NCBI GenBank assembly: GCA_907165135.1 | Contig: OU015566.1 | Location: 5,456,001 to 5,520,000, forward strand | DNA length: 64,000 nt | Direction of reading: 5' to 3' | DNA from: Oikopleura dioica | Lineage: Eukaryota; Animalia; Chordata | Program-made: the position numbers and the translations under genes | Notes under the pieces: model-generated | Database searches by the model: none | What the model was told of the DNA's origin: nothing | The model's input: only the letters and a program-made list of their open reading frames with translations | Shown: piece after piece, positions 1 through 64,000 of the stretch | How the letters are laid out: each line of letters opens with the position of its first letter | Position numbering within the stretch: the first letter of the stretch is position 1

Positions 1-171
1 CATCGCCGCGCCGTTAACATCCGTCAAGATTACTACCATGACGATGCGATTGACAAGAATCTCGGTCATAATCAGTTTCTCTGAACTCGCCTGTGCCCGC
101 TCAGATTTTCGTTTATTTATTGATTATCTTGGAGCAAGGAAAATTTTTGTTAACGGGTAATTTCTTAAGAC

Positions 172-3100
172 ATGACTCCAACAAAGCGCCGAAGCGTTCG
201 ACGCCCTGTGAGCACCCCTGAGCCGACAAAAACTGGGCTTAAGCTCAGTCGAAAAACCATGGCTTTGACTCCTATCCCGCGAATGTAAGTGTAAAAATTA
301 TTATGCTAGTAATACCATCAAAATTAAGGCCCCAGCCGTGCTTCAAGAAAACAATGGTGGGACACAAGCGGCGATTTGTCAAGGCATGCCGACGTAACAC
401 CCAGCAAGCGATTTCAAGCGTTGCGTCAATGGCGACCCATTACGCTGCGCCATTTGTTGCTGGAAGTCGCCGAGCAGGAGGTAATTAAAAACTAGAAGAA
501 TTCAATTCAATACTGTTCCAGGCAAGCGACGACGAAGCGGTGGCTCTCCTCAACACTCTCCCCCACGCAAAAAGTCCGTTCAGAAGCATCTGAAGAAAGT
601 GGGCGTTTTGATGAAAGACGCGTTCAACGCCGCCCAAAGTAAGTTCTGTCAAAAAAACTGAATGCCTGTTAAACATGGATCTTTTAGACTTTGCAAATAG
701 TCCAAAAGCTATTTGCCTTGGAGGGCAGATCGGCGATTACGAAGGTTACGTCTCGCTCAAGCACACTCCCTGCCAGCTTTCCTTTAAAAAGCCGCCCGCA
801 TTCAAGGCGCCCAAGCTCAACTTCGATGGCACCGTGACATCTCGACGACGCGGTGGCGAGCGTGTCAAGGTTCCCGGCAGCGGAACTCTTATGAAGGCCA
901 AAAACATCATCGAGCTAGGTAAAGAAAAGTCAAAATGCACACAATTTACGCAGAATTTAGATTAAAACTCCGCTTCGAATCGCCGCAGCCGGCATTTGTT
1001 TACATCTTTGACGAGCGCTTTTTTCCTGCCAACCATTGTTTTGAACTTTGGCACATCTTTTGTTTTTTACTCCATATTGAAACCTGCTCCTCGCTGCTCG
1101 CCTTTAACGCTGTTTTACGAATAGAGACACAAAAATATTATTTTCATTTGTTTGTTTTTAGATGGCCAGAACAAAAGCCGATCTACTCAAAAAAAGACAG
1201 GAGAGTTCGGCTGATAGAGAGACTAGGCGAAAACAAGGTAGCGTATCGCTGTGTATTTCTCCTGTTAATCGTTCTTCAGCTTTTGAGGCGTACAACAACA
1301 TTGTGCGCGTACAATCCAACGGAATGATGGCGGCGAGAAAGCGAAGTGCGCCCCTCCTTTCATCAGGTAAGAGCTTACATCAAGTTTTTTTTTGTGCTTA
1401 AAAAAAGATTGATCTAGCCTCTTATAGATTCAGAGGCAGAGGGTGATCTCCTCATCGACGAGGCAGCCGCCGGAGAGGAAGTTGCTGGCACAACTGGCCA
1501 AGATGAACCTGCCACGAAACCTGCTGGTAAAGCCTTAGTCGCAGCTAGCCGTACTTTGGAAGGTCTTAAGTCTGTAGAAAAGGACGCGGACGAGAGCGCG
1601 AAAAAGAAAAAAGCCAAGGAGGACAAAATCGACGGCGGGGCAAAAGAAGTGCCAACTTCGAAAAAGAAGAAAAAGAAAATCTCGGCTGGCGAAGAACCTC
1701 CAAAGAAAAAAACCAAGTCGGCAAAAGCTCTTAAGAAGCGGGCAAACGAGACGGAAGACAGTGATGAAGATCAGACCCCGTCAGCGCGTAAAAAGACCAA
1801 ACGAGTTCGCCGAAAAATCGTGCCCAAGTCGTACATTACGCAAATCGAGTGGCAACGAGATATCCAAGATTTCACAAACGACAAAGCCGCTCATATCTCC
1901 GACAGCGTTTACACAAACCATCCAGATTCAGCCAAGACTGTCGTAGTCAAATCTGGCGCTTCCACGGTTTTGCCTCGTAGCGACTTGCCCGAACCGAGCC
2001 TCATCGTCGGAGCTGATAGTGTTTTTCCGACAACGATCCCCTTTGATCCCGCTGTGGCTGCCTTTTTCGACCCCGAGATGACAGATAGCGATACAGATGA
2101 AGCCGCAAAAGCAGAGCGCCATGCTCAATACGAAAAACATGCGGCTATTTATCCGATGAATGTTCTCAAATTGCGCCAGGTTTACGCACGATCTTACTGG
2201 ACAATGCGAGGAGTCGCCGCTTCGCTTTACGACACTCGCCTTGGAATTTACGCCAGGAATCTGGCAAAACGATCCAAGCAACTGTTTAAAGACGAAACTC
2301 CCGAATCGCGCTTTCGAGTTATCTTTGAGAGCTCCTCCAAGCTAATGTACGATTCGTTTTACACAAAGCCAATGTCTGCGTCAGCTCCAGTAAAAAAATG
2401 GAAAGAAATTGGGGCCCTTTTTCCTATTTTCAACGTCAACGGCTTTGGCCACTTTGTCGCCGTTGATTTCCGAGTCTGGGTAATGTTTACATCATTGACA
2501 AAAATTTATTTGATGTTTTAGGTCAAATATGATAGCAATTGGAAACTCTTGTCGCTGCACGACATAAATCTTGGTCATCCTGCGGTCACCTTTGCAGGGC
2601 TAAACAATGTTACATCTACAGTGTATCCTTGGCCGAAGGAGGGCGATTACGCACTCGAAAAAAGTGCACTCTTGTTGACGATGGGTCTAGTCCCAATTCC
2701 ACATCGCCCGCCGTACGCTGATGCTGCCGATAAGCTCACAGCCGAGGTAAACAAAACTCATTAAAATCACGAATAAAATCTTTCCCATAGGTCTGCGAAA
2801 TGTTGGGCGTCTTTCGCCCATTACCCCACGGAATGGCTCACGATCAGCGTGACACAATATATTTGGAGCTCGAAAACATGCTTTATCGAAGCTTGATTGT
2901 GTCTAAAGAAGAAACTCTCCGCGCCCGAAGCGAAACCGACGCGCAATTCCCCATCGAAGAGCGCTTTAAAACTCTGGTTGGGCTTCTTGAGACACATTTT
3001 CGCCCTAGCGATGGTGGCTACGCTCCAGCAAAGAGCAAGGAAACAGCGAGACCCACTGAAGAGGCGTTTAGAACGCTATTTGAGGCTCTTCCGCCAGTTA

Positions 3101-3481
3101 TGAAACTCAAGGGGCTAGCACCTTCACGGGAGCTCTTTCGTCGCTTTCTACAAAGTTTGGCTAGCGTGCGATTTACCGAAAATCCAAGGCTTATGCGCAT
3201 CGTAAGTTTAATCTGATGTTGCTTTTTTTGATCTAAAAATAAATTAGTTTGGAGCGCCGACTATTCCAGCTGATATCGTGTCCTGGCAGGGGTGGGCGGC
3301 GCTTCCCGTTGAAGCCCTGTTACCTGCACCCGGGGTGAACGGTGGCAATCTCTTGCGCGAAGAGCTCGAAAAAATGCTTGCCAAGAAGCGACGGATCGAC
3401 TATGGAGCGGCTGAAGACAACCAAATCCCTCGTTATAAAGATTCTGCTCCATACCCGCGCCCTCCAATTACAAAGCATTAG
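172..3481 (+). CDS. Multi-exon Polinton accessory protein with Lys/Glu-rich central region, function unknown
   Basis: ORFs 1556-2521, 2549-2764, 2800-3216 and 3278-3481 join in frame via GT-AG introns 2480-2521, 2747-2790 and 3202-3247. The 5' exons (172-1427) are not fully resolved. Confidence 0.65.
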
Positions 3482-3563
3482 CTTATTTGATGTCACTCTG
3501 TCTGCCAAGTTAAATTTAGCGCTTAAAAACTAAAATTTATTTAAAAAATCGCTCGTTTAGAAA

Positions 3564-6348
3564 ATGCGAATTGTCAGTATTTTCTTTGTTAGCCCGTTGG
3601 TGGCCGCGCTACCTCATACATATGAAGAGGCCGAGCGCTACTGCAATATCGGAAGACATTATTCGACGGAATTCTGTCGCGAATTTCGCGGCGAGGAGGT
3701 CGTAAAGCGAGAGCCGACGACGAGCACAAGTACTACAAGTACGACGACTACGGCGTCGACTACAAGCACGACGTCGACTACAAGCGCGACGTCAACTACG
3801 ACGTCTACTACAAGTACGACCTCAACTACGACGTCGACTACAAGCACGACGTCAACTACTACGACCCGTCAAGAGCCAACTCAGGTGATGGGCGCGTCAA
3901 CGCTACCCGGCAATGATACGGAGGAAATTGTTACTACGGCCGAAATGCCTACGGCGGAAACAACAGTCGCTGCTTCGGACGGTCGACAAACAATTCCAAC
4001 ATTGACGATTCAATTGCCGGAAAGCGAAACAATAATTGCGAGTCCGAATGTAACGGTTCAAAGGTAATTTTTGTGCAATATGTATAAACAGCCGCCCGCA
4101 ATAAAATTCATTATAAACAAACAGCCGGTTTGATATCCTACCTCGAGCGCGGGGCCTACTTTTTTTTGGGGAACAGCGCATTTGTTTTGAACTTTGGCAT
4201 CACCAAAGATCGCCATCATGCGAGGCCCTGCTTTGGTATAAAAAGGGAGCGACTCAAAAACTAATTATCAAAATCAAAATCGATTCTTTTTCAAACAAAA
4301 CAAGAACAAGATCAACTTGAAACAATGAGCTGCCTTCCAGTCTTCAAGAAACTCGGCAAAATCCTCAAGAAAAAAGTCGGCGAGTACTCGCCCAAGAAGA
4401 ACGAGCCAGACAGAGAGGAACTCCTTTACTGCATTCGAAGACAGCCCATCGTCAAGAGCGATGGGTATGCCACGCTCCGCCGGTGGCCCGTGCAGGACAT
4501 GCATTCCTCGTTTCCGTTAGCCGAGGGGCGAAACTGGTCGTACACCCTAACCGCCTAAACCTACAGCTCCGCGCTCACGTACTCACTTTCTTCCCTCTCC
4601 GGTTCCTTATCACTTCTTATGACTCACACATCTCAACCTACGTAATCTATTCTAAAAAATCGTTAAAAAAATCAATAAAAATCTAGAAAATCGATAAAAA
4701 ATTTTTCTTTGTCTAGAAAATTCTAGGGGGCTGGGGATCTTCTATACCTGGAAACACCTGCACCTTGGGATCCCCCCGCGTAGATCAATGAAGCAATTTT
4801 GAGGTGTATGCAGGTATCGCCAAGGTGCAGGAATTTCCTGATAGGGAGGGATCTCAAAGCATAGAAAGTTTCTGACTAACGAATTTTTTCAGGCTGAACC
4901 AAACGACCGGTTACAACCTTTCAACCGGTTCTTTCGATTCGAGCAACTACAGTGTCGGCTTCTGGATTGTATTGACGCTGCTGATCGTGTTAGCGGTGTC
5001 CGTTTGGTGTTGCTGCAGTAAGGATATCAAGCGTTATGCGTGCAATGCCTGGGAGAGTGGCTGTGATTGGATCTACTCCGTGTGTCCCTGCTGCCCGGAC
5101 ATTGATGACGAGCAAGGCGACGGGTACCTTTTGGAACCGCGTGACTTGAGTCTACGATCTAGCTCAAACAGAGGAAGACCGACTGTAGTTGAGAATGCAA
5201 ATTACGTCAGAGGTAAATTCTGTCGATTGTTCACCAATTAATCATTACTAGGAAACGCGAAAAGTTCAAAAAACGCACCGCCTAAAAATTCGCGAATCGA
5301 GGAAGAATTTGAACGCGGCGGAAGCTCCGGCCCGCCTCGAGTTCCACCGCCGCCCGCTCCAACACGCTCTCGCGCGGCGAGAAAAAGCGCCAGCCGCCGC
5401 ACGTCTAAGCCCGCGCCCAAACGCATTCCAAAGCAACTTGTTCTTCCTCGACCCAAAACCTATGAGCCGAAATTCGAGTTTTCCCAATCGGACGATGAAG
5501 ACGACTGTTGCGAGACTTCGCCGCTCAACAAGCCGCCGAGCTGTACGGCACCCCCGCGCCCTAAACCTCCTCAATTAACGGTAGCTGCCTTTATTTTTGT
5601 TTCTTAAATTAATTTCGTTTAATAGAAAATCGAAACGGAGGAAGAAACCACACAAATCACAAAAGAGGATACGCCCCAGAATATTAAAAAAGAACCTAAT
5701 GAGGGTTCGTGGGTTTCGAACCTTTTCGGCAAAGCGTAAGTCTTTCCGCCACTTTGTCATTTTTAAAAATGTGCACTAGACTCAACTTAATTCCGGCTCT
5801 CCCCGCTCCAGTCCATCAAGCGGACGCAAAAGGTAATTTAATTTTCATAATTGCGCTGCTTAAAAATAAATTTAGTCGAGATAAAAAATGAAAAAGACTG
5901 CAAAGAAGAACTTGCTTGGTCGCCCCCAACCGCCGAAACCATCTTGGCCCAACCAAGCGTCAAAGTTGAAAATGAACAAATGACTCCTGTTCAAACTTTC
6001 TCCGCCCCGTCTCTCTCCTTGGCGGAAGTCGACCCTGACGAGAAAAATGCGCCTATCGTCGCACTTGCAGACACAACCGCTTTCAATGGTTTTGATGAAA
6101 CCGTTTTTCCCGTCGACACCACCGCCACCGCCGAGGGCGTTGACGACGGCGACAATGTCTCATTCTGCAGCGAAATTACGCCACAACAAACTCCAGAGCA
6201 ACCACATCGCGCACTTCCAGACATTGTGTCTGATCACGAGTCGCCAGTTATTGCGGCTCCAAAGTGTCCCTCGGCGCCCAAGAAAGAAAAAGTTATCTTC
6301 TCACGATACGGCCGCCGCGTGCAAGCACCAAAAAGATTCGAGTCTTGA
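3564..6348 (+). CDS. Type I membrane mucin-like glycoprotein with long Pro/basic-rich cytoplasmic tail
   Basis: Signal peptide MRIVSIFFVSPLVAA, Thr/Ser tract and sequons NDT, NVT, NQT, NLS, NYS. Intron 4064-4892 joins in frame to TM VGFWIVLTLLIVLAVSVW-CCC. Further exons run to the stop at 6348 (later joins less certain). Confidence 0.75.
3718..3865 (+). repeat. Coding ~18-bp degenerate tandem repeat (Thr/Ser tract)
   Basis: ACGACGTCGACTACAAGC-like units encoding TTSTTS. Confidence 0.85.
4237..4243 (+). promoter_or_regulatory. TATA box upstream of nested ORF
   Basis: TATAAAA ~85 bp before ATG 4325, preceded by the element motif TTTTTGAACTTTGGCA (4183-4199). Confidence 0.5.
4325..4558 (+). 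CDS. Small basic protein (77 aa) nested in the glycoprotein intron
   Basis: Intact ORF MSCLPVFKKLGKILKKKV..., with its own TATA, lying inside intron 4064-4892. Confidence 0.5.
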   Translation: MSCLPVFKKLGKILKKKVGEYSPKKNEPDREELLYCIRRQPIVKSDGYATLRRWPVQDMHSSFPLAEGRNWSYTLTA

Positions 6349-6481
6349 AAACTTACCACTTCCACTCTCTCATCAATCTATGTTCACTCCAATTTTAGCT
6401 CCATTCTCACACTCTCGCTCTCATTTTTGAATTTTAATTGTTTTTATATTTTTGTTTTGGATATTTTGTTTAGAACTTTGC

Positions 6482-8253
6482 ATGAGCCAGGCCGAGCTCG
6501 ATGGTGAGTGTGAGATTGTCTCCGAGAATGCGCCGACCGCAACCGCTAGTGGCGGGGCCTCCGCAGCTAAACGGGCAAGCAAATCATCAAGAGCAAGAAC
6601 GACAAGGTCGTCGAGCCGCCGAACAAGAGCCGACGCCCAGAACTCTTCGTCGAATAATGATGCGAGTAGACAGCGCGGTTCGCTTCCGAGAAGCAACAAA
6701 CGAAGAGTTCAACAGGCTAAGAACGGAAATAGCGGCGATCAAGCAATGTCTGATCTTGCAAAATCAGGCTATGAGCTTTCCTCCGCAAAACAATCTACAA
6801 CAAGAACAACAAGTCGAGCAGCCGATGCGCTGGATAACGAAACAATGGGTGAGTTTTTTGTCAAAAATCTATAATAATCGACTGTTTAGCAAAATGCGAA
6901 GTTATTAGCTCGCGCAGTTCTTCAATATGCGGACGAATTAGCCGGAACAGTCTTTCTAGCGCTTCTTATAACCGTTGCGCCAGCGTTGGCGATTCGATTG
7001 CTAATGCAGAATTAAAGGACGAAAATCAAACGGCAACAAAATCGCTGTCGATTCGCGCCCTGCGTAAACGTCAGAAAACCCCCATATTTGAACAATCTTG
7101 GCCCGAGTACTTTCAAGCCATCTGGGACAATGCTTACAATCGAACGAGTTTATTCGAAAATTGTCCCGTGAATATCGTCGGCGGTAATCGTTACTATCCT
7201 GAAAGTGGGATCAATTGGGCGCTTGCGATCATGAGAAACACACCCGAGGATTCAATCAAAAAAATGCTTTTGGGCTCGTCGTTGATCGATGGAAGTGTGC
7301 TTTATGGCCGACAGTATAACGAAACCGATTCTTTACTGCCGCCATCGCCGCAGCCGAGCCGCACTGCACCGAGCCGTACGGCGTCCGAATCAGATTCGTT
7401 TCGATTTTTTGATGCCAATCTTTGCGAGAAATATCCGCCGTTTCAACAACAAAGCGTCGCTCTCGCGACTCTTGAATTTTCCGTCATATTGGATGTAAAA
7501 TGTGTCCCGTCGTATCTTGTTGATGGAAGCCAAGCAACGGACCTTAACAAAGTACGCATTGTATCATTTGCGCTGCGCGATGTTGCCGAAAAAAAATCAA
7601 TGTTTGACGATACAGAACGGCATCACGAGAGCGAGTTTAATATCGGCGCTGATATTTCAGAAGAATGCATTACAGCAATCCGTCAACTCTGCACAAAATC
7701 GTATTACGACACGAAAATATCGCCAAGTTTTTCGACATCCTGCTGCGATATTCAAACGACCGCGTTTTGGCGAACACAAGTTTTGGACTACTATCTCACA
7801 ATTTGTGCGATAACAGACGCGCTAACCGAAACAGCGCATATGACAACGGTGGAGGACGAAAATTTTATTCCGCTCATGTACAAAAAGCTACAGCTGATTG
7901 AAAACGCTGCAACGGCTACAGTCGACGATCAGCAACAACAACGAGGCGAGGAAACAAATTTACCAAAAGTCCACAAAATGCTAGAAGATCTCGAGCGTGC
8001 ATTACAGCGGATTACACTTTTGCGTGATTCGTGCAAAAATGCCCACATCAACTTTTTAATAGGAAAGCGCTCCACTAAAATTCTGTCAACAAAAAAACAA
8101 ATTTGTAGAACGCGCTCTAAAAGTCTGCCGGAAATTTATCACCGAATATGTTCGTCAGCAAAGAGGACACATGAATCTCGTCTATTCACATACAAAATCG
8201 GAGATGGCAATTCTTTTGACTCGATTAAAAGGCGATCAAGAGACGTCGGATGA
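6482..8253 (+). CDS. Two-exon accessory protein (~575 aa), Ser/Arg-rich N-terminus, function unknown
   Basis: MSQAELDG... joins via GT-AG intron 6849-6889 in frame with ORF 7168-8253. Confidence 0.7.
6501..7015 (+). CDS. Overprinted tail-anchored coiled-coil protein (~157 aa)
   Basis: The alternative frame is open on both sides of the same intron 6849-6889 and ends in hydrophobic GTVFLALLITVAPALAIRLLMQN*. Confidence 0.55.
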
Positions 8254-8358
8254 GCGGCTGCGTCGTGAGATTTTGCTTAAAAGACTGGAAAAACTGCGCC
8301 AAGATGCAATCAACTCACATAGGCTGGGGTTATACCGATCGATTATCTATCACGAATA

Positions 8359-9438
8359 ATGGATAAGTTTAACCCCAAAAGACAAACCATGCGCCGCATA
8401 ATTTGTGTCCTTCATCATCGTTATGTTGCCTTTCAAATCGCCCGGAGAGAGAGTATGGACGAACGATGTAACGAGCTGCTCAAGCACAAGTCGATTCTAA
8501 ACGAAGAGTATCTGTCAGTAAAACGCCATCAATATAAATTGCTGCTACAGAAAAGTGAATACGACAGTGCCGATTTCAAACTTTATCGCGCGCGCCCCCT
8601 CGAATCAACCAGCGGAAGTGTTATTGAACATGCGCTCTGGAAACGTCAAGACGGTGATTATCACCCTGAAACACCAATATGTAGCAGCGGTGAAGATACA
8701 GACGACGGAATTCAAGACATTGAGGACGTCAGCTTGGACATTGAGCCGTCGATAAGCGACACAAGGTGCAAATATACAAATAATTAATATTTGATTCTTG
8801 TTTAGCAGAATATCCGCGGCGGCGCGATCAAGTGAAGAAAAAAAGCAATTGCATGTGCCGCCTCTACAAACTGCGCTGTCCCTTCTCACGCCAGTAACAA
8901 CAGCAGTAAGCAGTACTGCATGCACAACTGCAGAACAGAGTACGCTGAACCAAATTGTAAAAACTGCGGTCGCCAATTCTAATCTTCGACTCTTTACTGG
9001 GTCAAACAACACGCCCAGTCATCGAGTGGACAAGCTTCCAAAAATCGAACAACCGACAGACCTATCTTGTAAGCTCTTTTCACTCCTTCCCATAATTTAC
9101 TTTCAGTTTCAAATAAAATGCCGCCGCCGCAACATGTTCCGCCGCCGCCAAGTGTGCGGCCTGCCGTAGGGCCCGCCGTAGGGCCTGCCGTAGGGCCCGC
9201 CGTAGGGCCTGCCGTAGGTCCTGCCGTAGGGCAAGCCGTAGGGCAAGCCGTAGGGCAAGCTTTGTCTGCAGTACCGTCTAGGCCTACCGTAAGGCCTGTT
9301 GTCCCTCCTTTTCGCCCATCGTCAAACGAGAACATGTACAACATCAACGAGTGTGTTTATCAACCTTCTACTTCCACCGCCGCCGCCGCCGCCGCTTTAG
9401 AAAACTCTTTTGACCAAATGTTCAACAATTATCAGTAA
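8359..9438 (+). CDS. Multi-exon accessory protein with acidic and Pro-rich (PAVG)n regions
   Basis: ORFs 8359-8787, 8798-9169 and 9118-9438 are separated by short intron-like segments (~8766-8807, ~9069-9106). Exact joins were not checked. Confidence 0.55.
9160..9258 (+). repeat. 12-bp coding tandem repeat GCCGTAGGGCCT/GCAA
   Basis: About 8 units encoding PAVG/QAVG. Confidence 0.9.
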
Positions 9439-9535
9439 AATCATTTATTTCTATGCTAACCTGCTCCTGACAAGTTCACTTTTATAAAAAAAAACACGAA
9501 AAAATAAATGTTAATCGTTGTATAAAAAAGCGTTT

Positions 9536-10517
9536 TTATTGATTCAACCAAGAGGGAGGATAAGTGAGTACAATTATTTGGAAACCAAGGATTCGGTGAA
9601 GTCGAACGTTGCTTTCTTTGTAAACATTTCGACGGAGAAACGTATTTTGCAGCAGTTTATCGGCAAAAGCAGTCGGCTCCAACTCGGCAAGCATTTGATC
9701 CAGGTCCTTTTCGTTTCGCAGTATTTCTGTATCGTTTAGGCTTCCCCATGTATTCGGGTACACTATTTCGTAGCGCGTGTCAACATATGACTCGCCACTC
9801 TCGTCGGTAAATGTGTTGCTACTTTTTGTAATGTACCACGCGTCGACCGAGATTCGCAACAGGCCGTTTAGATTTTCCGCAAGCTGCTTGACAATGTTTT
9901 GAACATTGGCATCGTTCAACAGCGAAATTGTATACTTGTTGCAGAGCTGTGCATAGCGGCTATAATAATCGCCACCCAACTCGAGTTGATTTTCACGCCA
10001 AGATTGCCCTGAATTTGTTTCCAAATATAAAAACCTACAAAACAAACGTATATAGTAAATTGGAGGAAATCGTAATGAGTCGGCCGCAGTGAGCATTTTC
10101 ATTTCTTCAGGTTGAAAGTAGCCCTTGGGTGGGTTTTTATGCGGGATCAGCTTGTCCAAGAATTCGCGATTGGCCTTGCTCCCCGTTCCGAGAAAATCGC
10201 CTTCGTAATTCCAATCTGGCACCGCTTTTGACGCAGGAAAACCAATTCATTTGATGGCGACTCAAATTAAATCGCGGATCGTCAATCTCATCCAAGTCGA
10301 CGAAGCGCTCAGGCGGATTGAATTTGACGCGAAGTCTTGAATCCCGACGCTTTCGGAAAATATAATCGACAATGTTTTCGCCTTCTTCAATATCCGCATA
10401 TGATGATGATGATGATGATCGTCTATTGTTAAAGGAGTCGTCTGTGTCAGCAACAACAGAGCCATTTGCTTTTTCCGACGGTTTCAAATAATTGAAAATT
10501 GTATTCTTTGAGCCCAT
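9536..10517 (-). CDS. Putative stand-alone terminal-protein-like gene (one frameshift near 10225)
   Basis: ORFs 10137-10517 and 9536-10222 join by one base at GTCAAAAGCG. The C-terminal pattern (ILRNEKDLDQMLAEL...SNVRLHRILGFQIIV) resembles the N-terminal region of Polinton pPolB. Confidence 0.45.
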
Positions 10518-10556
10518 TCTGAAAAAAGAACAAACCTTACTTACAAAAACATTTAA

Positions 10557-13500
10557 TTAGACAAATGTGTTGTCAGAGTAGATCAAAGGTGATGTGGAAA
10601 TTTTGTCGTCGGCTACAAGACGTTTTTTAAGCACATTGTTGAATACAGCACGATTCATTAAAAATGTTCGCATTCTGTCTCGCTTGCGATCCATTTGCAT
10701 GACGGGTACATCCTTTCTGATTTGACGATTGTAATCGGCGCCAAACACGGCGGCAAGATACTCGTAATGGCTGTGACAGTGTATTTATCAAATCAGTTTT
10801 TGCACTTACCCAAGTTGAACTTTTTCTTGCAACCTTTGGCAGATTTTTTGACGACTTTTGTTGGCACAATATCCTCATCCTCCATCTGCGCCAAAATGTC
10901 CAAAACGCGATACTCATTTTTAGGATCACAAATTTGCCCGTCCATATCGCAGGGCTCTTTCTCCACCATGGCATAACATTTTGGACTCGGAGCCAAAAAC
11001 CAGCCCGATTTTATTGAGACTTCTTTTAAGCAGACCGGGCTCCTTTTGTGAAGCATCGTCACCATCGACGGCAAACCATGCCGGGCGAATCTCCTTTTCC
11101 CACTTGTCTTTGAGTTTTGGATTGACGCACTTGTGCACGCTGTCTTTTGTCAACGCCAGTATAAAGGAATCCGTATCAGCATAACAAAACTTGTACGAGC
11201 CGGGCATCAAATAATCGCGCAAAATCTGTTCAAATTGCATAAACAACAATTTTGAATTCTTTTGAAGGAGGATCGACACTCTGAGACTGGCGGGGTCCGG
11301 GGGTCCGGGGCGGAGCCCCCGAGGGCTATGGTTGCCGGCCGTACCGGCCGGCGGGGGTCTGGGGTTGCCGTGCCGAAGGCACGGCCAACCCCCAGTCGCA
11401 CAAGGTTCCGGACGACCGGGCCAGGCCTGGATGGAGCCGTGCCGTGCCGTACGGCCGGCACGGCCACCAGCCAGGTTCAGGCCAGGGAGGACGGCAGTTT
11501 TGGTTGTTGGTGGTGCGGGTGGTTGGTTGGTGGTGGTTGGGTTTGGTGGCGGGGTTTGGTGGTTGGTGGTGGTTATTGAGGGTTCAAGCTTACAGAATAT
11601 TATTCAAAATAGGCGTAGAGCAAAGCATTTTGGCGTTTGGGTTGACAAAATTTGAAATTCTTTTCTAAAATACAAGCGCGCGTTATGGTGATTGTATTTG
11701 TCGAAAATGACATTTGTTTTGACCTTTGGCCGCAATGGTTGATTTTGGTTGCCTTTGTTTTGATCTTTGGCAGCATTGGTGGTTCTGGGTTGCCTTTGTT
11801 TTGCTCTTTGGCAGCATTGGTGGTTCTAGGGTGCCTTTGTTTTGATCTTTGGCAATTGTGATTTTGCACCAACAGAATTCAGGAATCATTCTGCCGTGGT
11901 TTCCGATAATGAGGGTTCATTTCTAATCCTAGTAGAATGGCGTCAGGGTATTCCTGCTGTTCATCCTGTATCATTTTACTCAAATTGCCAGAAATTAAAA
12001 AAAATTTATAAAGATCTTTTTTAAAGGGTTGTTATGGTTTTTGAAAAAACATTTGTGAGAAGGGGATTCGAACATAGAGGGTAAGCATTACGACCAGCAA
12101 GCGTCAATCTAAGAGTACTTTTGCTCGCTATCGCCGCGTTACTTCAATAGTACCGCCGCAATAGGGAACAGGGATTGGGCTGATGAGAGGGAGGAGAGGG
12201 GAAAGGAGAATGGGCTAGTACAGCTCAAATTTAGCCGCCTTACGCTCTGCTTTAGCTCTATATCCACTCGGCCATCGTTCACGGTCCTCCTTTCCTGATA
12301 GACAAAGATTTGAATCGGCAAGGCCAAATCTTCGGTAACATTCTTTTTTCGACGAACAATCTCATGCAGCGGATCTAATGCAACATCTTCGACTCTTAGC
12401 TGTTTTGTTGATTTTAACATTGGCGAACGTATTGCATCGTACATTTTATCGGCGCCGACAATTGAGCAAGAAAGAAAGCGGTAGACGGCCAAAGCAAAGC
12501 GGCCAACCATTGCATTGAGAATTAATTTTATGACAAGTTGAAGACCCGCGTTTTTCTTGCTCAAAGCGGTTACGCGATCCTTGACCATGTTTGCAACAAA
12601 TTTTTTGAATGGAGCTCCTTTGTAGTACTCGACAAAGTAGTGAACTTTAATCTTGACGCCTTTGTTATCAAGAAACTCTAGCATTTCGCTGGTTGCCATG
12701 TAATTCTTTGCATTGTAGCAAAACACATTTTCTTCGCTTGGATAAAGTCGCTCCACGGTTTTTTGCGGAAGAACGCGCTTCATATAACCATTGAGTGTGT
12801 CAGTCGTTAGCTCCGTTTTTGCAAAGATGGGCGGAATAAACGGATTTTCATCTATAACTTTTTGCGTCGAAGAAAGATCAACAAGCGCAAGTCCAAAGAA
12901 TTTTTTCGCGCGCAAAGCTGCCAAAAAATCTTCTTCCGTCACACCAGGTTTGCCTGGAATCATGCCGCTAAAATTTGGCTTCGCTCCTTTATACAAAAAT
13001 GGATAAGTTGGCGAGTGTGGCGCTTCATTTGCAAATTCAGCATTTGTCCAAATTTTCAGCCATTGACACGCGTAAACAATGACAATCTCATGAGGAAAAT
13101 TAAGAGGACCTTCTTGCTGTAAAAGATCGTCTTTGTCCTCGCCAAAAATTGGATCCAATTCAAAGGGCAAGTAACCTGCCATTATGGCCTCTTCGCGAAG
13201 AGTGTCAACAATGGCGTGCATTCGGGCGTCATCCTCTGCTTGCAATTGCTCTGGAGTGATTTCCTTGTAGATTGGCTTCCCACCAACTGATGCGACCTTC
13301 TTTTTGCATCCTCGCCAAGGTTTACGCTTACAATGCGGGCACGTATGATAAGAGCAGCCTCTAAATTCGAAAATAACTTTTTTTCGTATTGGGTTCGCAT
13401 CATCGTCGCCGTAAATATGATAGAGACGATTTGTCCCGCTAATAAACTCATCCAAAACAGTGTATCCGTCAACATGATGCCTGCCAATCTTCTTTTCCTC

Positions 13501-16500
13501 ACCATTGTACGAGTGCTGTATTTTACCGTTGTACGTTTTCCAATTCAAATATTCAAGCCATCGAATAGATTCCAAAGATGTGTTTTGCTTCTGCGCGTAA
13601 AGACCGTCATTGAAAAAACGAACTTCGCCATCTTTATAATCAGAGCTCGCTGTTATGGGCGCTTGAAATCTCGAGTTATTAACGTGACCAAAAACACTAT
13701 TTAAAGTGTACAGTATGCCAGGGCCAAGGGGGAGATTTCTAGCTACAGCCCATGGATAAAGTGAATTAAAGTCGAGCCCTTCCAAATAGACGTACCGTTC
13801 GCCATTTGGCGCATGCGTTGCGGCCTTCGGAATGCGCGGATCGTCGTGCCTTTCATTCAAATATATTGCGCGATGAAGAACTTGGCAAATTCCACCTTGA
13901 AGCTTTGCTCGACAATCTTTGTAGTAAAACGCCGCCTTTGGTGGCGGAGAGTAGATTGGCGGGAGCTCGGAGTCATATTGCATCAGCGCAATTTTCTGGG
14001 CCATCTTCGCTATTGACAAATCCGCATGAATTCCAAGACCAAATTTTGTCTTATAGTTTTCGGCGTAAGCGTCAATACTTCCCGTCAATAATTTTACATC
14101 GTTGAAATTGTTGTTGATAAGGAATATCATCATTGTCATTTTTTCACCGTCGCCGGGGTTCTTACTCTCCAAATCGGCAACCATTCGCTCCCACAATTCT
14201 TTATTTTCGTTGTATTTTTTTGGTTTGAATCGAAAAAAATCTCGCACCGCGGGATCGTTTGGATCGCATTGATGGCATCGAACCTCTGGGTCGTAGATGA
14301 ATTTCTTTCCTAAAAATCTAACATGCTCATCGACAATTGATCGTGGAGTTCTGTTATTTTTATCGCACCACTCTTTTAGCACCGGATCGTCAAGAAGATT
14401 TCTCAAGCACAACCAGTCAGACAGCTGGCATATAACCGCTTCGTCACGTTGCCAACGATCTTCACTTGTGTCTTCGCACTTTTGCCGAATCATAAGATTG
14501 ATCTTTGCGGCGTATTTTGAGCCCTTGTTGAGTGCGCCACTTCCCATTGTCGAATAAAAGCACGTATACGCAGGAAAGCGTTTTGCAGCTTCCAGCTGAT
14601 CAACTCGGGTATACCATTCATATGGAAATGAACCCTTGGTGTATTCGTCGGGATTGAGCCCCATTGATCGCGCCAAATCGGCCAAACTTCCTGGTGCAGA
14701 GTAGTTTTTGAAATCGCGAAAGCTCAACCCAGCCGCATCCAAGAGCATATAACCACCGTCGCGTTTGATTGTTGAAATTTGCTGACTTTGCTTGCCCGAA
14801 AATTCGTAGAGCACAGATACAAGCATTGGATATAAAACACATAAATCGTATGTTTCCCCATACCACGAGTAAATTTTTAATTTGTAAAAATCACGCAAAT
14901 AATTTAGCTTTTTGCGCATCGGAACGAGTTCATCAAACGAATACTTGCTTCGTTGCTCTTTATCGCCCAATTCTTTTGAATAAAAATCGACTCCATCCTT
15001 GATCATTTGCGGGATTTCGGAAATCATCTTGTCGCGAAGTTGCTTCAAGTAATTGACAAATTCAGCCAACATGACAAGAACCGAGCTATAATCCATGTTT
15101 TTTCTTTTAAAAGCGCGTCTTTCTCCATCACTTGTCATGCAGGCAAGAGTCGCCAAGTTGTGAAATTTTCGTTCGTCGTTAAATTCACATGTTTCCGTTT
15201 TTAACATTCCCTCGCTCATAAGACATTCGATATCATAAGTGCAATAATAATCCTGCGTATAAGAAACAGACGGTAAGTAGTTTTCATCGACTAATTCTTT
15301 GACAAAGTCAATAACACGGGGTCCAAGAACTGATTGACGAATTCTGCAGGATGTCTCGGCTGTGCAATTTTTACGTGTGCACGCATATAAGACGCTTTTT
15401 GATGAGAGTAAAGACAGTTTTTAGTCGGGCAAACAGGCATATCGATAACTTCACCACGATGCAAAATTCGGCAGAGAGTGTTGTCGCTAAAAACATTTGG
15501 CACAAGTGCCGCCAAATTTCGAATCGGACGATAAACAGCATCATCTTCCCTCTCATCATACGAGTCATATCCATCACAATCGTCGGTCCCGTCAGAGTTG
15601 CAGTCATCTTCTGCAGCCATCGAGTCAATAAACGGGTTTGCGCCGAGGCCCCCGTCATATTCCTCAAACTCGCCTTCATCAAGAACAACACTTTCATTGT
15701 CGTTGTCGTCGGTTTCATAAGTTGCGCCTTCGACAAGCCCCGCGGCATCCACATCGCCTTCATCAATAACATTTGCGGCAAAACCGCGATCCGCGTCAAG
15801 GCGTCGCTCGCGTTGATATTCGCCATCCGCTGCAAGAACGGGATTGCGCCACGGGTTCCGTCGTAATTCGTTGTAGGAAACTCCCGCAAATTTTTTAAAT
15901 TCAATCTCGAATTCGTCCGGAGTATAACTTCCAACAAGCAAATTGAGCGGATTTTTTCCCAAGATTGGTTTTGTGGCGTAGAAACACACTTTGTTGTTAA
16001 CATTGTCGTTGACAATTTTGCCAATAAAGAGACGAATTGGCAATTGGTAACGTGTTCTTATGCGTTGAAAAACACCGTCGGCAATACTAAACATTTCGCG
16101 ATCATCGATGCACATCTCACGTTTGACTTCGACAATTTTTTCGTCTTGTTCGGTTTTGTTCAATTTTGGCCAACGATATTTTACAATAGCTCGCCACAAA
16201 TTTATCCAGTCGCGGTCCCGCTCCTCAGCGACTTTTCGTGTTGGAATAACGTAAAAAGGACCAAGTGTATGAAAATAGGGGCGAGCACTTTGCAGAATAA
16301 CAAGCGGTCGATCAACATGTTCGTTGTTGGTGTGGCCAGACTCGTACTTTTCCAAAACGTTGCGAATGCTCAACACTTCAGCCGTTCTACTCGGTCTGTA
16401 TGATATACCAAGTGGGCTGTATTTTCCTCCATACAATAGATACAAATCAATATTTAAGAACTCTTCAATTTTTGGCAAATCCGCTCTTGTTGGTTTAGGC

Positions 16501-16841
16501 CCAAATCTAACCTCCAGCATTGACGTGTTGCATTTTAAAAGATCGTCCTTAAGTTCTTGGTTGATTGTGGTTGGCACCTTTGGAGCAATTTTTTGAAGAA
16601 AATTCCACCAATTTTTCCCAAATAAAAGCGCGTGATAAATGTTTGTCGTTTCTAAATCAATGTTTCGCATTTCTGTGCCAGTTCGAAATTTCGTTCCTTC
16701 CGCATAAGAAGCAAGAAAACGCCGTTTTTTGTTTTTATCAGCATTGGATAAGCCTACAAAGATTAACTTGTAATCACATCATTTTCTCTTTAATTTACCT
16801 TCTTTTGTTTTTTTATCTGGATAGAATCTTGAAAGTTTCAT
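10557..16841 (-). CDS. polB: Protein-primed family B DNA polymerase (pPolB), ~1700 aa, spliced
   Basis: ExoI TYDIEC (just upstream of ORF 12139-15219), GLDFNSLYP, KLILNAMVGRF, YADTDS, KSAKG, and an internal VDG...EFRGCSYH..C nuclease-like insert. Introns 16798-16754, 12294-11259 and ~10810-10772. Frameshifts at ~15370 and ~11025. Confidence 0.93.
11259..12294 (-). other. 1036-nt GA-AG intron/insertion in the polymerase palm
   Basis: Removal restores ...FVYQ|NSKLLFMQF...YADTDS. Starts GAAAGGAGGACCG, ends CGATCCTCCTTCAAAAG. Confidence 0.8.
11715..11855. repeat. 41-bp tandem repeat x4 inside the polB intron
   Basis: TGTTTTG(A/C)(T/C)CTTTGGC starts at 11715, 11756, 11797 and 11838. Confidence 0.9.
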
Positions 16842-16897
16842 TTTAGTAATATGACATTTATTGTACGTGCAGACATTTATATAAGAAACGTTATCGA

Positions 16898-18720
16898 TCA
16901 TCCTTTTCGTCTTTTGGAGTTGCCCTTGTTGACGCCGCGTGTGGTGCTATCGACTTTTGTATCCTTTGTGCACTTTTCTTCCAAAGCCTTTAATTCCGCA
17001 GACTTCCGTTTTTTACCAGAGGCGTTTTTCTCCAGGACGGTCGCTTCTAAAAAAAAAATTAACATGCGCAATTCTGTAAAGCTCAATTACCATTTCGATT
17101 TGCGTCCAGAAACAGTTCGTTTCTCGGAATTCGGAAAATGAGCGTGTCCCACGTAGCTTCAAGCGGTGTCTCAAATTCTATCCTTATTGTGACGTTTGCC
17201 GTATTTCCTTCGCGATCGTCAAAGAATAATGGAACCATCCAGAAATAATCCCGGAAAACGAAAAAATCCTGGCCAAGAGCGTTAGCTTTGTTATCCCATC
17301 TTCCATTATGCTTCATAAAATTTGTATAATGATCTGTCGCCGTAGTCCATGGTGATCGAAATTGCGGCACATTGTTGACAAAGACGGTCAGCTGCTTTAT
17401 TTTGAAGTCGGGATCGGCCATTGTCGTTTTGGTGAGGCACTGTCGAAAGGATTTTATCTCATAGCGAGAGTGAGGCATTCCAGTCAGCACAATCATTTTT
17501 GGAAGGGGACCAGTATTAACCTCAATGTCGTAAGTTGACAAATTTCCGGACAGCGATTTTCGCGTCATTCGGGGATAAAAGAATGGTAGCACTCCCTCCC
17601 CTTTGACACCAGTCGAAACGGGCTTTTCCGATTTTCCGGGTTCGCAGAATACCGACTCCATAATGTAATTTTTGGGGTCAACAATATCTTCAGGATCGAG
17701 TGTATGCTTCATCCAAATGTACTTCTTTTTGTCATCCTCTGGACAAGGTGAGATGATTGGCGTTGTGACTTTAAGAGTGTGAGCCTTCCACGGAGCTTCT
17801 GCATCACCAGAGTTTATTTTTGTTTTTTGATAAAGTAGCGATTTATCAGTGTATTTTGCCTCTCCAGCTTTATAAACTTGTTCCAAATCGGTGTATTCTC
17901 CAGAGTCGTATTTTGCAGCCGTGCAATCGCAATCCTCAGCAGTTTTATGCTCCATCGGTTCACCGACAGTCTTCATTCCAGTTGGAAAGGGCCATTCCAT
18001 ATTTGAGACAGCGTCTTCGCTTACTCGGCACAGTTGAAACTCGCTCAATTCCATCAACACGCGCGAAATGTAATTGAGTGTAACTTCAAGCGACGGTCGT
18101 GAGCCTGGGGGTAAGACGCGAGGTTGACGCGCAAGCCCATGAGTTATTGGCGCTCGGAAATCGTAGTCGTAAAAGCATCGTTCGTATTTTTGAGGTTGAT
18201 CACCAGTTTTAAAAACGACAGCTTCAGAATGAGTTTCCCATCGTTTTTGTCCATATTGCTTCCGGTTTTCAGCCAATGTTTTATTATTCCGAGCGAGCTT
18301 TATATATTCAAGCTCGTATGAATCCGCTTCCAAGCTATCGAATCGACCATATGGAAAAAGCTCGCAATCCTGCGCCAATGGAGAATAATTCAATTTTGTG
18401 ATGGCTTGACTAAAGAAAGCGTGCTCGTGATCGTCAAATGATGAGAATATACGGTTGTCCAGGATTTTGATATCCAGTTTTCTTACAAGTTTTCCATGAA
18501 CATCGTTGTCGGGTACATAGTTTTCGGGCATTGACAATCGAAACCGAAACATGCACTCCGAAAGTTTGAGCGAAAACTTGTCATCCGGCACTTCAAAAAG
18601 GACGCGGTTTCCACAGTCAAATTGGCCAGCTCTTGAAAGAACTTTATAGCCTTTGTACGGATCGTCATCGCAGCGAACATCACGATTGTAGAACAAAAGA
18701 TTTCCAAAGTTTTCTGTCAT
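16898..18720 (-). CDS. Double jelly-roll major capsid protein with a short basic C-terminal exon
   Basis: Patterns YVPDNDVHGKLVRKLDI, TKLNYS, HGLARQPRVLPPG, GPLPKMIV, FVNNVPQF..P, VTIRIEF match Polinton MCPs. Intron 17090-17047 adds EATVLEKNASGKKRK... Confidence 0.8.
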
Positions 18721-18724
18721 GTGC

Positions 18725-19165
18725 CTAAAATATTTTATTTAAAACGTTGAACAGTTTTAGCAAATTCTGGCAAAAGCCGATCTTGCTATCAAGGGTTACA
18801 ACAAGGATCAAAATTAAGATAATTAAAGAAAATGCGCTCATAACAAGTGCCAAATCCCGCGGATGCATTCTCATCGCCTGAAAGAGACTCTTCGCATTTT
18901 TCGCTTTCGCCGTCCACCAAGCGGAATAACGCCACCACCACTTGTCACAAGATAAGCCACCCGTGTTTTCGCCTGCGGCTTCTTGGACGATTTTTTCCTT
19001 TTCAATTGCTTCCTTGCTCGCGAAGTTGATCGTCGTCGTCGTAAAATTGCCATTTTGCGTGATGCTTATGCCCCTGCAATTGTTGATGAAAACGCGCCAA
19101 CACAGCCTAAACAGATTCTTTATTGATTTCGCCAACACTTGTGACTTTGTTAAGTTCATTTTCAT
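18725..19165 (-). CDS. Small membrane protein with C-terminal TM helix, overlapping the integrase end
   Basis: MKMNLTKS... with TM LALVMSAFSLIILILILVVTL and a Trp-rich patch KWWWRYSAWW. Confidence 0.55.
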   Translation of the reverse strand: MKMNLTKSQVLAKSIKNLFRLCWRVFINNCRGISITQNGNFTTTTINFASKEAIEKEKIVQEAAGENTGGLSCDKWWWRYSAWWTAKAKNAKSLFQAMRMHPRDLALVMSAFSLIILILILVVTLDSKIGFCQNLLKLFNVLNKIF

Positions 19166-21011
19166 AGAAACGCCGGTTGAGCGCCGCGCCGCGTGCATCA
19201 TGGAGCGTAAACGTCGGAACAAATGTGCCCCAATGAATTTTAACAATTTTATAAAGTTCGGCGGACCAATTTGCCGTTGCTCCCTTTTTAAAAGGATTTT
19301 TTCCAAGCGCATTCACTGGAATTCGGACCAAGTCCCCGATGTAAAATTTTGTTCTTGTTTTACGGGCCCCAATATTTCGACGTTTTTGCTCCAAAATCCG
19401 TCTTTTGGTGGCATATCAATAGCATTGTGTACAGTTGCGTTATACATCGCATTAATATCTTGAAGGGCATGAATCCAGCGCCGCAAACCATTGTGCTCAT
19501 CAAAATAACGCTGCAGTCTCCCCTCGAGCGTTTGACTAAATTTTATTAAAATCTTCAACAGCGACGTAAACTTACATAAAGCGCTCTGCGATTGATGATT
19601 TATGACGCCCTCGAAGTTGATGAGGAGTTATTTGCCATTTCTCCAATAGCGGCAAAACGGCTCCTTTAAATTCATTGCCGTCATCGACCATAAGAAACGT
19701 GTGACCGGGTAAATCCAAGCGCTTTATGATGTCTTCAAGCGCTGCAGCCGTTTCTTCCGCCGTCTTGCGCTTTAGAGGGCGTACAAAGCTCTGACGTGAT
19801 AAACCATCCACAACAACAAGAATATATCTGTAGCCATTATTGATCTCAACATCGTTGGCGAACCATTCACAAGTATCAGCAAATAGACAAGTATAAAGTC
19901 CAGTCGCAATAATGGGATTACGGCGAAAACGTGATTTGTAGGGTTTGTGCATTGAGATTGTTTTGTTACGACGTTTAAATTTTGCAAGATCCATTCCACT
20001 ATAAGCAGAAGCGTTTTTCAAATTGTAAAAAAGATTTGCAGATGGCGATGTTGTGCCCGGTTCATTGCCAAAAGTTTTCCACATCGCTGATCGGGGACCC
20101 CTCATGAGGCGTGGATCCCTGCTCGCTTTGCTCCGATTCGTCCGATTGTTGAGCAGTTGTTGATCCTCTGGGCGGTTCGAATTCAGTAACCACTCGTTTT
20201 GATTTCTTTGGTCCCTTTGCGTAGGAAACATGCGGCTGTTCGCTTCCGGATTCGTTGTCACTGATGACAATGTACTTGCTTTCGTCGCTGTCGTCGCCTC
20301 TCGGGCCTGGGGTTGCCGCACGTTTTCGCTCAAATCTGACTCTTCGAAATCCATCATCTCGACGTCTTCGTTGTTGTCGTTGTTGGTTTGCATACTGCCG
20401 AATGATTCGTAGTTCATGTTCGAGTCGGCGTCGCTTTGCATATTCGCGTCTTGCAAGCCACTCAAACCTTGACGCTTCTCCGACCACTGTTGGGTGCCAT
20501 TCTCGTCGATTAGCGGATCTGTCGAATTCCACCATCCGGTGTCGCTCTCGGGGAGCTCTTGAATATCTGGGAGTCTCTGATTCAATTTCTTCAACGGGGG
20601 TTCGCTCTCGCCTGTCATCATGGTTAGAAACGAAATTCCCCCGGTTCGCGTGATCAGAGCGGGCGCTACTACCGGCGAAGCGCTTGTTGGTGACGTTGGA
20701 TCTCCGATTCCAATCTTGTTCAGATTGTTGGATAGATTCATTTGCCATGAAGCCGCGATTTCCAGTGGGTTCTGACCCGTTGCCACTTGCTGCGCGTTTG
20801 TTTTGATCTTTGCCAACGCGCTGTCCATCGGTTTGGGTGTCTCGACCGACCCCGTTCTTGCGATACTCGGGGTCGTCTGGAGTGTCGTCCCAGTCGGAAA
20901 AGTCGTCGTAGTCTTCGCCAAATTCTCCGAGAGCCTTCGATTTCCCAACGGGATAAACTCGGTCGCATATTCGTCCAAGTAAGCCGGCCGTTTTACTCGC
21001 CTCTTCGTCAT
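19107..21011 (-). CDS. Retroviral-type (rve) DDE integrase of Polinton class
   Basis: ADT...YRYILVVVDGLSR, VDDGNEF, AERF|IQTL (40-nt intron 19575-19536), YNATVH, GDLVRI..FKKG..NWS..FYENEL. One frameshift near 19380. Confidence 0.92.
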
Positions 21012-21141
21012 AGTCTGGATAGGGAGAGCCTTTTGTTTTTGGAGCGGTAAATCGTATTTCACCGGTATCTGGATTTGTTTCGTACTCGGAACAAAAATGG
21101 TCTATACAGTCAAGCGGGATGCACGCGTACGGATTTGGCAT
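20062..21141 (-). CDS. 359-aa acidic/Arg-rich protein overlapping the integrase 5' region in another frame
   Basis: ATG-initiated uninterrupted ORF with an Arg-rich helix (RREYAKRRRLEHELR...QRRRRDD). Confidence 0.6.
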   Translation of the reverse strand: MPNPYACIPLDCIDHFCSEYETNPDTGEIRFTAPKTKGSPYPDYDEEASKTAGLLGRICDRVYPVGKSKALGEFGEDYDDFSDWDDTPDDPEYRKNGVGRDTQTDGQRVGKDQNKRAASGNGSEPTGNRGFMANESIQQSEQDWNRRSNVTNKRFAGSSARSDHANRGNFVSNHDDRRERTPVEEIESETPRYSRAPRERHRMVEFDRSANRREWHPTVVGEASRFEWLARREYAKRRRLEHELRIIRQYANQQRQQRRRRDDGFRRVRFERKRAATPGPRGDDSDESKYIVISDNESGSEQPHVSYAKGPKKSKRVVTEFEPPRGSTTAQQSDESEQSEQGSTPHEGSPISDVENFWQ

Positions 21142-21353
21142 TTCATTAGAAAATGATAATTAAGCTAAAAAAACGAGTATTTATATACTTAGTCTGTTAA
21201 TGCTGCTTACGTTTTCTCTTTCTCTTCCGGTCTGTACGTTAAACTAGATATACATAGAATTTATAGTATATAAACGTGCGCCATCGAGTGTTAATCCTTT
21301 ACGCGCATATAAATACCCCTGCGAAACGGCAAATCTGGCAAGACTGTCAAAAA

Positions 21354-21743
21354 ATGAATCCAGTTGAAGCTGAAGCTAGAGAAAACTGCTGGCCCGTACA
21401 AGCGGAGATTTCTGGTTATCGAACTGATCTTTGGCCTACCCGATACTTTGTCCGTGCGACCCCTGTTGAGGGTGGTTTGCGAATCGACGAGAAACTACCT
21501 GCCTGGTACAATCGTCTTGAAGAAGGTGTCGAATTCACCGCCTTTGTGAGCGACCAAACTTTCAACTTGAACAACCCCGAGGAGAAAGCGTACTTTGAGT
21601 CGCTTGAGAAGAAGTTTAAGCGAAAAACCGGCGTCATCTGGCTCACCGACTGCCTGGATCGTAAGAAGGCGGGCTACGAGCCTGAGGGAAAAACCAAGGG
21701 ACTCTTTGTTGCCCGGGCTTTTACAGCATGCCCAACTATTTAG
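21354..21743 (+). CDS. Hypothetical protein (129 aa) upstream of the ATPase
   Basis: Intact ORF MNPVEAEAR..., whose end overlaps the ATPase start. Confidence 0.55.
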   Translation: MNPVEAEARENCWPVQAEISGYRTDLWPTRYFVRATPVEGGLRIDEKLPAWYNRLEEGVEFTAFVSDQTFNLNNPEEKAYFESLEKKFKRKTGVIWLTDCLDRKKAGYEPEGKTKGLFVARAFTACPTI

Positions 21744-22537
21744 CTCGTTACTGTGAAGACTTGCGATTTGAGCACCCCTGTTGCTTATTGGTGAGTGGCC
21801 ACTCGGGCGCTGGAAAATCAAATTTTATAAAAAATACGATAGAGCATAATGGAATCAGAGGTACTATCAAAACAATTTTTTATTTTATGCCCCGATTAGA
21901 ACCCTTAGATATTACTCCCGCTCCACATCAGCGTCTTTTTGTCATGGCGGGTCTTCCAACGCAAAGTTGGATAGACGATACTTTTAAAGACAGTACGCGT
22001 GATACAATGCTTGTTATCGACGATATGTGGAGCGCGTGTATTGAAAGTCCTGTAATTGAACAATTAGTAATTTATGGCCGTAGGCATCAGGGGATCTCGC
22101 TTGCATTTACATGTCACAATTTCTTCGAGCGATCTAAGAGGTCAATAACAATACGGTAAGTCTCTAAATTTGAATAACATTTTTGATTTATTTTTAGTCT
22201 TTGCATGACCGCAGTCATCTCGTTTATCAGTGAAGCCGATTTGAGTGCAAACCGCGTCATCTTCAGCAAAATGGGATTACTCGAGCCATTCAAGGCTGCT
22301 ATCGACCTCTTCAAGAAGAAACGCGTTTCAAAGCATCAATACGTTATTGCCCGAAAGGATGTTACAAAACCAACACAGGCGAAATTCTACACTAACGTCT
22401 ACGGTGAAATACCCGGATTGAACGGTGTTCCTTGGGTTCTGGCTTTTGATACTGCAAAACACGTTTATTCTTCCAACATCAAATATTTTTGTTTTATTGC
22501 AGGCAAAAGAGCTAAAATTTTATCGCAGGTAGATTGA
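21728..22537 (+). CDS. A32/FtsK-like genome packaging ATPase
   Basis: LRFEHP, Walker A GHSGAGKS, Walker B LVIDD, GRRH motif. The 42-nt intron 22156-22197 joins TIR|LCMTAV in frame. Confidence 0.9.
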
Positions 22538-22973
22538 GTGTGCACAGTTTTGAATCAATTTTGACAGGATTGTTCATCTTAGCAATCGCGGTAAGTGGCT
22601 GATCGTCGGGATGTGAGGAAAGAATGAGGCGGTACAATTTACTTTCGATTCGAGTTATAGCCTTGCTGAGCTGGATTCTTCTTTTTCTGAATTTTTTCAA
22701 GCCTTCTTCTACTTTATCGATTCTGGCCCGAAGTTTTATATTAACCGGATGGTCTGCATTTTTCGGAACGGTGTGCCTTGCCTTGTAGTTTTTCCATTGT
22801 CGCTCCTGCATAAGCAGCTTTCGAATTTCAACTTCACTTTTGCCAAAAAGTTCTTTGAAAATGGCTAGTTGCTTCATAAAGAGATTTATCTCGACTTGAG
22901 TAGGAGTGTGCCATTCAACATGGGCAGAAAAGTCTGAAAAAATTTCAACGCGATATATCCGTAAAAGTTCCAT
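22512..22973 (-). CDS. Coiled-coil hypothetical protein
   Basis: 153-aa ORF with a basic heptad segment (LRARIDKVEEGLKKFRKRRIQL). Confidence 0.45.
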   Translation of the reverse strand: MELLRIYRVEIFSDFSAHVEWHTPTQVEINLFMKQLAIFKELFGKSEVEIRKLLMQERQWKNYKARHTVPKNADHPVNIKLRARIDKVEEGLKKFRKRRIQLSKAITRIESKLYRLILSSHPDDQPLTAIAKMNNPVKIDSKLCTLNLPAIKF

Positions 22974-23399
22974 ACTTTCTTGAGTGTCTGGTTCTCATTT
23001 TATCGCAATAAAAATGGCGCCATCAAATACAACCGATTTCACACAATAGCGGGATATTGCTTCAAAAGAGCGCATAACGCTTTGTTTTGATCATTGGCAG
23101 TGTGAAATTGCCGATAGAAAAAAGGGAAACCATAACGGTGTGATCGATCTGAGACAACAGTAGCACAGTAGATATTCAACAAAATTGTTAAAATGAATGC
23201 ATGGCCTCTATTTGAGTTTTTGAACTGATGCCTATAGCTTAACATCACATAAACTACCAACAAGACCAATTTTGACTCTTTATCATAAAAAGGCAAAATT
23301 TATTTTCTAGAATTATTATTGTTTATTGCAGCTTAAAACGTAAATTTGAGAGATATACAGTGTTAAAAGCGCATAGTTTGTTTGCAGATGCTAAAAATC

Positions 23400-24010
23400 A
23401 ACACCCTCGCCATTCAGGCTAAATCCACGCCCTCCTTTGGTTCGAATATGAACTTTAACTCGTTGCTGCAGAAGATCGTCGTACAGCTGGGAAGCGTGAT
23501 CTTGGCGCAGTGCACAGAGGCGTAGAGCTTCCTTGTGAATTGCCTCACGCTCCTCCTCTCGAAGATTCGCTCCAAGCTCGTTGACGAGCGAGTCTGAACA
23601 TTTTATAAGATTGATGAAGTTTCAAGGACATTCTTACCGACTTCGTGCGCTTCTTGGTCGTTGATGGCATTTCCCGGAAGCCCGTTGAGAGCGTCGAGCC
23701 CCTCACCAAATTCGATGGGCTCTTCTCCGATGCCGGGGTCCATTTCGCCGCCCTGCATCGGACCGGGCTCGTTTTCTTCGACATTGTTTTGTTGACCCTC
23801 GGCTGTGTTTGGATCGTAATCCAACGCTTTAAAATTTTTTCAATTTATTCAATTAGCGCAAAATTTACCTTGTGGCCTTTGCAAGTTTCGTTGCACAGCG
23901 TCGATAGATCGTCGAATTTTATTCTTCAACTCCTTGCCGGATTTACGAATATCCAAGCGCGGAATCTCGGGGGTTTCGGCTTGGAGGAAACGTTCCATTC
24001 GAGCGAGGTT
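23400..24010 (-). CDS. Multi-exon acidic hypothetical protein
   Basis: Exon-like segments (~24010-23868, 23824-23637, ~23590-23400) separated by short GT-AG-like spacers. The model is not fully resolved. Confidence 0.35.
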
Positions 24011-24397
24011 TCGTTTGGTTTCGGCCACAATTTTTCGTAGCTCCGAAAAATTCTACCACAAAAAATATTTCTGCCTGACTGATACTAAAATTACCTGTTT
24101 TTTCATTTTAGTGTTGTTGTTAGCCTGCAAAAATCAAACTGATTTAAATTTCTGCCAAAGATCAAAACAAAAGCCGTGTTCTAGAAAATTTTTTCATTTT
24201 TATTGTTGACATTGACAAAAAAAGAAAATAAAAGACAATAACACTCAGTAAAAAGTCAGGGAGCTTTTCGCCATCAATGTTCGTCGTTTTGCGTCTTCAT
24301 AAGCGAAATAAGCAGATGCTTCTTTAATTTCACAGATTATGACTCGTCGTCGGGCGAGGCTGAGATCTTAAAAAAGTAAAGAAAGTGGTCGACATTT

Positions 24398-24721
24398 CTA
24401 AAGCTTACTTTTCCAATCAGGGCAGCAATTCTCCAAGTTCTCAAGTTCCGATTCTGTAAAAAAATCCTCAACTTTCTCGAGGATGAACTTTGCTCCAGAC
24501 CCCTGGACCGCCTGTTTCGGCTTTTGACAGCCCGAAGAAGGAGACGGATCAATTGGGCGAGTAAATACATCATCGACAGCGTCGCATGCTTCGACAAAAG
24601 CCGCTACAATGTCACTTGTTGCCGACTCCGAGTCCGGAACATGCTCGTCGATCGGATCGACCGGGGTCTTGGCATCTTCGTTTTGAACAAGTTGACCAGC
24701 TGATTCGACCAAATCGCTCAT
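24398..24721 (-). CDS. Acidic hypothetical protein (107 aa)
   Basis: ATG ORF directly downstream of 24751-25362. Confidence 0.45.
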   Translation of the reverse strand: MSDLVESAGQLVQNEDAKTPVDPIDEHVPDSESATSDIVAAFVEACDAVDDVFTRPIDPSPSSGCQKPKQAVQGSGAKFILEKVEDFFTESELENLENCCPDWKSKL

Positions 24722-24750
24722 ACTCTCAAAAAAATAAATTAAGTGGTTAT

Positions 24751-25362
24751 TTAAAGGACGGAATCCGCAGAGGGTGCTTTTTTTGCGGTATCTACTCTTG
24801 CATCACTCACAAGTATTTCGACTTTTTTTATATATTTATCGAGATATTTTTTAGGGAACGCGTATTTTTCCAAGATATTTTGGCGAGCTTGTAAATATTT
24901 AAGTGACTCGAGATGCCCAATTAATTGCGCTCGTGAGAAAAATTTAAAATTGGGAATCATTTCATCAATGAGACTTTTAATATACCCATCAATGTACGCT
25001 TCAGAATGCTTTTTTCGATCGCGTGACATGTAATCGCGAACAACTGTCTCCGCAAATAAAACATACGCCCCTATAACATAGGGGCAATTTAAATTGGTCC
25101 AAAATCTTGTGAGCCATGCAAAATGGTGCGTAAACGAACGGTACACCACTTTTTGTCGAACTAGATCAACAGTATAATTGGATTCGTTTTGAAAGTTATC
25201 GTTGTCAGGGGGCTCAAGGCGGCGGCGATATTCTAAATCGCGATAAATGACCACTTGATCGTGACTTCCGCAGCTGCGGCTTTTGTAGTTTAGAACAGAA
25301 AATCCAGAGTCAGTATTAAAGAGTCTGCTCAAATCTGATTCAAATTCTCGTTCGTCCGACAC
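24751..25362 (-). CDS. Hypothetical protein (~200 aa)
   Basis: Long ORF with globular composition. Its start is a non-ATG codon, so an upstream exon (possibly ORF 25561-25800) is likely. Confidence 0.5.
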   Translation of the reverse strand: MSDEREFESDLSRLFNTDSGFSVLNYKSRSCGSHDQVVIYRDLEYRRRLEPPDNDNFQNESNYTVDLVRQKVVYRSFTHHFAWLTRFWTNLNCPYVIGAYVLFAETVVRDYMSRDRKKHSEAYIDGYIKSLIDEMIPNFKFFSRAQLIGHLESLKYLQARQNILEKYAFPKKYLDKYIKKVEILVSDARVDTAKKAPSADSVL

Positions 25363-25965
25363 GGTTGCCCGCTGATGCCACTGTGAAAAGTCTCTTAGTG
25401 AAAGTGGCCAATTCTATCACATGAGATCACAATGGGCAAATTTCACTAGCCTGTGGGTACGTCTCCAATACTCATCATGATTTAAACCTTTCAAAAATGT
25501 ATGAATCGGCAGCACTTAAAATGTTCTTAATCCTAGCAATCATAAATACTGACTGCGTGATTAAAAAACATTCTCTGAAACTTCCTTGAGATGCGCACGA
25601 ACGACCTGGAACCATGCTTTCTTCTCTTCGTCGTATTCTTGACTCACCCTGAATACAACTCGACTTACGGTGTCTGTTGAGGAAGTACCGATGACAAGTT
25701 CAAGCGCCGAAAAGGGGTTATTTTCACGTATTCTCGGAAAAGGTTGATTTTCAATTTGCAATTTTCTACCATGACACTTGAGTGTATAGAAATGTGCCAT
25801 TGTCGGAAAATTTGTACTCGCAGCGTGCTTTTATACTCCACCGATCCTCAATTTTTGACATTAAGACGAAGACACCGTAAATTAAAATTGCCGGATTAGC
25901 AACTATATGTAGTATAAGCCGCCTTTAAATACCATTGTCGATGACATCAATGTGTCACTTTTAGT

Positions 25966-26570
25966 ATGCCTCGGATTGAAATTAAAATCCACGAGGAAAC
26001 CGAGCCAACTGCTATCATGAACGAACGTTCTGAGCCCAAAAAGCGACCAAAACGTTCGCGTGATCCCCAGAAGGAAACTGAAAAAACATTCAAGGATCAG
26101 AAAAACATAACAATAGAGCGTCTTGCAGAATCCGGTAATTTATTTTAAAACGATCATGCTTAACTTTTTTACGTAGACTCTTATGAAGAATCCCTTAATA
26201 TATTACGGGAATACTTCTGTGACGAAGAGGGGCGAGTGGCGGACAAAATCACAAATTACGCTTTGGAGCTGTGCGAAGATCTCTTCAGCGATCTCGCGGA
26301 GCTAACCGAGCGCAAATCCAAGCCAGCACCTGCAAAACGTGGACCGGGGCGACCACGGAAAAATCCGCCACCTCCATCAAAGCAACCAGAATCAGATGAC
26401 ACGCAACTTGAAGACGGGGAAATCGAGCCTGCTGAGCCAACGGAAAGTAAGCAAGATGGTGAAATTATGAAAGTTATTTAAGTTAGAAAAATCAAAACCA
26501 ACGCCCTCCCAAGATGAGCCGCCTGATAGCACAACGGGAAAACGTTCTGTCCGAACCACGAACAAAAAGT
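25966..26570 (+). CDS. Multi-exon basic protein with an AT-hook
   Basis: ORF 25966 followed by an intron and exon 26236-26481 containing KRGPGRPRK. Confidence 0.55.
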
Positions 26571-26763
26571 AAAGACCCTTCATTTTCTGTATTCTGAGCA
26601 CTGTACATGTTGAACAGTTCTTTATTTTAGGCGTTTATTTATCTGCTGCTGCGAATTGTTTATAGATCGCTCATTATGTATTATTTTCATCATAAAATGC
26701 GAAAAAATAAAAAAAGTCATCTGAAAATTTCTTAATTTTGTGTTAAAAATAATGGCTGGCCAA

Positions 26764-26939
26764 TGTTTTGCTCATTGACAGCACTTGTTTAAAACTGGGT
26801 TAATGTTTTGATCATTGACAGCACTTTTTTAAAACTGGGTAAATGTTTTGATCATTGACAGCAGGTTCAATTCTTTAAGCATATGTTTTTATCTTTGGCA
26901 ATGTTTCTGCACAAAAACCCGATATTTTGCTCTTTGGCA
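26764..26939. repeat. ~40-bp-phased array of the element motif (5 copies)
   Basis: TGTTTTG(A/C)TCATTGACAGCA at 26764, 26804 and 26844; TGTTTTTATCTTTGGCA at 26884; TATTTTGCTCTTTGGCA at 26923. Confidence 0.85.
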
Positions 26940-27860
26940 AGACTGCATGCAAATTGTGCTTTTGCTGATTTTTACTTATCGGATGCATAAAGTTAACACA
27001 TTTTTAATGGGATAATTTATTTACTCTAGAAGTATGGCTGGATTACATATGAATTTTTGAAGTTCATTTTAAGAAAGAAAGCGTTTCTAAACAGTCAAGC
27101 GGATTTTACAAAGTGATGCGAAATAATCAACAGCATTTTGATATCATTTTAAAATTTCTTCGGTGGACTTCAATGGATTGCAAATTATTTTGTTTCATTT
27201 TAGACATTGAATTTATCAATTTTGGAGTAAAAAATAATGATATTCATTTTAAAGTACATAAACAATGTAACAGAAAACCTATTCAATGCAAGGGAATCAG
27301 AATCATTTTTTTAGAATTATCATTTTATAAAAATAGAGATAACAGGGAGTACGTCATTCATAATACTCATTTTGAACTCATTTTATCAATCATTTGAAGC
27401 TTCTTATTGAATATTTTTTTCAGGTTAAGCCAGAAGTTATTCATTTTATAAGGTTCTCTTCAATTTATTTCAATCCAGCTTGCCGAGATTTTCTCATTTA
27501 AAAAAGTTGAGGCTATTTTGTTTTTTATTCGTGCATATTTATCAAGTGAAGAAAAGAAGCTTCATGCCATTGCTTAAATGCCCTCGAAGAATCGTTACGC
27601 AAAGCGGGATGAATTGATTTTAGATTTTATGCTCAGCCGGTGAGATTTTTGACAAGCGATAAGATCGATGCTTATTATAAGGAGGAAAGTTTGAATAAAT
27701 ATTTATTATAACTGTATTAATACGTGTGTTATCTGTACACTTAAGATTGACAATGTCGCTTGCTTGCTTAAAATATTAATAAAAACTTCGAAATACTGAT
27801 TTATGGTTTTTGTTTTTTTAATGACGACAGTAAGACAGATAGGAAAACAGATTGCTTGGA

Positions 27861-28295
27861 TTAGTCCAACGAATCTTCTAGGAGATCCGGATGATCACTT
27901 GCTTTGGTTGATTGAAACCGAATTGGTTGATAGCCTGGCAAGAGTCTCTTTGGAGTTGCTGCGAGTGCGTTGAAAATAATGAGATCGTAATTGTAATAGT
28001 GATTACAAGGATCGTCATACGCGGACTCTAGTAAGGATTCGAGGTATCGATCTTTCACTCGGCAAACAGAGTTGGAGCAGGAATTGTCTTTTATTATTCG
28101 CGTCATATCGTAGCCCACTTGAGTAATAAATGATTGACCGCCAGATGGCGGATAAACTACCCCTGAGTTGACTAGAATGTCTCTATATAGATCGGGATTA
28201 GCAAGCAATTGGTTTGCAAGCGATACAATTTCGTCTTTGGATTTTTCGACAATTTTGGTAGTTGGCGGCCAATCTCGAGGCATTATTCCGCTCAT
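27861..28295 (-). CDS. Orphan ORF near the right terminus (144 aa)
   Basis: Uninterrupted ORF with globular composition. No motif recognised. Confidence 0.4.
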   Translation of the reverse strand: MSGIMPRDWPPTTKIVEKSKDEIVSLANQLLANPDLYRDILVNSGVVYPPSGGQSFITQVGYDMTRIIKDNSCSNSVCRVKDRYLESLLESAYDDPCNHYYNYDLIIFNALAATPKRLLPGYQPIRFQSTKASDHPDLLEDSLD

Positions 28296-28439
28296 TTTAC
28301 TGCGATATTAAGATTCTGCGATTATAAAGACGAGGGAGTGGCATCATCTAGCGACAGAGGATTAGGAGCGAGAGAAATCGGACGTCTTGTTCAGTTGCTG
28401 TGTGTTCGGCAGAAAAAATGAGTCGATATTGATTTTCGA

Positions 28440-28580
28440 TGATCTGCGTCATTGTTGTGATCTTTGGCAGTTCTAAAAATAGACAGTAAATGGGCGCGCA
28501 ATTTGAAAATGCGTAGGTAGGATCTGACCAATGGGACCTACATGGATCTTGGAAAAGGCCTATCTACACACTATACTACT
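28440..28580 (-). repeat. Putative right terminal inverted repeat end of the Polinton
   Basis: AGTAGT terminal tandem on the minus strand at 28580. The element-wide motif TGTGATCTTTGGCA occurs at ~28456-28469. The partner TIR is not in the window, so the inner boundary is unknown. Confidence 0.65.
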
Positions 28581-29350
28581 CACGGTGGCGCAAAAAATGA
28601 CGAAAAAAAAGCTTTTCCTCCAAATCAACCCTTTTCTTCTTCTTTTTTTTTTCTTCTGACATTCTTACCCACTTTTTTTCTTCACTCGATTTTCGAAGAA
28701 TTTATTGAAAAAAATCAGAGAAATTGGAAATTTGAAAAAATCGCGAAAATTGACAAAAAAATGAAAAAAAAAAAGAATTTGCGAAGCATTTATATTTTAG
28801 AGAAGTTTTTGCTTGAGGAACGAAAATCTCTAGAATTAGCCTACGCAGCACTTCAGAAGCAGAAGCGCGAAATTGAGATGAGAGAACACGCGAAATTTAG
28901 AAAAAAAATACTAAACTAGTTGTTTGTTATCTTTGTATTTAATTCATTATGAAAAATAAGAAAAAAAATAATTTATAATTTAATTATTGAAAAATTGGAG
29001 AAATTAAAATTTTTGTCTTTTTTAGAATTTTGAATTTCGGATGGTAAAAAAGAAAGCGAAAACGAGCGACAGAAAAAAACTCAAATCTGAAAAATCGGGA
29101 AAAAAGAAGCAGCCTTCAAAACTGGACAAATGCAACGCGACTTTGGACAAGTTGAAGTCGCTCCTTCAGGAATCGGATCCAGATTATTTTTAGTCGTTAA
29201 AAATGACTGTATTGATTTTCGCAGACAGTTCCAATTAAATCGATACTTAGCGAAAGATATAAAACTGTCTTTTGATCCGAAAAAAGAGCAGGCAAAGAGC
29301 TGAAACGAGAAAATCCCATTTTCAATCAGAATCAAATGAGGTTTAGATTT

Positions 29351-29664
29351 CTTCCTCTCTTTACAAGTCCCTATCTCCTTAAATTTTTACTGGGGCCGAA
29401 ATATTTTGATACCGAAATCGAAAAGCCGCTTGCGGCTTCGAGCTAAAAATAATGGAATAGCCGCGCGAGGCGCGGCTTTCATTTGAGATCACCAAAACGG
29501 ACCAAATTGTAATAGTAATGGTCTGTTCTGATGATCACAAATGAAAGCCGCGCCTCCCGCGGCTATTCCATTATTTTAGCTCGAAGCCGCAAGCGGCTTC
29601 TCGACTTTGGTGTCAAAATATTTTGGTCCTCTATTTTAGGAGATAGGGGCTAGCAAAAGAGAAG
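29351..29664. mobile_element. Foldback/MITE-like palindrome (~310 bp)
   Basis: Arms such as AAGCCGCTTGCGGCTTCGAGCTAAAAATAATGGAATAGCCGCG match their near-perfect reverse complement across a ~25-bp loop. Confidence 0.75.
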
Positions 29665-30524
29665 CTTCTGAGATTCTGCGACTCAGCATTATTCCAAATT
29701 TATAATTTTCGCTGAGAAAAAGTTAAAAATAATCAACAAGTTGAAGACAATGGCCCTGGGGTCATTTTCAAAGCTCGTTGTCAGCTCCTTGAAAAGAATC
29801 GCCTTTCTCGAAGAATTGGAGAAAGACGGCTACTAGCAACGAAAAGCAGCGAAAGACGAAAAGAGAAAGAAAGAGGGCTTCACTTTTACTGCTTCAACTA
29901 AAAATCACTTTCGCGTATTTTAAACTGCCGCCTGACCTTCTTTTGTTGCTTCAACTCGCGCTTCCTGCATGTAACTACTTTTTTGCTTCTTTCTGAAGAA
30001 TTATGCGAAAATAGAAAATATCATCAAAGAGAGTCTAGTAGACTCAGTCTACTTTTCAAGGCCTTTCATACCGTAAGAAACCTGTCTAAGAGTCTATTTT
30101 CCGATCAGGAAAAACTGCTTTGAACCCTGTTTTTTGAAATCAGGCTTTGAAATGGAGAATTCTAGTGATCTCTCTTATTTTTCTGTCCTGCGTAAGATTT
30201 GAGAAAAAGTCTCCTTATTCCTGTTTGCGAACCCTTACATGCGTTCCTGAGTGAAAATCCTGAGTGTTATACAGGCCTGAGTAGAAAAGCCCTGACCTGT
30301 TTTCCTGAAATTAGTTTAATTTTGGAAATTAACTAAAAAAGCCTGTCTCTGACCTTGACCCTGAAAACAGAACGCCAAGGTCCTGGCTCAAAATTTAGCA
30401 GTCATCTTTTGGCATCGATTTTTACCGACGAATTTCAGAATCATTGTCTTCCTTTTAAAACGCTGCTTCCAGTCGAAATTCAAACTGTGCCTGTAAATGC
30501 TTCTGTAAATGGCTGAAGAATCTT

Positions 30525-32435
30525 TTGAAGACTACGGCTCCGGCGGGTAAGATTCATTTTCTTCTTTCTTATTTCTCAAGTGGAATTTCTAGCGATGCGT
30601 CGCCGTTCGGAAATTCGAATTTTCGTCGCTCGATCAATCGAAAATCTGGGCGATTTCGTCGACCGAGGCCGGATAAAAATGCGAATTTGTCGATTCCGAA
30701 TGGAAATGGCAATCTTTCGCCAAATGATGCGACGATTGAGTCGGACATTGACGATTTAACAGATGCCATGGGGACGATGTCCAGGAGGATTATGAGGATA
30801 GAAGAAGAACGACAAGGTGCAATAAACGAAAAAAGACGAGATTTTCTGATCTCTATTTTAGCGAAACAAGAACACACGGAGCAAGTAAAAATCGAAAACA
30901 CGGAATTGAAACTGCGCGTCAACGAACTGGACAACAACTACCACGATCTGCAGCTGAAATACGACGAAATGAAACAATCCGAAAGAGCGAAGGCGAGAGA
31001 CGATCTCGAGAAATTGAAGAAAGAAAAGAATCTTGAACTGGAACTCGCTAATCAAACCATTTCTGTAAGTCTCTTCAGCAGAAAAACACTTATATTGAGT
31101 CAATTGACGGGCTTGGGCGGGCCACAAAATTCGCGACAAAATATGCGCCGGCGGCTTTCTGAGGTCTGATTGGCTTCACAGAATCGTGAATCTGATTGGC
31201 TAAGAAACTTTGTCTATCGAAATATCCTAGCCAATAAGAAAGTTTAATCCGTCTAACTGGCCAATCAGACGTCGACTACCAACCTACGCAATTTTTTTGG
31301 CAAAATTTTGTCGCCCCCCCCCTTTTTTACCTCATTTTTAGCAACAAAAAGAAGAAATCGCTCGAATAACGAAGGAAAACGACAAGTATCGCCACAAAGC
31401 TGAAAAATACAAGAAACAACTCGAAACCTTGCAAGACAAGCTCGACGCGGCGCATGTCAAAGTCGAAGATCAAATGGAAAAGTATCAGAAACTCAACGAG
31501 TCGACTTCCAACGAAAGAGAAAGATACACGAAGCAACTGTCTTCGCATACAACCGAAAAACTTCAATTTCAGGCACTTTTTTCAAAAATCAAGATTCAAC
31601 ATTTGAAATTAACATTTTTGAAAAATCGGGAAAAGACGCATATCGCCCAGCTAGAAGCAGAAAACAAGCAGCTTCAGACAAAATACGAGGAAATGAAGAA
31701 ACAAGCGGTCGACGCTGTCACTTTGGTCAAAACTCAGGACGAGGCAAAACCTTCAGAAGTCCAAAATCTGCAAGATGAAAATGATAAGCTGACCCAGCAA
31801 ATCGAAGATCTCAACCTTCAACTCTTACAGCAGCATATTGCGAAAGGAAACAAGTTAAGAATAGGCTTGATAGAAGGCTTTAATAAATTGAGAAGCCGCA
31901 CTTTGCGCGGCTCAAATAATTTTAGACTCGAAGACCCAAGGGGCTTTTCGTTTCTCATTATTTCACTAGAAAAACTCCAAGCTGAATTTAAAAACTTGCA
32001 ACAGCCAAAGATTTCCAGCGCTCAGGAGAAGCGGAGGATTCTTTCGCCAACGAAATCGGCCTCATGGAAGCTGATGAAATTGCAATAAAGGTAATTTGTC
32101 TTCCTGTTTTCGTCTCTGACCATTTCTAGTACTCTGAGTTGAAATGTCAGCACCAGCAGCTTCAAGAATATTTGGACACGCTTTTGACGACTATTCTTGA
32201 GCGAGATCCGAGGTATCGACTTTTTAGCTGTTTAGTCGTAGTTAAGGGTTTTATTTTCGACGCTCTGGCCAATCGAAACCAAGCAGGAGCTGGTCGAGTA
32301 TTTTGATTGGACTAACATCTTGAACAAGGGTTTTGATTGGCCGAGAGTCGAAAGCTGATTCTAGCGTAGTATTGTGTTGTAATCGTAGCATTGTATTTTA
32401 GCATCCTCGAGCAACAACCCAATCCCTACAAATAA
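30525..32435 (+). CDS. Coiled-coil protein with C-terminal Rab11-binding (FIP-RBD-like) motif, multi-exon
   Basis: Long coiled-coil ORFs. The spliced C-terminus reads LQEYLDTLLTTILERDPS|ILEQQ. The 5' end is unresolved. Confidence 0.6.
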
Positions 32436-33188
32436 CCCTAACTCGGCTAAAAAAGAAGCCTAAACAGCAAATAATCCAGCAAAAATCGAAACACCAAAAC
32501 CCGCCAACGCACCGAAATATCATAAAACGCCAAAAGTTTTATGAGAAAACACGCGTGATTGTAATTTATGATTATTGTCGTCGTTGTTCGACAAAAACAA
32601 TTTTTAAAATTATGCGATTTTTTGTTATTTTATGTTGTTTTAGCTTGCTGGAAAAACGCCACGAAAAGACTGAGGGGAAATAAGTACTCCCAGTAAAGGC
32701 ATGAAAAAACCTTTTTTCCAACTTTCCGTTTCTGAAAAAAAACTTCGCAAAAATCATATTTCAAAAACACTGTTTCTTGTATTTATCAAAGTATCAATCT
32801 TCTCGCTCATCTTCCTTCTTCTCAGTTGCAAAAATAAAAATTTCAAGAATATGCATTTTTGATAAGCAATTAACAACTTGCATGCTAAGTTTCGCTTGAA
32901 AAAAATTATTAATTATGCGCAGGCTTCTTGATTTTTGATCTCCCTACCTTTTATCTTCATTTATTTATCAGCGATTTTAAATTAAGAAAAATCAAATGAT
33001 TTTAATTAGTTATTTCTATATTTATACAGCGCAAATAAACCTACACTTATACTTGTACGTGGTATTTAATAAACACTAAGGGTGTCCGCAATCAAATAAG
33101 AGCTTTTGGTAGATGATGAAGATCGCTGTTGACACCCTTAATTTTAATTGTAACTGGTGTCAAAATTTGATTTTGTATTTTCTGTCCT

Positions 33189-33421
33189 TGTAAGCGTCTA
33201 AGTACTGCTGTATGCTCTCTATACTAGACGGTTCTCTTGCAGCTAGTCGTAGCCTCTACTGTATCTTCAATAAAACACGAGGAAAGGTAGTTTCCGAAAA
33301 AGCGTGTATTCTGCACTTTTACTGTGCGCGGACTGAAGCAGTGAACGTAAAAGTGGCAGAGAAGAGCGCGGCGCGAGATCCTGATCAGATCTCTAACCGA
33401 CTTAAGCACTTAGACCTCACA
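33189..33421 (-). repeat. 3' LTR
   Basis: TGTAAGCG...CCTCACA, identical to 39583-39815. A short purine tract GGGGAG lies adjacent on the minus strand. Confidence 0.95.
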
Positions 33422-33691
33422 GCTCCCCAGATTCTAGAGACGTTTCGAGAATCTTCAGTTGAAGAGTTGAAGTCGGGAAGATGAGTCATCGTAGTAGAGC
33501 AGAAGGGAAAGGAGAAAGGAAAGGCGGCCAATCAGCACAGCGCGGCGTCGGAATTGCACCAGCGTAGAGACGAAAAGTCGAGAAAAGTCGGACGAAGATC
33601 GAACCATTTCCGGACAGCGACAGCCAATCAGAGCGCGAGAAGAAGTAGACTCGCGCGAGACGAGTTTTCTTTTAAGAAAACTTCTCCTTTT

Positions 33692-36600
33692 CTACGAATA
33701 ACTCTTGCGAGTTGGGTCAACTTGAATCAGAGAAGGTTTTTTCCTGATTCGGCCACCACGGACGGTCAAATTTTCGAAGATGGAAGAAAGATCAGCTGAC
33801 GAAGATGACGAAGACAAATGATGTCCATTTAGAGAGTCTGCCGCACTACAACGAGGAGCAGAAGTCGTCTCAACAGGTAAATCTTGAACATCATTTTCTA
33901 CCAAGTCGGTCGAGCGAGGCGTAGTTGAAGTTGACGTTGATGGGGCGGGCGCGGTCGAATTTCTAGCAGTCGAGGGAGGAATTGAAGCAGTATTTTGACG
34001 CTTCGGATCAGGTGACGAGTCGGGACTCGCCCTTTTCCTCTTTTTTCTAGTTGATTTGCCAGAGGTTGTATTTTGCTTTTCAGCAGCCGGCCTCCCAACC
34101 TTTGGTAATTTTGCTAGAGGTTCGGAATATGAACCTGAAGCGCCGACCGGTCGATTTTGAGGAGAATCAAGATCATCGCCACAGATGAGCTCTTGTTCTA
34201 AAGCACGGTCGGAGGGAGATTTTAGATGATCCTTGCGCGGAGGTACCAGACGCAGATGAGATCGGTGGACCCAGTCACAAAAGTCGGCTCCGTCGACGAT
34301 TTTAACCACGGATTCGGAGGCTTTGACGACTTTGTAAGGGCCTATCCAGTTACAGTTGGAGTCCTTGGCAGCCTTAGTGACGGGTCTGTAGAGATGAACC
34401 ATGTCGCCGTATTTGAGAAGGCGAGCGCGATGAAGACGCTTATGTTGGCGTTCCAGAGCCAGGTCAGCAGAGCGGTTGGCGATTTTCGCCAATTTCGAGA
34501 GCATTTGAATCCGCTTTCTGACGATTTTGCCGTAAGATTCAGGCGAGTTAGAGCGTACATCGGGGTCATGTAGAGTTTCAGGAACTGTGAAGTTAGGACG
34601 ACGGCCAGTAACGAGAGTATGAGGTACCTGACCAGTAGACCTGTTCCTGTGAGAGTTCATGAAGGCGACGCAGTAAGGGATAGCATCAACCCAAGTCATG
34701 TTTCGCTCATGAGTCAACATAAAAACCATGTCCTTGAAGGTTCTGTGGGACCTTTCAAGATTACCAGTAGATTCAGGGCGATAAGCGGTGTGATACTGCG
34801 GCGTGATACCAAGTTGAGAGTAGAGTTCCTTCATAGTAGCAGAGACGAATGCGGTACCACGGTCAGAACTGACGATTTTTGGCACAACTTGATGCCGTAG
34901 AACCACCTCTTCGACGATTGTGCGTGCAGCATCGATCGCTCGCTCCCCAGTGCAAGCTCGAGCGACGAAAAATCGCGTGAATGTGTCGAGCACGGTGCAG
35001 CAGAAGCGTTTGCCAGCACAGTTGGGGAAGACGGTGAAGTCGATCATGATCGTTTCGAAGGGCTTAGAGCCGCGGGGAACATGTTGCATTTGAGGTAGAG
35101 CCACTTGCCCTTGGTTACCTTTACGCTTCGCGCAAATCATGCAGCTCTGCACGTAGTTTTGTGCATCTTCCATGTAGCGAGGCCACCAGTAGCTGCTGAG
35201 AGCTTCAATAACTCGAGGTACACCAGGGTGAGCTGAGTTGTCATGAGCTTTTCGAAGTTGCTCGATCGCGAGTTTAGGCGGTAAAACTTGGCGCTTTTTA
35301 CCATTGCGCACGTGGAGAAGTACATTTGTACGGGAACAAATGCGGAAATGCTGCCAGTTGACGCGATACAATTCGTAGTTAGAATCGCGTTTGTCGAGTA
35401 GAACTTGCTTTGGGTCGCGTTTGTGCTTTTCAAGAGCATCAATGAGCTTTGCCAAACCCGAGTCGGCGCGCTGGGCATTAGCAAGTTGAAGTAGATCCTC
35501 GACATTCTGGTTGAGGGTGAACTCGTCGCCAGTGGAGCATGTAAGTGCGCGAGTGAGACCTTCGCGGAGCGGTTTCGAGGAGAGGATTTCGGCGGGATAA
35601 CAGTATCCTTAGTACACCAGCTGGGGATGTAAGCGCGGAGGCCACCGAAGTCGACAAATTTACCGGCTGACTTCTGATTGTCAGACGGAGGGTCCTTTTG
35701 ACACCGAAGGGCCGCGAGAAGAGATCTGCCCAGACGTTTTGCTCGCCAGGGAGATACTCGACGATGAATCTGTACGCGCTCAGTTCGTCCATCCAGCGAG
35801 CCAGTTTTGCGTTCTTGTGGTCAACCGAGTCAATATATTGAAGAGCTCGATGGTCGGTTTTCACCACAAAGGGCTTGCCGCGTAGGAAGTACTGAAATCT
35901 GCGGACGCCAAACAAAATGCCATAGGCCTCGCGTTCCGTGCAGCTCCAGCGCTGCTCGACGGAAGTGAGAGTTTGAGAAGCGACGCCGACGATTCTATCG
36001 AATCCATCTTGCTGTTGAAGTAGGACGGCGCCGACGGCAACTGCAGAAGCATCAGTGCAGAGAAGAAAGTCGAGTGAGGGATCGGGAAACGAGATGACTG
36101 GGCTTGTACGGAGCCGCTTTTTCACGCGCTCAAAAGCTTCCTGGGCTTTTGTGGTCCACGTGAAATCGCCATCTTTGTTGAGCTGGTTGAGCTGAAAAAC
36201 AAGCTGCGAGAAGCAACTTGTGTCGATCCGCTCGGACATTCGAGTTTCGAGGAATTCTCGGATGAAGGTGAGCTTGCCGAGAAGTGCGCGTAGTTCAGTG
36301 CGATTTGTGGGTTGAACAAAGGCATCAACTCCAGCGACATATTCTGGGTCCACGGACATGCCCTTAGGCGAGACGATTCTACCCAGGAATTTCACCTGGG
36401 GCGCCAAAAACTCGCACTTTTTCGGGTGTAGACGCAGTCCAAATCGCCTGGCAGCTTCGAACAGGCTGGTAAGCTTCGCCAGGTAGTCGGAGAAGGATTT
36501 GGCTGCCACCAAGACGTCGTCGATGTAGCAGAATATGCCAGAAGTGTCGGGGAGAGATTCTAGGGCCTCGCCAACGCACCTTGAAAAATTTGGCCTGCGG

Positions 36601-37846
36601 TGGCGAGGCCAAATGGGAGCCGACGATATTGGAAGGTGCGACCGTTCCATGAAAAGGCAGTTTTGTGCCTGTCGTCGGGGTGGATTTCCACTTGCCAGTA
36701 GCCACTCTTCAGATCGAGGCCGGCAAGGTACTTGTAGCCCGGGCGCATTTCGTTGAAGAGCTCGCGCAGGTTGGGCATGTGATACGGGTCGGGGTCGACG
36801 AGGACTCGGTTGAGCGTGTTCTTGAAGTTAGCCACAGGACGCGCGGAGCCATCCTTTTTCGGGACGCAGAACAGAGGCGAGTTGAATCCACGTGGATCGG
36901 AGCAGAGCTCAGTGACGCCAGTATCGAGCATTTCTTGGACGTGCGTGTCCATTGAGCCTCTGAAGTTGACTGGGATCTGGTGCTGCTTGCGGCTGACAGA
37001 TTCACCATTTGTCGGGATTCGGACGGGTCTGTAGAACAGGCCAAGCTCGTCAGTAGAACTTCCAAAGACGTCTTCATACTGGACACAACGAAGGGCGAGT
37101 TCATGAAGTTCGCTTTTGTTGTGGTGGTTGGCTGGAAGATCGAGCTCTTTCTGGCTTCGCAAGTAGCTCAGAAGGTCCGAAGTAGAGGCATTGGGGCCTG
37201 GAGCAGAAGGTTTGGGCTGTTTTTGAGCAGCTTGAAGAGAATCAGATCGAAGAGCGTCAGCATAACTACGAAAATCTGCGCTGCTGGAAGTTCCAGAGTC
37301 GATCTGAGGTGCATTCCAAGGATCACTAGCGTACGACTTGATTTCGAGTGCCTGTGTGTAGATTTCTGCTCCAGGGCTATCTCGTCGTTGAAAGATGACT
37401 TTGGTACCAGTTCTACCAAAGGAGACATTTGTGGCGTGATCGGTGACAGTTCTGCCGATGAGTGGCGGCGCGTTATTGCCATCTGTCACAAGAATGCGGA
37501 TTCCAGCGAATTTGATGCCGCTGAAATTAATAGTGGTGCGGAACTCGCCTAGGGCCTTGGTTTCGGAGTTGACGCCAGTGACGGTGAACTTTGAGCTCTG
37601 CAGTTGCTTCAAAAGTTCGTCAGGGATGAGCCGTTTTGGCAGTATTACATCGTCGGCGCCAGTGTCGAACATGCCGTTTTTGACGGTGAAAGTATGTCCG
37701 GCGAGGGTGACAGTGAAGTCAGCGTACCAGGGTCTGGAGGGTTTGGAGAAGGTGAGTTGCGCGGAAGAAATGAGGGGAGAGTCAGAGCTGCGCCGATCTA
37801 ACTCTCGATGCGAAAAACCGAGTCGGTATCCTTCGTAGCAGCGCAT
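33692..37846 (-). CDS. pol: Pol polyprotein PR-RT-RH-IN with three single-base frameshifts in homopolymers
   Basis: FDTGA (protease), LPFGL/YIDD (RT), TDAS..EREAY (RNase H), HHCC plus IDF/SDRG/LERSH (integrase). Shifts near 36580, 35695 and 35590. Confidence 0.93.
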
Positions 37847-39033
37847 CCGGCTTTGGATTCGGACTGGTTGTTGTTGGACTTGTTGCCGTTGTTGTTTTTG
37901 CCTTTTTTGTTGCGCCCGTGGCCCTGGCCTCCTTTTCCGTTGGACTTGTTATTGTCCTTAGCGGGGACGACGGCTTTAGAGATCGCGTTGACCTTGTCAG
38001 TAAGGGTTCTGATGCATTTCTGCATCGCTGCGATCTCGTCGTTGGGCTGAGAGGTCTTTTCGAAGGTCTTGCCAGCGAGGGCGACAGATTCTTCGGAAGT
38101 GACGCTGCTTGGGAGACGGTCAAGTAGAGTTTTCGCCTTCACAAACACGTCCTGGGCGTTGGAGCACTCGTCGATTGTGTCGCAAAGTCGAACTCCGACA
38201 TTTGGGTAGGCGCGGCAAACAGTGAGGTAACCCAGCGTGGCGGCGTAGAGATCGTTGAGCTCAGAAGCTGTAATAGCTTCGCCATCAGCGGCTTTTGTGG
38301 ACTCCTCGGCAACTATGGAAACCTCAGGTTCTTCCTTGACGGAAGCTGTTTTGGCGGATTCGGCGGCTTTTCGACGAGCCATGCGCTCAACTTGTCGAAA
38401 GCTGTGTCTAGAGGCCTCCTGAAGTTCATTGAAGTAGACGCCTAGGCCTTTGGAGGCGTCGAAAGTGACATCGTGCGGCTTGCGGAGCTCCTGAAAGATC
38501 GACAGCTTGCTACTGAAGTTGTCTTCAATGGCGGATATCAGCTGTTCGATGGTCCGGGTCTCGAGGCCAAGTCGCTGAAAAGTGACCTTGACATCGTTGG
38601 CCAAGAACTTCTTGGCAGTGCGAGCCAAAATTTCATCGCCCTCGGCTTGATGAGCCTTTGGAAGAGTGGCGACGTGGTCGGTTCTGGCCGTTCGGAGCGT
38701 AGAAATGAACTGCTCTGCGTCGGAACCAGTGGAGAAATCATGGACTTCGAGCTTGTCCAAACAATTCTGGATCTCGATTTGGCGAGTTCGAGAGATTCCA
38801 GTGGACTGAGCAGAAGATCCTGACTTCGACAAGGCAACAATTCGGGCACTGATCAGCTTTTTGCGTGCGTTGATCCGGTCAGTGTAGCTTGAGAGTTCGG
38901 TTGGATCCGATGCAAGCTCCATAGTATAATCCATGATATCGGACAAGAAGTTGGTCAACATGGTGATGCAGGTGCACGAGTTGATTTGATCTTCGGAGAG
39001 GTTGAGCGCGTAACAGGCGCTGGTAGAAGACAT
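37798..39033 (-). CDS. gag: Gag-like protein
   Basis: 411-aa ORF downstream of the 5' LTR/PBS, overlapping pol in the -1 frame. Confidence 0.8.
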   Translation of the reverse strand: MSSTSACYALNLSEDQINSCTCITMLTNFLSDIMDYTMELASDPTELSSYTDRINARKKLISARIVALSKSGSSAQSTGISRTRQIEIQNCLDKLEVHDFSTGSDAEQFISTLRTARTDHVATLPKAHQAEGDEILARTAKKFLANDVKVTFQRLGLETRTIEQLISAIEDNFSSKLSIFQELRKPHDVTFDASKGLGVYFNELQEASRHSFRQVERMARRKAAESAKTASVKEEPEVSIVAEESTKAADGEAITASELNDLYAATLGYLTVCRAYPNVGVRLCDTIDECSNAQDVFVKAKTLLDRLPSSVTSEESVALAGKTFEKTSQPNDEIAAMQKCIRTLTDKVNAISKAVVPAKDNNKSNGKGGQGHGRNKKGKNNNGNKSNNNQSESKAGCAATKDTDSVFRIES

Positions 39034-39582
39034 TTTGGCGGGCCGAGATGTCGTTGGAGATATGGATCGGCGAAGTTCGCGGGGTTTCGTTGGCGGGACT
39101 GATCAAAATCGGCGGCGCGGCGTAACGGAATTTGCGGTAAAGGGTTCACAACGAAGAAATTGTACCTTTACGGAGCGCTCAAGTAACTGGAGTTTTCCTT
39201 GAGCGGCGCACGTGGCGACTTTTTCACGTAGTGTGTGTGTTCCAGGTGGCCGGCGGCGAAAAAATGAGCAATTCAGGCGCGGTCGGAGACGAGTTCCACG
39301 GTGTTGCGGCGATAAATGCGGCAGTTAGGGTTTGACAACTTTGACTGACCTCGTTAGAGCGCACAGAAGGGTTACTGTGCGGCGCGCGGACGCGACTTGA
39401 TTTACGAGCTCCAGCGGTTTATCGAACACGGGAACGGCGAAAGATCGCTCGATCGACTTGGCGAGTGGTCGAACCAAGTTTAATAACACTTCTAGCTTTG
39501 CAGCGGGAAGTGCCGGTGATGAGGGCGAACGTTGGGTTCGGAAGAGTCCAGTGAAGAAGAAGCTTAGCGTATTGTCACCAGA

Positions 39583-39815
39583 TGTAAGCGTCTAAGTACT
39601 GCTGTATGCTCTCTATACTAGACGGTTCTCTTGCAGCTAGTCGTAGCCTCTACTGTATCTTCAATAAAACACGAGGAAAGGTAGTTTCCGAAAAAGCGTG
39701 TATTCTGCACTTTTACTGTGCGCGGACTGAAGCAGTGAACGTAAAAGTGGCAGAGAAGAGCGCGGCGCGAGATCCTGATCAGATCTCTAACCGACTTAAG
39801 CACTTAGACCTCACA
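39583..39815 (-). repeat. 5' LTR
   Basis: Identical copy. Followed on the minus strand by TC-TGGTGAC, a PBS-like match to a tRNA ending GUCACCA (compatible with tRNA-Trp; inference). Confidence 0.95.
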
Positions 39816-40589
39816 GTCCTTTCTTTTCTGTATTCACTTTTTAAAACCTAAAGTTGAATGTCTTAATTTTGTGTTTTTGGCATGGCTATTATTAGTAATT
39901 ACAGTAAGTCTTCGCAAAAATCAACAAAAGCTTCTTACAAATAAAACTTCTTTTCTTCCTTGATTTCAGTTTTTACTTCTTCTTCGCTCATTTGTAACTG
40001 CTTGATAGATTTTTTAAATTTTGATTAAGCATATGTATTTATTAAAAGTCCTGCTTGTCCAGTAACTTCCTAAGTCCATCAAATGCTTTCATTCTGCTCC
40101 TAGATTTCAGACCTTATTATTCAGAAAAAAATACACTTCTTTCTCATTTATTTATTATCTGATTCATTTTTCTTCTATTTTTGAATCTGAATCTTTTGAT
40201 TGAATGAATAGACTTTTCTTCGTTTCATAAAAAAATCATTTTTGATCTTTTCAGAAATTTAGCGAAAAGAGGGCTAGGGTCGGAAAAGTGGATGGAGAGT
40301 CCCAATCGAAATGGAAGATCGGCGATTCCTCTTTCCGAACGGCTGACTGTAGTGCTCTTTATCAGCTAGGGTTGGCAAAAGTTTCAAGGAAAGATGAAGG
40401 GTGGGTGCTTGTTTTTATCTTATCTCAGTGCCCTTTTTTTGTTTTAGGCATTCAGATCCCCTTATTTTTGCCTTGTCCCAATCAGAGGCGCCCTTTTAAA
40501 AACTTCGTTTTATGATTACCTTCTTATCAACGCATTTCACCCGAAAAGAATTTTTGATATCTTTTTTATTTTATTAATATTCAAAGTAA

Positions 40590-41490
40590 CAGTTTTTATC
40601 TTCTATGTATTGTCTAGTGAGAAACTGACATTTCAAACTAAGTTGCGATCGTTCTTGTTCCATATGCAGCAAGTCTATAAAGTCCGTTATATATCCGTTA
40701 TGCTAATTATCGGTCTTTTACCTGCATGATCAGAGTGACGAGATTCATGAAAAAAGAATGAAGTAGATGACCACGATGGTAATTTTCAGCCCATACAGCG
40801 GTGGCTTCTCCAAATAACCCCCATCATAATAATAATCATAGACATATTCGTATGGTAGTTTCACGAGGAAATCGAATAGGATATTGCCGAAAAGAACGAA
40901 AAGGAAGAACAGGGACTTGAAAATAGTTTTCAAAAAATATCTTGGTCGCAATTTTACCAGTAAATTAAACATAGATTTTTTCACAGCCATGTCCATTCCT
41001 TCTTGTTTTCGAGAAGTGTAAATGCTTGTTCCAAATCCAGCAACGAGCATTCCAATAAGAACAGAGCCAAGGTTGTATGAGATTCCAACAACGCCGTACC
41101 CATTTTCATTCACACCATCAACGATTGACAAAATGACAAGAACTTAATTCATTTTGAATAGCTCTAACTAAGAAAAATAACTTAAAAGAAGAACCCATTG
41201 AATGTTTATCATCCAGCGAAAGTGTGCCATCTTCATTTCGCCAGAACATCCCCATTTTCTCGGAGAACTCATCTTATTTCTATTATTTTTTCTCGAATCT
41301 CTTCATATACCTCTTGTGCGATTTCGAATTTACCTCCAAGTGTGTACGCCAAGTCTGATCTTCGATTGAACAGCACAAAAATGGAATTTGTTTTCGGTAG
41401 GGTTAGGTTGAAAGAAACTGTAGGAATTAAGAAGAAAGCGAGCCTCAGAATAAAAGTAAAAGTAAAAGTAATCTGCCTCGCTGTTGCCAC
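40590..41490 (-). CDS. Multi-pass membrane protein, paralog 1 of a tandem pair
   Basis: ORFs 41269-41490 and 40745-41131 with hydrophobic helices, plus a final exon near 40600-40675. Confidence 0.5.
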
Positions 41491-41824
41491 TTTAGTGGTG
41501 ATTCATCCTCGCTGTGGCGACTGGGCCGCCACAGGTCTCCGACTGAGTCGGGGCCATGCCACTATTTATGTGAATCATAACCTGTCATTGGCCCTCAAAG
41601 GAGCTAAAATTAAAGCTGAAGGTCGAAATGGAAAGATCGACGATTCCTCTTTCCGAACGGGTGACTGTAGTGCTCTTTATCAGCTAGGGTTGGCAAAAGT
41701 TTCAAGGAAAGATGAAGGGTGGATGGATGTTTGAGCTTATCTGAAGATTGTTTTTAGACAATCAGAAGCTCTGCTATCAACTCATTACACCAGTAAAGAA
41801 TTTTCGATATCTTTTTAATTCTAT

Positions 41825-42798
41825 TAGTATTCAAAGTAACAGTTTTTATCTTCTGTAAAATGTTGAGTGAGAGACTGGCATTTCAAACTAAGTTGCGATC
41901 GTTCTTGTTCCATATGCAGCAAGTCTATGAATTTCGTTTATATCCGTTATGTTTATTATTGGTCTTTTACCTGCATGATCAGAGTGACGAGATTCATGAT
42001 AAAAAGGATGAAGTAGATAACCACGATGGTAATTTTCAGCCCATAGAGCGGTGGCTTGGCCAGATAACCCCCATCATAATAATAATTATAGTCCAAATCA
42101 TATGGTAGTTTCAGGATTATATCGAATATGATGTTGCCGAAAAGAACAAAAAGGAAGAACAGGGACTTGAAAAAAAAAGCTTATCAAAAATAACTTGATG
42201 GCAATCTTACCAATAAATTAAACATAGATTTTTTCACAGCCATGTCCATTCCTTCTTGTTTCTGAGAAGTGTAAATGCTTGTTCCAAATCCAGCAACCAG
42301 CATTCCAATAAGAACGGAGCCCAAGTTGTATGAGATGGCAACTGCATCGTACCAAATTCTATTATCACGAACACCATCAACGATTGACAAAATCAGAAGA
42401 ACTTAATTCATTTTCAATAACTCTTAATAAAAAAATAACTTGAAAGAAGTAGCCATTGAATATTTATCATCCAGCGAAAGTGTGCCCTCTTCATCTCGCC
42501 AGAGCATCCCCATTTGTTCGGAGAACTCATCTTATAGGGATAATTTATTGTCTCGAATCTCTTGATGTACCTCTTGGGAGATTTCTAACTTACCTCCGAT
42601 AGGTGTGAGCCAAGTCTGATCTTTGATTATGAAGCTGAAAAGTGGATTGATAAATTGTATTTGTTTTCCGGTAGGGTAAGGGTGAAAGAACCTGTAGGAA
42701 GCGAAAAGAAAGCGCACTAACAGAGAATAAAGAAAACGAAGACAATAAAACCGGATTGAATTCAGCCCAAATAGAAAAACTACCGTGTTGCTAGTCAT
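41825..42798 (-). CDS. Multi-pass membrane protein, paralog 2 of a tandem pair
   Basis: Shares SYNLGSVLIGMLVAGFGTSIYTS.KQEGMDMAVKKSMFNLL with paralog 1. Flanking DNA is also duplicated. Confidence 0.5.
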
Positions 42799-42926
42799 AC
42801 TCCTAGGCTAGGAGTCCTTTCTCTAGGAAGCCCCTTTTTCGTTCCTGCCCGATAAGTGTCCTCTGATCGAGATTCCCAATTTGGGAACTACACAATACAA
42901 GGAACGCCTTCTGCAACCCTAACCTT

Positions 42927-45900
42927 TTGTCCACCCTAGTTCTCAGAAACACCGAAGGATGCTGGCTGAGAAAGCAGCAAAATGGCTGGTGGTTTCCTTT
43001 CAAAATATTTTGTCGGAACGAAGCAAAATCAATTCGAGCAATAATGGACGACGTCCAAGTGTTCGACAAACCCGTTCCTGGGCGAGTTCTGAAAATGCTC
43101 TGGAACGAAAATCACGAAATCACTCATTACATCGTCGAATACGTCCGCCAGGGGAATATCTACTCGCCGACGATGGACAATAACGAAAAATACAGATTCT
43201 TTTTGCTCGAAGACTTCAAAAAGCTTCTTTGCTCTTGGGAAGGTTCTTCTTGGTTCGCCGGGCCAGAGCCGTACGAATTCATGTACCGATCGCTGATCGA
43301 CCTTCACCCATTCGACTTCTGCGTGAGAACGTTTCCTTCTTCGGAAGACCCGATTCTTTTAGCCATTTATCCGGAAAGCATGTACACAAGCGACGAGAGG
43401 GAGAATCTGTTCGTGGGAACAGCGACAAATCCCGACCAGCCGATTTACACGAAAGAAGAGAGACAGACCTTCAAAGAAGCGATCGAAAAGATCATTTATC
43501 CAAGTCGATTCATCAATTTTCGAGCATTTCAGACTCTTTTCAAAGGTATAAAAAGCTTTTTAGTTTCTTCGGCATATTTTCGCTATTTTCAGAATTCTTC
43601 GCGAACCATTCCTTCGCAAGTCCTGTAATCGAGTGCTTCTGGCGCGCCTTTCAAACCCGCACAGTCCGTTTCATCTCGATCGACGACTTCATTTGCGGCC
43701 TCTGCGCCACTCATCTAGAACAAAACCACGGAAGCCAAAGCGGCAAAGTGCGGACAAAAATGATGTACAAATTCTACTCGCGAAACACGGAGCAAATGAC
43801 TTTCGAAGAATTTCAGGCTTTTTATTGCCAGACGAAGAGTTTGACCCGCGTTGAGGAAAATATTGAGGATTTCAAGCAGACTTGTATTTTGTTTGGAGTA
43901 TCTGGCAGATCCGGACCGCTGAGGGATGTATTTATTGATGTGATTGGGAAGAAAAGGTTAAAGATAAAACCAGATAGTTTATTCTTTAGTTAAAAATGCC
44001 TCAGTTAGGTGCTGAACTGAAGTTTTAAACCTGATCTAAGTCCCTGAGTAAACACAGAGGCCGGATTTTCATTAATCTTACTCTCGAGCCAGTTTTTTCT
44101 AGCCCTGTAATAGGAGTTCTCGAGCTATCTACCTGATGGAAAATATCTGAAAGTATCTCTAACCCTACGAAAAGCTAAAATTCCGTGGGACATCGACGCT
44201 CCTCCGCCTTCCGAAAGCACAAGCCTCCGTTTCTCAAGAGCCAGTTCAAAACTCTCCCAGTTCAAACGTCGATTCTCTTCCTCAACCCAGACTAAATCAT
44301 TCTTCCAGCTCCAGTCCCAGTCTCAAAAGGCCAAAACTAAACGGGACGACTTTCAATCCTGATTTCGAAGAAGAAAACAGCCTCGATGGACTCAACCTTT
44401 CAGAATCTGACAATTCAGTCAACGCTCATTTCGACTCGCTCTCCACGCCAATTCAATCGCGAAAGAAGAAAAACTACGTTCTAGCGACGCACTCGATTTC
44501 GCTGAAGAAATCCGGAATCATCAGTAATGTCACCGATGTCTGGAAACTTGCTGGAGCGAAATTTCCGACCGATAGTCCTTCAAGCAAAGACATAAGAAAA
44601 CAAGAGTCGATTCGGGTTTTCGACAAGAAATCGTTCGCAAACGAGATGCTGCAAGCGCTGAATTTCTTTGCCAAAGAAAGAAGAAGTGGCGACCATCCGA
44701 AGGGGACCTTCAGTTGGGGCTCTCTTCAAGACTCGATTCGTGGCAATTTCGCCTCCTGCCTCAAACACGTCTGCAAAGAAGCCCTGTCGATTCTCCACCA
44801 AGAAAATCGTCTCTTGAAAATTGAAGCGCCCTGTTACATAATGGGCGATATTCACGGCAACTTCGAGGACCTCCACATGTTCGAAAAGTTGCTCTATCGT
44901 TCTGGAGTCGCTGTAACGCCGGCAAGGTTTCTTTTCCTCGGCGATTACGTTGACCGGGGACAGATGGGAATCGAGTGTGTTGCGCATTTGTTGGCGCAGA
45001 AGATTCTAGGTAAGACATTTGCGTATTTGAATTGACCTAATAAGCATAATTTAGCCCCCTCAAAGGTGTTCCTCATAAGAGGAAATCACGAGCATCGAGA
45101 TGTCCAGGAAAGATTAAGATTTATTTACGCAGAAGAAACGTAATCATTTCTCAATTTTCCACGAAAATAAATGTTAATTAATCTCGGCTGACAGTCGCAT
45201 TTTACATTTTACGACGAGTGTATCAAACGCTTTGGCGATCAGTCGGGCAAGGACATCTGGGAGCTGATTAATCAAGTGTTCGATGTGATGCCGATTTCGG
45301 CAGTGGTTGACGGGCGGATTTTCTGCACTCACGGGGGCATTCCAAACACGCGTTTTTACGAAAACTTTTCGTCCTTCGAAAACGCAGTGAACGCGATTCC
45401 AAATCCTCTTCGCGATCCGGAAGGAATGTCTTCCCTTGCTTGGGACTTGATGTGGGCAGATCCGGCCAGAGCTGGCGACATTAAAAACGCAGCTGGAGAC
45501 AATTCAGCGGCGCAGAATGAATTGACCTTTATGGAGAATACGAGGAGGAGGACTTCTTGTTTGTTCACCGAAAAGGCGCTGAATCAGTTCTTGAAAAGAA
45601 CAGGAATGGTTTATAAAATTGAAAAACCTGATATCATATGAGTCAAATTCAATCAAAACCAACACTAAGGATATCAATACGTAATCCGCGCTCACGAATG
45701 CCAGCAAAACGGCTTCAAGATCCAGTTCGACTCCCTCCTGACTGTATTTTCCTCTTCTTCCTACTGCGGCGGCACAAACTCAGCTGCCTGTATCCTCGTC
45801 GACGATGACAAGATCAGAACGATAAGACTCGATTCTGACGCAAAGCAGCAAAATGGAACTCCCAGAAACAGCGGCCAAGAAAGTTTAAACAGTAAGACTC

Positions 45901-45971
45901 ACACAAACAGTAAAAAAGTAATAAGCGATAAAGAAGTTATCGCTACTCAATCTGAAAAATTATCTAAATAG
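42927..45971 (+). CDS. PPP-family Ser/Thr protein phosphatase with long N-terminal region (EF-hand-like segments)
   Basis: GDIHG, GDYVDRG, RGNHE, HGGI, DLMWADP, RAHE and [10 protein letters not shown] across exons. Confidence 0.85.
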
Positions 45972-46000
45972 AGCTCTTTTTCTTTTCCTATTTTCCTGAC

Positions 46001-46897
46001 CAGGGTTAGAAATTTGAGGCAAAATCTAAAAGTTTAGTCTGTCCGTGTCCGTGTCCTCCGCCAAAATCCCAAGTCTAGTCTATCCGTGTCCGATTTTTGT
46101 CCGCTCTAGTCCCGGACATGTCCGTTTTGTCCGTTTTTGTCCGTAAAATCCGGACACATTTTTTTTAAAGAAAAAGTCTGGTCTGAAAAGTCTTGTCCGT
46201 TAATGCCCGTAAAATTTAATGGGAAAAAAAACGAATTTTTATCGAAATAAACCCGACAAGACCAAAAAAAAAACTTTTAAAATTAAATTCGGCAGACAAT
46301 ACATCGAAATATTGAGTTCCTTTCAAGCCAATTTTAAAAAATCAAGGGACTGGCCTGGGACAAGAATCGCAAGGTTATTGCTATTTTTGAAAGTCCCTAA
46401 TTAGGACTGGCAATAAATGAGCGGAATAATGAAGGACCTAATATTCTTAATTTAACCAATTTTCCTTGAGACTCGGTCCTCAAAGTTCCGGCTTCGCACC
46501 ATCAAAAAGACATATCATCAAGTTATCATCAATATTTCCCGTAAAAAAGTCAAAAATTTTGATATTTTTAAATTTTAAACTGAAATCCTGGCTTATTTTA
46601 TCAAACAATGACGTTGATTCAGGCTTTTTTAAACGAATTCGATTTCAAATCGTGCTTTTTTACGGATTTTTTCGGATTCTGCCCGGATTTTACAAACACG
46701 GACAAAAGTCTGGGGTTGTCCGGATTTCACGGACAAATACGGACAAATACGGATTTTGTCCGGATCGTGACAAAAGTCCGGTCTAGGCTGTCCGTTTTTT
46801 CCTCAACCAATAGACTAAAAGTCTATTCTGTCCGTACGGACAAGACCGGACAGACACGGATAAAATCCGTACACGGACATGTCCGTTTAGAACCCTG
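46001..46897. mobile_element. Non-autonomous hAT-like element
   Basis: CAGGGTT...AACCCTG termini, 8-bp TSD TTCCTGAC on both sides, and many subterminal TGTCCG/CGGACA repeats. Confidence 0.9.
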
Positions 46898-47533
46898 TTC
46901 CTGACCCTATCCGTTCCTATCCTCATTTGACTAAGTTTATCTTCCTCGTTGTCTCCGAAATTCTACATGTATTTTAGCGAACTCAAGACCCACAAGTCAA
47001 GTAATTCAAGTTTCCCGAGATCCTTCGCCCTCAAGACTTTTTCGATTAACAGGCCAAGGCTCTTCCTTTTCATTCGGTACCCAAAGTGTTCAAGCGCTGC
47101 AAAAGTTCGAAGATATGGAACAATAACCTTTTTTCCTCCTGCCTTATTTCTAAATAGAAATTTTCAATTGAAAATTTTAAAAAACCTCAAGTACTCTTCC
47201 TGTATTATTTTTGTTTAACAAAACATGCCTGTTCATATCTCAATAAAAAATGCTTGCGAAAATTTTTATTTTGGGAATAGTTAACTCTTCGACAGAATTG
47301 GAGCGAGGATTGGAGCAAAAAAGACGAAGCACAGCCAACAACAAAAACATGCAAAAACACCTTTTTGGGAACCCTCTTCTTCTAAAAATTTCATTAAAAA
47401 CTTCTCAAAGTTTTAGTCTTACCTTTTTTCACTTTTACTTTGCTTGATTCAACCGATGAAACCTCTTGCCGGGTAGTCTGCCTCGGAAGTATTTGTTTCG
47501 CCGGTGTTATTGGAATTGTCTGCTCGACATTAA

Positions 47534-48223
47534 GGGGGTCCCCATTGGTTTTGCAAAAGTCGGAATTTTAAAATCCTTTGATAATTTTTGAAAAGCTGAG
47601 GTAAAGAGCAACAAAAAATTTATTAACCATTTTTCCCTTTTGTCAAGAAAATGTCCCGAAAATCGACCTTGAAGTGGCCAATTTTGATGTTCAAGTGTGA
47701 AAATGAAAAAATTATCTCATTTTTAAATTAGTCCTTATGCCTTATACGACACATTTTTAGAAAGCTTTAAAAGCTCAAATTGAGCTCAGCTTTCTATTTA
47801 TGCCAAAAAATAAGAGTCTAGGTCATGCCCGGAAGCCAATTCAAAGGGCCGAAATTTTCAAAATCGTACTTTTTTTAAATCCTCTATATTACATAAACAT
47901 TTGTTGGGGAATCCTACCCTTCATTACTTTTTTAGATTAAGGTTAGTTGTTTCTAAAAGCATAGCTAGTTTGAAAAAAATCTGTTATTTTTTGGGCTTGA
48001 GGCGTGTTTGAAAATGAGCCAAAATCGGTATATTTCTCGAGTAAGACCTCTTTCGAGCTCTCTAGCGCCCAAACCGCTTGATAATTTTTTTTCTCCAAAA
48101 TTACATTTTTAGTTGAAGGTTAGATCTACAGTTTAGAAGTGTAAAAATTCAAAAATATAAGAGCATCTATTGATCAGCGCTGTTGAAAAATAGGTCGTTT
48201 CGCAAAATCCAATGGGGACCCCC
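47534..48223. mobile_element. MITE with ~25-bp TIRs flanked by TTAA (Kolobok-like, or TA-target type)
   Basis: GGGGGTCCCCATTGGTTTTGC ... GCAAAATCCAATGGGGACCCCC with TTAA on each side. Confidence 0.85.
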
Positions 48224-49383
48224 TTAATTATGATCGGTGCTGGGCTGGGGGGACTTGTATTTTGTGCAAAATTTTCTCCCGCGACTGGAGGACCTTCGGT
48301 CAGAGTTAGAAATGCATAAAACTGGTACTAGTATTTATTTTTCAAGGGAAATGATTTTTCGATGTATTTCGAACCCTGTCTTGAGCAGGTTGAGCGGGAG
48401 CTTGATAAAAAGCTGGATAGGGAGCATTTCTTGGTGAGCCCCCTTGATCCCCGAAATAAGACATTTTTCAAACTAAAATCATCTTGAAATGTCACCAAAA
48501 CACAGTTTCTGCTCTAGAAATATCGGGGAATTTACCTTTCTTTTTTGCAAAGAAAATAAGGGTATCTGTCTTGTGATGACAAAAAGTTGAGATAACTGAA
48601 CAGCTTCTTGCATTTTGATATATTTTCAATTTATTCTGAAAAAATAATAATAATTAAAAACATACTAGTAACAGTAACGACAGCAGACAGCAGAGAAAAA
48701 ATCATGAGCGCACACTGCTGTTTTGCGGAGCAATAACCATACGCTTAAAAATTTGGAGTTAACTAGGAATAAGATAATTTCTCAAACTTTGATTCTGCTG
48801 GTGAGCAACTCTTCGTAGCTGGGGCTTCCCTTCAGCTAGTGCAAGCTCATTCGCAGTAGCTTGCCTCGGAAGTGCTTGTTTTGCTTGTTCTTGAATTATA
48901 TTTATAACAATCGGTGTTTCGGTGTTCGCGGGACCATTTCCGTATAATCCCTGTTGATCCGAAAAAGACATTTTCAACTAAAAGCATTTCGAAGGACCGG
49001 AAAAAAACACAGTTTTGCTCTAGAGATATTTTCAAAATTGTCAAAATGTTCTTGTTTTTAATAATTTCTCTTCCCTATAACATTCAATTCAGATGTTGAG
49101 ACTGAAAAAACTGAGTCGACCGAGTCTGAACCTTCGATCTCGAGTTCCAGAGCGAGCATCATCAAATATCCAGCAAAAAGCGCCACTCAAAGGAGCTCCG
49201 AGACCAGATGGAATCGACACCCTTAAATTCGAGCAAGTCAACGTTCAGGAGATCCAAAAACGATTTGACTCTGTAGAAGACTCGCTCAGACAGATCAAAG
49301 CTGCTAGAACGAGCGATCCTGATGCAGGTAGAAAGGAGAAGCCAAGCATTTCCAAATCATGTTTTTAAGACGAGAATACAAAA

Positions 49384-50108
49384 ATGTTTCGTATTGGATT
49401 TTGGGTTTCTGCGATAGTATTCTCCGCTGGGTTCTTTTATGCTTGTTTCGATCAACTAGTGGTTAATAAGGTGAGCAGAAAATGGTCCAAATCTCATTTT
49501 GCTTCAATTGGCAAGAAATCTGAGTCAGGGTCCTGAAGCCTTCAGGCTGAAGGGGGAGTAGGTCCTAAGTTAGGACCGTCCTAATCCTAACCCTTAACGG
49601 TTTAGGTAGGTTAAACCTTACTCTTCAGGGGCCCTCAATCACTGATTGAGCGCCGCTTACTGAGGTTGCCGAGCCCAGACTAAGGGTGTCCCGCACTATC
49701 TCTCCGATAGATAACACCCTCTTAAAGGATTCATAACATTCAGGGTGGAGCATTCGTAACTCGCGAACAAAACGCTCGCGCATACGAAAAACAAGCAGAA
49801 ATCCTCCATCTCTACGAAAATAACATCACAAAGAAAGATTATCTAAACAAGCAATTGGAAGAAAGAAGACGCGAGTATCAAGAAAAACGAGCAGAAGAAG
49901 ATAAATCAGTAATGCCGTCCGAATGGCGTCGAGCAAATCTGGTATTTCAAATTTCTTGAATAATTGATTCATTTTATGATCTCAGAAAATCAATCCAGCT
50001 GAAAATTATTTGGAAGAAATTAAACGAGTTGGAGAAAGAGAAGAAGATCCGCGAAGTTTAGAAGAAATTAAAGCTAGCGTCGAAAGACTTTCAAATTCAA
50101 ACCGTTGA
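49384..50108 (+). CDS. Small protein with N-terminal hydrophobic helix and coiled coil, multi-exon
   Basis: MFRIGFWVSAIVFSAGFFYACF, then exons at ~49744-49940 and ~49986-50108. Confidence 0.4.
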
Positions 50109-50188
50109 TTTTCGCGCCTTAAACTGCAATTTAAAATTCCCGCTTCTTCAATTTTCAATTTTTCGATTTTCAGACTGAAACAAGAAAC

Positions 50189-50921
50189 ATGGGAGCGGAT
50201 CAATCCAAACAGCTGGAGAATACTCTTTTCAACCTGAAGTTTTCGTCGAAAAATTTGGCCAGAGAGTCGAAGAAATGCGTCAAAAGTGAGGCGGAAGAAA
50301 AGACGAAGCTGAAGAAGGCGATTCAAAAGGGAAATATGGAAGGTGCCAGAATTCATGCGGAAAATGCCATTCGCCAGAAAAATCAGGTACCCTTCCTTTA
50401 GAATTGCACTTTGCCATTCTCCCTGACCTTATCTTTCTTTGCCAGTACAACAAGTACCTGAAAATTAAGGCGCTGAATTTTCTACGTCTTTCATCCCGCG
50501 TTGACGCAGTAGCTTCTCGAGTTCAAACAGCAGTGTCGATGCAGCGCGTGACAAAAGACATGACCTCGGTCGTCCGCTCGATGGAAGGGGCGCTCAAATC
50601 CATGAATCTCGAGCAGATTTCCAATATGCTCGACCGTTTCGAAAAGAGCTTCGAAAACTTGGACGTTCAATCGCAGGTCATGGAGGAAACTGTCGGCGGC
50701 GTTACTGCCCAGTCTGTTCCAGAAGCTTCTGTCCAGGTTTTCAGCATGATTCTAGCTCGGTTTTTAAGCGTTTGTTTTAGTCTTTGATGCAAGAAACAGC
50801 GGACGAACACGGACTGGAATTGAACATGGAGATTCCCGGCGCAGCGCAAACTCAAATCGCCACGGCTACTGGAGACCAGGACGAATTGAGCCAACGATTG
50901 GCAGCTTTGAGACAGACTTAG
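50189..50921 (+). CDS. CHMP1B: Charged multivesicular body protein 1 (ESCRT-III), CHMP1B-like
   Basis: LFNLKF...[14 protein letters not shown]|ALNFLR...RVDAVA...[11 protein letters not shown] across three exons. Confidence 0.9.
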
Positions 50922-51277
50922 GGAGGAGTTTTGAAATAAATGAAGAGAACGGGAAAAATGCTTCTTACACTTTGGTAAGGCTCTCTTTTTGGTTGAAAAC
51001 TCTAAGAAAGATGCCTTGAAATTACACCGTTTTTCCTCGATGACGACCCAAGTAACCGTACTACGCTGGGATTCCCGCCATCTTCGTTAATTTTCCTCCT
51101 TCCTTATCCCTTTTTGAACATTTTTAATTGCAAAACTTCATGAAAAAAGCTAATCAACCCTTTTCATCCCTTTCTTTTCTCGAATTTCTTTCTTGTTTAC
51201 GGCTAACATCACCTCGTAGTTCAAAAAAATCAAATTACATTCTTCTTACGCCTCTTTATCTTGCTCGTTTTAGAATT

Positions 51278-54200
51278 ATGAATGTCGAGAGTATTCTAGC
51301 AGCTGGGAGATTCAGGGTGCTGAATGAGCCGAGAGGGTTTATAAGGATTCTCCAGTGGGTTTTGGCTATTGTCGCCTTTGCTACATGCTCTGGTTATACA
51401 GGTAGAACAGATCATTTCCCCAATAATTCAAGAATCGCGCTAGAAACTCTTACATTTACGTCTCATTGTATTCCCGCTGGAGAAGATGATTCTGAAGCAA
51501 AAGTGACCGATCAAAAGATTATAATCGAGTACCCGTTCAATATTGCCAAATCAAACAAGGACTTTCACAAATTTGACGATTCCTGCGAAACTGAAATTCC
51601 TGTCACTCTTGCTGGAGATGTCAGGTATTCATAGAGCGAAATAGCTAAAACTTGAATGCTTTTAGTCCATCTGCGTCTTGGTACGTTTTTGTGGGAGTAA
51701 TTGCGTTTCTGTATTGTATGCTGGCTCTTGGATACTACGTTTTCATGGGTGAGTAAAGTTTATTTTGAAAGTTTACTGATCAGAAAAGGGAAATGATATT
51801 TTCTTTGTTGAATTTCTTGTTGCATTTGGGGCAGCGCGGGCTGGAATCAAAGCTTTTTTCAATGCAAGCAAGGCCAAACATATGTCCACAGGATGTAATG
51901 CAAGCTTGCCAGTGATCCTTCGTATTGTAAGTTTCCATGCAAATATCGCAGTGTGGAATTAAATCTATCGACGAAGTTGAAATATCTTCTTTGATTTTTT
52001 GTTTGATTGATTCTAGCTCTTGCTCTTTGATATGAATATCATCCTTCAAATTCTGGATTCTCTCTTCGCAAATGTCAATTCGCTCTTGAATCACCAGATA
52101 TTCCTCATCATCTTTTTCTTCTTCAGCAGCGAAATCGAAGAGCTCGAAGTTGTCGTTCAAAATTTGCACTCTTTTTCTAGTTCCTACATACTCAGTTTTG
52201 AGAGCAGCTGTCATTTCCTCGTATGATTTTATTTTTTTCTCGTTCAAGGTGATTTCGTTTCTCAGATTTTTTGTTTGTTCTTTTGCTTCAATGATTTTGA
52301 CTTTCTTTGAATTGCAGGTTTGCATTAATTTTTCGAAAAAGTCTTCATCTGGATCAATTTTTCGCGGAGGAGAAGGACGATCAAGATAAGGGATTCCCTC
52401 TTCCGATTCTATGTCACTGAGAATCTCAATTGTAGGTCTTTTAGACCCCCAATACGCCATAGCTAGGTTACTCAGTTAAAATATTAAAAATAACAAAAAA
52501 TCTCCACCTCAAGCGCTTTATTCTGATTCGAGAAAAAATCAACGCAAATATTTGTGGGAGACTCAGACTGGTAGTCTAGGATCGACAAGTCCCACCCGAC
52601 ACCCGATCGAAAACCGACGTTTTTGTCGGGTTTTTGTAGGATTCTGCCCACCCTACAAAAATCCGATGTTGAAATTTCGGCAACCCTATAAAATCGGGTT
52701 TTTGTAGGGTCATTTATCGGATTTTTGTAATGTATTTTCGTCGGGTTTCTCTTCGTATCTACTCATCAGTTTGATTAAAGACAGTACCCGAAATTCTGTT
52801 AGCCAAAAACATATGTCTTTTTTTCGCCGAATTAGATTCATTACTTGATTCAACTTCAGTGTTGTGAAAACCCGACAAGAACCCGACAAAGACCCGATAA
52901 AAACCGGATGGAGGGACAATTGTCCGCACACAAGCCATGAGGCGCTGCACTACACCGCGCTACTAGCCAAGAGATGGGGGCGCAACGGAGCGCGCGCTGA
53001 TATCAAAATCATCAGCAGGGATCAAAGTCTTTGATTCAAAGAACACTTCTCGTTGTTTTGAATATATTTATCTAGTACCAATCTAAACAAATAATTTTAA
53101 TTTATCACCTAACAAAAAGATAAAGAATGGTTGTTCTGCCAGAATTGGACAGATTCTCAGAATTTCTTGAACATATATCATCAAAAATACAATATTAGAA
53201 CCTAAGTGCCCCTCACCACGGGGCTTCGCCCCTTAGGTCCTAAGATGCCGGGGTCTAGTCTAGGGTTACTTAGGGTTACCTGCGGTAACCCTAACTAACC
53301 CTAGCCTATCCCCCTCGGGTAAGTTTGTTCTGTCATTTTGCCCAGTGCCCCCTAACCCTAACCTCGAAAATAGAAAGTACTTTTAGCTAGAATAAGTTCT
53401 TATCAGCAAAAGTCTTTATTTCAGCAGATAGAGGAGAGATTTCTATCCCCCTCGGGTGAGTTTGTTCTGTCATTTTACCCAGTGCCCCTAACCCTAACCT
53501 TTATTTTAGCCAGTACTATTAACTAAAGTTAAATAATAAATAATAATAATAATCGTGAATTTGAATTCTTGATCGAAGCTTTCTTGGGAGGAAAGAGAGT
53601 TTCAATTTGGCGCGGGTGACTCTCGAGCGCTACTTATTGAGGTGTAGTAGCGCGGTGTGGTAGCGCTGCCTATGGCTTGTGTGCGGACAATTGTCCCATC
53701 TCCCATAAAAACCCGAAAAATACCCGACAAAAACCCGAAAAATACCCTACAAAAACCCGATAAAAACCCGACAAAAACCCGACGAAAACCCGACAAAAAC
53801 CCGATCGGAAAAATCAGACTTCAAGAAAATCCGACGAAAACCCGACCCGGATTTCGGGGGCATTTGTCGATCCTAGCTGGTAGTTGCTTCGTTAACATTT
53901 TCTTCTAGAACCAAATCTTCGTGAAAACGACGAAATCCCTGCTTACAACAACGTCGATCTTGTCATCACTGGCGTCCTCGTCTTCTTCTGGCTTACTGGT
54001 ACATCGACTATGGCGTGGGGCAAGAACCAGCTCGACTTTATCCTTACCCACGGAAACATCGTCAAAGAAGCGGAACTCAAAGATTTCTGCGAGATCCCGA
54101 ATAAATGCACAGTCACGGCGGCAACTTTTGTCAAATTAAACGCGTCGGTTGCATTTGGCTTTTTGAATTTCTTCTTGTGGCTTGGAAGTCTTTGGTAAGA

Positions 54201-54329
54201 ACATCATCATCAAATTCGTTGAATACGAGAAATGCTCTAGGTTCGTCTGGAAAGAAGCCTCCTTCTTCAAGCGAGCACCTCTGGCTTCTTCTCCCCCAGT
54301 TACCGCCTAAGCCCGACCGTACCAAATGA
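51278..54329 (+). CDS. Synaptophysin/synaptoporin-like MARVEL protein
   Basis: EPRGFIRILQWVLAIVAFAT, YPF, SAWYVFVGVIAFLY, LVSSSAWG, LNASVAFGFLNFFLWLGSLW. Confidence 0.85.
51780..52460 (-). CDS. Intronless coiled-coil + RING finger protein nested antisense in a synaptophysin intron
   Basis: CDIC...CGHMFG..CI...CPKC. Confidence 0.8.
   Translation of the reverse strand: MAYWGSKRPTIEILSDIESEEGIPYLDRPSPPRKIDPDEDFFEKLMQTCNSKKVKIIEAKEQTKNLRNEITLNEKKIKSYEEMTAALKTEYVGTRKRVQILNDNFELFDFAAEEEKDDEEYLVIQERIDICEERIQNLKDDIHIKEQELESIKQKIKEDISTSSIDLIPHCDICMETYNTKDHWQACITSCGHMFGLACIEKSFDSSPRCPKCNKKFNKENIISLF
52576..53876. mobile_element. Non-autonomous hAT-like/foldback element in a synaptophysin intron
   Basis: TIR CTAGGATCGACAA...TTGTCGATCCTAG, 8-bp TSD CTGGTAGT, long imperfect inverted arms rich in AAAACCCGA. 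Confidence 0.88.
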
Positions 54330-54602
54330 TCGTTTCACATCTTTTTTCTTCATCTTCTTTTTCGAATTCTTTCAAGTTCACTACCGTTTTTCCGAAATTT
54401 CACAGACCGGGCTCAAAATTCTACCGCTTTATTTTCAGCCAATGGCACCATCTTTATTGACCTATTAACTCTTTTTCTTATCAACTTTATAAACACCACA
54501 TGTGACATGTACCCGCGATAAAACTTCACTTATCTTTTATTCCGACTTTTGCCTTGTTAATAATCACATAACTACAAATATTCATTCTTCCTCGCTTTAA
54601 GA

Positions 54603-55642
54603 ATGGCACAAGCAGGAAAAGCAAAGCATGAATACATCCTTCCAACAAAACATATAAGCAATCCGATGGTTTTCGGCAAATTCCAGCGCTCGCAAGGCTA
54701 CCACACGCTCATCAAATTCATCAGTCGAACGAGCTCAGCATTGGTGAACACAACGATGCTCACAGAGCTGGAGATATCACCGACGGTGCAGTCCTTGATT
54801 CAATTACTCGACAGCTTGGACGAAGCGATTGATCAAATTCCTCCGGAAGAACAGAAACCTGGCGCAGTGAGGTTCGGAAATCCGAGTTATCGAAAATGGT
54901 TTGAAAGGATGCACGAAATTGTAAAAGAAAAATTGGCCAATATTCTTGCCGATTTTCCAGGAGCTGATTATGGTAAGATTTGCAGCTGTCTTTTCTTCAG
55001 CCTTTTTAGAATTGTCTGTTTACCTCTGCGAATCGTTCGGAAATGCGACAAGAATTGACTACGGCACTGGTCACGAGACAAATTTCATCGCTTTCTTGTG
55101 TTGTTTGGACCTTGTGGGCGCTGTAAACAAAAGCGACGACAGAGCCTTGATTCTTGCCCTATTCCAGCGATATCTTGTTCTGGTGCGCCGCCTTCAAATC
55201 GACTACAAAATGGAGCCGGCTGGCAGCCACGGGGTTCACTCGCTAGATGACTACCAGTTTCTCTGCTTTCTCTACGGCTCAATTCAGTTGGGCTCTCAAG
55301 GAGATTTGCAACCGGCGGATTTTCCTAAACCAGAAGTTGTTGAAGCTCATAAAGATAAGGTAAAATGACGCTTGTTTATGAATCTCCCTCCTAACGACAT
55401 TTCAGTACATGTTTCTTCAAGCAATCGACTTCATCAACAAGGTCAAAACCGGACCATTCTGTGAGCATAGCTGCACTCTCTGGGGCGTTTCGGGAGTTCT
55501 CCTTTGGGACAAAGTAATCAATGGCTTCATGAAAATGTACAAGGCGGAAGTGCTTGGAAAATTCCCAGTCATGCAGCACTTTTACTTTGGCTCTCTCCTT
55601 CGCCTGGAACCAATGACGCACGTGTTCTCTCGTCCAAACTAG
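54603..55642 (+). CDS. PTPA: Serine/threonine-protein phosphatase 2A activator (PTPA)
   Basis: RFGNPSYRKW, SFGNATRIDYGTGHE, YKMEPAGSHGVHSLDDYQFL, VLGKFPVMQHFYFGS. Confidence 0.93.
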
Positions 55643-55746
55643 AACTAATTTTAAAGTTTACTTTCCTGCCAGTTTCAAAATGTCTTGCTATTATTTATTT
55701 GCTGTTTATAATCCTAAGCTGTCGACAATGAAAGAAAACGATTAAG

Positions 55747-56972
55747 ATGTCAATAAATGTGAAAATAAAATGGTCTGGAAAGTGCTTCAATTATGAGCTA
55801 CCGCAGGATGCGAAAATTGAAGAACTCAAGGCAAAAATAGAAACAGAAACAAACGTGTTAGCAGGTCGCCAAAAGTCAGGTCTCAGCAAGTAGCAACATC
55901 TGATGATGGGGTTGAATTCTTGCCGAGACCGATGGAGAGCTACTCGGAATCAAAGGAAAAGATGGTGATCCGCTTCTCGGGTCCTTCAAGGAGGGGAAAC
56001 CGGTGATGATGGTTGGTAGCGCGGAGAAAGATATCGCGAAAATTCAGGTTAGTCTTCCTTGATCCCAGTTTTTAAAATTTTTGCAGGCGGGAAAGCCAGA
56101 GAATGCACCGGAAGTCCTCGATGATTTTGATGACAACGCTGTCGAAGAAGCAATTACAGTAAGTTCACAGGATAATCTAACAATTGCTAATCATACCAAA
56201 AGCTGAGGGTTGAAAATCTCCAGAAAATTGACAAACGCGTCGCAAGTCTTCCAATTGAAGTTTTGAACGAACCTCGACCTGGTTCAAAACTGCTCGTTCT
56301 CGATATTGACTATACTCTCTTTGACCACAGAAGTGTTGCGACAAATGCCATGCAACTTATGCGTCCTTATCTTCACGAATTTCTGGCGAAAGCTTATCGA
56401 GACAAGTTAGGGCTTTCCTTAGGCTCTTATTGATTGTTCTAGTTATGACATTGTAATTTGGTCGGCGACTTCGATGAGATGGATCAAGTTGAAAATGGAC
56501 GAGCTTGGAGTCACGGGAAATTTAGATTACAAGCTTGCCTTCATGGTCGATTCAAGAGCTATGATTTCGGTACATGCAGAGCCCTACGGCGTAATCGAAG
56601 TCAAACCCTTGGGTTATATTTGGAAGAACTACAAACAGGTCTCTCTACTTTTCCTTGCAAATCAGCTGACCACATTCTAGTGGGGGCCACAAAACACGAT
56701 CATGTTCGATGATCTCCGACGGAACTTCGTGATGAACCCTCAATCCGGTCTAAAAATTCGCCCATTCAAAAACGCTGCAACCGCTCAAGCCACAGATAGA
56801 GAGCTCCTGAAGCTTTCCAAATACCTTACAGTTCTCAAAGATATTGACGATTTCAAAAGTCTCGACCACAGAAACTGGGAAAAGGTAAGAATCAAGCAGG
56901 GACGTTTTTAAACAATTATTTTCATAGTTTCTGAAATCACGAAAGCGCTCTCGAGACGAAGATACTGCCTAA
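55747..56972 (+). CDS. UBLCP1: Ubiquitin-like domain-containing CTD phosphatase 1
   Basis: N-terminal IKWSGK Ubl, [48 protein letters not shown]. Confidence 0.92.
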
Positions 56973-57117
56973 TCGTTCTCTGCAATACAAAGAGAATATA
57001 ATAAATCGCTGCATGCAAAGGATACATGCAGTTCTTATCCCATAGATATTTTATGATTTTATTTATTAAAATCTATAATTTACAAGGGGCAACAAAAATA
57101 AGCAGCGAGAGAGGTGA

Positions 57118-58280
57118 TTAACTGTATCTTTTATCGTACACATCTTTTGCGTATAACATGTTTGAGGCTACCAGGTTGACGACAGTGAAGGTTATTGCAT
57201 TGACTGAAATCTCTTTTCGAAATCATGGAGGACAACTTTCTTTACCTGGAAAGGCTCGTAGCGCAGTTGTTCCGAAACCTCGCCAAAAGGTGCCTCTTGG
57301 ATCCCAAAGGGCGCCTTCTTTTGCTGTTGATTGGTAGCACTCTCTTTTACGAAGGATGATAATTTGGTTATTAGGACTAATTGGCTTAATTTTAATATTG
57401 AATATGAAGATGTGATTCAAAATTTCTCAAACAAGATTTATCATCCCTTTCCTAACAGACGCGAATCTGGGAGGCCCATTGACTCCATCAGCTGTCCACC
57501 TTGTTTTCAGCACATCAGAGGGATAACTAACGCACCAGCAGGCGACTCCAGCCGAGCCACCAGCAAACATCGTCACCAGAATCGGAAAATCAGGAAACTG
57601 CGCGATCGAGTAACTATGGAAGGTGTTGTACGCCCAGAAATAGGCGCCAAAAGAGGGAATCTCGCGCACCAGTGTTAATCCAAGCCCTTTCGAGAATCCA
57701 CGCAGCCCTTGTTTCCTGTAGATCTCACGAGCCACGCTCATCTCAGACTTTTGCACCTTTGATCCAACGCCAGAGACTTGACAGTGAGTCTTGACGAGTT
57801 CGATTGGACCGCAGACGAAGGATTGGACGCCGCCAGCGACCATTCCTGTCTAGTGTTAATATAAATAAAATACATAACGAGAAAATGAGAACAACTTATA
57901 AAGAAATAGAACGCACCTGAAGACGCAGATCGAGTCAGGTCGTTCTCCCTCATGTATTTGAAGTTGTCTGTTAGGAAACGATTGGCTTGTCCTTCGACAG
58001 AAAAGACGATCGCGTTGAACAAAAACTGTCCGAAAACTGGCGATTTCCATCCTTTGAATAGACCTTGAGGACCTTCTTTGGCGATGATATTCTTGAAGAC
58101 GCGAAAAGCGCCTGTTCTGTCGCTCGAGCTTTGGCACTGTAGTCGAACCTGAACGGGTCAATTCCCTCAACATCCCTCAACGTCTTACCTTGACAGTATC
58201 CAGGGAAAGCCACAAAGAGCTCCAGTCGCCGCACCAGTGCCCCCAGAGACCAGCTCGACGACATTGATAAACTCGACCAT
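57118..58280 (-). CDS. Mitochondrial carrier (SLC25A29/45/48-like)
   Basis: PX(D/E)XXK motifs: GFP.DTVK, GPIELVK, YPSDVLK; also REIPSFGAYF. Confidence 0.85.
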
Positions 58281-59020
58281 TTCTCTTTTTTCTTACTTCA
58301 TCCGGACTTTCCCAAAAGAACTCTTTTTTTTTCACCCCCTTTTTCGACAGGCACACTTTTAAGGAAAATTTCTTGTTGTTATTTCTCTGGCGTTGGTGTT
58401 CTGGAAAAAGTCCTCGATTCGTGGTTATGCAACTTCCCCTGAGCGCAGGGTTTATTTTGAATCGTTGGAAGTGGGAGGGACGCGTATTAACACCTCGAGA
58501 AACATTTTTATCATAGAAACGGGCAGCTGACACGAATCCTATGGCATCCCTCTTCGACAAAAACAGCAAATCTGATATGCAAAAACTGACTTTTCTCTTT
58601 GAAGATCTTTGAAGTAAATAGCTTGGCCGGCTCAGCCTGCATCGATAAATATAAACTCGGGAACGCCTGAAATTTGTGTAATCAAAGCGGCATCGAAATT
58701 TCTGAATACTGAGAGTCGCCTGAAGATCTAATGTAAATATGATGATGCACAGGAATTAAGAATTTGATATTTCTTCTGATTGTTCTTTTTTATTTAACAT
58801 TTTTGAAAAAACGCCAGAAATTTTGATTTTCGTTTTGAGCGAGGCACGAATATCAAGATGAAATTATGAGTGATTTACTCTTCAAGATAAAGTAACAGCC
58901 TGCAATTAATAAACAAGACTCGTTTTTGATTGATTTTTTCATATTATTGATATAAATAGGCAGCAGCTAAGAAAAGTTGTTGCAGATAGAAGCCGTACAA
59001 AGTTGTGTTTACATGTAAAA

Positions 59021-60610
59021 TTAAAGTCCGTTAGCAGCGACGGTTTCTTGGATCCAACTAGAAGTAACGAAGGTCGAAGTGTACTTATTCGGAAATCCTG
59101 CCCAGGCGCAACCGATTCCTCTTGAAACGAGACCGATCAGAGTTGCTTTTCCATTGGTCGGGCAAATGAGAGGTCCGCCGGAATCCCCATTGCATGCGGC
59201 GGCACCACCATCCATCTGTCCGTTTCCGTCGAGATCTGGAGTGTAGGCGCAGATGTCGTCGGCTTCGAGGAAAAAGTAGATGGACTTTGCGATACAATAT
59301 TCAGCGCTGAAGACATTAACTCCAACCGAGTGCAGATCCGGGCTGGCAGGACCCCCGAAAAATGTAGATCCCCAGCCCGCAGCCCAGCAGCCGGCGCCGT
59401 GTTGCTTATCTGCTTCTGGAAGGCAAGCAGGTTGAACTTTGCTCTCTGGGTCGTTGGCGATGATGTCGTCGACGAATTTGATGAGGCAGACATCGTTGTT
59501 TGTAGTGTCGAAATCGCCCTGCATGAGTCCGTACTCAGGATGGTTGAACCAGGCGCTGGCTTCGAGCTCGTACTCGTTGCTGTCAGATTCCATCGCCTTC
59601 AAATCTCCGAATCGACCGACGACTTTCTGAACTTCTTTGCAGCAATGAGCAGCGCTGATGACCCATCTATTGGCAATCACGCTACCGCCGCAAAGTCTCT
59701 CATCACCAGAGTTTGTCTCAAATTTCAAGTAAGTGATCCAAGGCCATTCATTCTCAGCGACTGGTGCTCCACCGACGATTCTTCCTTCAGCTGATGCAAG
59801 TTCTGGGAAGTTGTCGGCTTCGGAGCAAGTTTGGAGACCAGCGGTGATTGAGTTGCTCAGCGGTGCGAATTCTCTGCAAATACCTTTCCAGGAGTCTTGC
59901 CAGGTGATTTGATTGCTCCATTCCGGCTCTTGGAAATAGACCTGCTCCTTTCTGTTAACACAGACGACTTCGCCTTTCACTGTTCCGTCATCGCAGACAA
60001 GGTTGAATTTTGCTCTCTTTGAGTTGATTTCTTCCGTCAAAACGAGTGATCCGTCCAGGATGTCCATCGAGCCAGCTTTGTCTTCACACGGATGAGGTGT
60101 TCTAGGAACACAGGAGAGGGAAGCTCCCTTTTCAATGTTTCTAAAAAAAGTAAGTGCTGTGCAAATTGTTGCTGAATCTTACTTTTTGACGATTTTCGGG
60201 AACTTGAAGCACTTTGCGTTGAGCTTTGGTTGTTTTCTACCAGGCTTGACAGGCCATGTTGGTTCAAATCCGCTGTCGCATTTTGGGACGCACCGGAGAT
60301 GATGTTTTACCTCATCGATATTAGGACAATCCCAATGTCCATTCTCGATTGGTAACTTGTCTCTCGCCTCTTTTAGCTTATCCGAGCATGTTGCTGCCCG
60401 CTGCGCTTGAACTGGCGCTACTAAATTTTGAAACCTCTCCTCGTATTTGGCTGCGGCGTTGGTGGCGAGAAAAAATGGGAAAACTTCATTTTTATTCTAA
60501 CTCTTGAAAGTCAATTTCTTTCTGAGCTGATGAAAGTGATCTTGTGGATGAACAACGGCGGATTTTATAGCAGTCGCCTGTGGTTTGATGTAAACACGAC
60601 GAGGAACTAA
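59021..60610 (-). CDS. Secreted trypsin-like (S1) serine protease with N-terminal Cys-rich modules
   Basis: RIVGG, LCGGS..SAAHC, NDVCLI, CNGDSGGPL; upstream exon(s) with a signal-like start near 60610. Confidence 0.88.
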
Positions 60611-60992
60611 AACTTGCTATTAGGCGGGCAGACGCATCCGCAAAACGCTGCTATCAATTGATAAAGTACTTGTAGTTAGAGAAAGTCTTGATAAAGCGCT
60701 GGAATTACTCGTGTTGAGAACAAGTAATCCTTTGATAAGGAAGCCGTTGATGTAGTGATCACGTTGTTGACCGAATCGGTTGGCGCACAGACGCTTCCGG
60801 ATAAAAAAATAGCACACGGTGTACCCTTTTCAAATTACTGGAAAAGACCACGTTGTAGAAACACTTTATCGCTTGATTATTGTTTATTAAATGATAAAGA
60901 ACTACAGTTCCTTTCAAGAGTGACTTTAAAATTGAACAAATTTAAGGGAAATTTTCGAAATTTGAATTATTCAGCTCGCTTTCTCTCTCTCT

Positions 60993-61900
60993 TTATTTCA
61001 GCGGTTTGACAAACTCAGGTCGTCTTCCCGAGATATTGCCTTTTTGAAAGTATCGGCAAACAACTAAAAAATAATGACTTCTGTGCAAAATTAGAGAAGC
61101 GCCTACCAACGACCTGCGTTCCATCAGCTGTCTTGGCGATTCCAACACCAAGATACTCCGAGTTCTTCCAGACCATTTGCGTAAAGCAATAAACGCTGTT
61201 TCCATTAGCATCAATCTTTGCGTGAGTTCCAAAATCGTAATTGCCGATCTGGTTGTACCAATCGTTCGCTACTAATTCTGCGATGCTGACGAAGTCTCCC
61301 TTGACCATGAAAGTCAAGTCACTTGAATAAGGGACGAGCGCGATGCTTTCTCCGCAGATTCTATAAATTATTCTAGCGAGTTTAATTGAATAAATAATTA
61401 CGTATCCGGATCATAACCAGTTTCAAGACCAGCAGCGATTTTTTCGGCCCACTGTTGTGCGTCGGCAGTTAGATTTTCCTCGAGCTATGAAAAGAGAACG
61501 AGATGTCTTCTTCTTCAAACTTATTATACCGTCATTTCAGGAGTCTCTTGGTGAAGACTACGTTTCGCATTATGCACGGCTAAGCAGGCGTCGCGTCCGG
61601 CCTTCAAAGCATCTTCGTCAAGGTGAAAATATTGAATGATTTCAGCAATTTCCACGTCTTGTTCTTCTTTTTCATCATCTTGCTCTGGGAAGTCAGAAAC
61701 TGTCTCGCCCAGGGTTATCGTGACGTTGCTTGAAATGAGTTGGCAGATCTGCACCAGAATTATTTTTTATCTTACCTTTGAGTGGCATCTTCCGTGGGAT
61801 TATTCGGACCGTTGCCATTCGCATTTCCATTGCCTGCATTCGCATTGCCAGAATTTCCATTTCCAGCCGGCATTTTCAGAAGATTTTGAACCTCGAAATG
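60993..61900 (-). CDS. CAP/SCP-domain protein (GLIPR2/GAPR-1-like)
   Basis: CLAVHNAKR, DWYNQIGNYDF, FTQMVWKNSEYLGVGIA; multi-exon, 5' end approximate. Confidence 0.75.
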
Positions 61901-62647
61901 GAGAGATTCGGTTTTCTCTTTGATAGTTGAGATAAATGGAATTAAGACGCGATGATTATATAGTTTTCAACCGGAAGCTATCCACATGCGAGTGACTTTG
62001 AAAAATAGACTGAATGATAGGGTCGAGTATATTTTAGCGCGTAAAGCGGAAAGAGCCGGCGGAGATATCTCTAGTTGTTGTAAAAATCTTTCAATCTTCA
62101 ATAAATCGGTTAATTGTTTATTTATTGACATCATAAAACAGTCTTGAGTTGGTGCATTCTATCATGCCGCATTCTTTGTAATTGCACCTCACCCTAACCA
62201 TAACTTATGGTCCATAAGGCGACAGGTTGATTGGCCTCAAAATTCGGCCAATTATGATGTGAATTTGTAACCCTAACCCTACTCCTGACCCGGGGGCTTC
62301 GAGCCCCCCTCCGTTCCCCGGGACCCCTGTTGTTAAAACTTTTAACTTAACTTTTAACTTAAAAGTACGCAGTCCCTGACCCCTACCTCCTTGTCTAGGG
62401 GACTTCGCCCTCTTGGAACCCCCCATATTCATATTTTTGCATAGTTAAGAGCATTTCTTGCCGGCTCCTTTCCGGTCTAAGCGTCAAAATATACGAACCC
62501 CCGTGATCAAGTCTATTTTTTGAATTCAAGCTCACGTATCGGGGTCGCTTCCTGTTCAAATGATATATAATATTGCGGTACGCATTCAATTTATTTTCTA
62601 AAAGAGTAGAAAGATTGATTTGCGTCTCTCTCAAAAATAAGAGAAAA

Positions 62648-63896
62648 ATGGTCGACAAACGCAACAAGCCTCCTCCTAAAGGCCCTCCCCCAAAAAATCC
62701 CGGAGTAGAGGATGAAAAAGCTTCTAAAGACAACCGAACCAGTACCGACCCCCTTGACGACCCGATGTTGGCTGCTGCAATGGAGGCAGACCCAAAGATG
62801 GCTGAAGCAATGATGGCTAGAGGAATGAGTAAGAACGATCTTACTGCATTGATCGATGCTCTGAATGAAAAGTACAATAATGAAATGTAAGAGAATACAT
62901 TTTTATTAAAAATAGTAAAGCTCATTTTAAGACCACATAATGAGACAGGCAATGACCTAGACGACGACAAAGAAGGAATGGGTGCACTGGTGGACTCCTT
63001 GGGATTGAATGGAACCAACGAGAAGTAATTTTAAATACCAGGGACGAATAACCAAGCTTACTTTTAGCACTGTCCTGGGAGGTACCATTGTTCTTGAAAA
63101 GCCGGAGGAAGTTCCCGAGAGTGAATTGGACACCGAAGCTGTGATCAGACTCCTTCGACTTGATAGGGACGCTTTGAATGCTGGACGAGAGGCCTGCTTA
63201 TTGGCGCACAATGAGAAGCGTCGTCGTCACGAGGACACTCCTGATATGGCTTCTAAAGTAGGAGTTATTTTAAAGAAGGATTTTTTCTTATAATTAATTA
63301 TAATTAAGTTTGGCGATCGAATAAATGAAGGCGCTCAACATTGGGCGGAACAACTCGCATCTGGTGCTCAATTTGGTTATCAACCAAATATGTGAGAATT
63401 TTATTGAAACATTCAAGAACATTTTTCCTTAGACCCTTTGGAGAAAACATCTACCGTGCAGCTTTACCGAATCCGGTAAGAACAGCAAATGCAGAAATGT
63501 TTGTCACCTTTGCGCAATGGGCTGTCGAGGCGTGGTATAACCAGGTCGACAACTACGACTTCGCAAAACGATCGAGACTCATGGACGAAAGCCACATGAA
63601 CACATCTGTCGGTTCTTTCACCCAGGTCATTTGGAGAGAGTCCAGAATTCTTGGTGTTGGAATCGCCCTTTCGCCTGATGGAAGAGCTTTTTACGGTATT
63701 AAATGCGGATCTTTTTCAACTGTTCAATTATATTTCAGTTGTTTGTCGATACTATCAAAAAGGCAACATCGAAGAAATGGCGTTCCGAAATGTAGGAGCG
63801 CTGAAACCCCAATATCAAAACAGCAGCGGACGATCAAGCACTGGACCCCCAAGCAGCGGACCACCAAGCGGAAAAGCGATGAAATCAAAATGGTGA
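62648..63896 (+). CDS. CAP/SCP-domain protein (GLIPR2/GAPR-1-like), divergent paralog
   Basis: CLLAHNEKR, GENIY, AWYNQVDNYDF, FTQVIWRESRILGVGIA, VVCRYYQKGN. Confidence 0.8.
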
Positions 63897-64000
63897 TGAT
63901 CAAAAACAAAAGAAATAAATAAAAATCTGTAATCGACTTTAACTTTCAGTATATCAAACGGCCTGATCATTTTTGAAATTCTTAAATTAATAAATGATGC

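Follow-up and report, generated by a model that had tools for sequence, protein, structure and literature searches.

A Polinton/Maverick element of Oikopleura dioica with putative spliceosomal introns in its core genes

Genes and boundaries of the element

The window, a 64,000-nucleotide stretch of the Oikopleura dioica genome, contains an integrated element whose features are listed in Table 1. From its pPolB and rve integrase it classes as a Polinton/Maverick proper and belongs to a distinct clade; an earlier note had called it a Polinton-like virus, and although the hallmark genes named there hold up, the class is amended here. The polB match (DNA_pol_B_2, E 1.6e-11) is above the Pfam cut-off, and the matches of the integrase (rve, E 1.4e-5) and the ATPase (Pox_A32, E 1.5e-4) agree with the identities given in that note at scores below the Pfam curated cut-offs; the ATPase homolog P0182 is above the cut-off. 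The integrase has 2285 homologs, with matches that include integrases of intronless Polinton loci. The capsid ORF, named as such in that note, has a predicted double jelly-roll structure (model pLDDT 65), with mavirus, iridovirus, Sputnik, MELD virus, and adintovirus capsids as its top fold matches (TM ~0.3) and an Atlas assignment (0.97) to Preplasmiviricota clusters. The basic KKRK tail of the protein comes from a short second exon.

Table 1. Features of the O. dioica Polinton, with the basis of each or a remark
Feature	Coordinates	Strand	Basis or remark
Polinton/Maverick element	1..28580	.	Four hallmark genes; left end beyond the window
Left module, intron-rich accessory genes	1..9438	+	Holds proposed introns 2480-2521, 2747-2790, 3202-3247, 6849-6889
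Conserved ORF downstream of polB, broken in this copy	9536..10517	-	Putative intron 10047-10009
polB, broken in this copy	10560..16841	-	DNA_pol_B_2 match
Putative polB 3' intron, 39 nt	10771..10809	-	Comparison with relatives; absent from the earlier list
Long GA-AG interruption of polB, 1036 nt, phase 0	11259..12294	-	Between motifs B and C
Putative polB 5' intron, 45 nt, phase 1	16754..16798	-	GT-AG, open flanks
Double jelly-roll major capsid protein	16898..18720	-	Predicted fold
Putative capsid intron, 44 nt, phase 1	17047..17090	-	Site also occupied in L003 (93 nt) and L004 (85 nt)
rve integrase, long N-terminal extension, start uncertain	19107..21101	-	rve match; frame break near 19400
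Putative integrase intron, 40 nt, phase 2	19536..19575	-	Directly past catalytic-Glu motif; site also occupied in L004 (43 nt)
Second ORF, ~360 aa	20062..21141	-	Out-of-frame overlap with integrase extension over 345 codons; L004 has it too
A32-like packaging ATPase	21728..22537	+	Pox_A32 match
Putative ATPase intron, 42 nt, phase 2	22156..22197	+	Divides conserved Arg codon; site also occupied in L004 (41 nt)
Right module, small ORFs	22515..28307	.	Some with tiny-intron candidates (23637-23594, 26135-26176)
Probable right terminus	28559..28580	-	Begins AGTAGT; no partner repeat in the window

A shared 16-nt motif is present in 15 copies at positions 1-28580 and in none at 28581-64000, and a host-type gene starts at ~29.7 kb, to the right of the element. 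The window search for the right-end pattern gave a single match; its AGTAGT start is typical of Polinton ends. The element is likely larger than 28.5 kb, a size that depends on the left gene module belonging to it. The accessory genes of that module have no Pfam match above the cut-off; further intron candidates are present there besides the four proposed earlier. No maturation protease (adenain-like) was found among the window ORFs with a profile built from only two proteases (best E 0.98); introns may divide the gene, its sequence may have diverged too far, or it may lie beyond the window. Several small ORFs are unassigned, and none was picked out as a candidate single jelly-roll minor capsid protein. 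Within the right module, a Vps52/COG-like assignment of ORF 24754-25413 (Atlas, recognition 1289) was dropped because the matches are weak.

The window copy has at least four frame breaks and is either decaying or imperfectly assembled. The core genes carry putative introns, as the earlier note held, but not in an intact copy, and because of the breaks the copy may not be expressed. Four O. dioica RNA runs were mapped to 12300-32200, an interval that begins just past the long polB segment; depth on the element was at most 0.16 with no joint inside it, and most of the reads that fell on the flanking host gene were less than 95% alike, likely from another lineage.

Interruptions of the core genes

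All four hallmark genes are interrupted, and the intronless core ORFs described for Polintons are not found here. Eight short introns had been proposed in core and accessory genes, and all eight segments start with GT, end with AG, are 40-46 nt long and join open frames, each with exactly one phase in which both flanks are open. They are 72-81% AT, seven of them 16-33 points richer in AT than their flanks; the polB segment 16798-16754 is the least distinct, at 7 points. A scan of 1-28580 for frame-joining tiny-intron candidates, which itself missed two of the eight, returned 17. Two sets of 30 shuffles averaged 3.1-3.9 and peaked at 6-9, a control that favours the intron claim since shuffling destroys ORFs. 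A looser strand test gave 18 sense and 4 antisense intron-like segments in the left module, with no excess in the core module (10 sense, 16 antisense) or the ATPase (2 and 2), so the case for the core-gene introns rests on homology and not on motif counts. There were no Rfam matches at the gathering score to group I or group II self-splicing introns in 1-30000.

The comparison of intron positions with relatives bears out the earlier proposal for three of the core genes: sites and phases are common to relatives at 35-56% protein identity. A syntenic marine relative (L004) matches the window in the site and phase of its integrase, ATPase, and capsid introns, with protein identities of 56%, 53%, and 35% respectively. 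In the integrase tree all 14 calls that stop one residue past the intron site lie in one 22-row clade (SH-aLRT 100, quick tree), compared with none of the 51 other rows, and matches ending one residue after the motif make up 16 of the top 26 but none of the other 124. Distant Polinton integrases are uninterrupted across the site. Within the clade, P0027 and P0034, both O. dioica gene models, read on past it and may be intronless. All five ATPase homologs examined stop or drift at the intron site. Among seven capsid homologs, two O. dioica gene models enter the same basic tail, one reads through with a 14-residue insert, and four stop or drift; a public gene model of the window locus uses the capsid intron. 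The intron in the conserved ORF downstream of polB is common to L003 and L004, in both of which it is GC-AG.

Putative introns are present in some relatives and exactly absent from others. Two relatives (P0009 and P0020) read through the polB 5' intron site as one ORF. The polB 3' site is occupied in L002 and L004 and empty in L003 and L005, with L003 lacking exactly the segment held by its close relative L004; the frame fails to close across this segment in the window copy. Some of the shared introns additional to the eight are exactly absent from close relatives. These additional shared introns, the long polB interruption and the frame breaks were not reported in the earlier note.

The long polB interruption is common to a sub-clade, and as a putative intron it matches the unusual GA donor of Oikopleura. 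Its donor reads AG|GAA, its ends are paired with an AG duplicated, and it contains four copies of the element's own repeated motif; its acceptor is without a pyrimidine tract. L002 has a 342-nt insert at the same site, and both sequenced inserts have the AG|GAA donor, an AG end, phase 0, and frame-consistent flanks. They are GC-rich (50% and 59%), hairpin-rich, and without common sequence. A conserved stem was not established, since the end-to-end pairing is equalled by 585 of 3000 shuffles for L002 (13 of 3000 for the window). Further GA-AG segments of 64, 203, and 833 nt are carried by relatives. A motif in polB had suggested a Vsr-like domain, but there was no Pfam match, and a PDB sequence search gave nothing useful.

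Origin and age of the introns

The shared sites and phases in L004, together with the clade pattern of the integrase, support the view that the integrase, ATPase, and capsid introns are an old trait, probably inherited at fixed positions within the clade, and not recent insertions into one copy. The clade lies on a long branch in quick integrase and polB trees made without bootstrap. Metagenome and viral contigs scanned with the capsid yielded no locus; scanned with polB, the viral contigs yielded a single weak one.

Insertion of introners (host intron-generating transposons) after integration, as in dinoflagellate eupolintoviruses, would make the introns recent passengers. The precedent is known (PMC12166617, accessible text), and the paired ends and duplicated AG of the long polB insert are what a small transposon might show. 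However, no sequence could be aligned among 13 tiny introns of the window and L004 (best local score 22), and integrase clade members at 42-62% identity agree in site and phase, a recurrence that random, independent insertions would not produce; this origin is very unlikely, and for the integrase, ATPase, and capsid introns it is largely refuted. Still harder to credit is a decayed copy in which short AT-rich insertions, or errors of assembly, mimic introns. The window copy has its frame breaks, and Genewise labels such insertions 'introns' in decayed vertebrate Mavericks (PMC8097293, in the text available), but identical sites occur in independently assembled metagenome contigs with unbroken polB frames, and there the intron sequences differ yet keep GT/GC and AG ends.

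The long polB segment could instead be a non-autonomous mobile element that targets a conserved site and inactivates the polymerase, which we regard as rather unlikely. Its composition, the dissimilarity of its two versions, and the acceptor without a pyrimidine tract would fit, as would P0016, which lies outside the sub-clade and also departs at this site. Against it, the polB rows known or inferred to hold the insert form one clade (support 100, quick tree), phase and both ends are kept in the two sequenced versions, and the window insert carries the element's own motif.

It is highly probable that this is a clade of Polintons with inherited GT-AG introns in the integrase, ATPase, and capsid genes, predicted from sequence to be spliced by the host. 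The host spliceosome would likely remove the short segments from nuclear RNA polymerase II transcripts. The clade ancestor may have gained them while replicating in the nucleus of a tiny-intron host, with retention since and occasional exact loss and gain, and one sub-clade would have acquired the long GA-AG intron, which would require an Oikopleura-type spliceosome. Host introns have a median of 49 nt and 11% are non-canonical (PMC8008620, accessible text); GA donors read AG|GAA (PMC7072748, likewise). The long co-evolution proposed earlier stands as an old intron-bearing lineage; "this host" is too narrow, since the clade includes marine-metagenome relatives, and is better widened to this host lineage or any hosts that splice in a similar way.

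A more speculative extension, which we consider unlikely, is a larvacean-associated Polinton virus family in which host splicing gates every core function. The introns lie at, or immediately ahead of, the final conserved motif in the integrase, ATPase, and polymerase, and the capsid intron precedes a basic, probably nuclear-targeting tail, so that unspliced RNA would yield dead or mislocalised proteins. The P-element, with its regulated intron, is a parallel. The long polB intron would then be a host lock openable solely by GA-permissive spliceosomes and may also house the repeated cis-motif.

Comparison with known elements

The element resembles animal Polintons/Mavericks (Eupolintoviridae, adintoviruses; PMC8097293, PMC8502044, 10.1101/2023.08.22.554363) in its pPolB, rve integrase, A32 ATPase, and double jelly-roll capsid, in its two facing modules, and in its integration in an animal genome; the best viral fold matches of the capsid are a MELD virus and an adintovirus protein. 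It differs in its interrupted hallmark genes, its long-branch clade, and the protease not found in the window ORFs. Intact vertebrate Polintons are typically 13-25 kb, compared with probably more than 28.5 kb here, and are without introns in the accessible part of PMC8097293. Intron-containing accessory genes in a side module are shared with the cargo-bearing nematode Mavericks (10.1101/2022.07.12.499685), whose core genes are stated in the available text to be intronless, whereas those of the O. dioica element are interrupted. Spliceosomal-type introns within integrated Polinton-type elements are also described for introner-carrying dinoflagellate eupolintoviruses (PMC12166617, accessible text); those introners are multi-copy, mostly gained after integration, and ~75% lie outside coding regions, whereas the O. 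dioica introns, compared within the window and its relatives' loci, have unique sequences at inherited core-gene sites. The AG|GAA donor and AG end recall GA-AG introns of O. dioica and Eurytemora affinis (PMC7072748, part of the text), but the polB inserts, putative introns by sequence, are 342-1036 nt, GC-rich, with paired ends, and in a viral polymerase.

Inherited introns in capsid and packaging genes would imply continued expression through the splicing apparatus of the host nucleus, a point that matters to the question of whether Polintons are autonomous nuclear viruses. The clade is a compact record of putative intron gain and exact loss, non-canonical donors included, and it occurs in a lab-cultured chordate, O. 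dioica, where splicing is testable. Polinton surveys call ORFs without introns and regard interrupted copies as fossils (PMC8097293, PMC9356565, in the parts available), so an intron-bearing clade would be overlooked or misfiled. The public gene models of this Polinton locus are chimeric.

Gene content and limits of the element

The element, which occupies positions 1–28580 of the window, encodes a pPolB polymerase (Pfam E 1.6e-11), an rve integrase (E 1.4e-5) and an A32 ATPase (E 1.5e-4), and a further ORF is, by predicted fold (model pLDDT 65), a double jelly-roll capsid. The best PDB matches of the capsid model are mavirus, iridovirus and Sputnik capsids and its best BFVD matches a MELD virus and an adintovirus protein (all with TM about 0.3). 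A search of the window ORFs with a profile built from two proteases found no protease (best E 0.98). Over 952 residues the window polB shares 99.9% identity with an annotated O. dioica gene model, P0008, and the integrase and capsid match a second, P0022. Several further family members in the same assembly (P0011, P0013, P0018, P0021 and P0027) have 40–58% polB or integrase identity and lie on at least three chromosome-scale scaffolds.

The left end falls outside the window and the right end is probably at 28580, where the terminal letters are typical of such elements. The left module is probably part of the element: the 16-nt motif TGTTTTGA(A/T)CTTTGGC, possibly a promoter or replication-factor site, occurs 15 times in the element and not once in the 35-kb flank; a looser link is a Pro-rich ORF in convergent orientation that L003 and L004, two related metagenome loci, have at the corresponding position. 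The Thr-rich repeat ORF (table) has a hydrophobic start and is followed by a transmembrane-like ORF; together these may encode a single mucin-like membrane protein, in which case a small ORF (4326–4560) would be nested in a long intron. Two overlapping reading frames, both conserved at the protein level and matched by codon shuffles in 9/5000 (window) and 4/5000 (L004) trials, likely reflect an overprinted gene on the integrase N-terminal extension.

Coordinates of features in the window and in related loci
Feature	Coordinates	Remarks
Left module	1–9438	
Motif copies	1039, 4185, 9897, 11717–11840, 20801, 23085, 24167, 26806–26925, 28455	four in each range
Accessory introns	2480–2521, 2747–2790, 3202–3247, 6849–6889	
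Thr-rich repeat ORF	3564–5036 (+)	
Intron, ORF next to polB	10047–10009	
polB 3′ intron	10809–10771	
Long polB segment	12294–11259 (-)	1036 nt, phase 0
polB intron	16798–16754	
Capsid intron	17090–17047	
Capsid ORF	18720–17086	
Integrase intron	19575–19536	
Overlapping frames	21159–20065 (-)	345 codons
Overlapping frames, L004	1837–3051	388 codons
ATPase intron	22156–22197	
Foldback or inverted-repeat elements, host flank	29393–29629, 52576–53876, 61032–63770	
Ty3/gypsy LTR retrotransposon	33189–39816	
Tandem duplication	40315–42597	period about 1.25 kb
GA-AG segment, L006	1183–2015	833 nt
Intron candidates, L008	9384–9447, 10570–10612	
Intron candidate, L007	3031–3233	

Predicted tiny introns and their sites in relatives

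The earlier note had proposed eight tiny introns in core and accessory genes, and all eight segments are indeed GT-AG, 40–46 nt long and 72–81% AT, with open frame on both flanks. The element contains 17 frame-joining candidates against a mean of 3.1–3.9 in shuffles, which destroy ORFs. A looser strand test gave 18 sense against 4 antisense segments in the left module, a positive outcome, and 10 against 16 in the core, where it was not positive. The accessory introns are therefore supported only by sequence signal and the core introns by homology. Thirteen tiny introns that were compared have no sequence in common, so nothing points to a recent family of introners (intron-generating transposons).

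A polB scan of metagenome contigs yielded 37 loci, with L002–L006 as family members. L004 (13.9 kb) shows synteny with the window over the stretch between the ATPase and the ORF beyond polB, both included, and its hallmark proteins are 35–56% identical to those of the window. In its integrase, ATPase and capsid genes L004 has GT-AG segments of 43, 41 and 85 nt respectively, each at the matching codon and in the same phase; the capsid site is also occupied in L003 (93 nt). All five ATPase homologs either end at the intron site or diverge there into short tails, and among seven capsid homologs two gene models run on into the same basic tail, one reads through a 14-residue insert and four halt or drift. 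The polB 5′ intron is missing from two relatives; L002 and L004 have the 3′ intron, which the earlier note had not listed, and L003 and L005 lack it exactly. The window shares the intron in the ORF next to polB with L003 and L004, where it is GC-AG. L007 and L008, a sister pair at about 25% identity, have candidates at other sites, some within polymerase motif A (GG-AG and GA-AG) or at a distance of two codons from the long-insert site.

When the integrase core was searched against 1.84 billion representatives, 16 of the best 26 matches ended one residue past the catalytic-Glu motif, the effect expected of a phase-2 GTAA donor in an intron-blind gene call; three others end 5–27 residues later, six continue, and one lacking the motif pattern ends at the site. 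None of the remaining 124 ends there (79 continue, 6 end 3–30 residues later and 39 do not extend to the motif). A quick 73-row tree was built from 69 of the 78 proteins P0023–P0100, aligned over at least 105 residues, and four DNA-derived rows (P0101–P0171 excluded). It groups all 14 one-residue stops with the window and L004 in a single clade of 22 rows (SH-aLRT 100). At the protein level, two O. dioica gene models in this clade run past the intron site.

The comparisons establish the intron sites, their phases, their conservation and their exact absence in some relatives. From these we infer expression, splicing and activity of the element: most likely it would be transcribed in the nucleus and its transcripts spliced by the host major spliceosome, the introns having been gained in an ancestor of the clade and since inherited with turnover. 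The introns cluster at conserved motifs, a pattern suggestive of a splicing gate, but it may also arise because homology is easiest to read there. Intact vertebrate Mavericks lack introns (PMC8097293). The core genes of nematode Mavericks are intronless and their cargo genes contain introns (10.1101/2022.07.12.499685), and the introners of dinoflagellate eupolintoviruses were for the most part acquired after integration (PMC12166617). Cryptophyte PLVs contain group I introns, and PLVs in general range from 14 to 40 kb (PMC12220804). The accessible text of 10.1101/2023.08.22.554363, PMC8502044, PMC9356565, 10.64898/2026.07.28.741278, PMC13326754, PMC4350176 and PMC6431247 contains no case of inherited introns in Polinton core genes. 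Literature searches over the main text of papers readable without subscription found no report of inherited spliceosomal introns in these genes or of this O. dioica clade.

The long polB interruption

The long segment lies between polB motifs B and C, starting CAG|GAA and ending AG. L002 has 342 nt with identical ends at the same site, and polB is uninterrupted there in all four other family loci (L003–L006). A polB clade with support of 100 comprises the window, L002 (P0010), three proteins departing at the site and P0020, which stops before it; the same departure is seen in P0016, which lies outside the clade. Frequent GA-AG introns are a feature of two animals, one of them O. dioica; in these introns the GA is preceded by AG and followed by A (PMC7072748). 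Relatives have other GA-AG segments, 64, 833 and 203 nt long. The L006 segment is at a different polB site.

The segment is probably a spliced intron; a site-targeting insertion is an unlikely but serious alternative. The window and L002 inserts have no mutual sequence similarity and no Rfam family match, and predicted pairing of the insert ends is convincing in the window (13/3000 shuffles) and not in L002 (585/3000).

Condition of the window copy, RNA and flanking elements

Frame switches without an intron occur in polB near 15370 and 11030 and in the integrase near 19400, the two sides of the polB 3′ intron do not join in frame, and the ORF beyond polB is disrupted; these breaks may reflect either decay or long-read error. 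Four RNA runs, apparently from another lineage, lack usable coverage of the element. Reads on the adjoining host gene do skip stretches of 46 and 39 nt that coincide with GT-AG segments, so host and element introns are in the same size class; the median host intron is 49 nt (PMC8008620).

The 234-nt LTRs of the Ty3/gypsy element are identical and its target duplication measures 5 bp, so it is a young insertion; its pol is divided among several frames. The tandem duplication has 82–95% identity. Among the foldback or inverted-repeat elements, the arms of the second contain 11-bp tandem repeats and the third encloses a CAP-domain ORF.

What the first reader, a model, noticed from the sequence alone, without database searches (positions are those of the whole stretch)
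6482..7015. Two proteins in different frames share one intron: overprinted tail-anchored protein
ATG 6482 (weak context, T at -3) and ATG 6501 open different frames, and both stay open across intron 6849-6889 (phase 1 and phase 0). The second yields ~157 aa with a coiled coil (EEFNRLRTEIAAIKQCL) and a C-terminal hydrophobic anchor. This is consistent with leaky scanning producing a membrane-targeted accessory protein.
Basis: partly seen in the sequence, partly recalled or inferred. Interest (0 to 1): 0.72.

Follow-up and report, generated by a model that had tools for sequence, protein, structure and literature searches.

The report
Two-frame gene in a tunicate Polinton
Next to the core genes of a Polinton-type virus-like element in the sea animal Oikopleura, one stretch of DNA is open in two reading frames across the same predicted intron, an arrangement also seen in distant relatives, so one message likely makes both a large protein of unknown family and a small protein predicted to be membrane-anchored.

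Summary
ATG 6482 (frame A) and ATG 6501 (+1, frame B) both stay open across GT-AG intron 6849-6889. B gives 157 aa with a heptad helix and a hydrophobic tail. The window is Oikopleura dioica DNA beside Polinton/Maverick core genes. B's length alone is unremarkable: 2-14% by chance given A, 35% under a lenient test. Conservation carries the case. A's folded core has relatives at 22-37% identity, and both related loci whose upstream DNA I could read repeat the overlap. L004 has the same weak first-ATG context, a +1 ATG 31 nt later, an intron in the same phases, a heptad helix and a tail anchor. L007 has at least 222 doubly open codons ending in a transmembrane helix. B's helix is 68% identical between two relatives whose A cores share 47%, while A's overlapping arm is low-complexity and unconserved. 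So B is probably the constrained frame and A's arm the passenger, the reverse of the title. Leaky scanning, splicing, expression and function remain inferred; no RNA test was possible. It works like polyomavirus ALTO or adenovirus E1B but is neither.

The parts
6349..6481 (+). T-rich spacer after the upstream ORF; AG ending at 6473 is a candidate spliced-leader acceptor 9 nt before ATG 6482 (inferred)
   Evidence: 47% T, only two AG (6398, 6473), no GT[AG]A donor in 6250-6470; SL trans-splicing on 39% of O. dioica genes (PMC5240408, passage)
6482..6848 (+). Frame A exon 1: start codon in weak context, S/R/T/G-rich low-complexity arm (122 codons)
   Evidence: S+R+T+G 45%, large hydrophobics 12% over the overlap
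6501..6848 (+). Frame B (+1) exon 1; alternative start ATG 6528 with A at -3
6633..6752 (+). Frame B heptad helix, residues 45-84 (predicted coiled coil)
   Evidence: one shared register with 67%, 92% and 92% hydrophobic a/d positions in window, L004 and P0005
6849..6889 (+). Shared 41-nt GT-AG intron, phase 1 for A and phase 0 for B (predicted)
   Evidence: same junction in gene model P0001; same phases in L004
6890..7015 (+). Frame B exon 2 with stop; hydrophobic tail anchor at 6950-7006 (residues 137-155)
6890..8062 (+). Frame A exon 2; conserved, mostly helical core of an unnamed family starts at about 7099
8063..8108 (+). Predicted 46-nt non-canonical (GA-AG) intron of gene A
   Evidence: the next exon aligns to relatives (E 4e-7, query partly in the profile's family)
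8109..8787 (+). Further predicted coding segments of A; junction near 8320-8370 and the 3' end not resolved
12139..15420 (-). Protein-primed type B DNA polymerase ORF
   Evidence: PF03175 E 1.6e-11
17083..18720 (-). 545-aa ORF between polymerase and integrase; capsid-like by recalled resemblance only
   Evidence: no Pfam or PDB sequence match
19572..21011 (-). Retroviral-type integrase ORF (continues past 19572)
   Evidence: PF00665 E 1.4e-5, below curated cut-off
21686..22159 (+). A32-like packaging ATPase ORF
   Evidence: PF04665 E 1.5e-4, just below curated cut-off

Best explanation
This is likely a dual-coding gene of an Oikopleura Polinton/Maverick-type element: one predicted spliced message would be read from ATG 6482 into a long protein A and, likely by leaky scanning to ATG 6501 or 6528, into a 148-157-aa protein B predicted to be tail-anchored with a cytosolic coiled coil. 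Shown: both frames are open across the intron; B has a heptad helix and one terminal hydrophobic segment; relatives keep the same layout. Inferred: a spliced leader is added at 6473; the weak first ATG lets part of the ribosomes pass, which fixes the A:B ratio; one splice serves both frames and attaches B's anchor; B inserts after translation and self-associates through the helix as a membrane adaptor acting on the host cell while the element is active; A's arm is mainly a spacer that carries A's start across B's coding region. Odds: both frames functional about 0.8; leaky scanning as the switch about 0.6; gene belongs to the Polinton about 0.8; B as a membrane adaptor about 0.5.
For: (1) L004 (A core 31% identical; about 2.9 changes per site away): ATG-A in TTGCATGAG as in the window, +1 ATG 31 nt later with A at -3, 44-nt GT-AG intron in phases 1/0 just after a shared WI motif, 116-aa B with heptad helix and hydrophobic tail (KD 2.17), then a 43-nt intron joining A to the core. 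(2) L007, other side of the midpoint root: A and +1 frames both open for 222 codons or more, +1 frame ending in a KD 2.95 helix. That is 2 of 2 loci with readable upstream DNA. (3) P0005 carries a B-like helix and hydrophobic segment (KD 2.46) before its core; its helix is 68% identical to L004 B against 47% for the cores (z 28). (4) Chance of an open B with a terminal hydrophobic helix given A: 0-0.010 window, 0.0002-0.0011 L004, 0.0002 or less L007; chance of A open given B: 0.0008 or less window, 0.0005 or less L007. (5) 0 of 12 long alternative-frame segments in 19 other window ORFs end in such a helix. (6) Independent copy X3: no stop in either frame; its single change in the overlap is silent in B and V>I in A. 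(7) A's exon 2 has no Met before residue 237 while the conserved core starts at 193.
Against: Sequence homology of window B to the other B proteins is weak: pairwise z 2.3 and 1.4, 18% identity in the helix with shuffle p 0.0014 on a block chosen from their alignment, and a profile of L004 plus P0005 did not find window B among 2251 segments at E 20 or less. L007 B shows no similarity to any other B (z 0.7 or less), so it may be convergent. In L004, A being open given B is not rare (0.05-0.07). Substitution scarcity in the overlap is not significant (1 of 474 against 8 of 1046 nt, Fisher p 0.29). All introns are predicted. Local start contexts were too few to call TGC-ATG weak for this host (3 of 9 candidate starts have T at -3). 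No related locus was long enough to show linkage to Polinton core genes.
Confidence: 0.7

Rival explanations
1. Only A is a gene; B is a by-product, because an S/R/T/G-rich arm poor in Leu/Ile/Val/Met rarely produces stops in its +1 frame.
For: B open by chance 0.024-0.14; ATG-started +1 ORF of 100 aa or more in 35% of permutations; 12 other long alternative frames in the window; B has no Pfam match.
Against: Terminal hydrophobic helix in all four B proteins seen; strict heptad register and 68% identity between L004 and P0005; A's arm itself is not conserved (10 pairs, all z under 2).
Confidence: 0.07
2. B is an ordinary small upstream gene of an operon, and A's core is made from its own start (Met 89 or 122, or a second spliced-leader site), so the overlap is short or absent.
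For: The public annotation calls B, not A, here; A's arm is unconserved; Met 122 has a strong context, ACA-ATG-G; operons are common in this animal (PMC5240408).
Against: A is open from 6482 with chance 0.0008 or less given B, and for 222 codons in L007; the upstream A-frame ATG and its context recur in L004; annotated relatives P0011, P0012 and P0013 have similar long low-complexity arms.
Confidence: 0.1
3. Both frames are real, but the switch is splicing rather than scanning: retaining the intron gives an anchorless 135-aa B and cuts A short, and in L004-type loci retaining the second intron would fuse B's anchor to A's core, as with middle T-type isoforms.
For: The intron read in frame B is similar across loci: L004 against P0005 scores 37 where the best of 37 intron-like stretches scores 16; window against each exceeds all 37, but only by 1 point. 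L004, P0003 and P0005 read without a stop from the anchor into the core.
Against: AT-rich introns encode F/L/K/I/Y/N anyway; 17 of 37 background stretches are stop-free; the window has no intron at B's end; splicing alone cannot choose between two ATGs in one exon.
Confidence: 0.13
4. The gene is dual-coding but belongs to the host or to another mobile element that only lies beside the Polinton.
For: Element ends were not found; the three homologous contigs (1.3-2.6 kb) hold no Polinton core gene; four scans of viral contigs found no relative of A.
Against: A continuous stretch at even depth joins the gene to the polymerase side in X1 and X3; the plus-strand ORFs tested in 1-9.5 kb have no curated Pfam match, while 8 of the 10 ORFs tested beyond 44 kb have a Pfam hit; one assembly holds several very divergent A paralogues, and L007 carries a premature stop, as mobile copies do.
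Confidence: 0.15

Closest known systems
Polyomavirus ALTO / middle T
   Same: ATG-started ORF in the +1 frame of a larger protein, ending in a transmembrane segment (PMC4836724, passages).
   Different: No sequence similarity found; A is not large T (no helicase or other Pfam family); here both frames start in one exon and cross the same intron, and B has a heptad helix.
Adenovirus E1B-19K / 55K
   Same: Two unrelated proteins from one mRNA in different frames (PMC10747525, passage); that this is by leaky scanning is recalled, not read.
   Different: No Bcl-2 or E1B family match; here the long protein uses the first ATG.
Adabscovirus Abscondo / Arnao
   Same: A +1-overprinted leucine-rich ORF on a large protein of unknown function in a small DNA virus of an animal (PMC11071296, passage).
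   Different: Different virus group; no shared intron mentioned in the passage; sequences not compared.
Polintons / Mavericks / adintoviruses
   Same: Type B polymerase, retroviral-type integrase and packaging ATPase beside the gene (hallmarks per PMC8502044, passages).
   Different: The word 'overprint' does not occur in the main text of PMC8502044; A lacks the LXCXE and CXXC motifs of 'Oncoid' genes; the accessory genes here carry predicted host-sized introns.

Membership tests
Polinton/Maverick | Protein-primed type B DNA polymerase | tested here: met
   PF03175 E 1.6e-11, 44.2 bits against cut-off 25.8
Polinton/Maverick | Retroviral-type integrase | tested here: met
   PF00665 E 1.4e-5 on a partial ORF, below curated cut-off
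Polinton/Maverick | A32/FtsK packaging ATPase | tested here: met
   PF04665 E 1.5e-4, 21.8 bits against cut-off 22.8
Polinton/Maverick | Double jelly-roll capsid protein | tested here: inconclusive
   ORF 17083-18720 has no Pfam or PDB sequence match; not folded; resemblance is recalled
Polinton/Maverick | Terminal inverted repeats enclosing the A/B gene | tested here: inconclusive
   No matching pair in the window; the left end may lie outside it; no whole genome held
Tail-anchored protein (frame B) | Single hydrophobic helix at the C-terminus, no N-terminal signal | tested here: met
   KD19 2.38 at 137-155 of 157; exon 1 maximum 0.62
Tail-anchored protein (frame B) | Post-translational membrane insertion with cytosolic N-terminus | not testable with these tools
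   needs a bench test
Polyomavirus ALTO / middle T | ATG-started +1 ORF over 250 bp with C-terminal hydrophobic segment | tested here: met
   474 nt; definition from PMC4836724
Polyomavirus ALTO / middle T | Overlaps the helicase-coding exon of large T | tested here: not met
   A has no Pfam, PDB or viral fold match
Adenovirus E1B-19K | Bcl-2-like sequence | tested here: not met
   No Pfam family at E 0.1 or less for P0001; no usable Atlas hit
Adintovirus Oncoid | LXCXE next to paired CXXC | tested here: not met
   None in A exons 1-2 or in P0001; later exons of A not scanned

The most novel reading that the evidence does not exclude
A larvacean Polinton lineage has kept, across about three changes per site, a spliced dual-coding gene in which an older coiled-coil membrane protein was overprinted by the N-terminal arm of a large protein of new fold. 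One short intron acts as a switch: spliced, it gives anchored B plus full A; retained, it gives soluble B and no A. With the second two-ATG overlap at the integrase, overlapping frames would be this element's general way of coupling its proteins.
Probability: 0.25. Interest if true: 0.8.

Novelty: new variant of a known kind. Interest (0 to 1): 0.6.

Why it matters
Overprinted membrane proteins are known from polyoma-, adeno- and related small DNA viruses. My ten literature searches found none described for Polintons, and nothing on this Oikopleura gene (open-access library only, supplements not read). If real, this is an independent origin of the ALTO/E1B design in a chordate Polinton, with two frames sharing a spliceosomal intron. 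Both proteins are of unknown family. It also shows an annotation blind spot: the public models call B here and A at other loci, apparently one frame each. O. dioica is cultured in laboratories, so the question is directly testable.

Tried and rejected
No whole genome was held, so copy number and element ends were not examined. RNA: no RNA holder listed. Laying X4, X6, X7 and X8, X10, X13 gave only short partial matches under 95% identity and no joint at the intron; I could not show that this lineage is in those runs, so this is no test of expression. Word-based homologue searches found nothing for A and only P0001 for B; P0001 probably comes from the same genome and is not independent. Viral-contig scans found no relative of A or of the 545-aa ORF. 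The motif scans gave 9 loci; 6 were dropped as chance (no tblastn hit; profile E 0.0013 or worse), and L006 starts inside the core, so it cannot show the overlap. Inferring a hidden +1 frame from protein alone (P0011, P0012, P0013) had no power: the window's own positive control scored z 0; these rows are untested, not negative. Folds: window A model pLDDT 52; P0011 model with 299 residues at pLDDT 70 or more; no match at E 0.001 or less in viral or PDB libraries, PDB sequences or the Atlas. The wide structural aligner and the complex predictor were not available, so self-association of B was not modelled. The codon-usage null had two mis-framed reference ORFs and is replaced; the tree had a mis-framed window row and is replaced. 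Usage nulls for L004 and L007 use the window's codon table. Codon adaptation did not separate the frames (0.745 against 0.734, flawed reference). A BH3-like reading of the residues before B's anchor and a SNARE reading were considered from recalled motifs and dropped: the pattern is not kept in P0005, and about 50 residues separate helix and anchor. Earlier scan findings: none.

Full report
Observation. ATG 6482 (frame A) and ATG 6501 (frame B, +1) both cross the 41-nt GT-AG intron 6849-6889, in phase 1 and phase 0. B is 157 aa and ends at 7015; A continues into a 390-codon exon. B has a heptad helix at residues 45-84 and one hydrophobic segment at 137-155. A short-read contig is identical to window 1-9187. 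ATG 6501 also has T at -3; ATG 6528, in frame B, has A at -3.

Setting. Frame B matches P0001 at 100% identity; P0001 is an Oikopleura dioica OKI2018_I69 gene model (chr1.g1459, CAG5104695.1) that starts at 6528 and uses the same intron. That annotation used AUGUSTUS with RNA hints; median intron length is 49 nt and 11% of introns are non-canonical (PMC8008620, passages). Whether this intron had RNA support is unknown, and the model is not independent evidence. From 12 to 22.5 kb lie a protein-primed polymerase, an integrase and an A32-like ATPase, the Polinton hallmarks (PMC8502044, passages). The gene is contiguous with that block at even depth in X1 and X3, but the element's ends were not found, so membership is inferred.

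Is it more than chance? With protein A fixed, B stays open in 2.4-14% of null sequences, and a lenient test gives 35%: A's arm is poor in the residues that create +1 stops. Adding a terminal hydrophobic helix lowers this to 0.75%. With protein B fixed, A stays open in 0.08% or fewer. None of 12 long alternative frames in 19 other window ORFs ends in such a helix. The window alone is therefore suggestive, not decisive.

Relatives. A's exon 2 found 10 proteins at E 0.001 or less among 1.84 billion representatives, 26-37% identical; those with names are O. dioica. A motif scan gave 9 loci, of which 3 are true homologues. L006 begins inside the core. Both others repeat the overlap. In L004 the first ATG lies in TTGCATGAG as in the window, a +1 ATG with A at -3 follows 31 nt later, and a 44-nt intron falls in phases 1 and 0 just after a shared WI motif. 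Its B is 116 aa with a heptad helix and a hydrophobic tail, and a 43-nt intron then joins A to the core. In L007 both frames are open for at least 222 codons up to the contig end, and the +1 frame ends in a strongly hydrophobic helix before a differently placed intron; this copy has a premature stop further down in A. P0005, an unspliced ORF, has a B-like helix and hydrophobic segment before its core. On a tree of 13 cores these four rows fall on both sides of the midpoint root, and window and L004 are about 2.9 changes per site apart; the other nine rows are untested for B. Null chances of an open B with a tail helix are 0.0002-0.0011 for L004 and 0.0002 or less for L007.

Which frame is constrained? 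B's helix is 68% identical between L004 and P0005, whose cores share 47%. All three aligned B helices share one heptad register. A's arms are 40-45% S/R/T/G and show no pairwise similarity. In the independent copy X3, 1 of 23 substitutions falls in the overlap; it is silent in B and conservative in A, and neither frame gains a stop; the scarcity is not significant (p 0.29). Against my reading, window B is only weakly similar to the other B proteins (z 2.3 and 1.4; p 0.0014 on a selected block; missed by a leave-out profile), and L007 B resembles none of them. The case for common origin rests on position, phases and architecture. Taken together, B looks like the constrained frame and A's arm like the passenger that must only stay open.

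Mechanism. The T-rich spacer with an AG at 6473 looks like a spliced-leader acceptor (such splicing and operons are common in this animal, PMC5240408 and bioRxiv 10.64898/2025.12.04.692336, passages). Ribosomes would meet the first ATG in a context with T at -3 and in part pass to 6501 or 6528. One splice then serves both products. A needs this upstream start, because exon 2 has no Met before the conserved core, although Met 89 and Met 122 are possible alternatives. B would insert by its tail and self-associate through its helix, acting at a host membrane while A is made in fixed proportion. All of this is inference; the weakness of that start context in this host could not be shown. A has no family or fold match and no Oncoid motifs in the exons scanned. 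The intron, read in frame B, is more alike between loci than 37 intron-like stretches of the window, which leaves a retained-intron, anchorless B as an open possibility.

Comparison and novelty. It works like polyomavirus ALTO/middle T (PMC4836724, passages), adenovirus E1B (PMC10747525, one passage) and the Abscondo/Arnao pair (PMC11071296, passages), but it is a member of none. Ten searches of the open-access library found no report of it or of overprinting in Polintons. I read passages only and no supplements; subscription papers and supplementary gene maps could mention it.

Verdict. Real feature; both frames functional about 0.8; new variant of a known kind; interest 0.6. Expression, splicing, scanning and function are untested.

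Noticed in passing
window 20062-21141 and 19572-21011, minus strand: A second long dual-frame region: a 359-aa ORF (ATG 21141) overlaps the integrase's N-terminal arm (ATG 21011, +1 frame, 130 nt later) for about 315 codons. Short ORF open given integrase in 0 of 20,000 permutations; integrase open given short ORF 0.007. No Pfam match.
   Followed up: partly
window 6849-6889; L004 964-921; P0005 residues 75-88: The predicted intron translates in frame B to similar peptides at three loci, strongly so for L004 against P0005; possible retained-intron isoform or conserved splicing signal.
   Followed up: partly
L004 826-784; P0003; P0005: The second predicted intron is stop-free in B's frame, so retention would fuse B's anchor to A's core.
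   Followed up: no
L006 792-1025, minus strand: A 77-aa ORF with a hydrophobic helix followed by five arginines overlaps the low-complexity C-terminal tail of the A homologue in another frame.
   Followed up: no
window 8063-8108: Predicted non-canonical GA-AG intron in gene A, at the position where the ORFs of several close relatives end or diverge.
   Followed up: partly
window 15291-16778 and 15371-16057, minus strand: A 228-codon +1 segment overlaps the ORF upstream of the polymerase domain.
   Followed up: no
window 10028-11327: Twelve listed small length differences between the window and short-read contig X1, so ORF limits there are unreliable. A GC-rich stretch at about 11266-11580 and 41-nt repeats at 11713-11854 lie within the polymerase region.
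   Followed up: no
window 8838 and 9158: Copy X3 differs by a 1-base length change in an A run and lacks 24 bases of a tandem repeat.
   Followed up: no
window 12.7-19.9 kb: More divergent contigs in X1 and X10 match short pieces of the polymerase, 545-aa ORF and integrase in the same order: other Polinton copies.
   Followed up: no
window 33189-39816: LTR retrotransposon with two identical 234-nt repeats and protease, RT, RNase H and integrase matches.
   Followed up: no
window 29393-29629 and 52693-53822: Long near-perfect inverted repeats, the second with 11-nt tandem arrays, resembling miniature transposons.
   Followed up: no
window 3561-4067 and 4876-5241: A Thr/Ser-repeat ORF with a hydrophobic start, and a small ORF with one hydrophobic segment (weak PF07850 hit), in the same plus-strand cluster: candidate surface proteins.
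   Followed up: no
window 40315-42646: Tandem duplication of about 1.25 kb at 77-95% identity.
   Followed up: no

Follow-up and report, generated by a model that had tools for sequence, protein, structure and literature searches.

The window, as we call the entire stretch of 64,000 nucleotides analysed here, is animal DNA with trypsin, RING and LTR-retrotransposon genes. Its region from about 9,500 to 22,500 is, judged by gene content, an intron-rich Polinton with an rve integrase, a probable capsid gene, a protein-primed family B polymerase gene (polB) and an A32-like ATPase gene (Table 1). The polymerase matched PF03175 with 44.2 bits (cut-off 25.8), and the rve match of the integrase reached 25.9 bits, under the cut-off of 32.6. 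The product of the gene between the integrase and polB genes had no match in Pfam or PDB; we presume it to be the capsid protein. Neither a Polinton protease nor minor capsid genes were found in the window, nor were terminal inverted repeats or a 6-bp target duplication, and one end of the element may precede position 1. An Rfam search of 9000-24000 gave no match. Positions 1-9400 carry plus-strand genes with small introns and without Pfam matches, which run convergently toward the candidate terminal protein (TP) gene described below; since relatives of 6853-8253 and 8323-8787 occupy the same place in two metagenome loci (L010 and L002), at least these genes are part of the element.

Table 1. 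Features of the Polinton discussed in the text, in window positions.
Feature	Position	Strand	Basis or remark
Candidate TP gene, two exons	9536-10517	-	ATG at 10517
Exon 1, variable N-terminal extension	10048..10517	-	ATG 10517; frame break near 10240
Intron, 39 nt, GT-AG, phase 1	10009..10047	-	position common to 7 loci; splicing inferred
Exon 2, conserved core, predicted PRD1-like TP / little-finger fold	9536..10008	-	model, fold searches, family alignment
Invariant Ser codon, predicted DNA-linking residue, loop ahead of last strand	9611..9613	-	34/34 rows; position as in Krupovic 2024
Spacer, polB stop to TP ATG, 39 nt, pyrimidine tract then AG and one base	10518..10556	-	7/7 junctions
Protein-primed family B polymerase gene (polB)	10557..16841	-	PF03175 E 1.6e-11; relatives in L004, L008
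Putative polB introns	16798-16754, 12294-11259, 10809-10771	-	
polB frame breaks	near 15370 and 11020-11047	-	
OTU-fold domain of polB N-terminus, without catalytic Cys	15909..16280	-	
First conserved polB N-terminal domain	16236..16649	-	kept in 8 close relatives
Probable major capsid protein gene	17083..18720	-	syntenic genes 35% / 33% identical in L004 / L008
Retroviral-type integrase gene, several frames, introns probable	19107..21141	-	rve E 1.3e-5; same order in L004
A32-like packaging ATPase gene, probably two exons	21728..22537	+	Pox_A32 E 1.1e-4, just under curated cut-off

The two minus-strand pieces 10137-10517 and 9536-10246 form one gene, because the match of an unbroken relative (P0002) switches frame near 10240, aligning with 10376-10239 in one frame and with 10240-9548 in another. 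A single frameshifted gene is what a sequence-only reading had described, and the peptides that it quoted (LRISVDAWYIT, RYEIVYPNT, SLNDTEILRNEKDLDQMLAEL and SNVRLHRILGFQIIV) are present in the open frame 9536-10246; the intron is an addition to that description. It lies at the identical codon position in all seven loci in which the preceding motif was located, has a GT or GC donor and is about 39-46 nt long, several of these lengths not being multiples of three. The product would have about 310 residues. Among 244 candidates, 15 relatives were found at E 1.5e-33 or better with 47-59% identity, and a profile search of 1.84 billion proteins gave 23 matches, namely 20 short proteins (56-272 aa), two automatic O. 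dioica polB fusions (P0016 and P0018, excluded from the family alignment) and a repeat protein (P0031), matched in seven stretches and discarded as a false hit. In exon 2, the comparison of L004 with L008 gave pS 0.93 against pN 0.068; the protein is therefore under purifying selection. The gene is thus real and conserved, and not a product of chance. Pfam searches with the open reading frame and all 37 alignment members found no family common to more than one member, and PHROGs found none common to more than two members of the family. In the ESM Atlas the best score was 0.88, of low recognition, and GAF-like leads were discarded. Scans of IMG/VR with the TP, polB N-terminal, whole-polB and palm alignments returned zero relatives, as did the phage collection.

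The gene shares its strand with polB and, as the earlier reading had it, follows the polymerase gene, and polB is directly upstream of the TP-like gene on the same strand in all eight metagenome loci long enough to tell (12 loci, four of which start inside the TP-like gene). In L004, the order integrase, capsid candidate, polB and TP-like gene is that of the window. The order is also unchanged in L011 and L012, which are nearly identical to each other and show 28% identity to the window protein. In L012 (276-5600), a distant member with 27-28% identity, the polB and TP-like genes have many more short introns, and both the order and the Ser codon are kept.

In the window and six loci, the gaps from the polB stop to the ATG measure 29-63 nt, and each of the seven has a pyrimidine-rich tract, an AG, one base and the ATG, a pattern also seen at the junction of L009. 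An AG one base ahead of an ATG is found at only 95 of the 1739 ATGs in the window. Operons of O. dioica are defined by gaps of 60 nt or less, and a single spliced leader serves to resolve them (PMC7986045, in excerpt); trans-splice sites bear an AG acceptor (PMC6883708, in excerpt). Six of the seven junctions have a spacer of this size, and on sequence features the polB-TP junction agrees with an O. dioica-type operon in strand, spacer and unpaired AG acceptor. TATA-like words are present upstream of polB (16841-16870) and of the divergent pair of integrase and ORF 21354 (21180-21330); such a word is missing ahead of the TP-like gene in the window and in five of the six loci. Four RNA runs contributed only partial reads, 11 in all, which were less than 90% alike and showed no joints. 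The acceptor-like junction suggests that the element exploits host operon processing, and we rate release of the TP message by trans-splicing as an evenly balanced proposition.

The model of the core of the candidate TP (pLDDT 76) contains strands at residues 81-90 and 100-110, a helix at 115-125, strands at 129-147 and 153-162, helices at 179-188 and 191-204 and a strand at 215-229. The order b1-a1-b2-b3-a2-b4 of PRD1-like TPs (a four-stranded sheet, an optional extra strand and two helices) is present in it, with one helix beyond the minimal fold, and the core is therefore predicted to have a PRD1-like TP fold. In BFVD, the top viral matches of the model were an adintovirus protein (E 4.7e-5) and a MELD PolB (E 5.7e-4; matched region not displayed), both from Polinton-related viruses. 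Residues 100-232 also align weakly to the little-finger domains of Y-family polymerases, which were absent from the listing of the wide fold search; over these residues the predicted four-strand, two-helix fold resembles the little-finger/PAD of Dpo4, Dbh and Pol eta, iota and kappa. The Ser that we predict to be the DNA-linking residue is conserved in all 34 rows spanning its column and sits in the model loop 205-214, between a2 and b4, the place ahead of the last strand at which the TPs of adenovirus and PRD1 are joined to DNA. In all D1 models a Gly or Pro stands close to the linking residue, as an accompanying trait and not as a definition (Krupovic 2024, PMC11161782, in excerpt). Since the window copy has neither near the Ser (by eye, about seven of the 34 rows show one no more than four residues away), we file the protein as a likely homologue acting like a TP and not as a proven member.

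That polB begins at 16841, as the range given in the earlier reading implies, agrees with the match of P0053, which starts from residue 1; in L004 and L008 the polymerase has about 1800 residues in nearly a single frame. The earlier reading also held that polB begins without a TP region, and its N-terminus indeed had no match to the candidate TP and instead has an OTU fold in the predicted model of one domain. At the start of helix 1 of this vOTU domain, the position of the catalytic Cys is occupied by Asn, Ser, His or Thr in 9/9 rows, and no His follows the last strand in the eight close rows (register set by eye on the aligned ranges); the domain is thus predicted to be inactive. The domain ahead of it was modelled with pLDDT mostly under 50. 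To the eye alone, its motifs resemble those of a second, degenerate vOTU, as if the domain had been duplicated in tandem; an hhalign comparison of the two halves of the N-terminus gave 0.1%. Shorter relatives of the N-terminus were sought by word search, and none turned up among 1581 candidates, so that its alignment comprises four sequences and its model is poor. With this model, BFVD gave no match at E<=0.001, OTU proteins appearing only at ranks 11 and 21, and the ESM Atlas gave nothing (best 0.80).

Together, the predicted fold, the invariant Ser and the viral fold matches make it likely that this separate, conserved gene directly downstream of a Polinton polB encodes the TP of the element, split from the polymerase as the sequence-only reading had suggested. 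The product might instead be another conserved viral alpha/beta protein or a repurposed derivative of a TP, with priming by the first polB domain or by an unrecognised gene. We regard this as unlikely, because the two significant viral fold matches are both to Polinton-related viruses, an invariant hydroxyl residue stands exactly at the linking position, and the adjacency to polB is fixed down to 28% identity. Moreover, the first polB domain had no little-finger or adintovirus match, albeit with a poor model.

It is less probable still that the open reading frame is the last exon of polB, the stop being spliced out to give a circularly permuted polymerase with a C-terminal TP domain. Such an arrangement could draw on the strong acceptor ahead of the ATG, on the non-canonical donors used by O. 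dioica (PMC7072748, in excerpt) and on the proteins P0016 (1292 aa) and P0018 (689 aa), which have the TP domain at the end of polB. However, these two are automatic models whose joints differ, and they look like prediction errors: P0016, labelled Oikopleura dioica, is by eye composed of the polB and candidate TP frames of the window itself, and it skips from a polB frame break to exon 2, losing the polB C-terminus. The other 21 profile matches are the short proteins and the repeat protein, and in all seven junctions the stop follows the conserved end of polB. Read-through of this stop was rejected on the varying downstream frame; as there is also no common donor of the needed phase, a conserved spliced fusion is ruled against as well.

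With the gene taken as a separate TP gene, a replication scheme can be outlined. Adenoviruses and PRD1 start copying from a nucleotide linked to a separately made TP. Here, polB would link the first nucleotide to the hydroxyl of the invariant Ser at both ends of the linear element once it is excised, so that the separately made TP would prime replication in trans, docked on the polymerase by its N-terminal extension. The polB promoter would serve both genes, and the AG acceptor would be the point at which the TP message is released, most simply via spliced-leader trans-splicing by the host. The vOTU would have lost its catalytic Cys as no fused primer was left to cut. We therefore offer, tentatively and at somewhat less than an even chance, the view that the larvacean Polinton clade swapped release of the primer at the protein level for release at the RNA level, with the TP gene behind polB in a host-style operon, spliced-leader trans-splicing, and a dead vOTU, perhaps after a duplication.

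In adenoviruses, the transcription unit has the pTP gene ahead of pol. Adenoviridae resemble the present case in their stand-alone PRD1-like TP, the linking Ser between the last helix and the last strand, the N-terminal extension and the inactive vOTU (PMC11161782, in excerpt), but their pTP is about twice as long, has a large helical insertion and has no adjoining integrase, whereas here a protein of about 310 residues belongs to an integrase-bearing element. Canonical Polinton pPolBs (P1-CB type, TP-vOTU-EXO-PALM) share the polymerase family and the vOTU-fold domain before the exonuclease, but in them the TP is fused N-terminally, its release being attributed to cleavage by an active vOTU (same source). 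The closest case in this source is the Stylophora coral Polinton (StCAV), which likewise encodes its TP in a gene of its own and whose polB carries a vOTU domain N-terminally; there the vOTU is catalytically intact, whereas here its Cys is missing, and the TP gene here is downstream of polB, intron-bearing and clade-conserved, the StCAV position being given in a figure outside our comparison. According to the same excerpt, the split arose independently in several Polinton groups. The split of TP from polB is thus already known from adenovirids and the coral Polinton, and an independent split, offered earlier as part of a new architecture, is in itself not new: only the downstream position of the TP gene and its conservation across the clade appear to be so, and release of the TP by trans-splicing is possibly new. 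No report of a TP from an Oikopleura Polinton, of a downstream TP gene or of Polinton trans-splicing appeared in the literature searched, most subscription papers and Repbase lying outside it, and term look-up in PMC8502044, PMC10748475, PMC11957031, PMC8363768 and two 2026 preprints met none of these themes.

Separation of the TP from pPolB has been proposed to make the vOTU obsolete and lead to its inactivation, with evidence from adenovirids alone (Krupovic 2024, PMC11161782, in excerpt); the present clade appears to combine the split with loss of the catalytic Cys independently of them. The downstream position requires a rearrangement, because simple cutting of a fused gene cannot yield the rear order. 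If the proposed scheme is true, the replication module of this DNA virus lineage would rely on trans-splicing by the host, and the adenovirus split would have been replayed independently with the gene order reversed. A small stand-alone candidate Polinton TP with one clear candidate linking Ser makes the priming model directly assayable. Annotators should note that automatic models fuse or truncate the polB and TP genes.

Some further features of the window deserve mention. All three frame breaks, near 15370, 11020-11047 and 10240, coincide with short runs of a single base, as long-read assembly errors typically do. The minus-strand interruption of polB at 12294-11259 (1036 nt) has GA...AG ends, a non-canonical intron type common in O. 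dioica, and includes tandem repeats of 41 nt and a hairpin-like block rich in GC. P0051 and P0053 also exit the frame at this codon; in L004 and L008 polB is uninterrupted at this place. An insert between polB motifs A and B (about 13100-13580, minus strand) resembles a VSR-like nuclease domain. Such a domain has been reported from marine pPolB2 Polintons (PMC10748475, in excerpt). Elsewhere in the window, 33189-39816 is an LTR retrotransposon with protease, RT, RNase H and integrase on the minus strand, whose two identical 234-nt LTRs indicate a recent insertion, and the 300-nt imperfect palindrome at 29356-29662, 81% self-complementary, is probably a small non-autonomous transposon.

What the first reader, a model, noticed from the sequence alone, without database searches (positions are those of the whole stretch)
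11259..12294. Polymerase palm split by a 1-kb non-canonical GA-AG intron with self-complementary ends
Removing 12294-11259 gives TAT CAG|AAT TCA = YQ|NSKL and rejoins motif B (KLILN) with YADTDS. The 5' end GAAAGGAGGACCG is an imperfect reverse complement of the 3' end CGATCCTCCTTC, and AG is duplicated at the junctions. It may be an introner-like transposon that splices out, or a hairpin that juxtaposes weak splice sites and acts as an on/off switch for viral replication. Without splicing, the ORF reads on and stops at 12139, losing the catalytic DTD.
Basis: partly seen in the sequence, partly recalled or inferred. Interest (0 to 1): 0.85.

Follow-up and report, generated by a model that had tools for sequence, protein, structure and literature searches.

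The report
Conserved GA-AG intron in Polinton polymerase
The 1-kb stretch that splits the DNA polymerase gene of a virus-like Polinton element in the tunicate Oikopleura dioica is most likely a real intron of this host's common GA-AG type, kept at the same codon by a whole clade of these elements; it is not a one-off insertion, and a hairpin switch is not supported.

Summary
The window is Oikopleura dioica (Okinawa assembly, chr1) and carries a Polinton/Maverick-like element with a protein-primed family B polymerase gene on the minus strand.

The two polymerase pieces abut relatives without a residue gained or lost. The unspliced frame stops at 12139. The ends of the interval carry an 11-nt, 10/11 inverted repeat.

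New evidence comes from relatives:
- Eight related polymerases in five clusters, from O. dioica assemblies and marine metagenomes, leave the alignment at the same residue and continue with Glu or Asp, which means GA.
- Five separate short ORFs read in from unrelated sequence that ends in Lys just before the same next residue.
- These interrupted copies form one clade (bootstrap 100/100), about 60% identical to each other, with long open upstream frames.
- At least 14 more distant relatives are uninterrupted.

GA-AG is the usual non-canonical intron type of this animal. So this is an old, lineage-wide spliceosomal intron.

The transposon and hairpin-switch readings are weakly supported: end complementarity p≈0.004, no target duplication, no other copy in the window. 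This copy also has three other frame changes, so it is probably dead. The public gene model splices differently and looks wrong. No RNA data were available.

The parts
10563..16670 (-). [quoted passage not shown] It holds an N-terminal domain, the polymerase, the intervening sequence and the C-terminal part. The gene is broken in this copy: three frame changes besides the intervening sequence, at least one of them a single-base frameshift. Their places are not listed.
   Evidence: Pfam DNA_pol_B_2. P0001 is 100% identical and relatives are 37-59% identical. N-terminal domain homology. Outer bounds and counts of frame changes. The public model P0001 spans 15096..9539 in 3 exons.
11259..12294 (-). 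Intervening sequence (the finding's own interval), 1036 nt. It is a phase-0 GA..AG intron candidate between motif B and motif C.
   Evidence: Relatives are interrupted at the same residue, with GA-type read-on and AAR-type read-in.
12282..12292 (-). 5'-proximal arm of the terminal inverted repeat. It is purine-rich and starts 2 nt inside the interval.
   Evidence: the repeat finder I12, 10/11. Pairing probability with the 3' arm is 0.4-0.7. The centroid fold keeps the helix and the MFE fold does not.
11265..11275 (-). 3'-proximal arm of the terminal inverted repeat. It overlaps the pyrimidine tract just upstream of the terminal AG.
11713..11854 (-). 41-nt tandem repeat, 3.5 copies, inside the intervening sequence. 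A 20-nt core of it recurs elsewhere in the element.
   Evidence: (D8).
11518..11566 (-). 13-nt low-complexity repeat (C/A-rich on the minus strand) inside the intervening sequence.
11329..11473 (.). Cluster of G+C-rich palindromes and hairpins in the 3' quarter of the intervening sequence.
   Evidence: I1-I3, I5, I7. Local stems.
9536..10222 (-). 228-aa ORF downstream of the polymerase. It is joined to the polymerase only in predicted models (P0001, P0008, P0015). Relatives of the P0012 type end before it.
19572..21062 (-). ORF with a weak retroviral-type integrase core match, on the same strand as the polymerase.
   Evidence: Pfam rve, E=1.3e-5, 25.8 bits, below the gathering score of 32.6.

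Best explanation
The interval is a spliceosomal intron of the GA-AG class, which the U2-type spliceosome of Oikopleura dioica removes routinely.

It sits in phase 0 between motifs B and C of the protein-primed polymerase of a Polinton-like element. It was gained once in the ancestor of one clade of these elements. It has been kept at the same codon boundary while the polymerases diverged to about 60% identity and the intron interior changed freely, from about 0.2-0.7 kb in sister copies to 1.0 kb here.

On this reading, a full polymerase with the catalytic DTD motif can come only from a spliced nuclear transcript. Unspliced RNA ends 51 codons into the intron.

Shown: the position, the register, sharing by relatives, the clade structure and the open upstream frames.

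Inferred: that splicing happens, and that the conserved G(+1), A(+2), G(+5) and terminal AAG are splice signals.

The copy in this window has three more frame changes and is probably no longer coding, unless these are errors of the Nanopore-based assembly.
For: - Host: O. dioica OKI2018_I69 chr1.
- GA-AG introns: 11-12% of this host's introns are non-canonical, mostly GA-AG, and are removed by the major spliceosome (PMC4122922; PMC8008620).
- Junction: seamless against 15 uninterrupted relatives. Only the GA..AG register changes no residue.
- 5' side: P0002, P0003/P0096, P0004/P0097 and P0005/P0098 stop matching at the same Q and go on with E or D. Where the tail is longer, R follows. That means G+1, A+2 and G+5.
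- 3' side: P0013, P0099, P0035, P0105 and P0103 read in from unrelated sequence that ends in K right before NSKL, as the window does.
- Direct reading of DNA: P0002, P0003, P0013, P0035 and P0105 are metagenome ORF calls, which do not splice, so these tails translate the DNA as it stands.
- Clade: the interrupted copies form one clade, 100 of 100 bootstraps, at 58-78% pairwise identity. Upstream frames stay open over about 975 residues, which argues for selection after the gain.
- Splice-like ends: the exon ends in CAG, and a pyrimidine tract precedes the terminal AG.
Against: - No transcript evidence was available.
- The intron is about 20 times the host's median of 49 nt.
- The public AUGUSTUS model, built with RNA-seq hints, does not use this junction.
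- Sharing by relatives is read from proteins only. Their DNA was not fetched, so exact nucleotide positions, lengths and end sequences in sister copies are inferred from codons.
- This copy itself is broken elsewhere.
Confidence: 0.7

Rival explanations
1. The interval is, or recently was, a mobile introner or MITE-like transposon with terminal inverted repeats. It inserted into the polymerase gene and is spliced out because it brings or creates splice sites.
For: - There is an 11-nt 10/11 inverted repeat 2 and 6 nt inside the ends, rarer than in slid or shuffled controls (p about 0.004).
- The interior is repeat-rich, with no ORF of note.
- Transposon-derived non-canonical introns are described in the related larvacean Fritillaria borealis (PMC11282704).
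- Transposon insertion is listed as a source of Oikopleura introns (PMC3443670).
- Introners occur inside Polinton-like elements of dinoflagellates (PMC12166617).
Against: - There is no target-site duplication beyond the dinucleotide AG.
- No second copy lies in 64 kb, apart from a 20-nt repeat core.
- Sister copies carry an intervening sequence at the same site whose translated interior is unlike this one. That fits one old gain followed by drift, not a family of recent insertions.
- 16 similar inverted pairs occur in the same 1.15 kb.
- An ancient transposon origin of the intron is not excluded.
Confidence: 0.12
2. Pairing of the two ends forms a hairpin that brings weak splice sites together, or hides them, and so acts as a conditional switch for polymerase production.
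For: The end helix AGGAGGA/UCCUCCU has a pairing probability of 0.5-0.7 in the fold of the full interval and is kept in the centroid structure. End-pairing introns exist in Amoebophrya (PMC7789003).
Against: - The MFE structure pairs the 5' arm elsewhere, because several other pyrimidine tracts compete for it.
- The helix would cover the 5' splice-site region and the pyrimidine tract.
- The read-in tails of P0013, P0099, P0035 and P0103 are not pyrimidine-rich just before the junction, so the feature does not look conserved.
- This copy has other frame changes, so there is nothing here left to switch.
Confidence: 0.07
3. The interval is a simple inactivating insertion that is never spliced. 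It is shared only because dead copies were duplicated.
For: This copy is otherwise broken. There is no RNA evidence. Public gene models read into the stretch and stop.
Against: The interrupted copies differ by about 40% in protein sequence, yet five lineages keep roughly 975-residue open frames upstream. GA at the start and AAG at the end are kept in every copy seen. Neutral decay would have scattered stops and erased these ends.
Confidence: 0.05
4. The public gene model is right. A 655-nt GT-AG intron lying wholly inside the interval is removed, and the two flanks of the interval are translated as part of the polymerase.
For: P0001 threads onto the window in exactly this way: 3 exons, both introns GT-AG. 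The source pipeline used RNA-seq hints (PMC8008620).
Against: This model puts 127 residues with no counterpart in any relative between motifs B and C. Its second intron of 1027 nt skips polymerase sequence that relatives match. Both look like a predictor bridging frame changes.
Confidence: 0.05

Closest known systems
G*-AG (mainly GA-AG) non-canonical U2-type introns of Oikopleura dioica (Denoeud et al. 2010, as reviewed in PMC4122922; 11% in the Okinawa assembly, PMC8008620)
   Same: Same host. Same terminal dinucleotides. The removal register is precise. It lies at a lineage-specific position, as newly gained introns of this class do.
   Different: It is 1036 nt against a median of about 49 nt. 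It sits in a gene of a virus-like mobile element, not a host gene. Splicing is not shown here.
MITE-derived non-canonical introns of Fritillaria borealis (Henriet et al. 2019, as summarised in PMC11282704)
   Same: The host is also a larvacean tunicate. Those introns have inverted-repeat ends and are removed by a permissive U2 spliceosome.
   Different: Those introns are mostly AG-AC or AG-AT, have clear TIRs and TSDs, and occur in many copies. Here the ends are GA-AG, the repeat is weak, there is no TSD, and no family was seen.
Hairpin-ended introner elements of Amoebophrya (PMC7789003)
   Same: They have 8-20 nt complementarity between the two intron ends and short direct repeats across the boundaries.
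   Different: Those are repeated families in a dinoflagellate with variable splice dinucleotides. Here there is a single locus type, a fixed GA..AG, and a direct repeat of only 2 nt.
Introners inside Polinton-like (eupolintoviral) elements of dinoflagellates (PMC12166617)
   Same: An intron-like sequence resides inside an integrated Polinton-like element.
   Different: Those are recognisable copies of host introner families, mostly acquired after integration. Here the intron is older than the diversification of a whole element clade and has no known family.
Vertebrate Mavericks/Polintons (PMC8097293)
   Same: Same kind of element. A protein-primed polymerase is shown and the integrase match is weak. 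Most copies are mutationally degraded.
   Different: Intact vertebrate elements were reported to have intronless genes. This tunicate clade carries a conserved intron in the polymerase.

Membership tests
U2-type spliceosomal intron, Oikopleura G*-AG class | Starts with G (here GA) and ends with AG | tested here: met
   Sequence read. Register enumeration.
U2-type spliceosomal intron, Oikopleura G*-AG class | Its removal leaves the conserved protein register intact | tested here: met
   The pieces were compared apart. The end of the upstream piece and the start of the downstream piece fall on adjacent residues of 15 relatives.
U2-type spliceosomal intron, Oikopleura G*-AG class | Position and splice-site bases are conserved in related genes while the interior is free to vary | tested here: met
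   Read at protein level only. Eight relatives have E/D (then R) read-on. Five have read-in ending in K. Their interiors are unlike the window's. They form one clade, 100/100.
U2-type spliceosomal intron, Oikopleura G*-AG class | Spliced junction seen in RNA | not testable with these tools
   No transcript collection was on hand. No protein in the databases with near-identity to this copy spans the junction, other than the differently spliced model P0001.
Introner / MITE-derived intron | Many similar copies at unrelated loci of the same genome | tested here: inconclusive
   No copy was found in the 64-kb window. The rest of the genome could not be searched.
Introner / MITE-derived intron | Terminal inverted repeats flanked by a target-site duplication | tested here: not met
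   The inverted repeat is 10/11 and lies 2 and 6 nt inside the ends, p about 0.004. Only AG is repeated at the junctions.
Hairpin-ended introner (Amoebophrya type) | 8-20 nt end complementarity plus 3-5 nt direct repeats across the boundaries, in repeated families | tested here: inconclusive
   Complementarity is present. The direct repeat is only 2 nt and no family was seen.
Polinton/Maverick | [quoted passage not shown] | tested here: met
   Pfam PF03175 above its cut-off. Relatives carry PF03175.
Polinton/Maverick | Retrovirus-like integrase in the same element | tested here: inconclusive
   The rve match has E=1.3e-5 but scores 25.8 bits, below the gathering score of 32.6. No PDB match by sequence.
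Polinton/Maverick | Capsid and maturation genes, long terminal inverted repeats, 6-bp target duplication | tested here: inconclusive
   Neighbouring ORFs had no Pfam, PHROGs or PDB match. No long inverted repeat brackets the region. The element may run off the window start.
Self-splicing group I/II intron or other known RNA | Match to a covariance model | tested here: not met
   Rfam at permissive E-values gives only chance-level rows. ARAGORN finds nothing.

The most novel reading that the evidence does not exclude
The intron is more than a passive passenger. Either its end-pairing helix makes polymerase production conditional on host state. Or the stretch is an intron-generating transposon that travels with Polintons between larvaceans, which would make these elements carriers of new introns in an animal lineage famous for intron turnover.
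Probability: 0.07. Interest if true: 0.75.

Novelty: new variant of a known kind. Interest (0 to 1): 0.45.

Why it matters
Polinton/Maverick genes of animals have been described as intronless (PMC8097293). A clade that has kept a host-style GA-AG intron inside the catalytic core of its own replicase would matter in three ways:
- These elements would be expressed through the host's nuclear transcription and its unusually permissive spliceosome.
- The intron would give a simple presence/absence marker for tracing this clade in larvacean genomes and marine metagenomes.
- It would explain why automatic annotation fails on these genes. Every public model seen either reads into the intron and stops, or splices it wrongly and adds 127 spurious residues.

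It does not, on present evidence, reveal a new splicing mechanism or a replication switch.

Tried and rejected
- Rfam on the interval at permissive thresholds gave only chance-level rows.
- ARAGORN on the whole window found no tRNA.
- PDB sequence searches with the polymerase half, the 545-aa ORF, the 361-aa ORF and the integrase-like ORF gave no hit.
- Pfam and PHROGs on neighbouring ORFs gave nothing beyond the polymerase, a weak rve match and the LTR-retrotransposon domains.
- A search for long terminal inverted repeats of the Polinton found none.
- A search for a second copy of the interval in the window found only a 20-nt core of its tandem repeat.
- Denoeud et al. 2010 is not held in the library. 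My recollection that it discusses repeat-ended new introns stays unverified and is not used as evidence.
- Canonical GT donors near the 5' end were considered and rejected because they would lose 3 or add 4 residues that no relative lacks or has.
- The public model's GT-AG intron was considered and rejected as biology.
- P0007 was labelled 'uninterrupted' in the tree, but its state at the junction is in fact undetermined: its alignment ends earlier and it has no match to the downstream piece.

Full report
**What the window is**

The polymerase query returned a 100% identical public protein, P0001, named Oidioi.mRNA.OKI2018_I69.chr1.g1460 of Oikopleura dioica. The host is therefore a larvacean tunicate, an animal.

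The minus-strand ORF 12139..15219 carries Pfam DNA_pol_B_2. An ORF about 4 kb upstream on the same strand has a weak integrase-core match, below Pfam's gathering score.

Every comparison was done piece by piece, by reference.
- The public model P0001, itself a joined product of its source's predictor, was used only to thread its exon structure onto the window and as a database hit.
- I fetched no DNA of related copies by look-up, pattern or accession. All evidence from relatives is at the protein level.

**The observation**

- The unspliced frame runs 51 codons into the interval and stops at 12139.
- The KLILN stretch lies in the upstream piece and YADTDS in the downstream piece.
- The upstream piece (window:12295-15219:-) aligns to relatives through its last residue. 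The downstream piece (window:10929-11258:-) begins at the very next residue of P0006 and P0008.
- Thirteen further relatives read straight through the same point.
- Among in-frame G*..AG pairs near the ends, only the GA..AG register gains or loses no residue. The nearest GT donors lose three or add four.

**The complementary ends**

The repeat finder reports 11-nt arms, 10 of 11 complementary, 2 and 6 nt inside the ends. The same 1.15 kb holds 16 comparable pairs. A slid-interval control reaches the score in 0.4% of cases and shuffled ends in 0.3%. The helix has a pairing probability of 0.5-0.7 in the full-length fold and survives in the centroid structure but not in the minimum-energy structure. 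So the repeat is real but not compelling.

**The decisive evidence: relatives share the interruption**

- On the 5' side, P0002, P0003, P0096, P0004, P0097, P0005 and P0098 align to the upstream piece up to the same glutamine. They then diverge, starting with Glu or Asp and, where the tail is longer, Arg. In nucleotides this fixes G at +1, A at +2 and G at +5.
- On the 3' side, five short ORFs (P0013, P0099, P0035, P0105, P0103) begin with unrelated residues that end in Lys immediately before the same Asn-Ser-Lys-Leu. The window's own frame does the same.
- Several of these are metagenome ORF calls, which do not splice, so the tails are plain translations of DNA.
- P0105's cluster and P0003's cluster each list a 4151-nt contig as their longest.
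- The end of P0002's read-on tail matches the start of P0105's read-in. Those sister inserts are therefore related to each other and are only about 0.2-0.7 kb long. Neither resembles the window's 1036-nt interior in translation.

**Phylogeny**

I built a neighbour-joining tree on the 520 residues upstream of the junction. It puts all eight interrupted sequences, the window included, in one clade in 100 of 100 bootstrap replicates. Pairwise identities within the clade are 58-78%.

Uninterrupted relatives lie outside this clade. They include the continuous metagenome ORFs P0006 and P0009. P0007's state at the junction is undetermined.

The simplest history is one gain in the ancestor of the clade. 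After about 40% protein divergence the upstream frames are still open over roughly 975 residues in five lineages. Neutral decay would not allow that. It would also be pointless if the catalytic motif downstream were never joined on.

**Context from the literature**

- In O. dioica 11-12% of introns are non-canonical, mainly GA-AG. They are removed by the major spliceosome and are enriched among newly gained introns (PMC4122922; PMC8008620).
- What is unusual is its home. Intact vertebrate Mavericks were reported to have intronless genes (PMC8097293).
- Introners inside Polinton-like elements are known so far from dinoflagellates (PMC12166617).
- Transposon-derived, repeat-ended non-canonical introns are known in the larvacean Fritillaria and in Amoebophrya (PMC11282704; PMC7789003).

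**Against the transposon and switch readings**

- There is no target duplication beyond AG.
- There is no other copy in the window.
- Sister copies have unrelated interiors.
- In several sister copies the residues just before the junction are not those a pyrimidine-rich arm would encode.
- An ancient transposon origin cannot be excluded.

**State of this copy**

Besides the intron, the polymerase gene shows three frame changes against relatives. At least one is a single-base frameshift, seen against seven of nine relatives. I give counts only.

The longest single-base run in the zone of one of the frame changes is 4. The assembly is Nanopore-based, so residual assembly error is possible but unproven.

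**The public model**

It removes a 655-nt GT-AG stretch inside the interval and a 1027-nt GT-AG stretch further down. The first choice inserts 127 residues that no relative has. The second skips sequence that relatives match. I regard this as a predictor's bridge, not biology.

**Verdict**

The intron reading is supported by comparative evidence, with confidence about 0.7 and RNA evidence lacking. The introner and hairpin-switch readings are weak.

- While reading a translation I once placed one frameshift relative to a protein motif in my reasoning.
- Note 3 gives the bounds of the upstream ORF, as the ORF listing printed them, and says it lies in another frame. That brackets one frame change to a short stretch.
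- I recalled two generic consensus motifs from memory in my reasoning: internal promoter boxes of tRNA-type genes and the metazoan 5' splice consensus. I used neither in a tool call and write out no letters here.
- The 20-nt pattern was copied from the output.

Noticed in passing
window 33189-39816: An LTR retrotransposon on the minus strand with 234-nt LTRs that are 100% identical (D3). Its ORFs carry aspartic protease, reverse transcriptase, RNase H and integrase domains. It is markedly G+C-richer than its surroundings, so it is probably a recent insertion.
   Followed up: partly
window 4177-4196, 20793-20812, 24156-24175 (and 11750-11851 inside the interval); 26762-26863: The 20-nt core of the intron's 41-nt tandem repeat recurs at three other places in the Polinton-like region: 6 matches against 0.02 expected. 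A related 40-nt tandem repeat lies at 26762-26863. It could be a regulatory or satellite motif of the element that was copied into the intron.
   Followed up: partly
window, upstream part of the polymerase gene (within 10563-16670): A 459-residue ORF upstream of the polymerase ORF is 36-51% identical to the N-terminal 300-430 residues of relatives' long polymerase proteins. In the continuous metagenome ORF P0002 both parts are one frame. Here they are in different frames. The domain has no Pfam, PHROGs or PDB match.
   Followed up: partly
window 9539-15096 (public model P0001): The public gene model bridges the polymerase with two GT-AG introns of 655 and 1027 nt and includes 127 residues translated from the intervening sequence. 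Sister-copy models P0004/P0097 and P0005/P0098 read into their intron and stop. Annotation of this gene family is systematically off.
   Followed up: yes
window about 12060-12270 (5' quarter of the interval): Two short motifs about 190 nt apart recall the internal promoter boxes of tRNA-type genes, which hints at a nested SINE-like or tRNA-derived piece. ARAGORN and Rfam find no tRNA there, so this is an unverified lead.
   Followed up: partly
window 40315-42650: Two tandem copies of a roughly 1.25-kb unit, 85-95% identical (D4-D14).
   Followed up: no
window 52693-53822: An 11-nt tandem array (8.9 copies, 53707-53804) lies next to 53-nt inverted repeats at 52913-52965 and 53645-53697. This is a MITE-like layout.
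   Followed up: no
window 29393-29629: A long nested palindrome with arms of 56-59 nt, 89-92% complementary (I1 and I2).
   Followed up: no
window 3717-3863 and 9158-9256: Coding-like 18/30/48-nt repeats lie inside ORF 3564-4067, and a 12-nt tandem repeat (8.2 copies) lies just downstream of the polymerase region.
   Followed up: no
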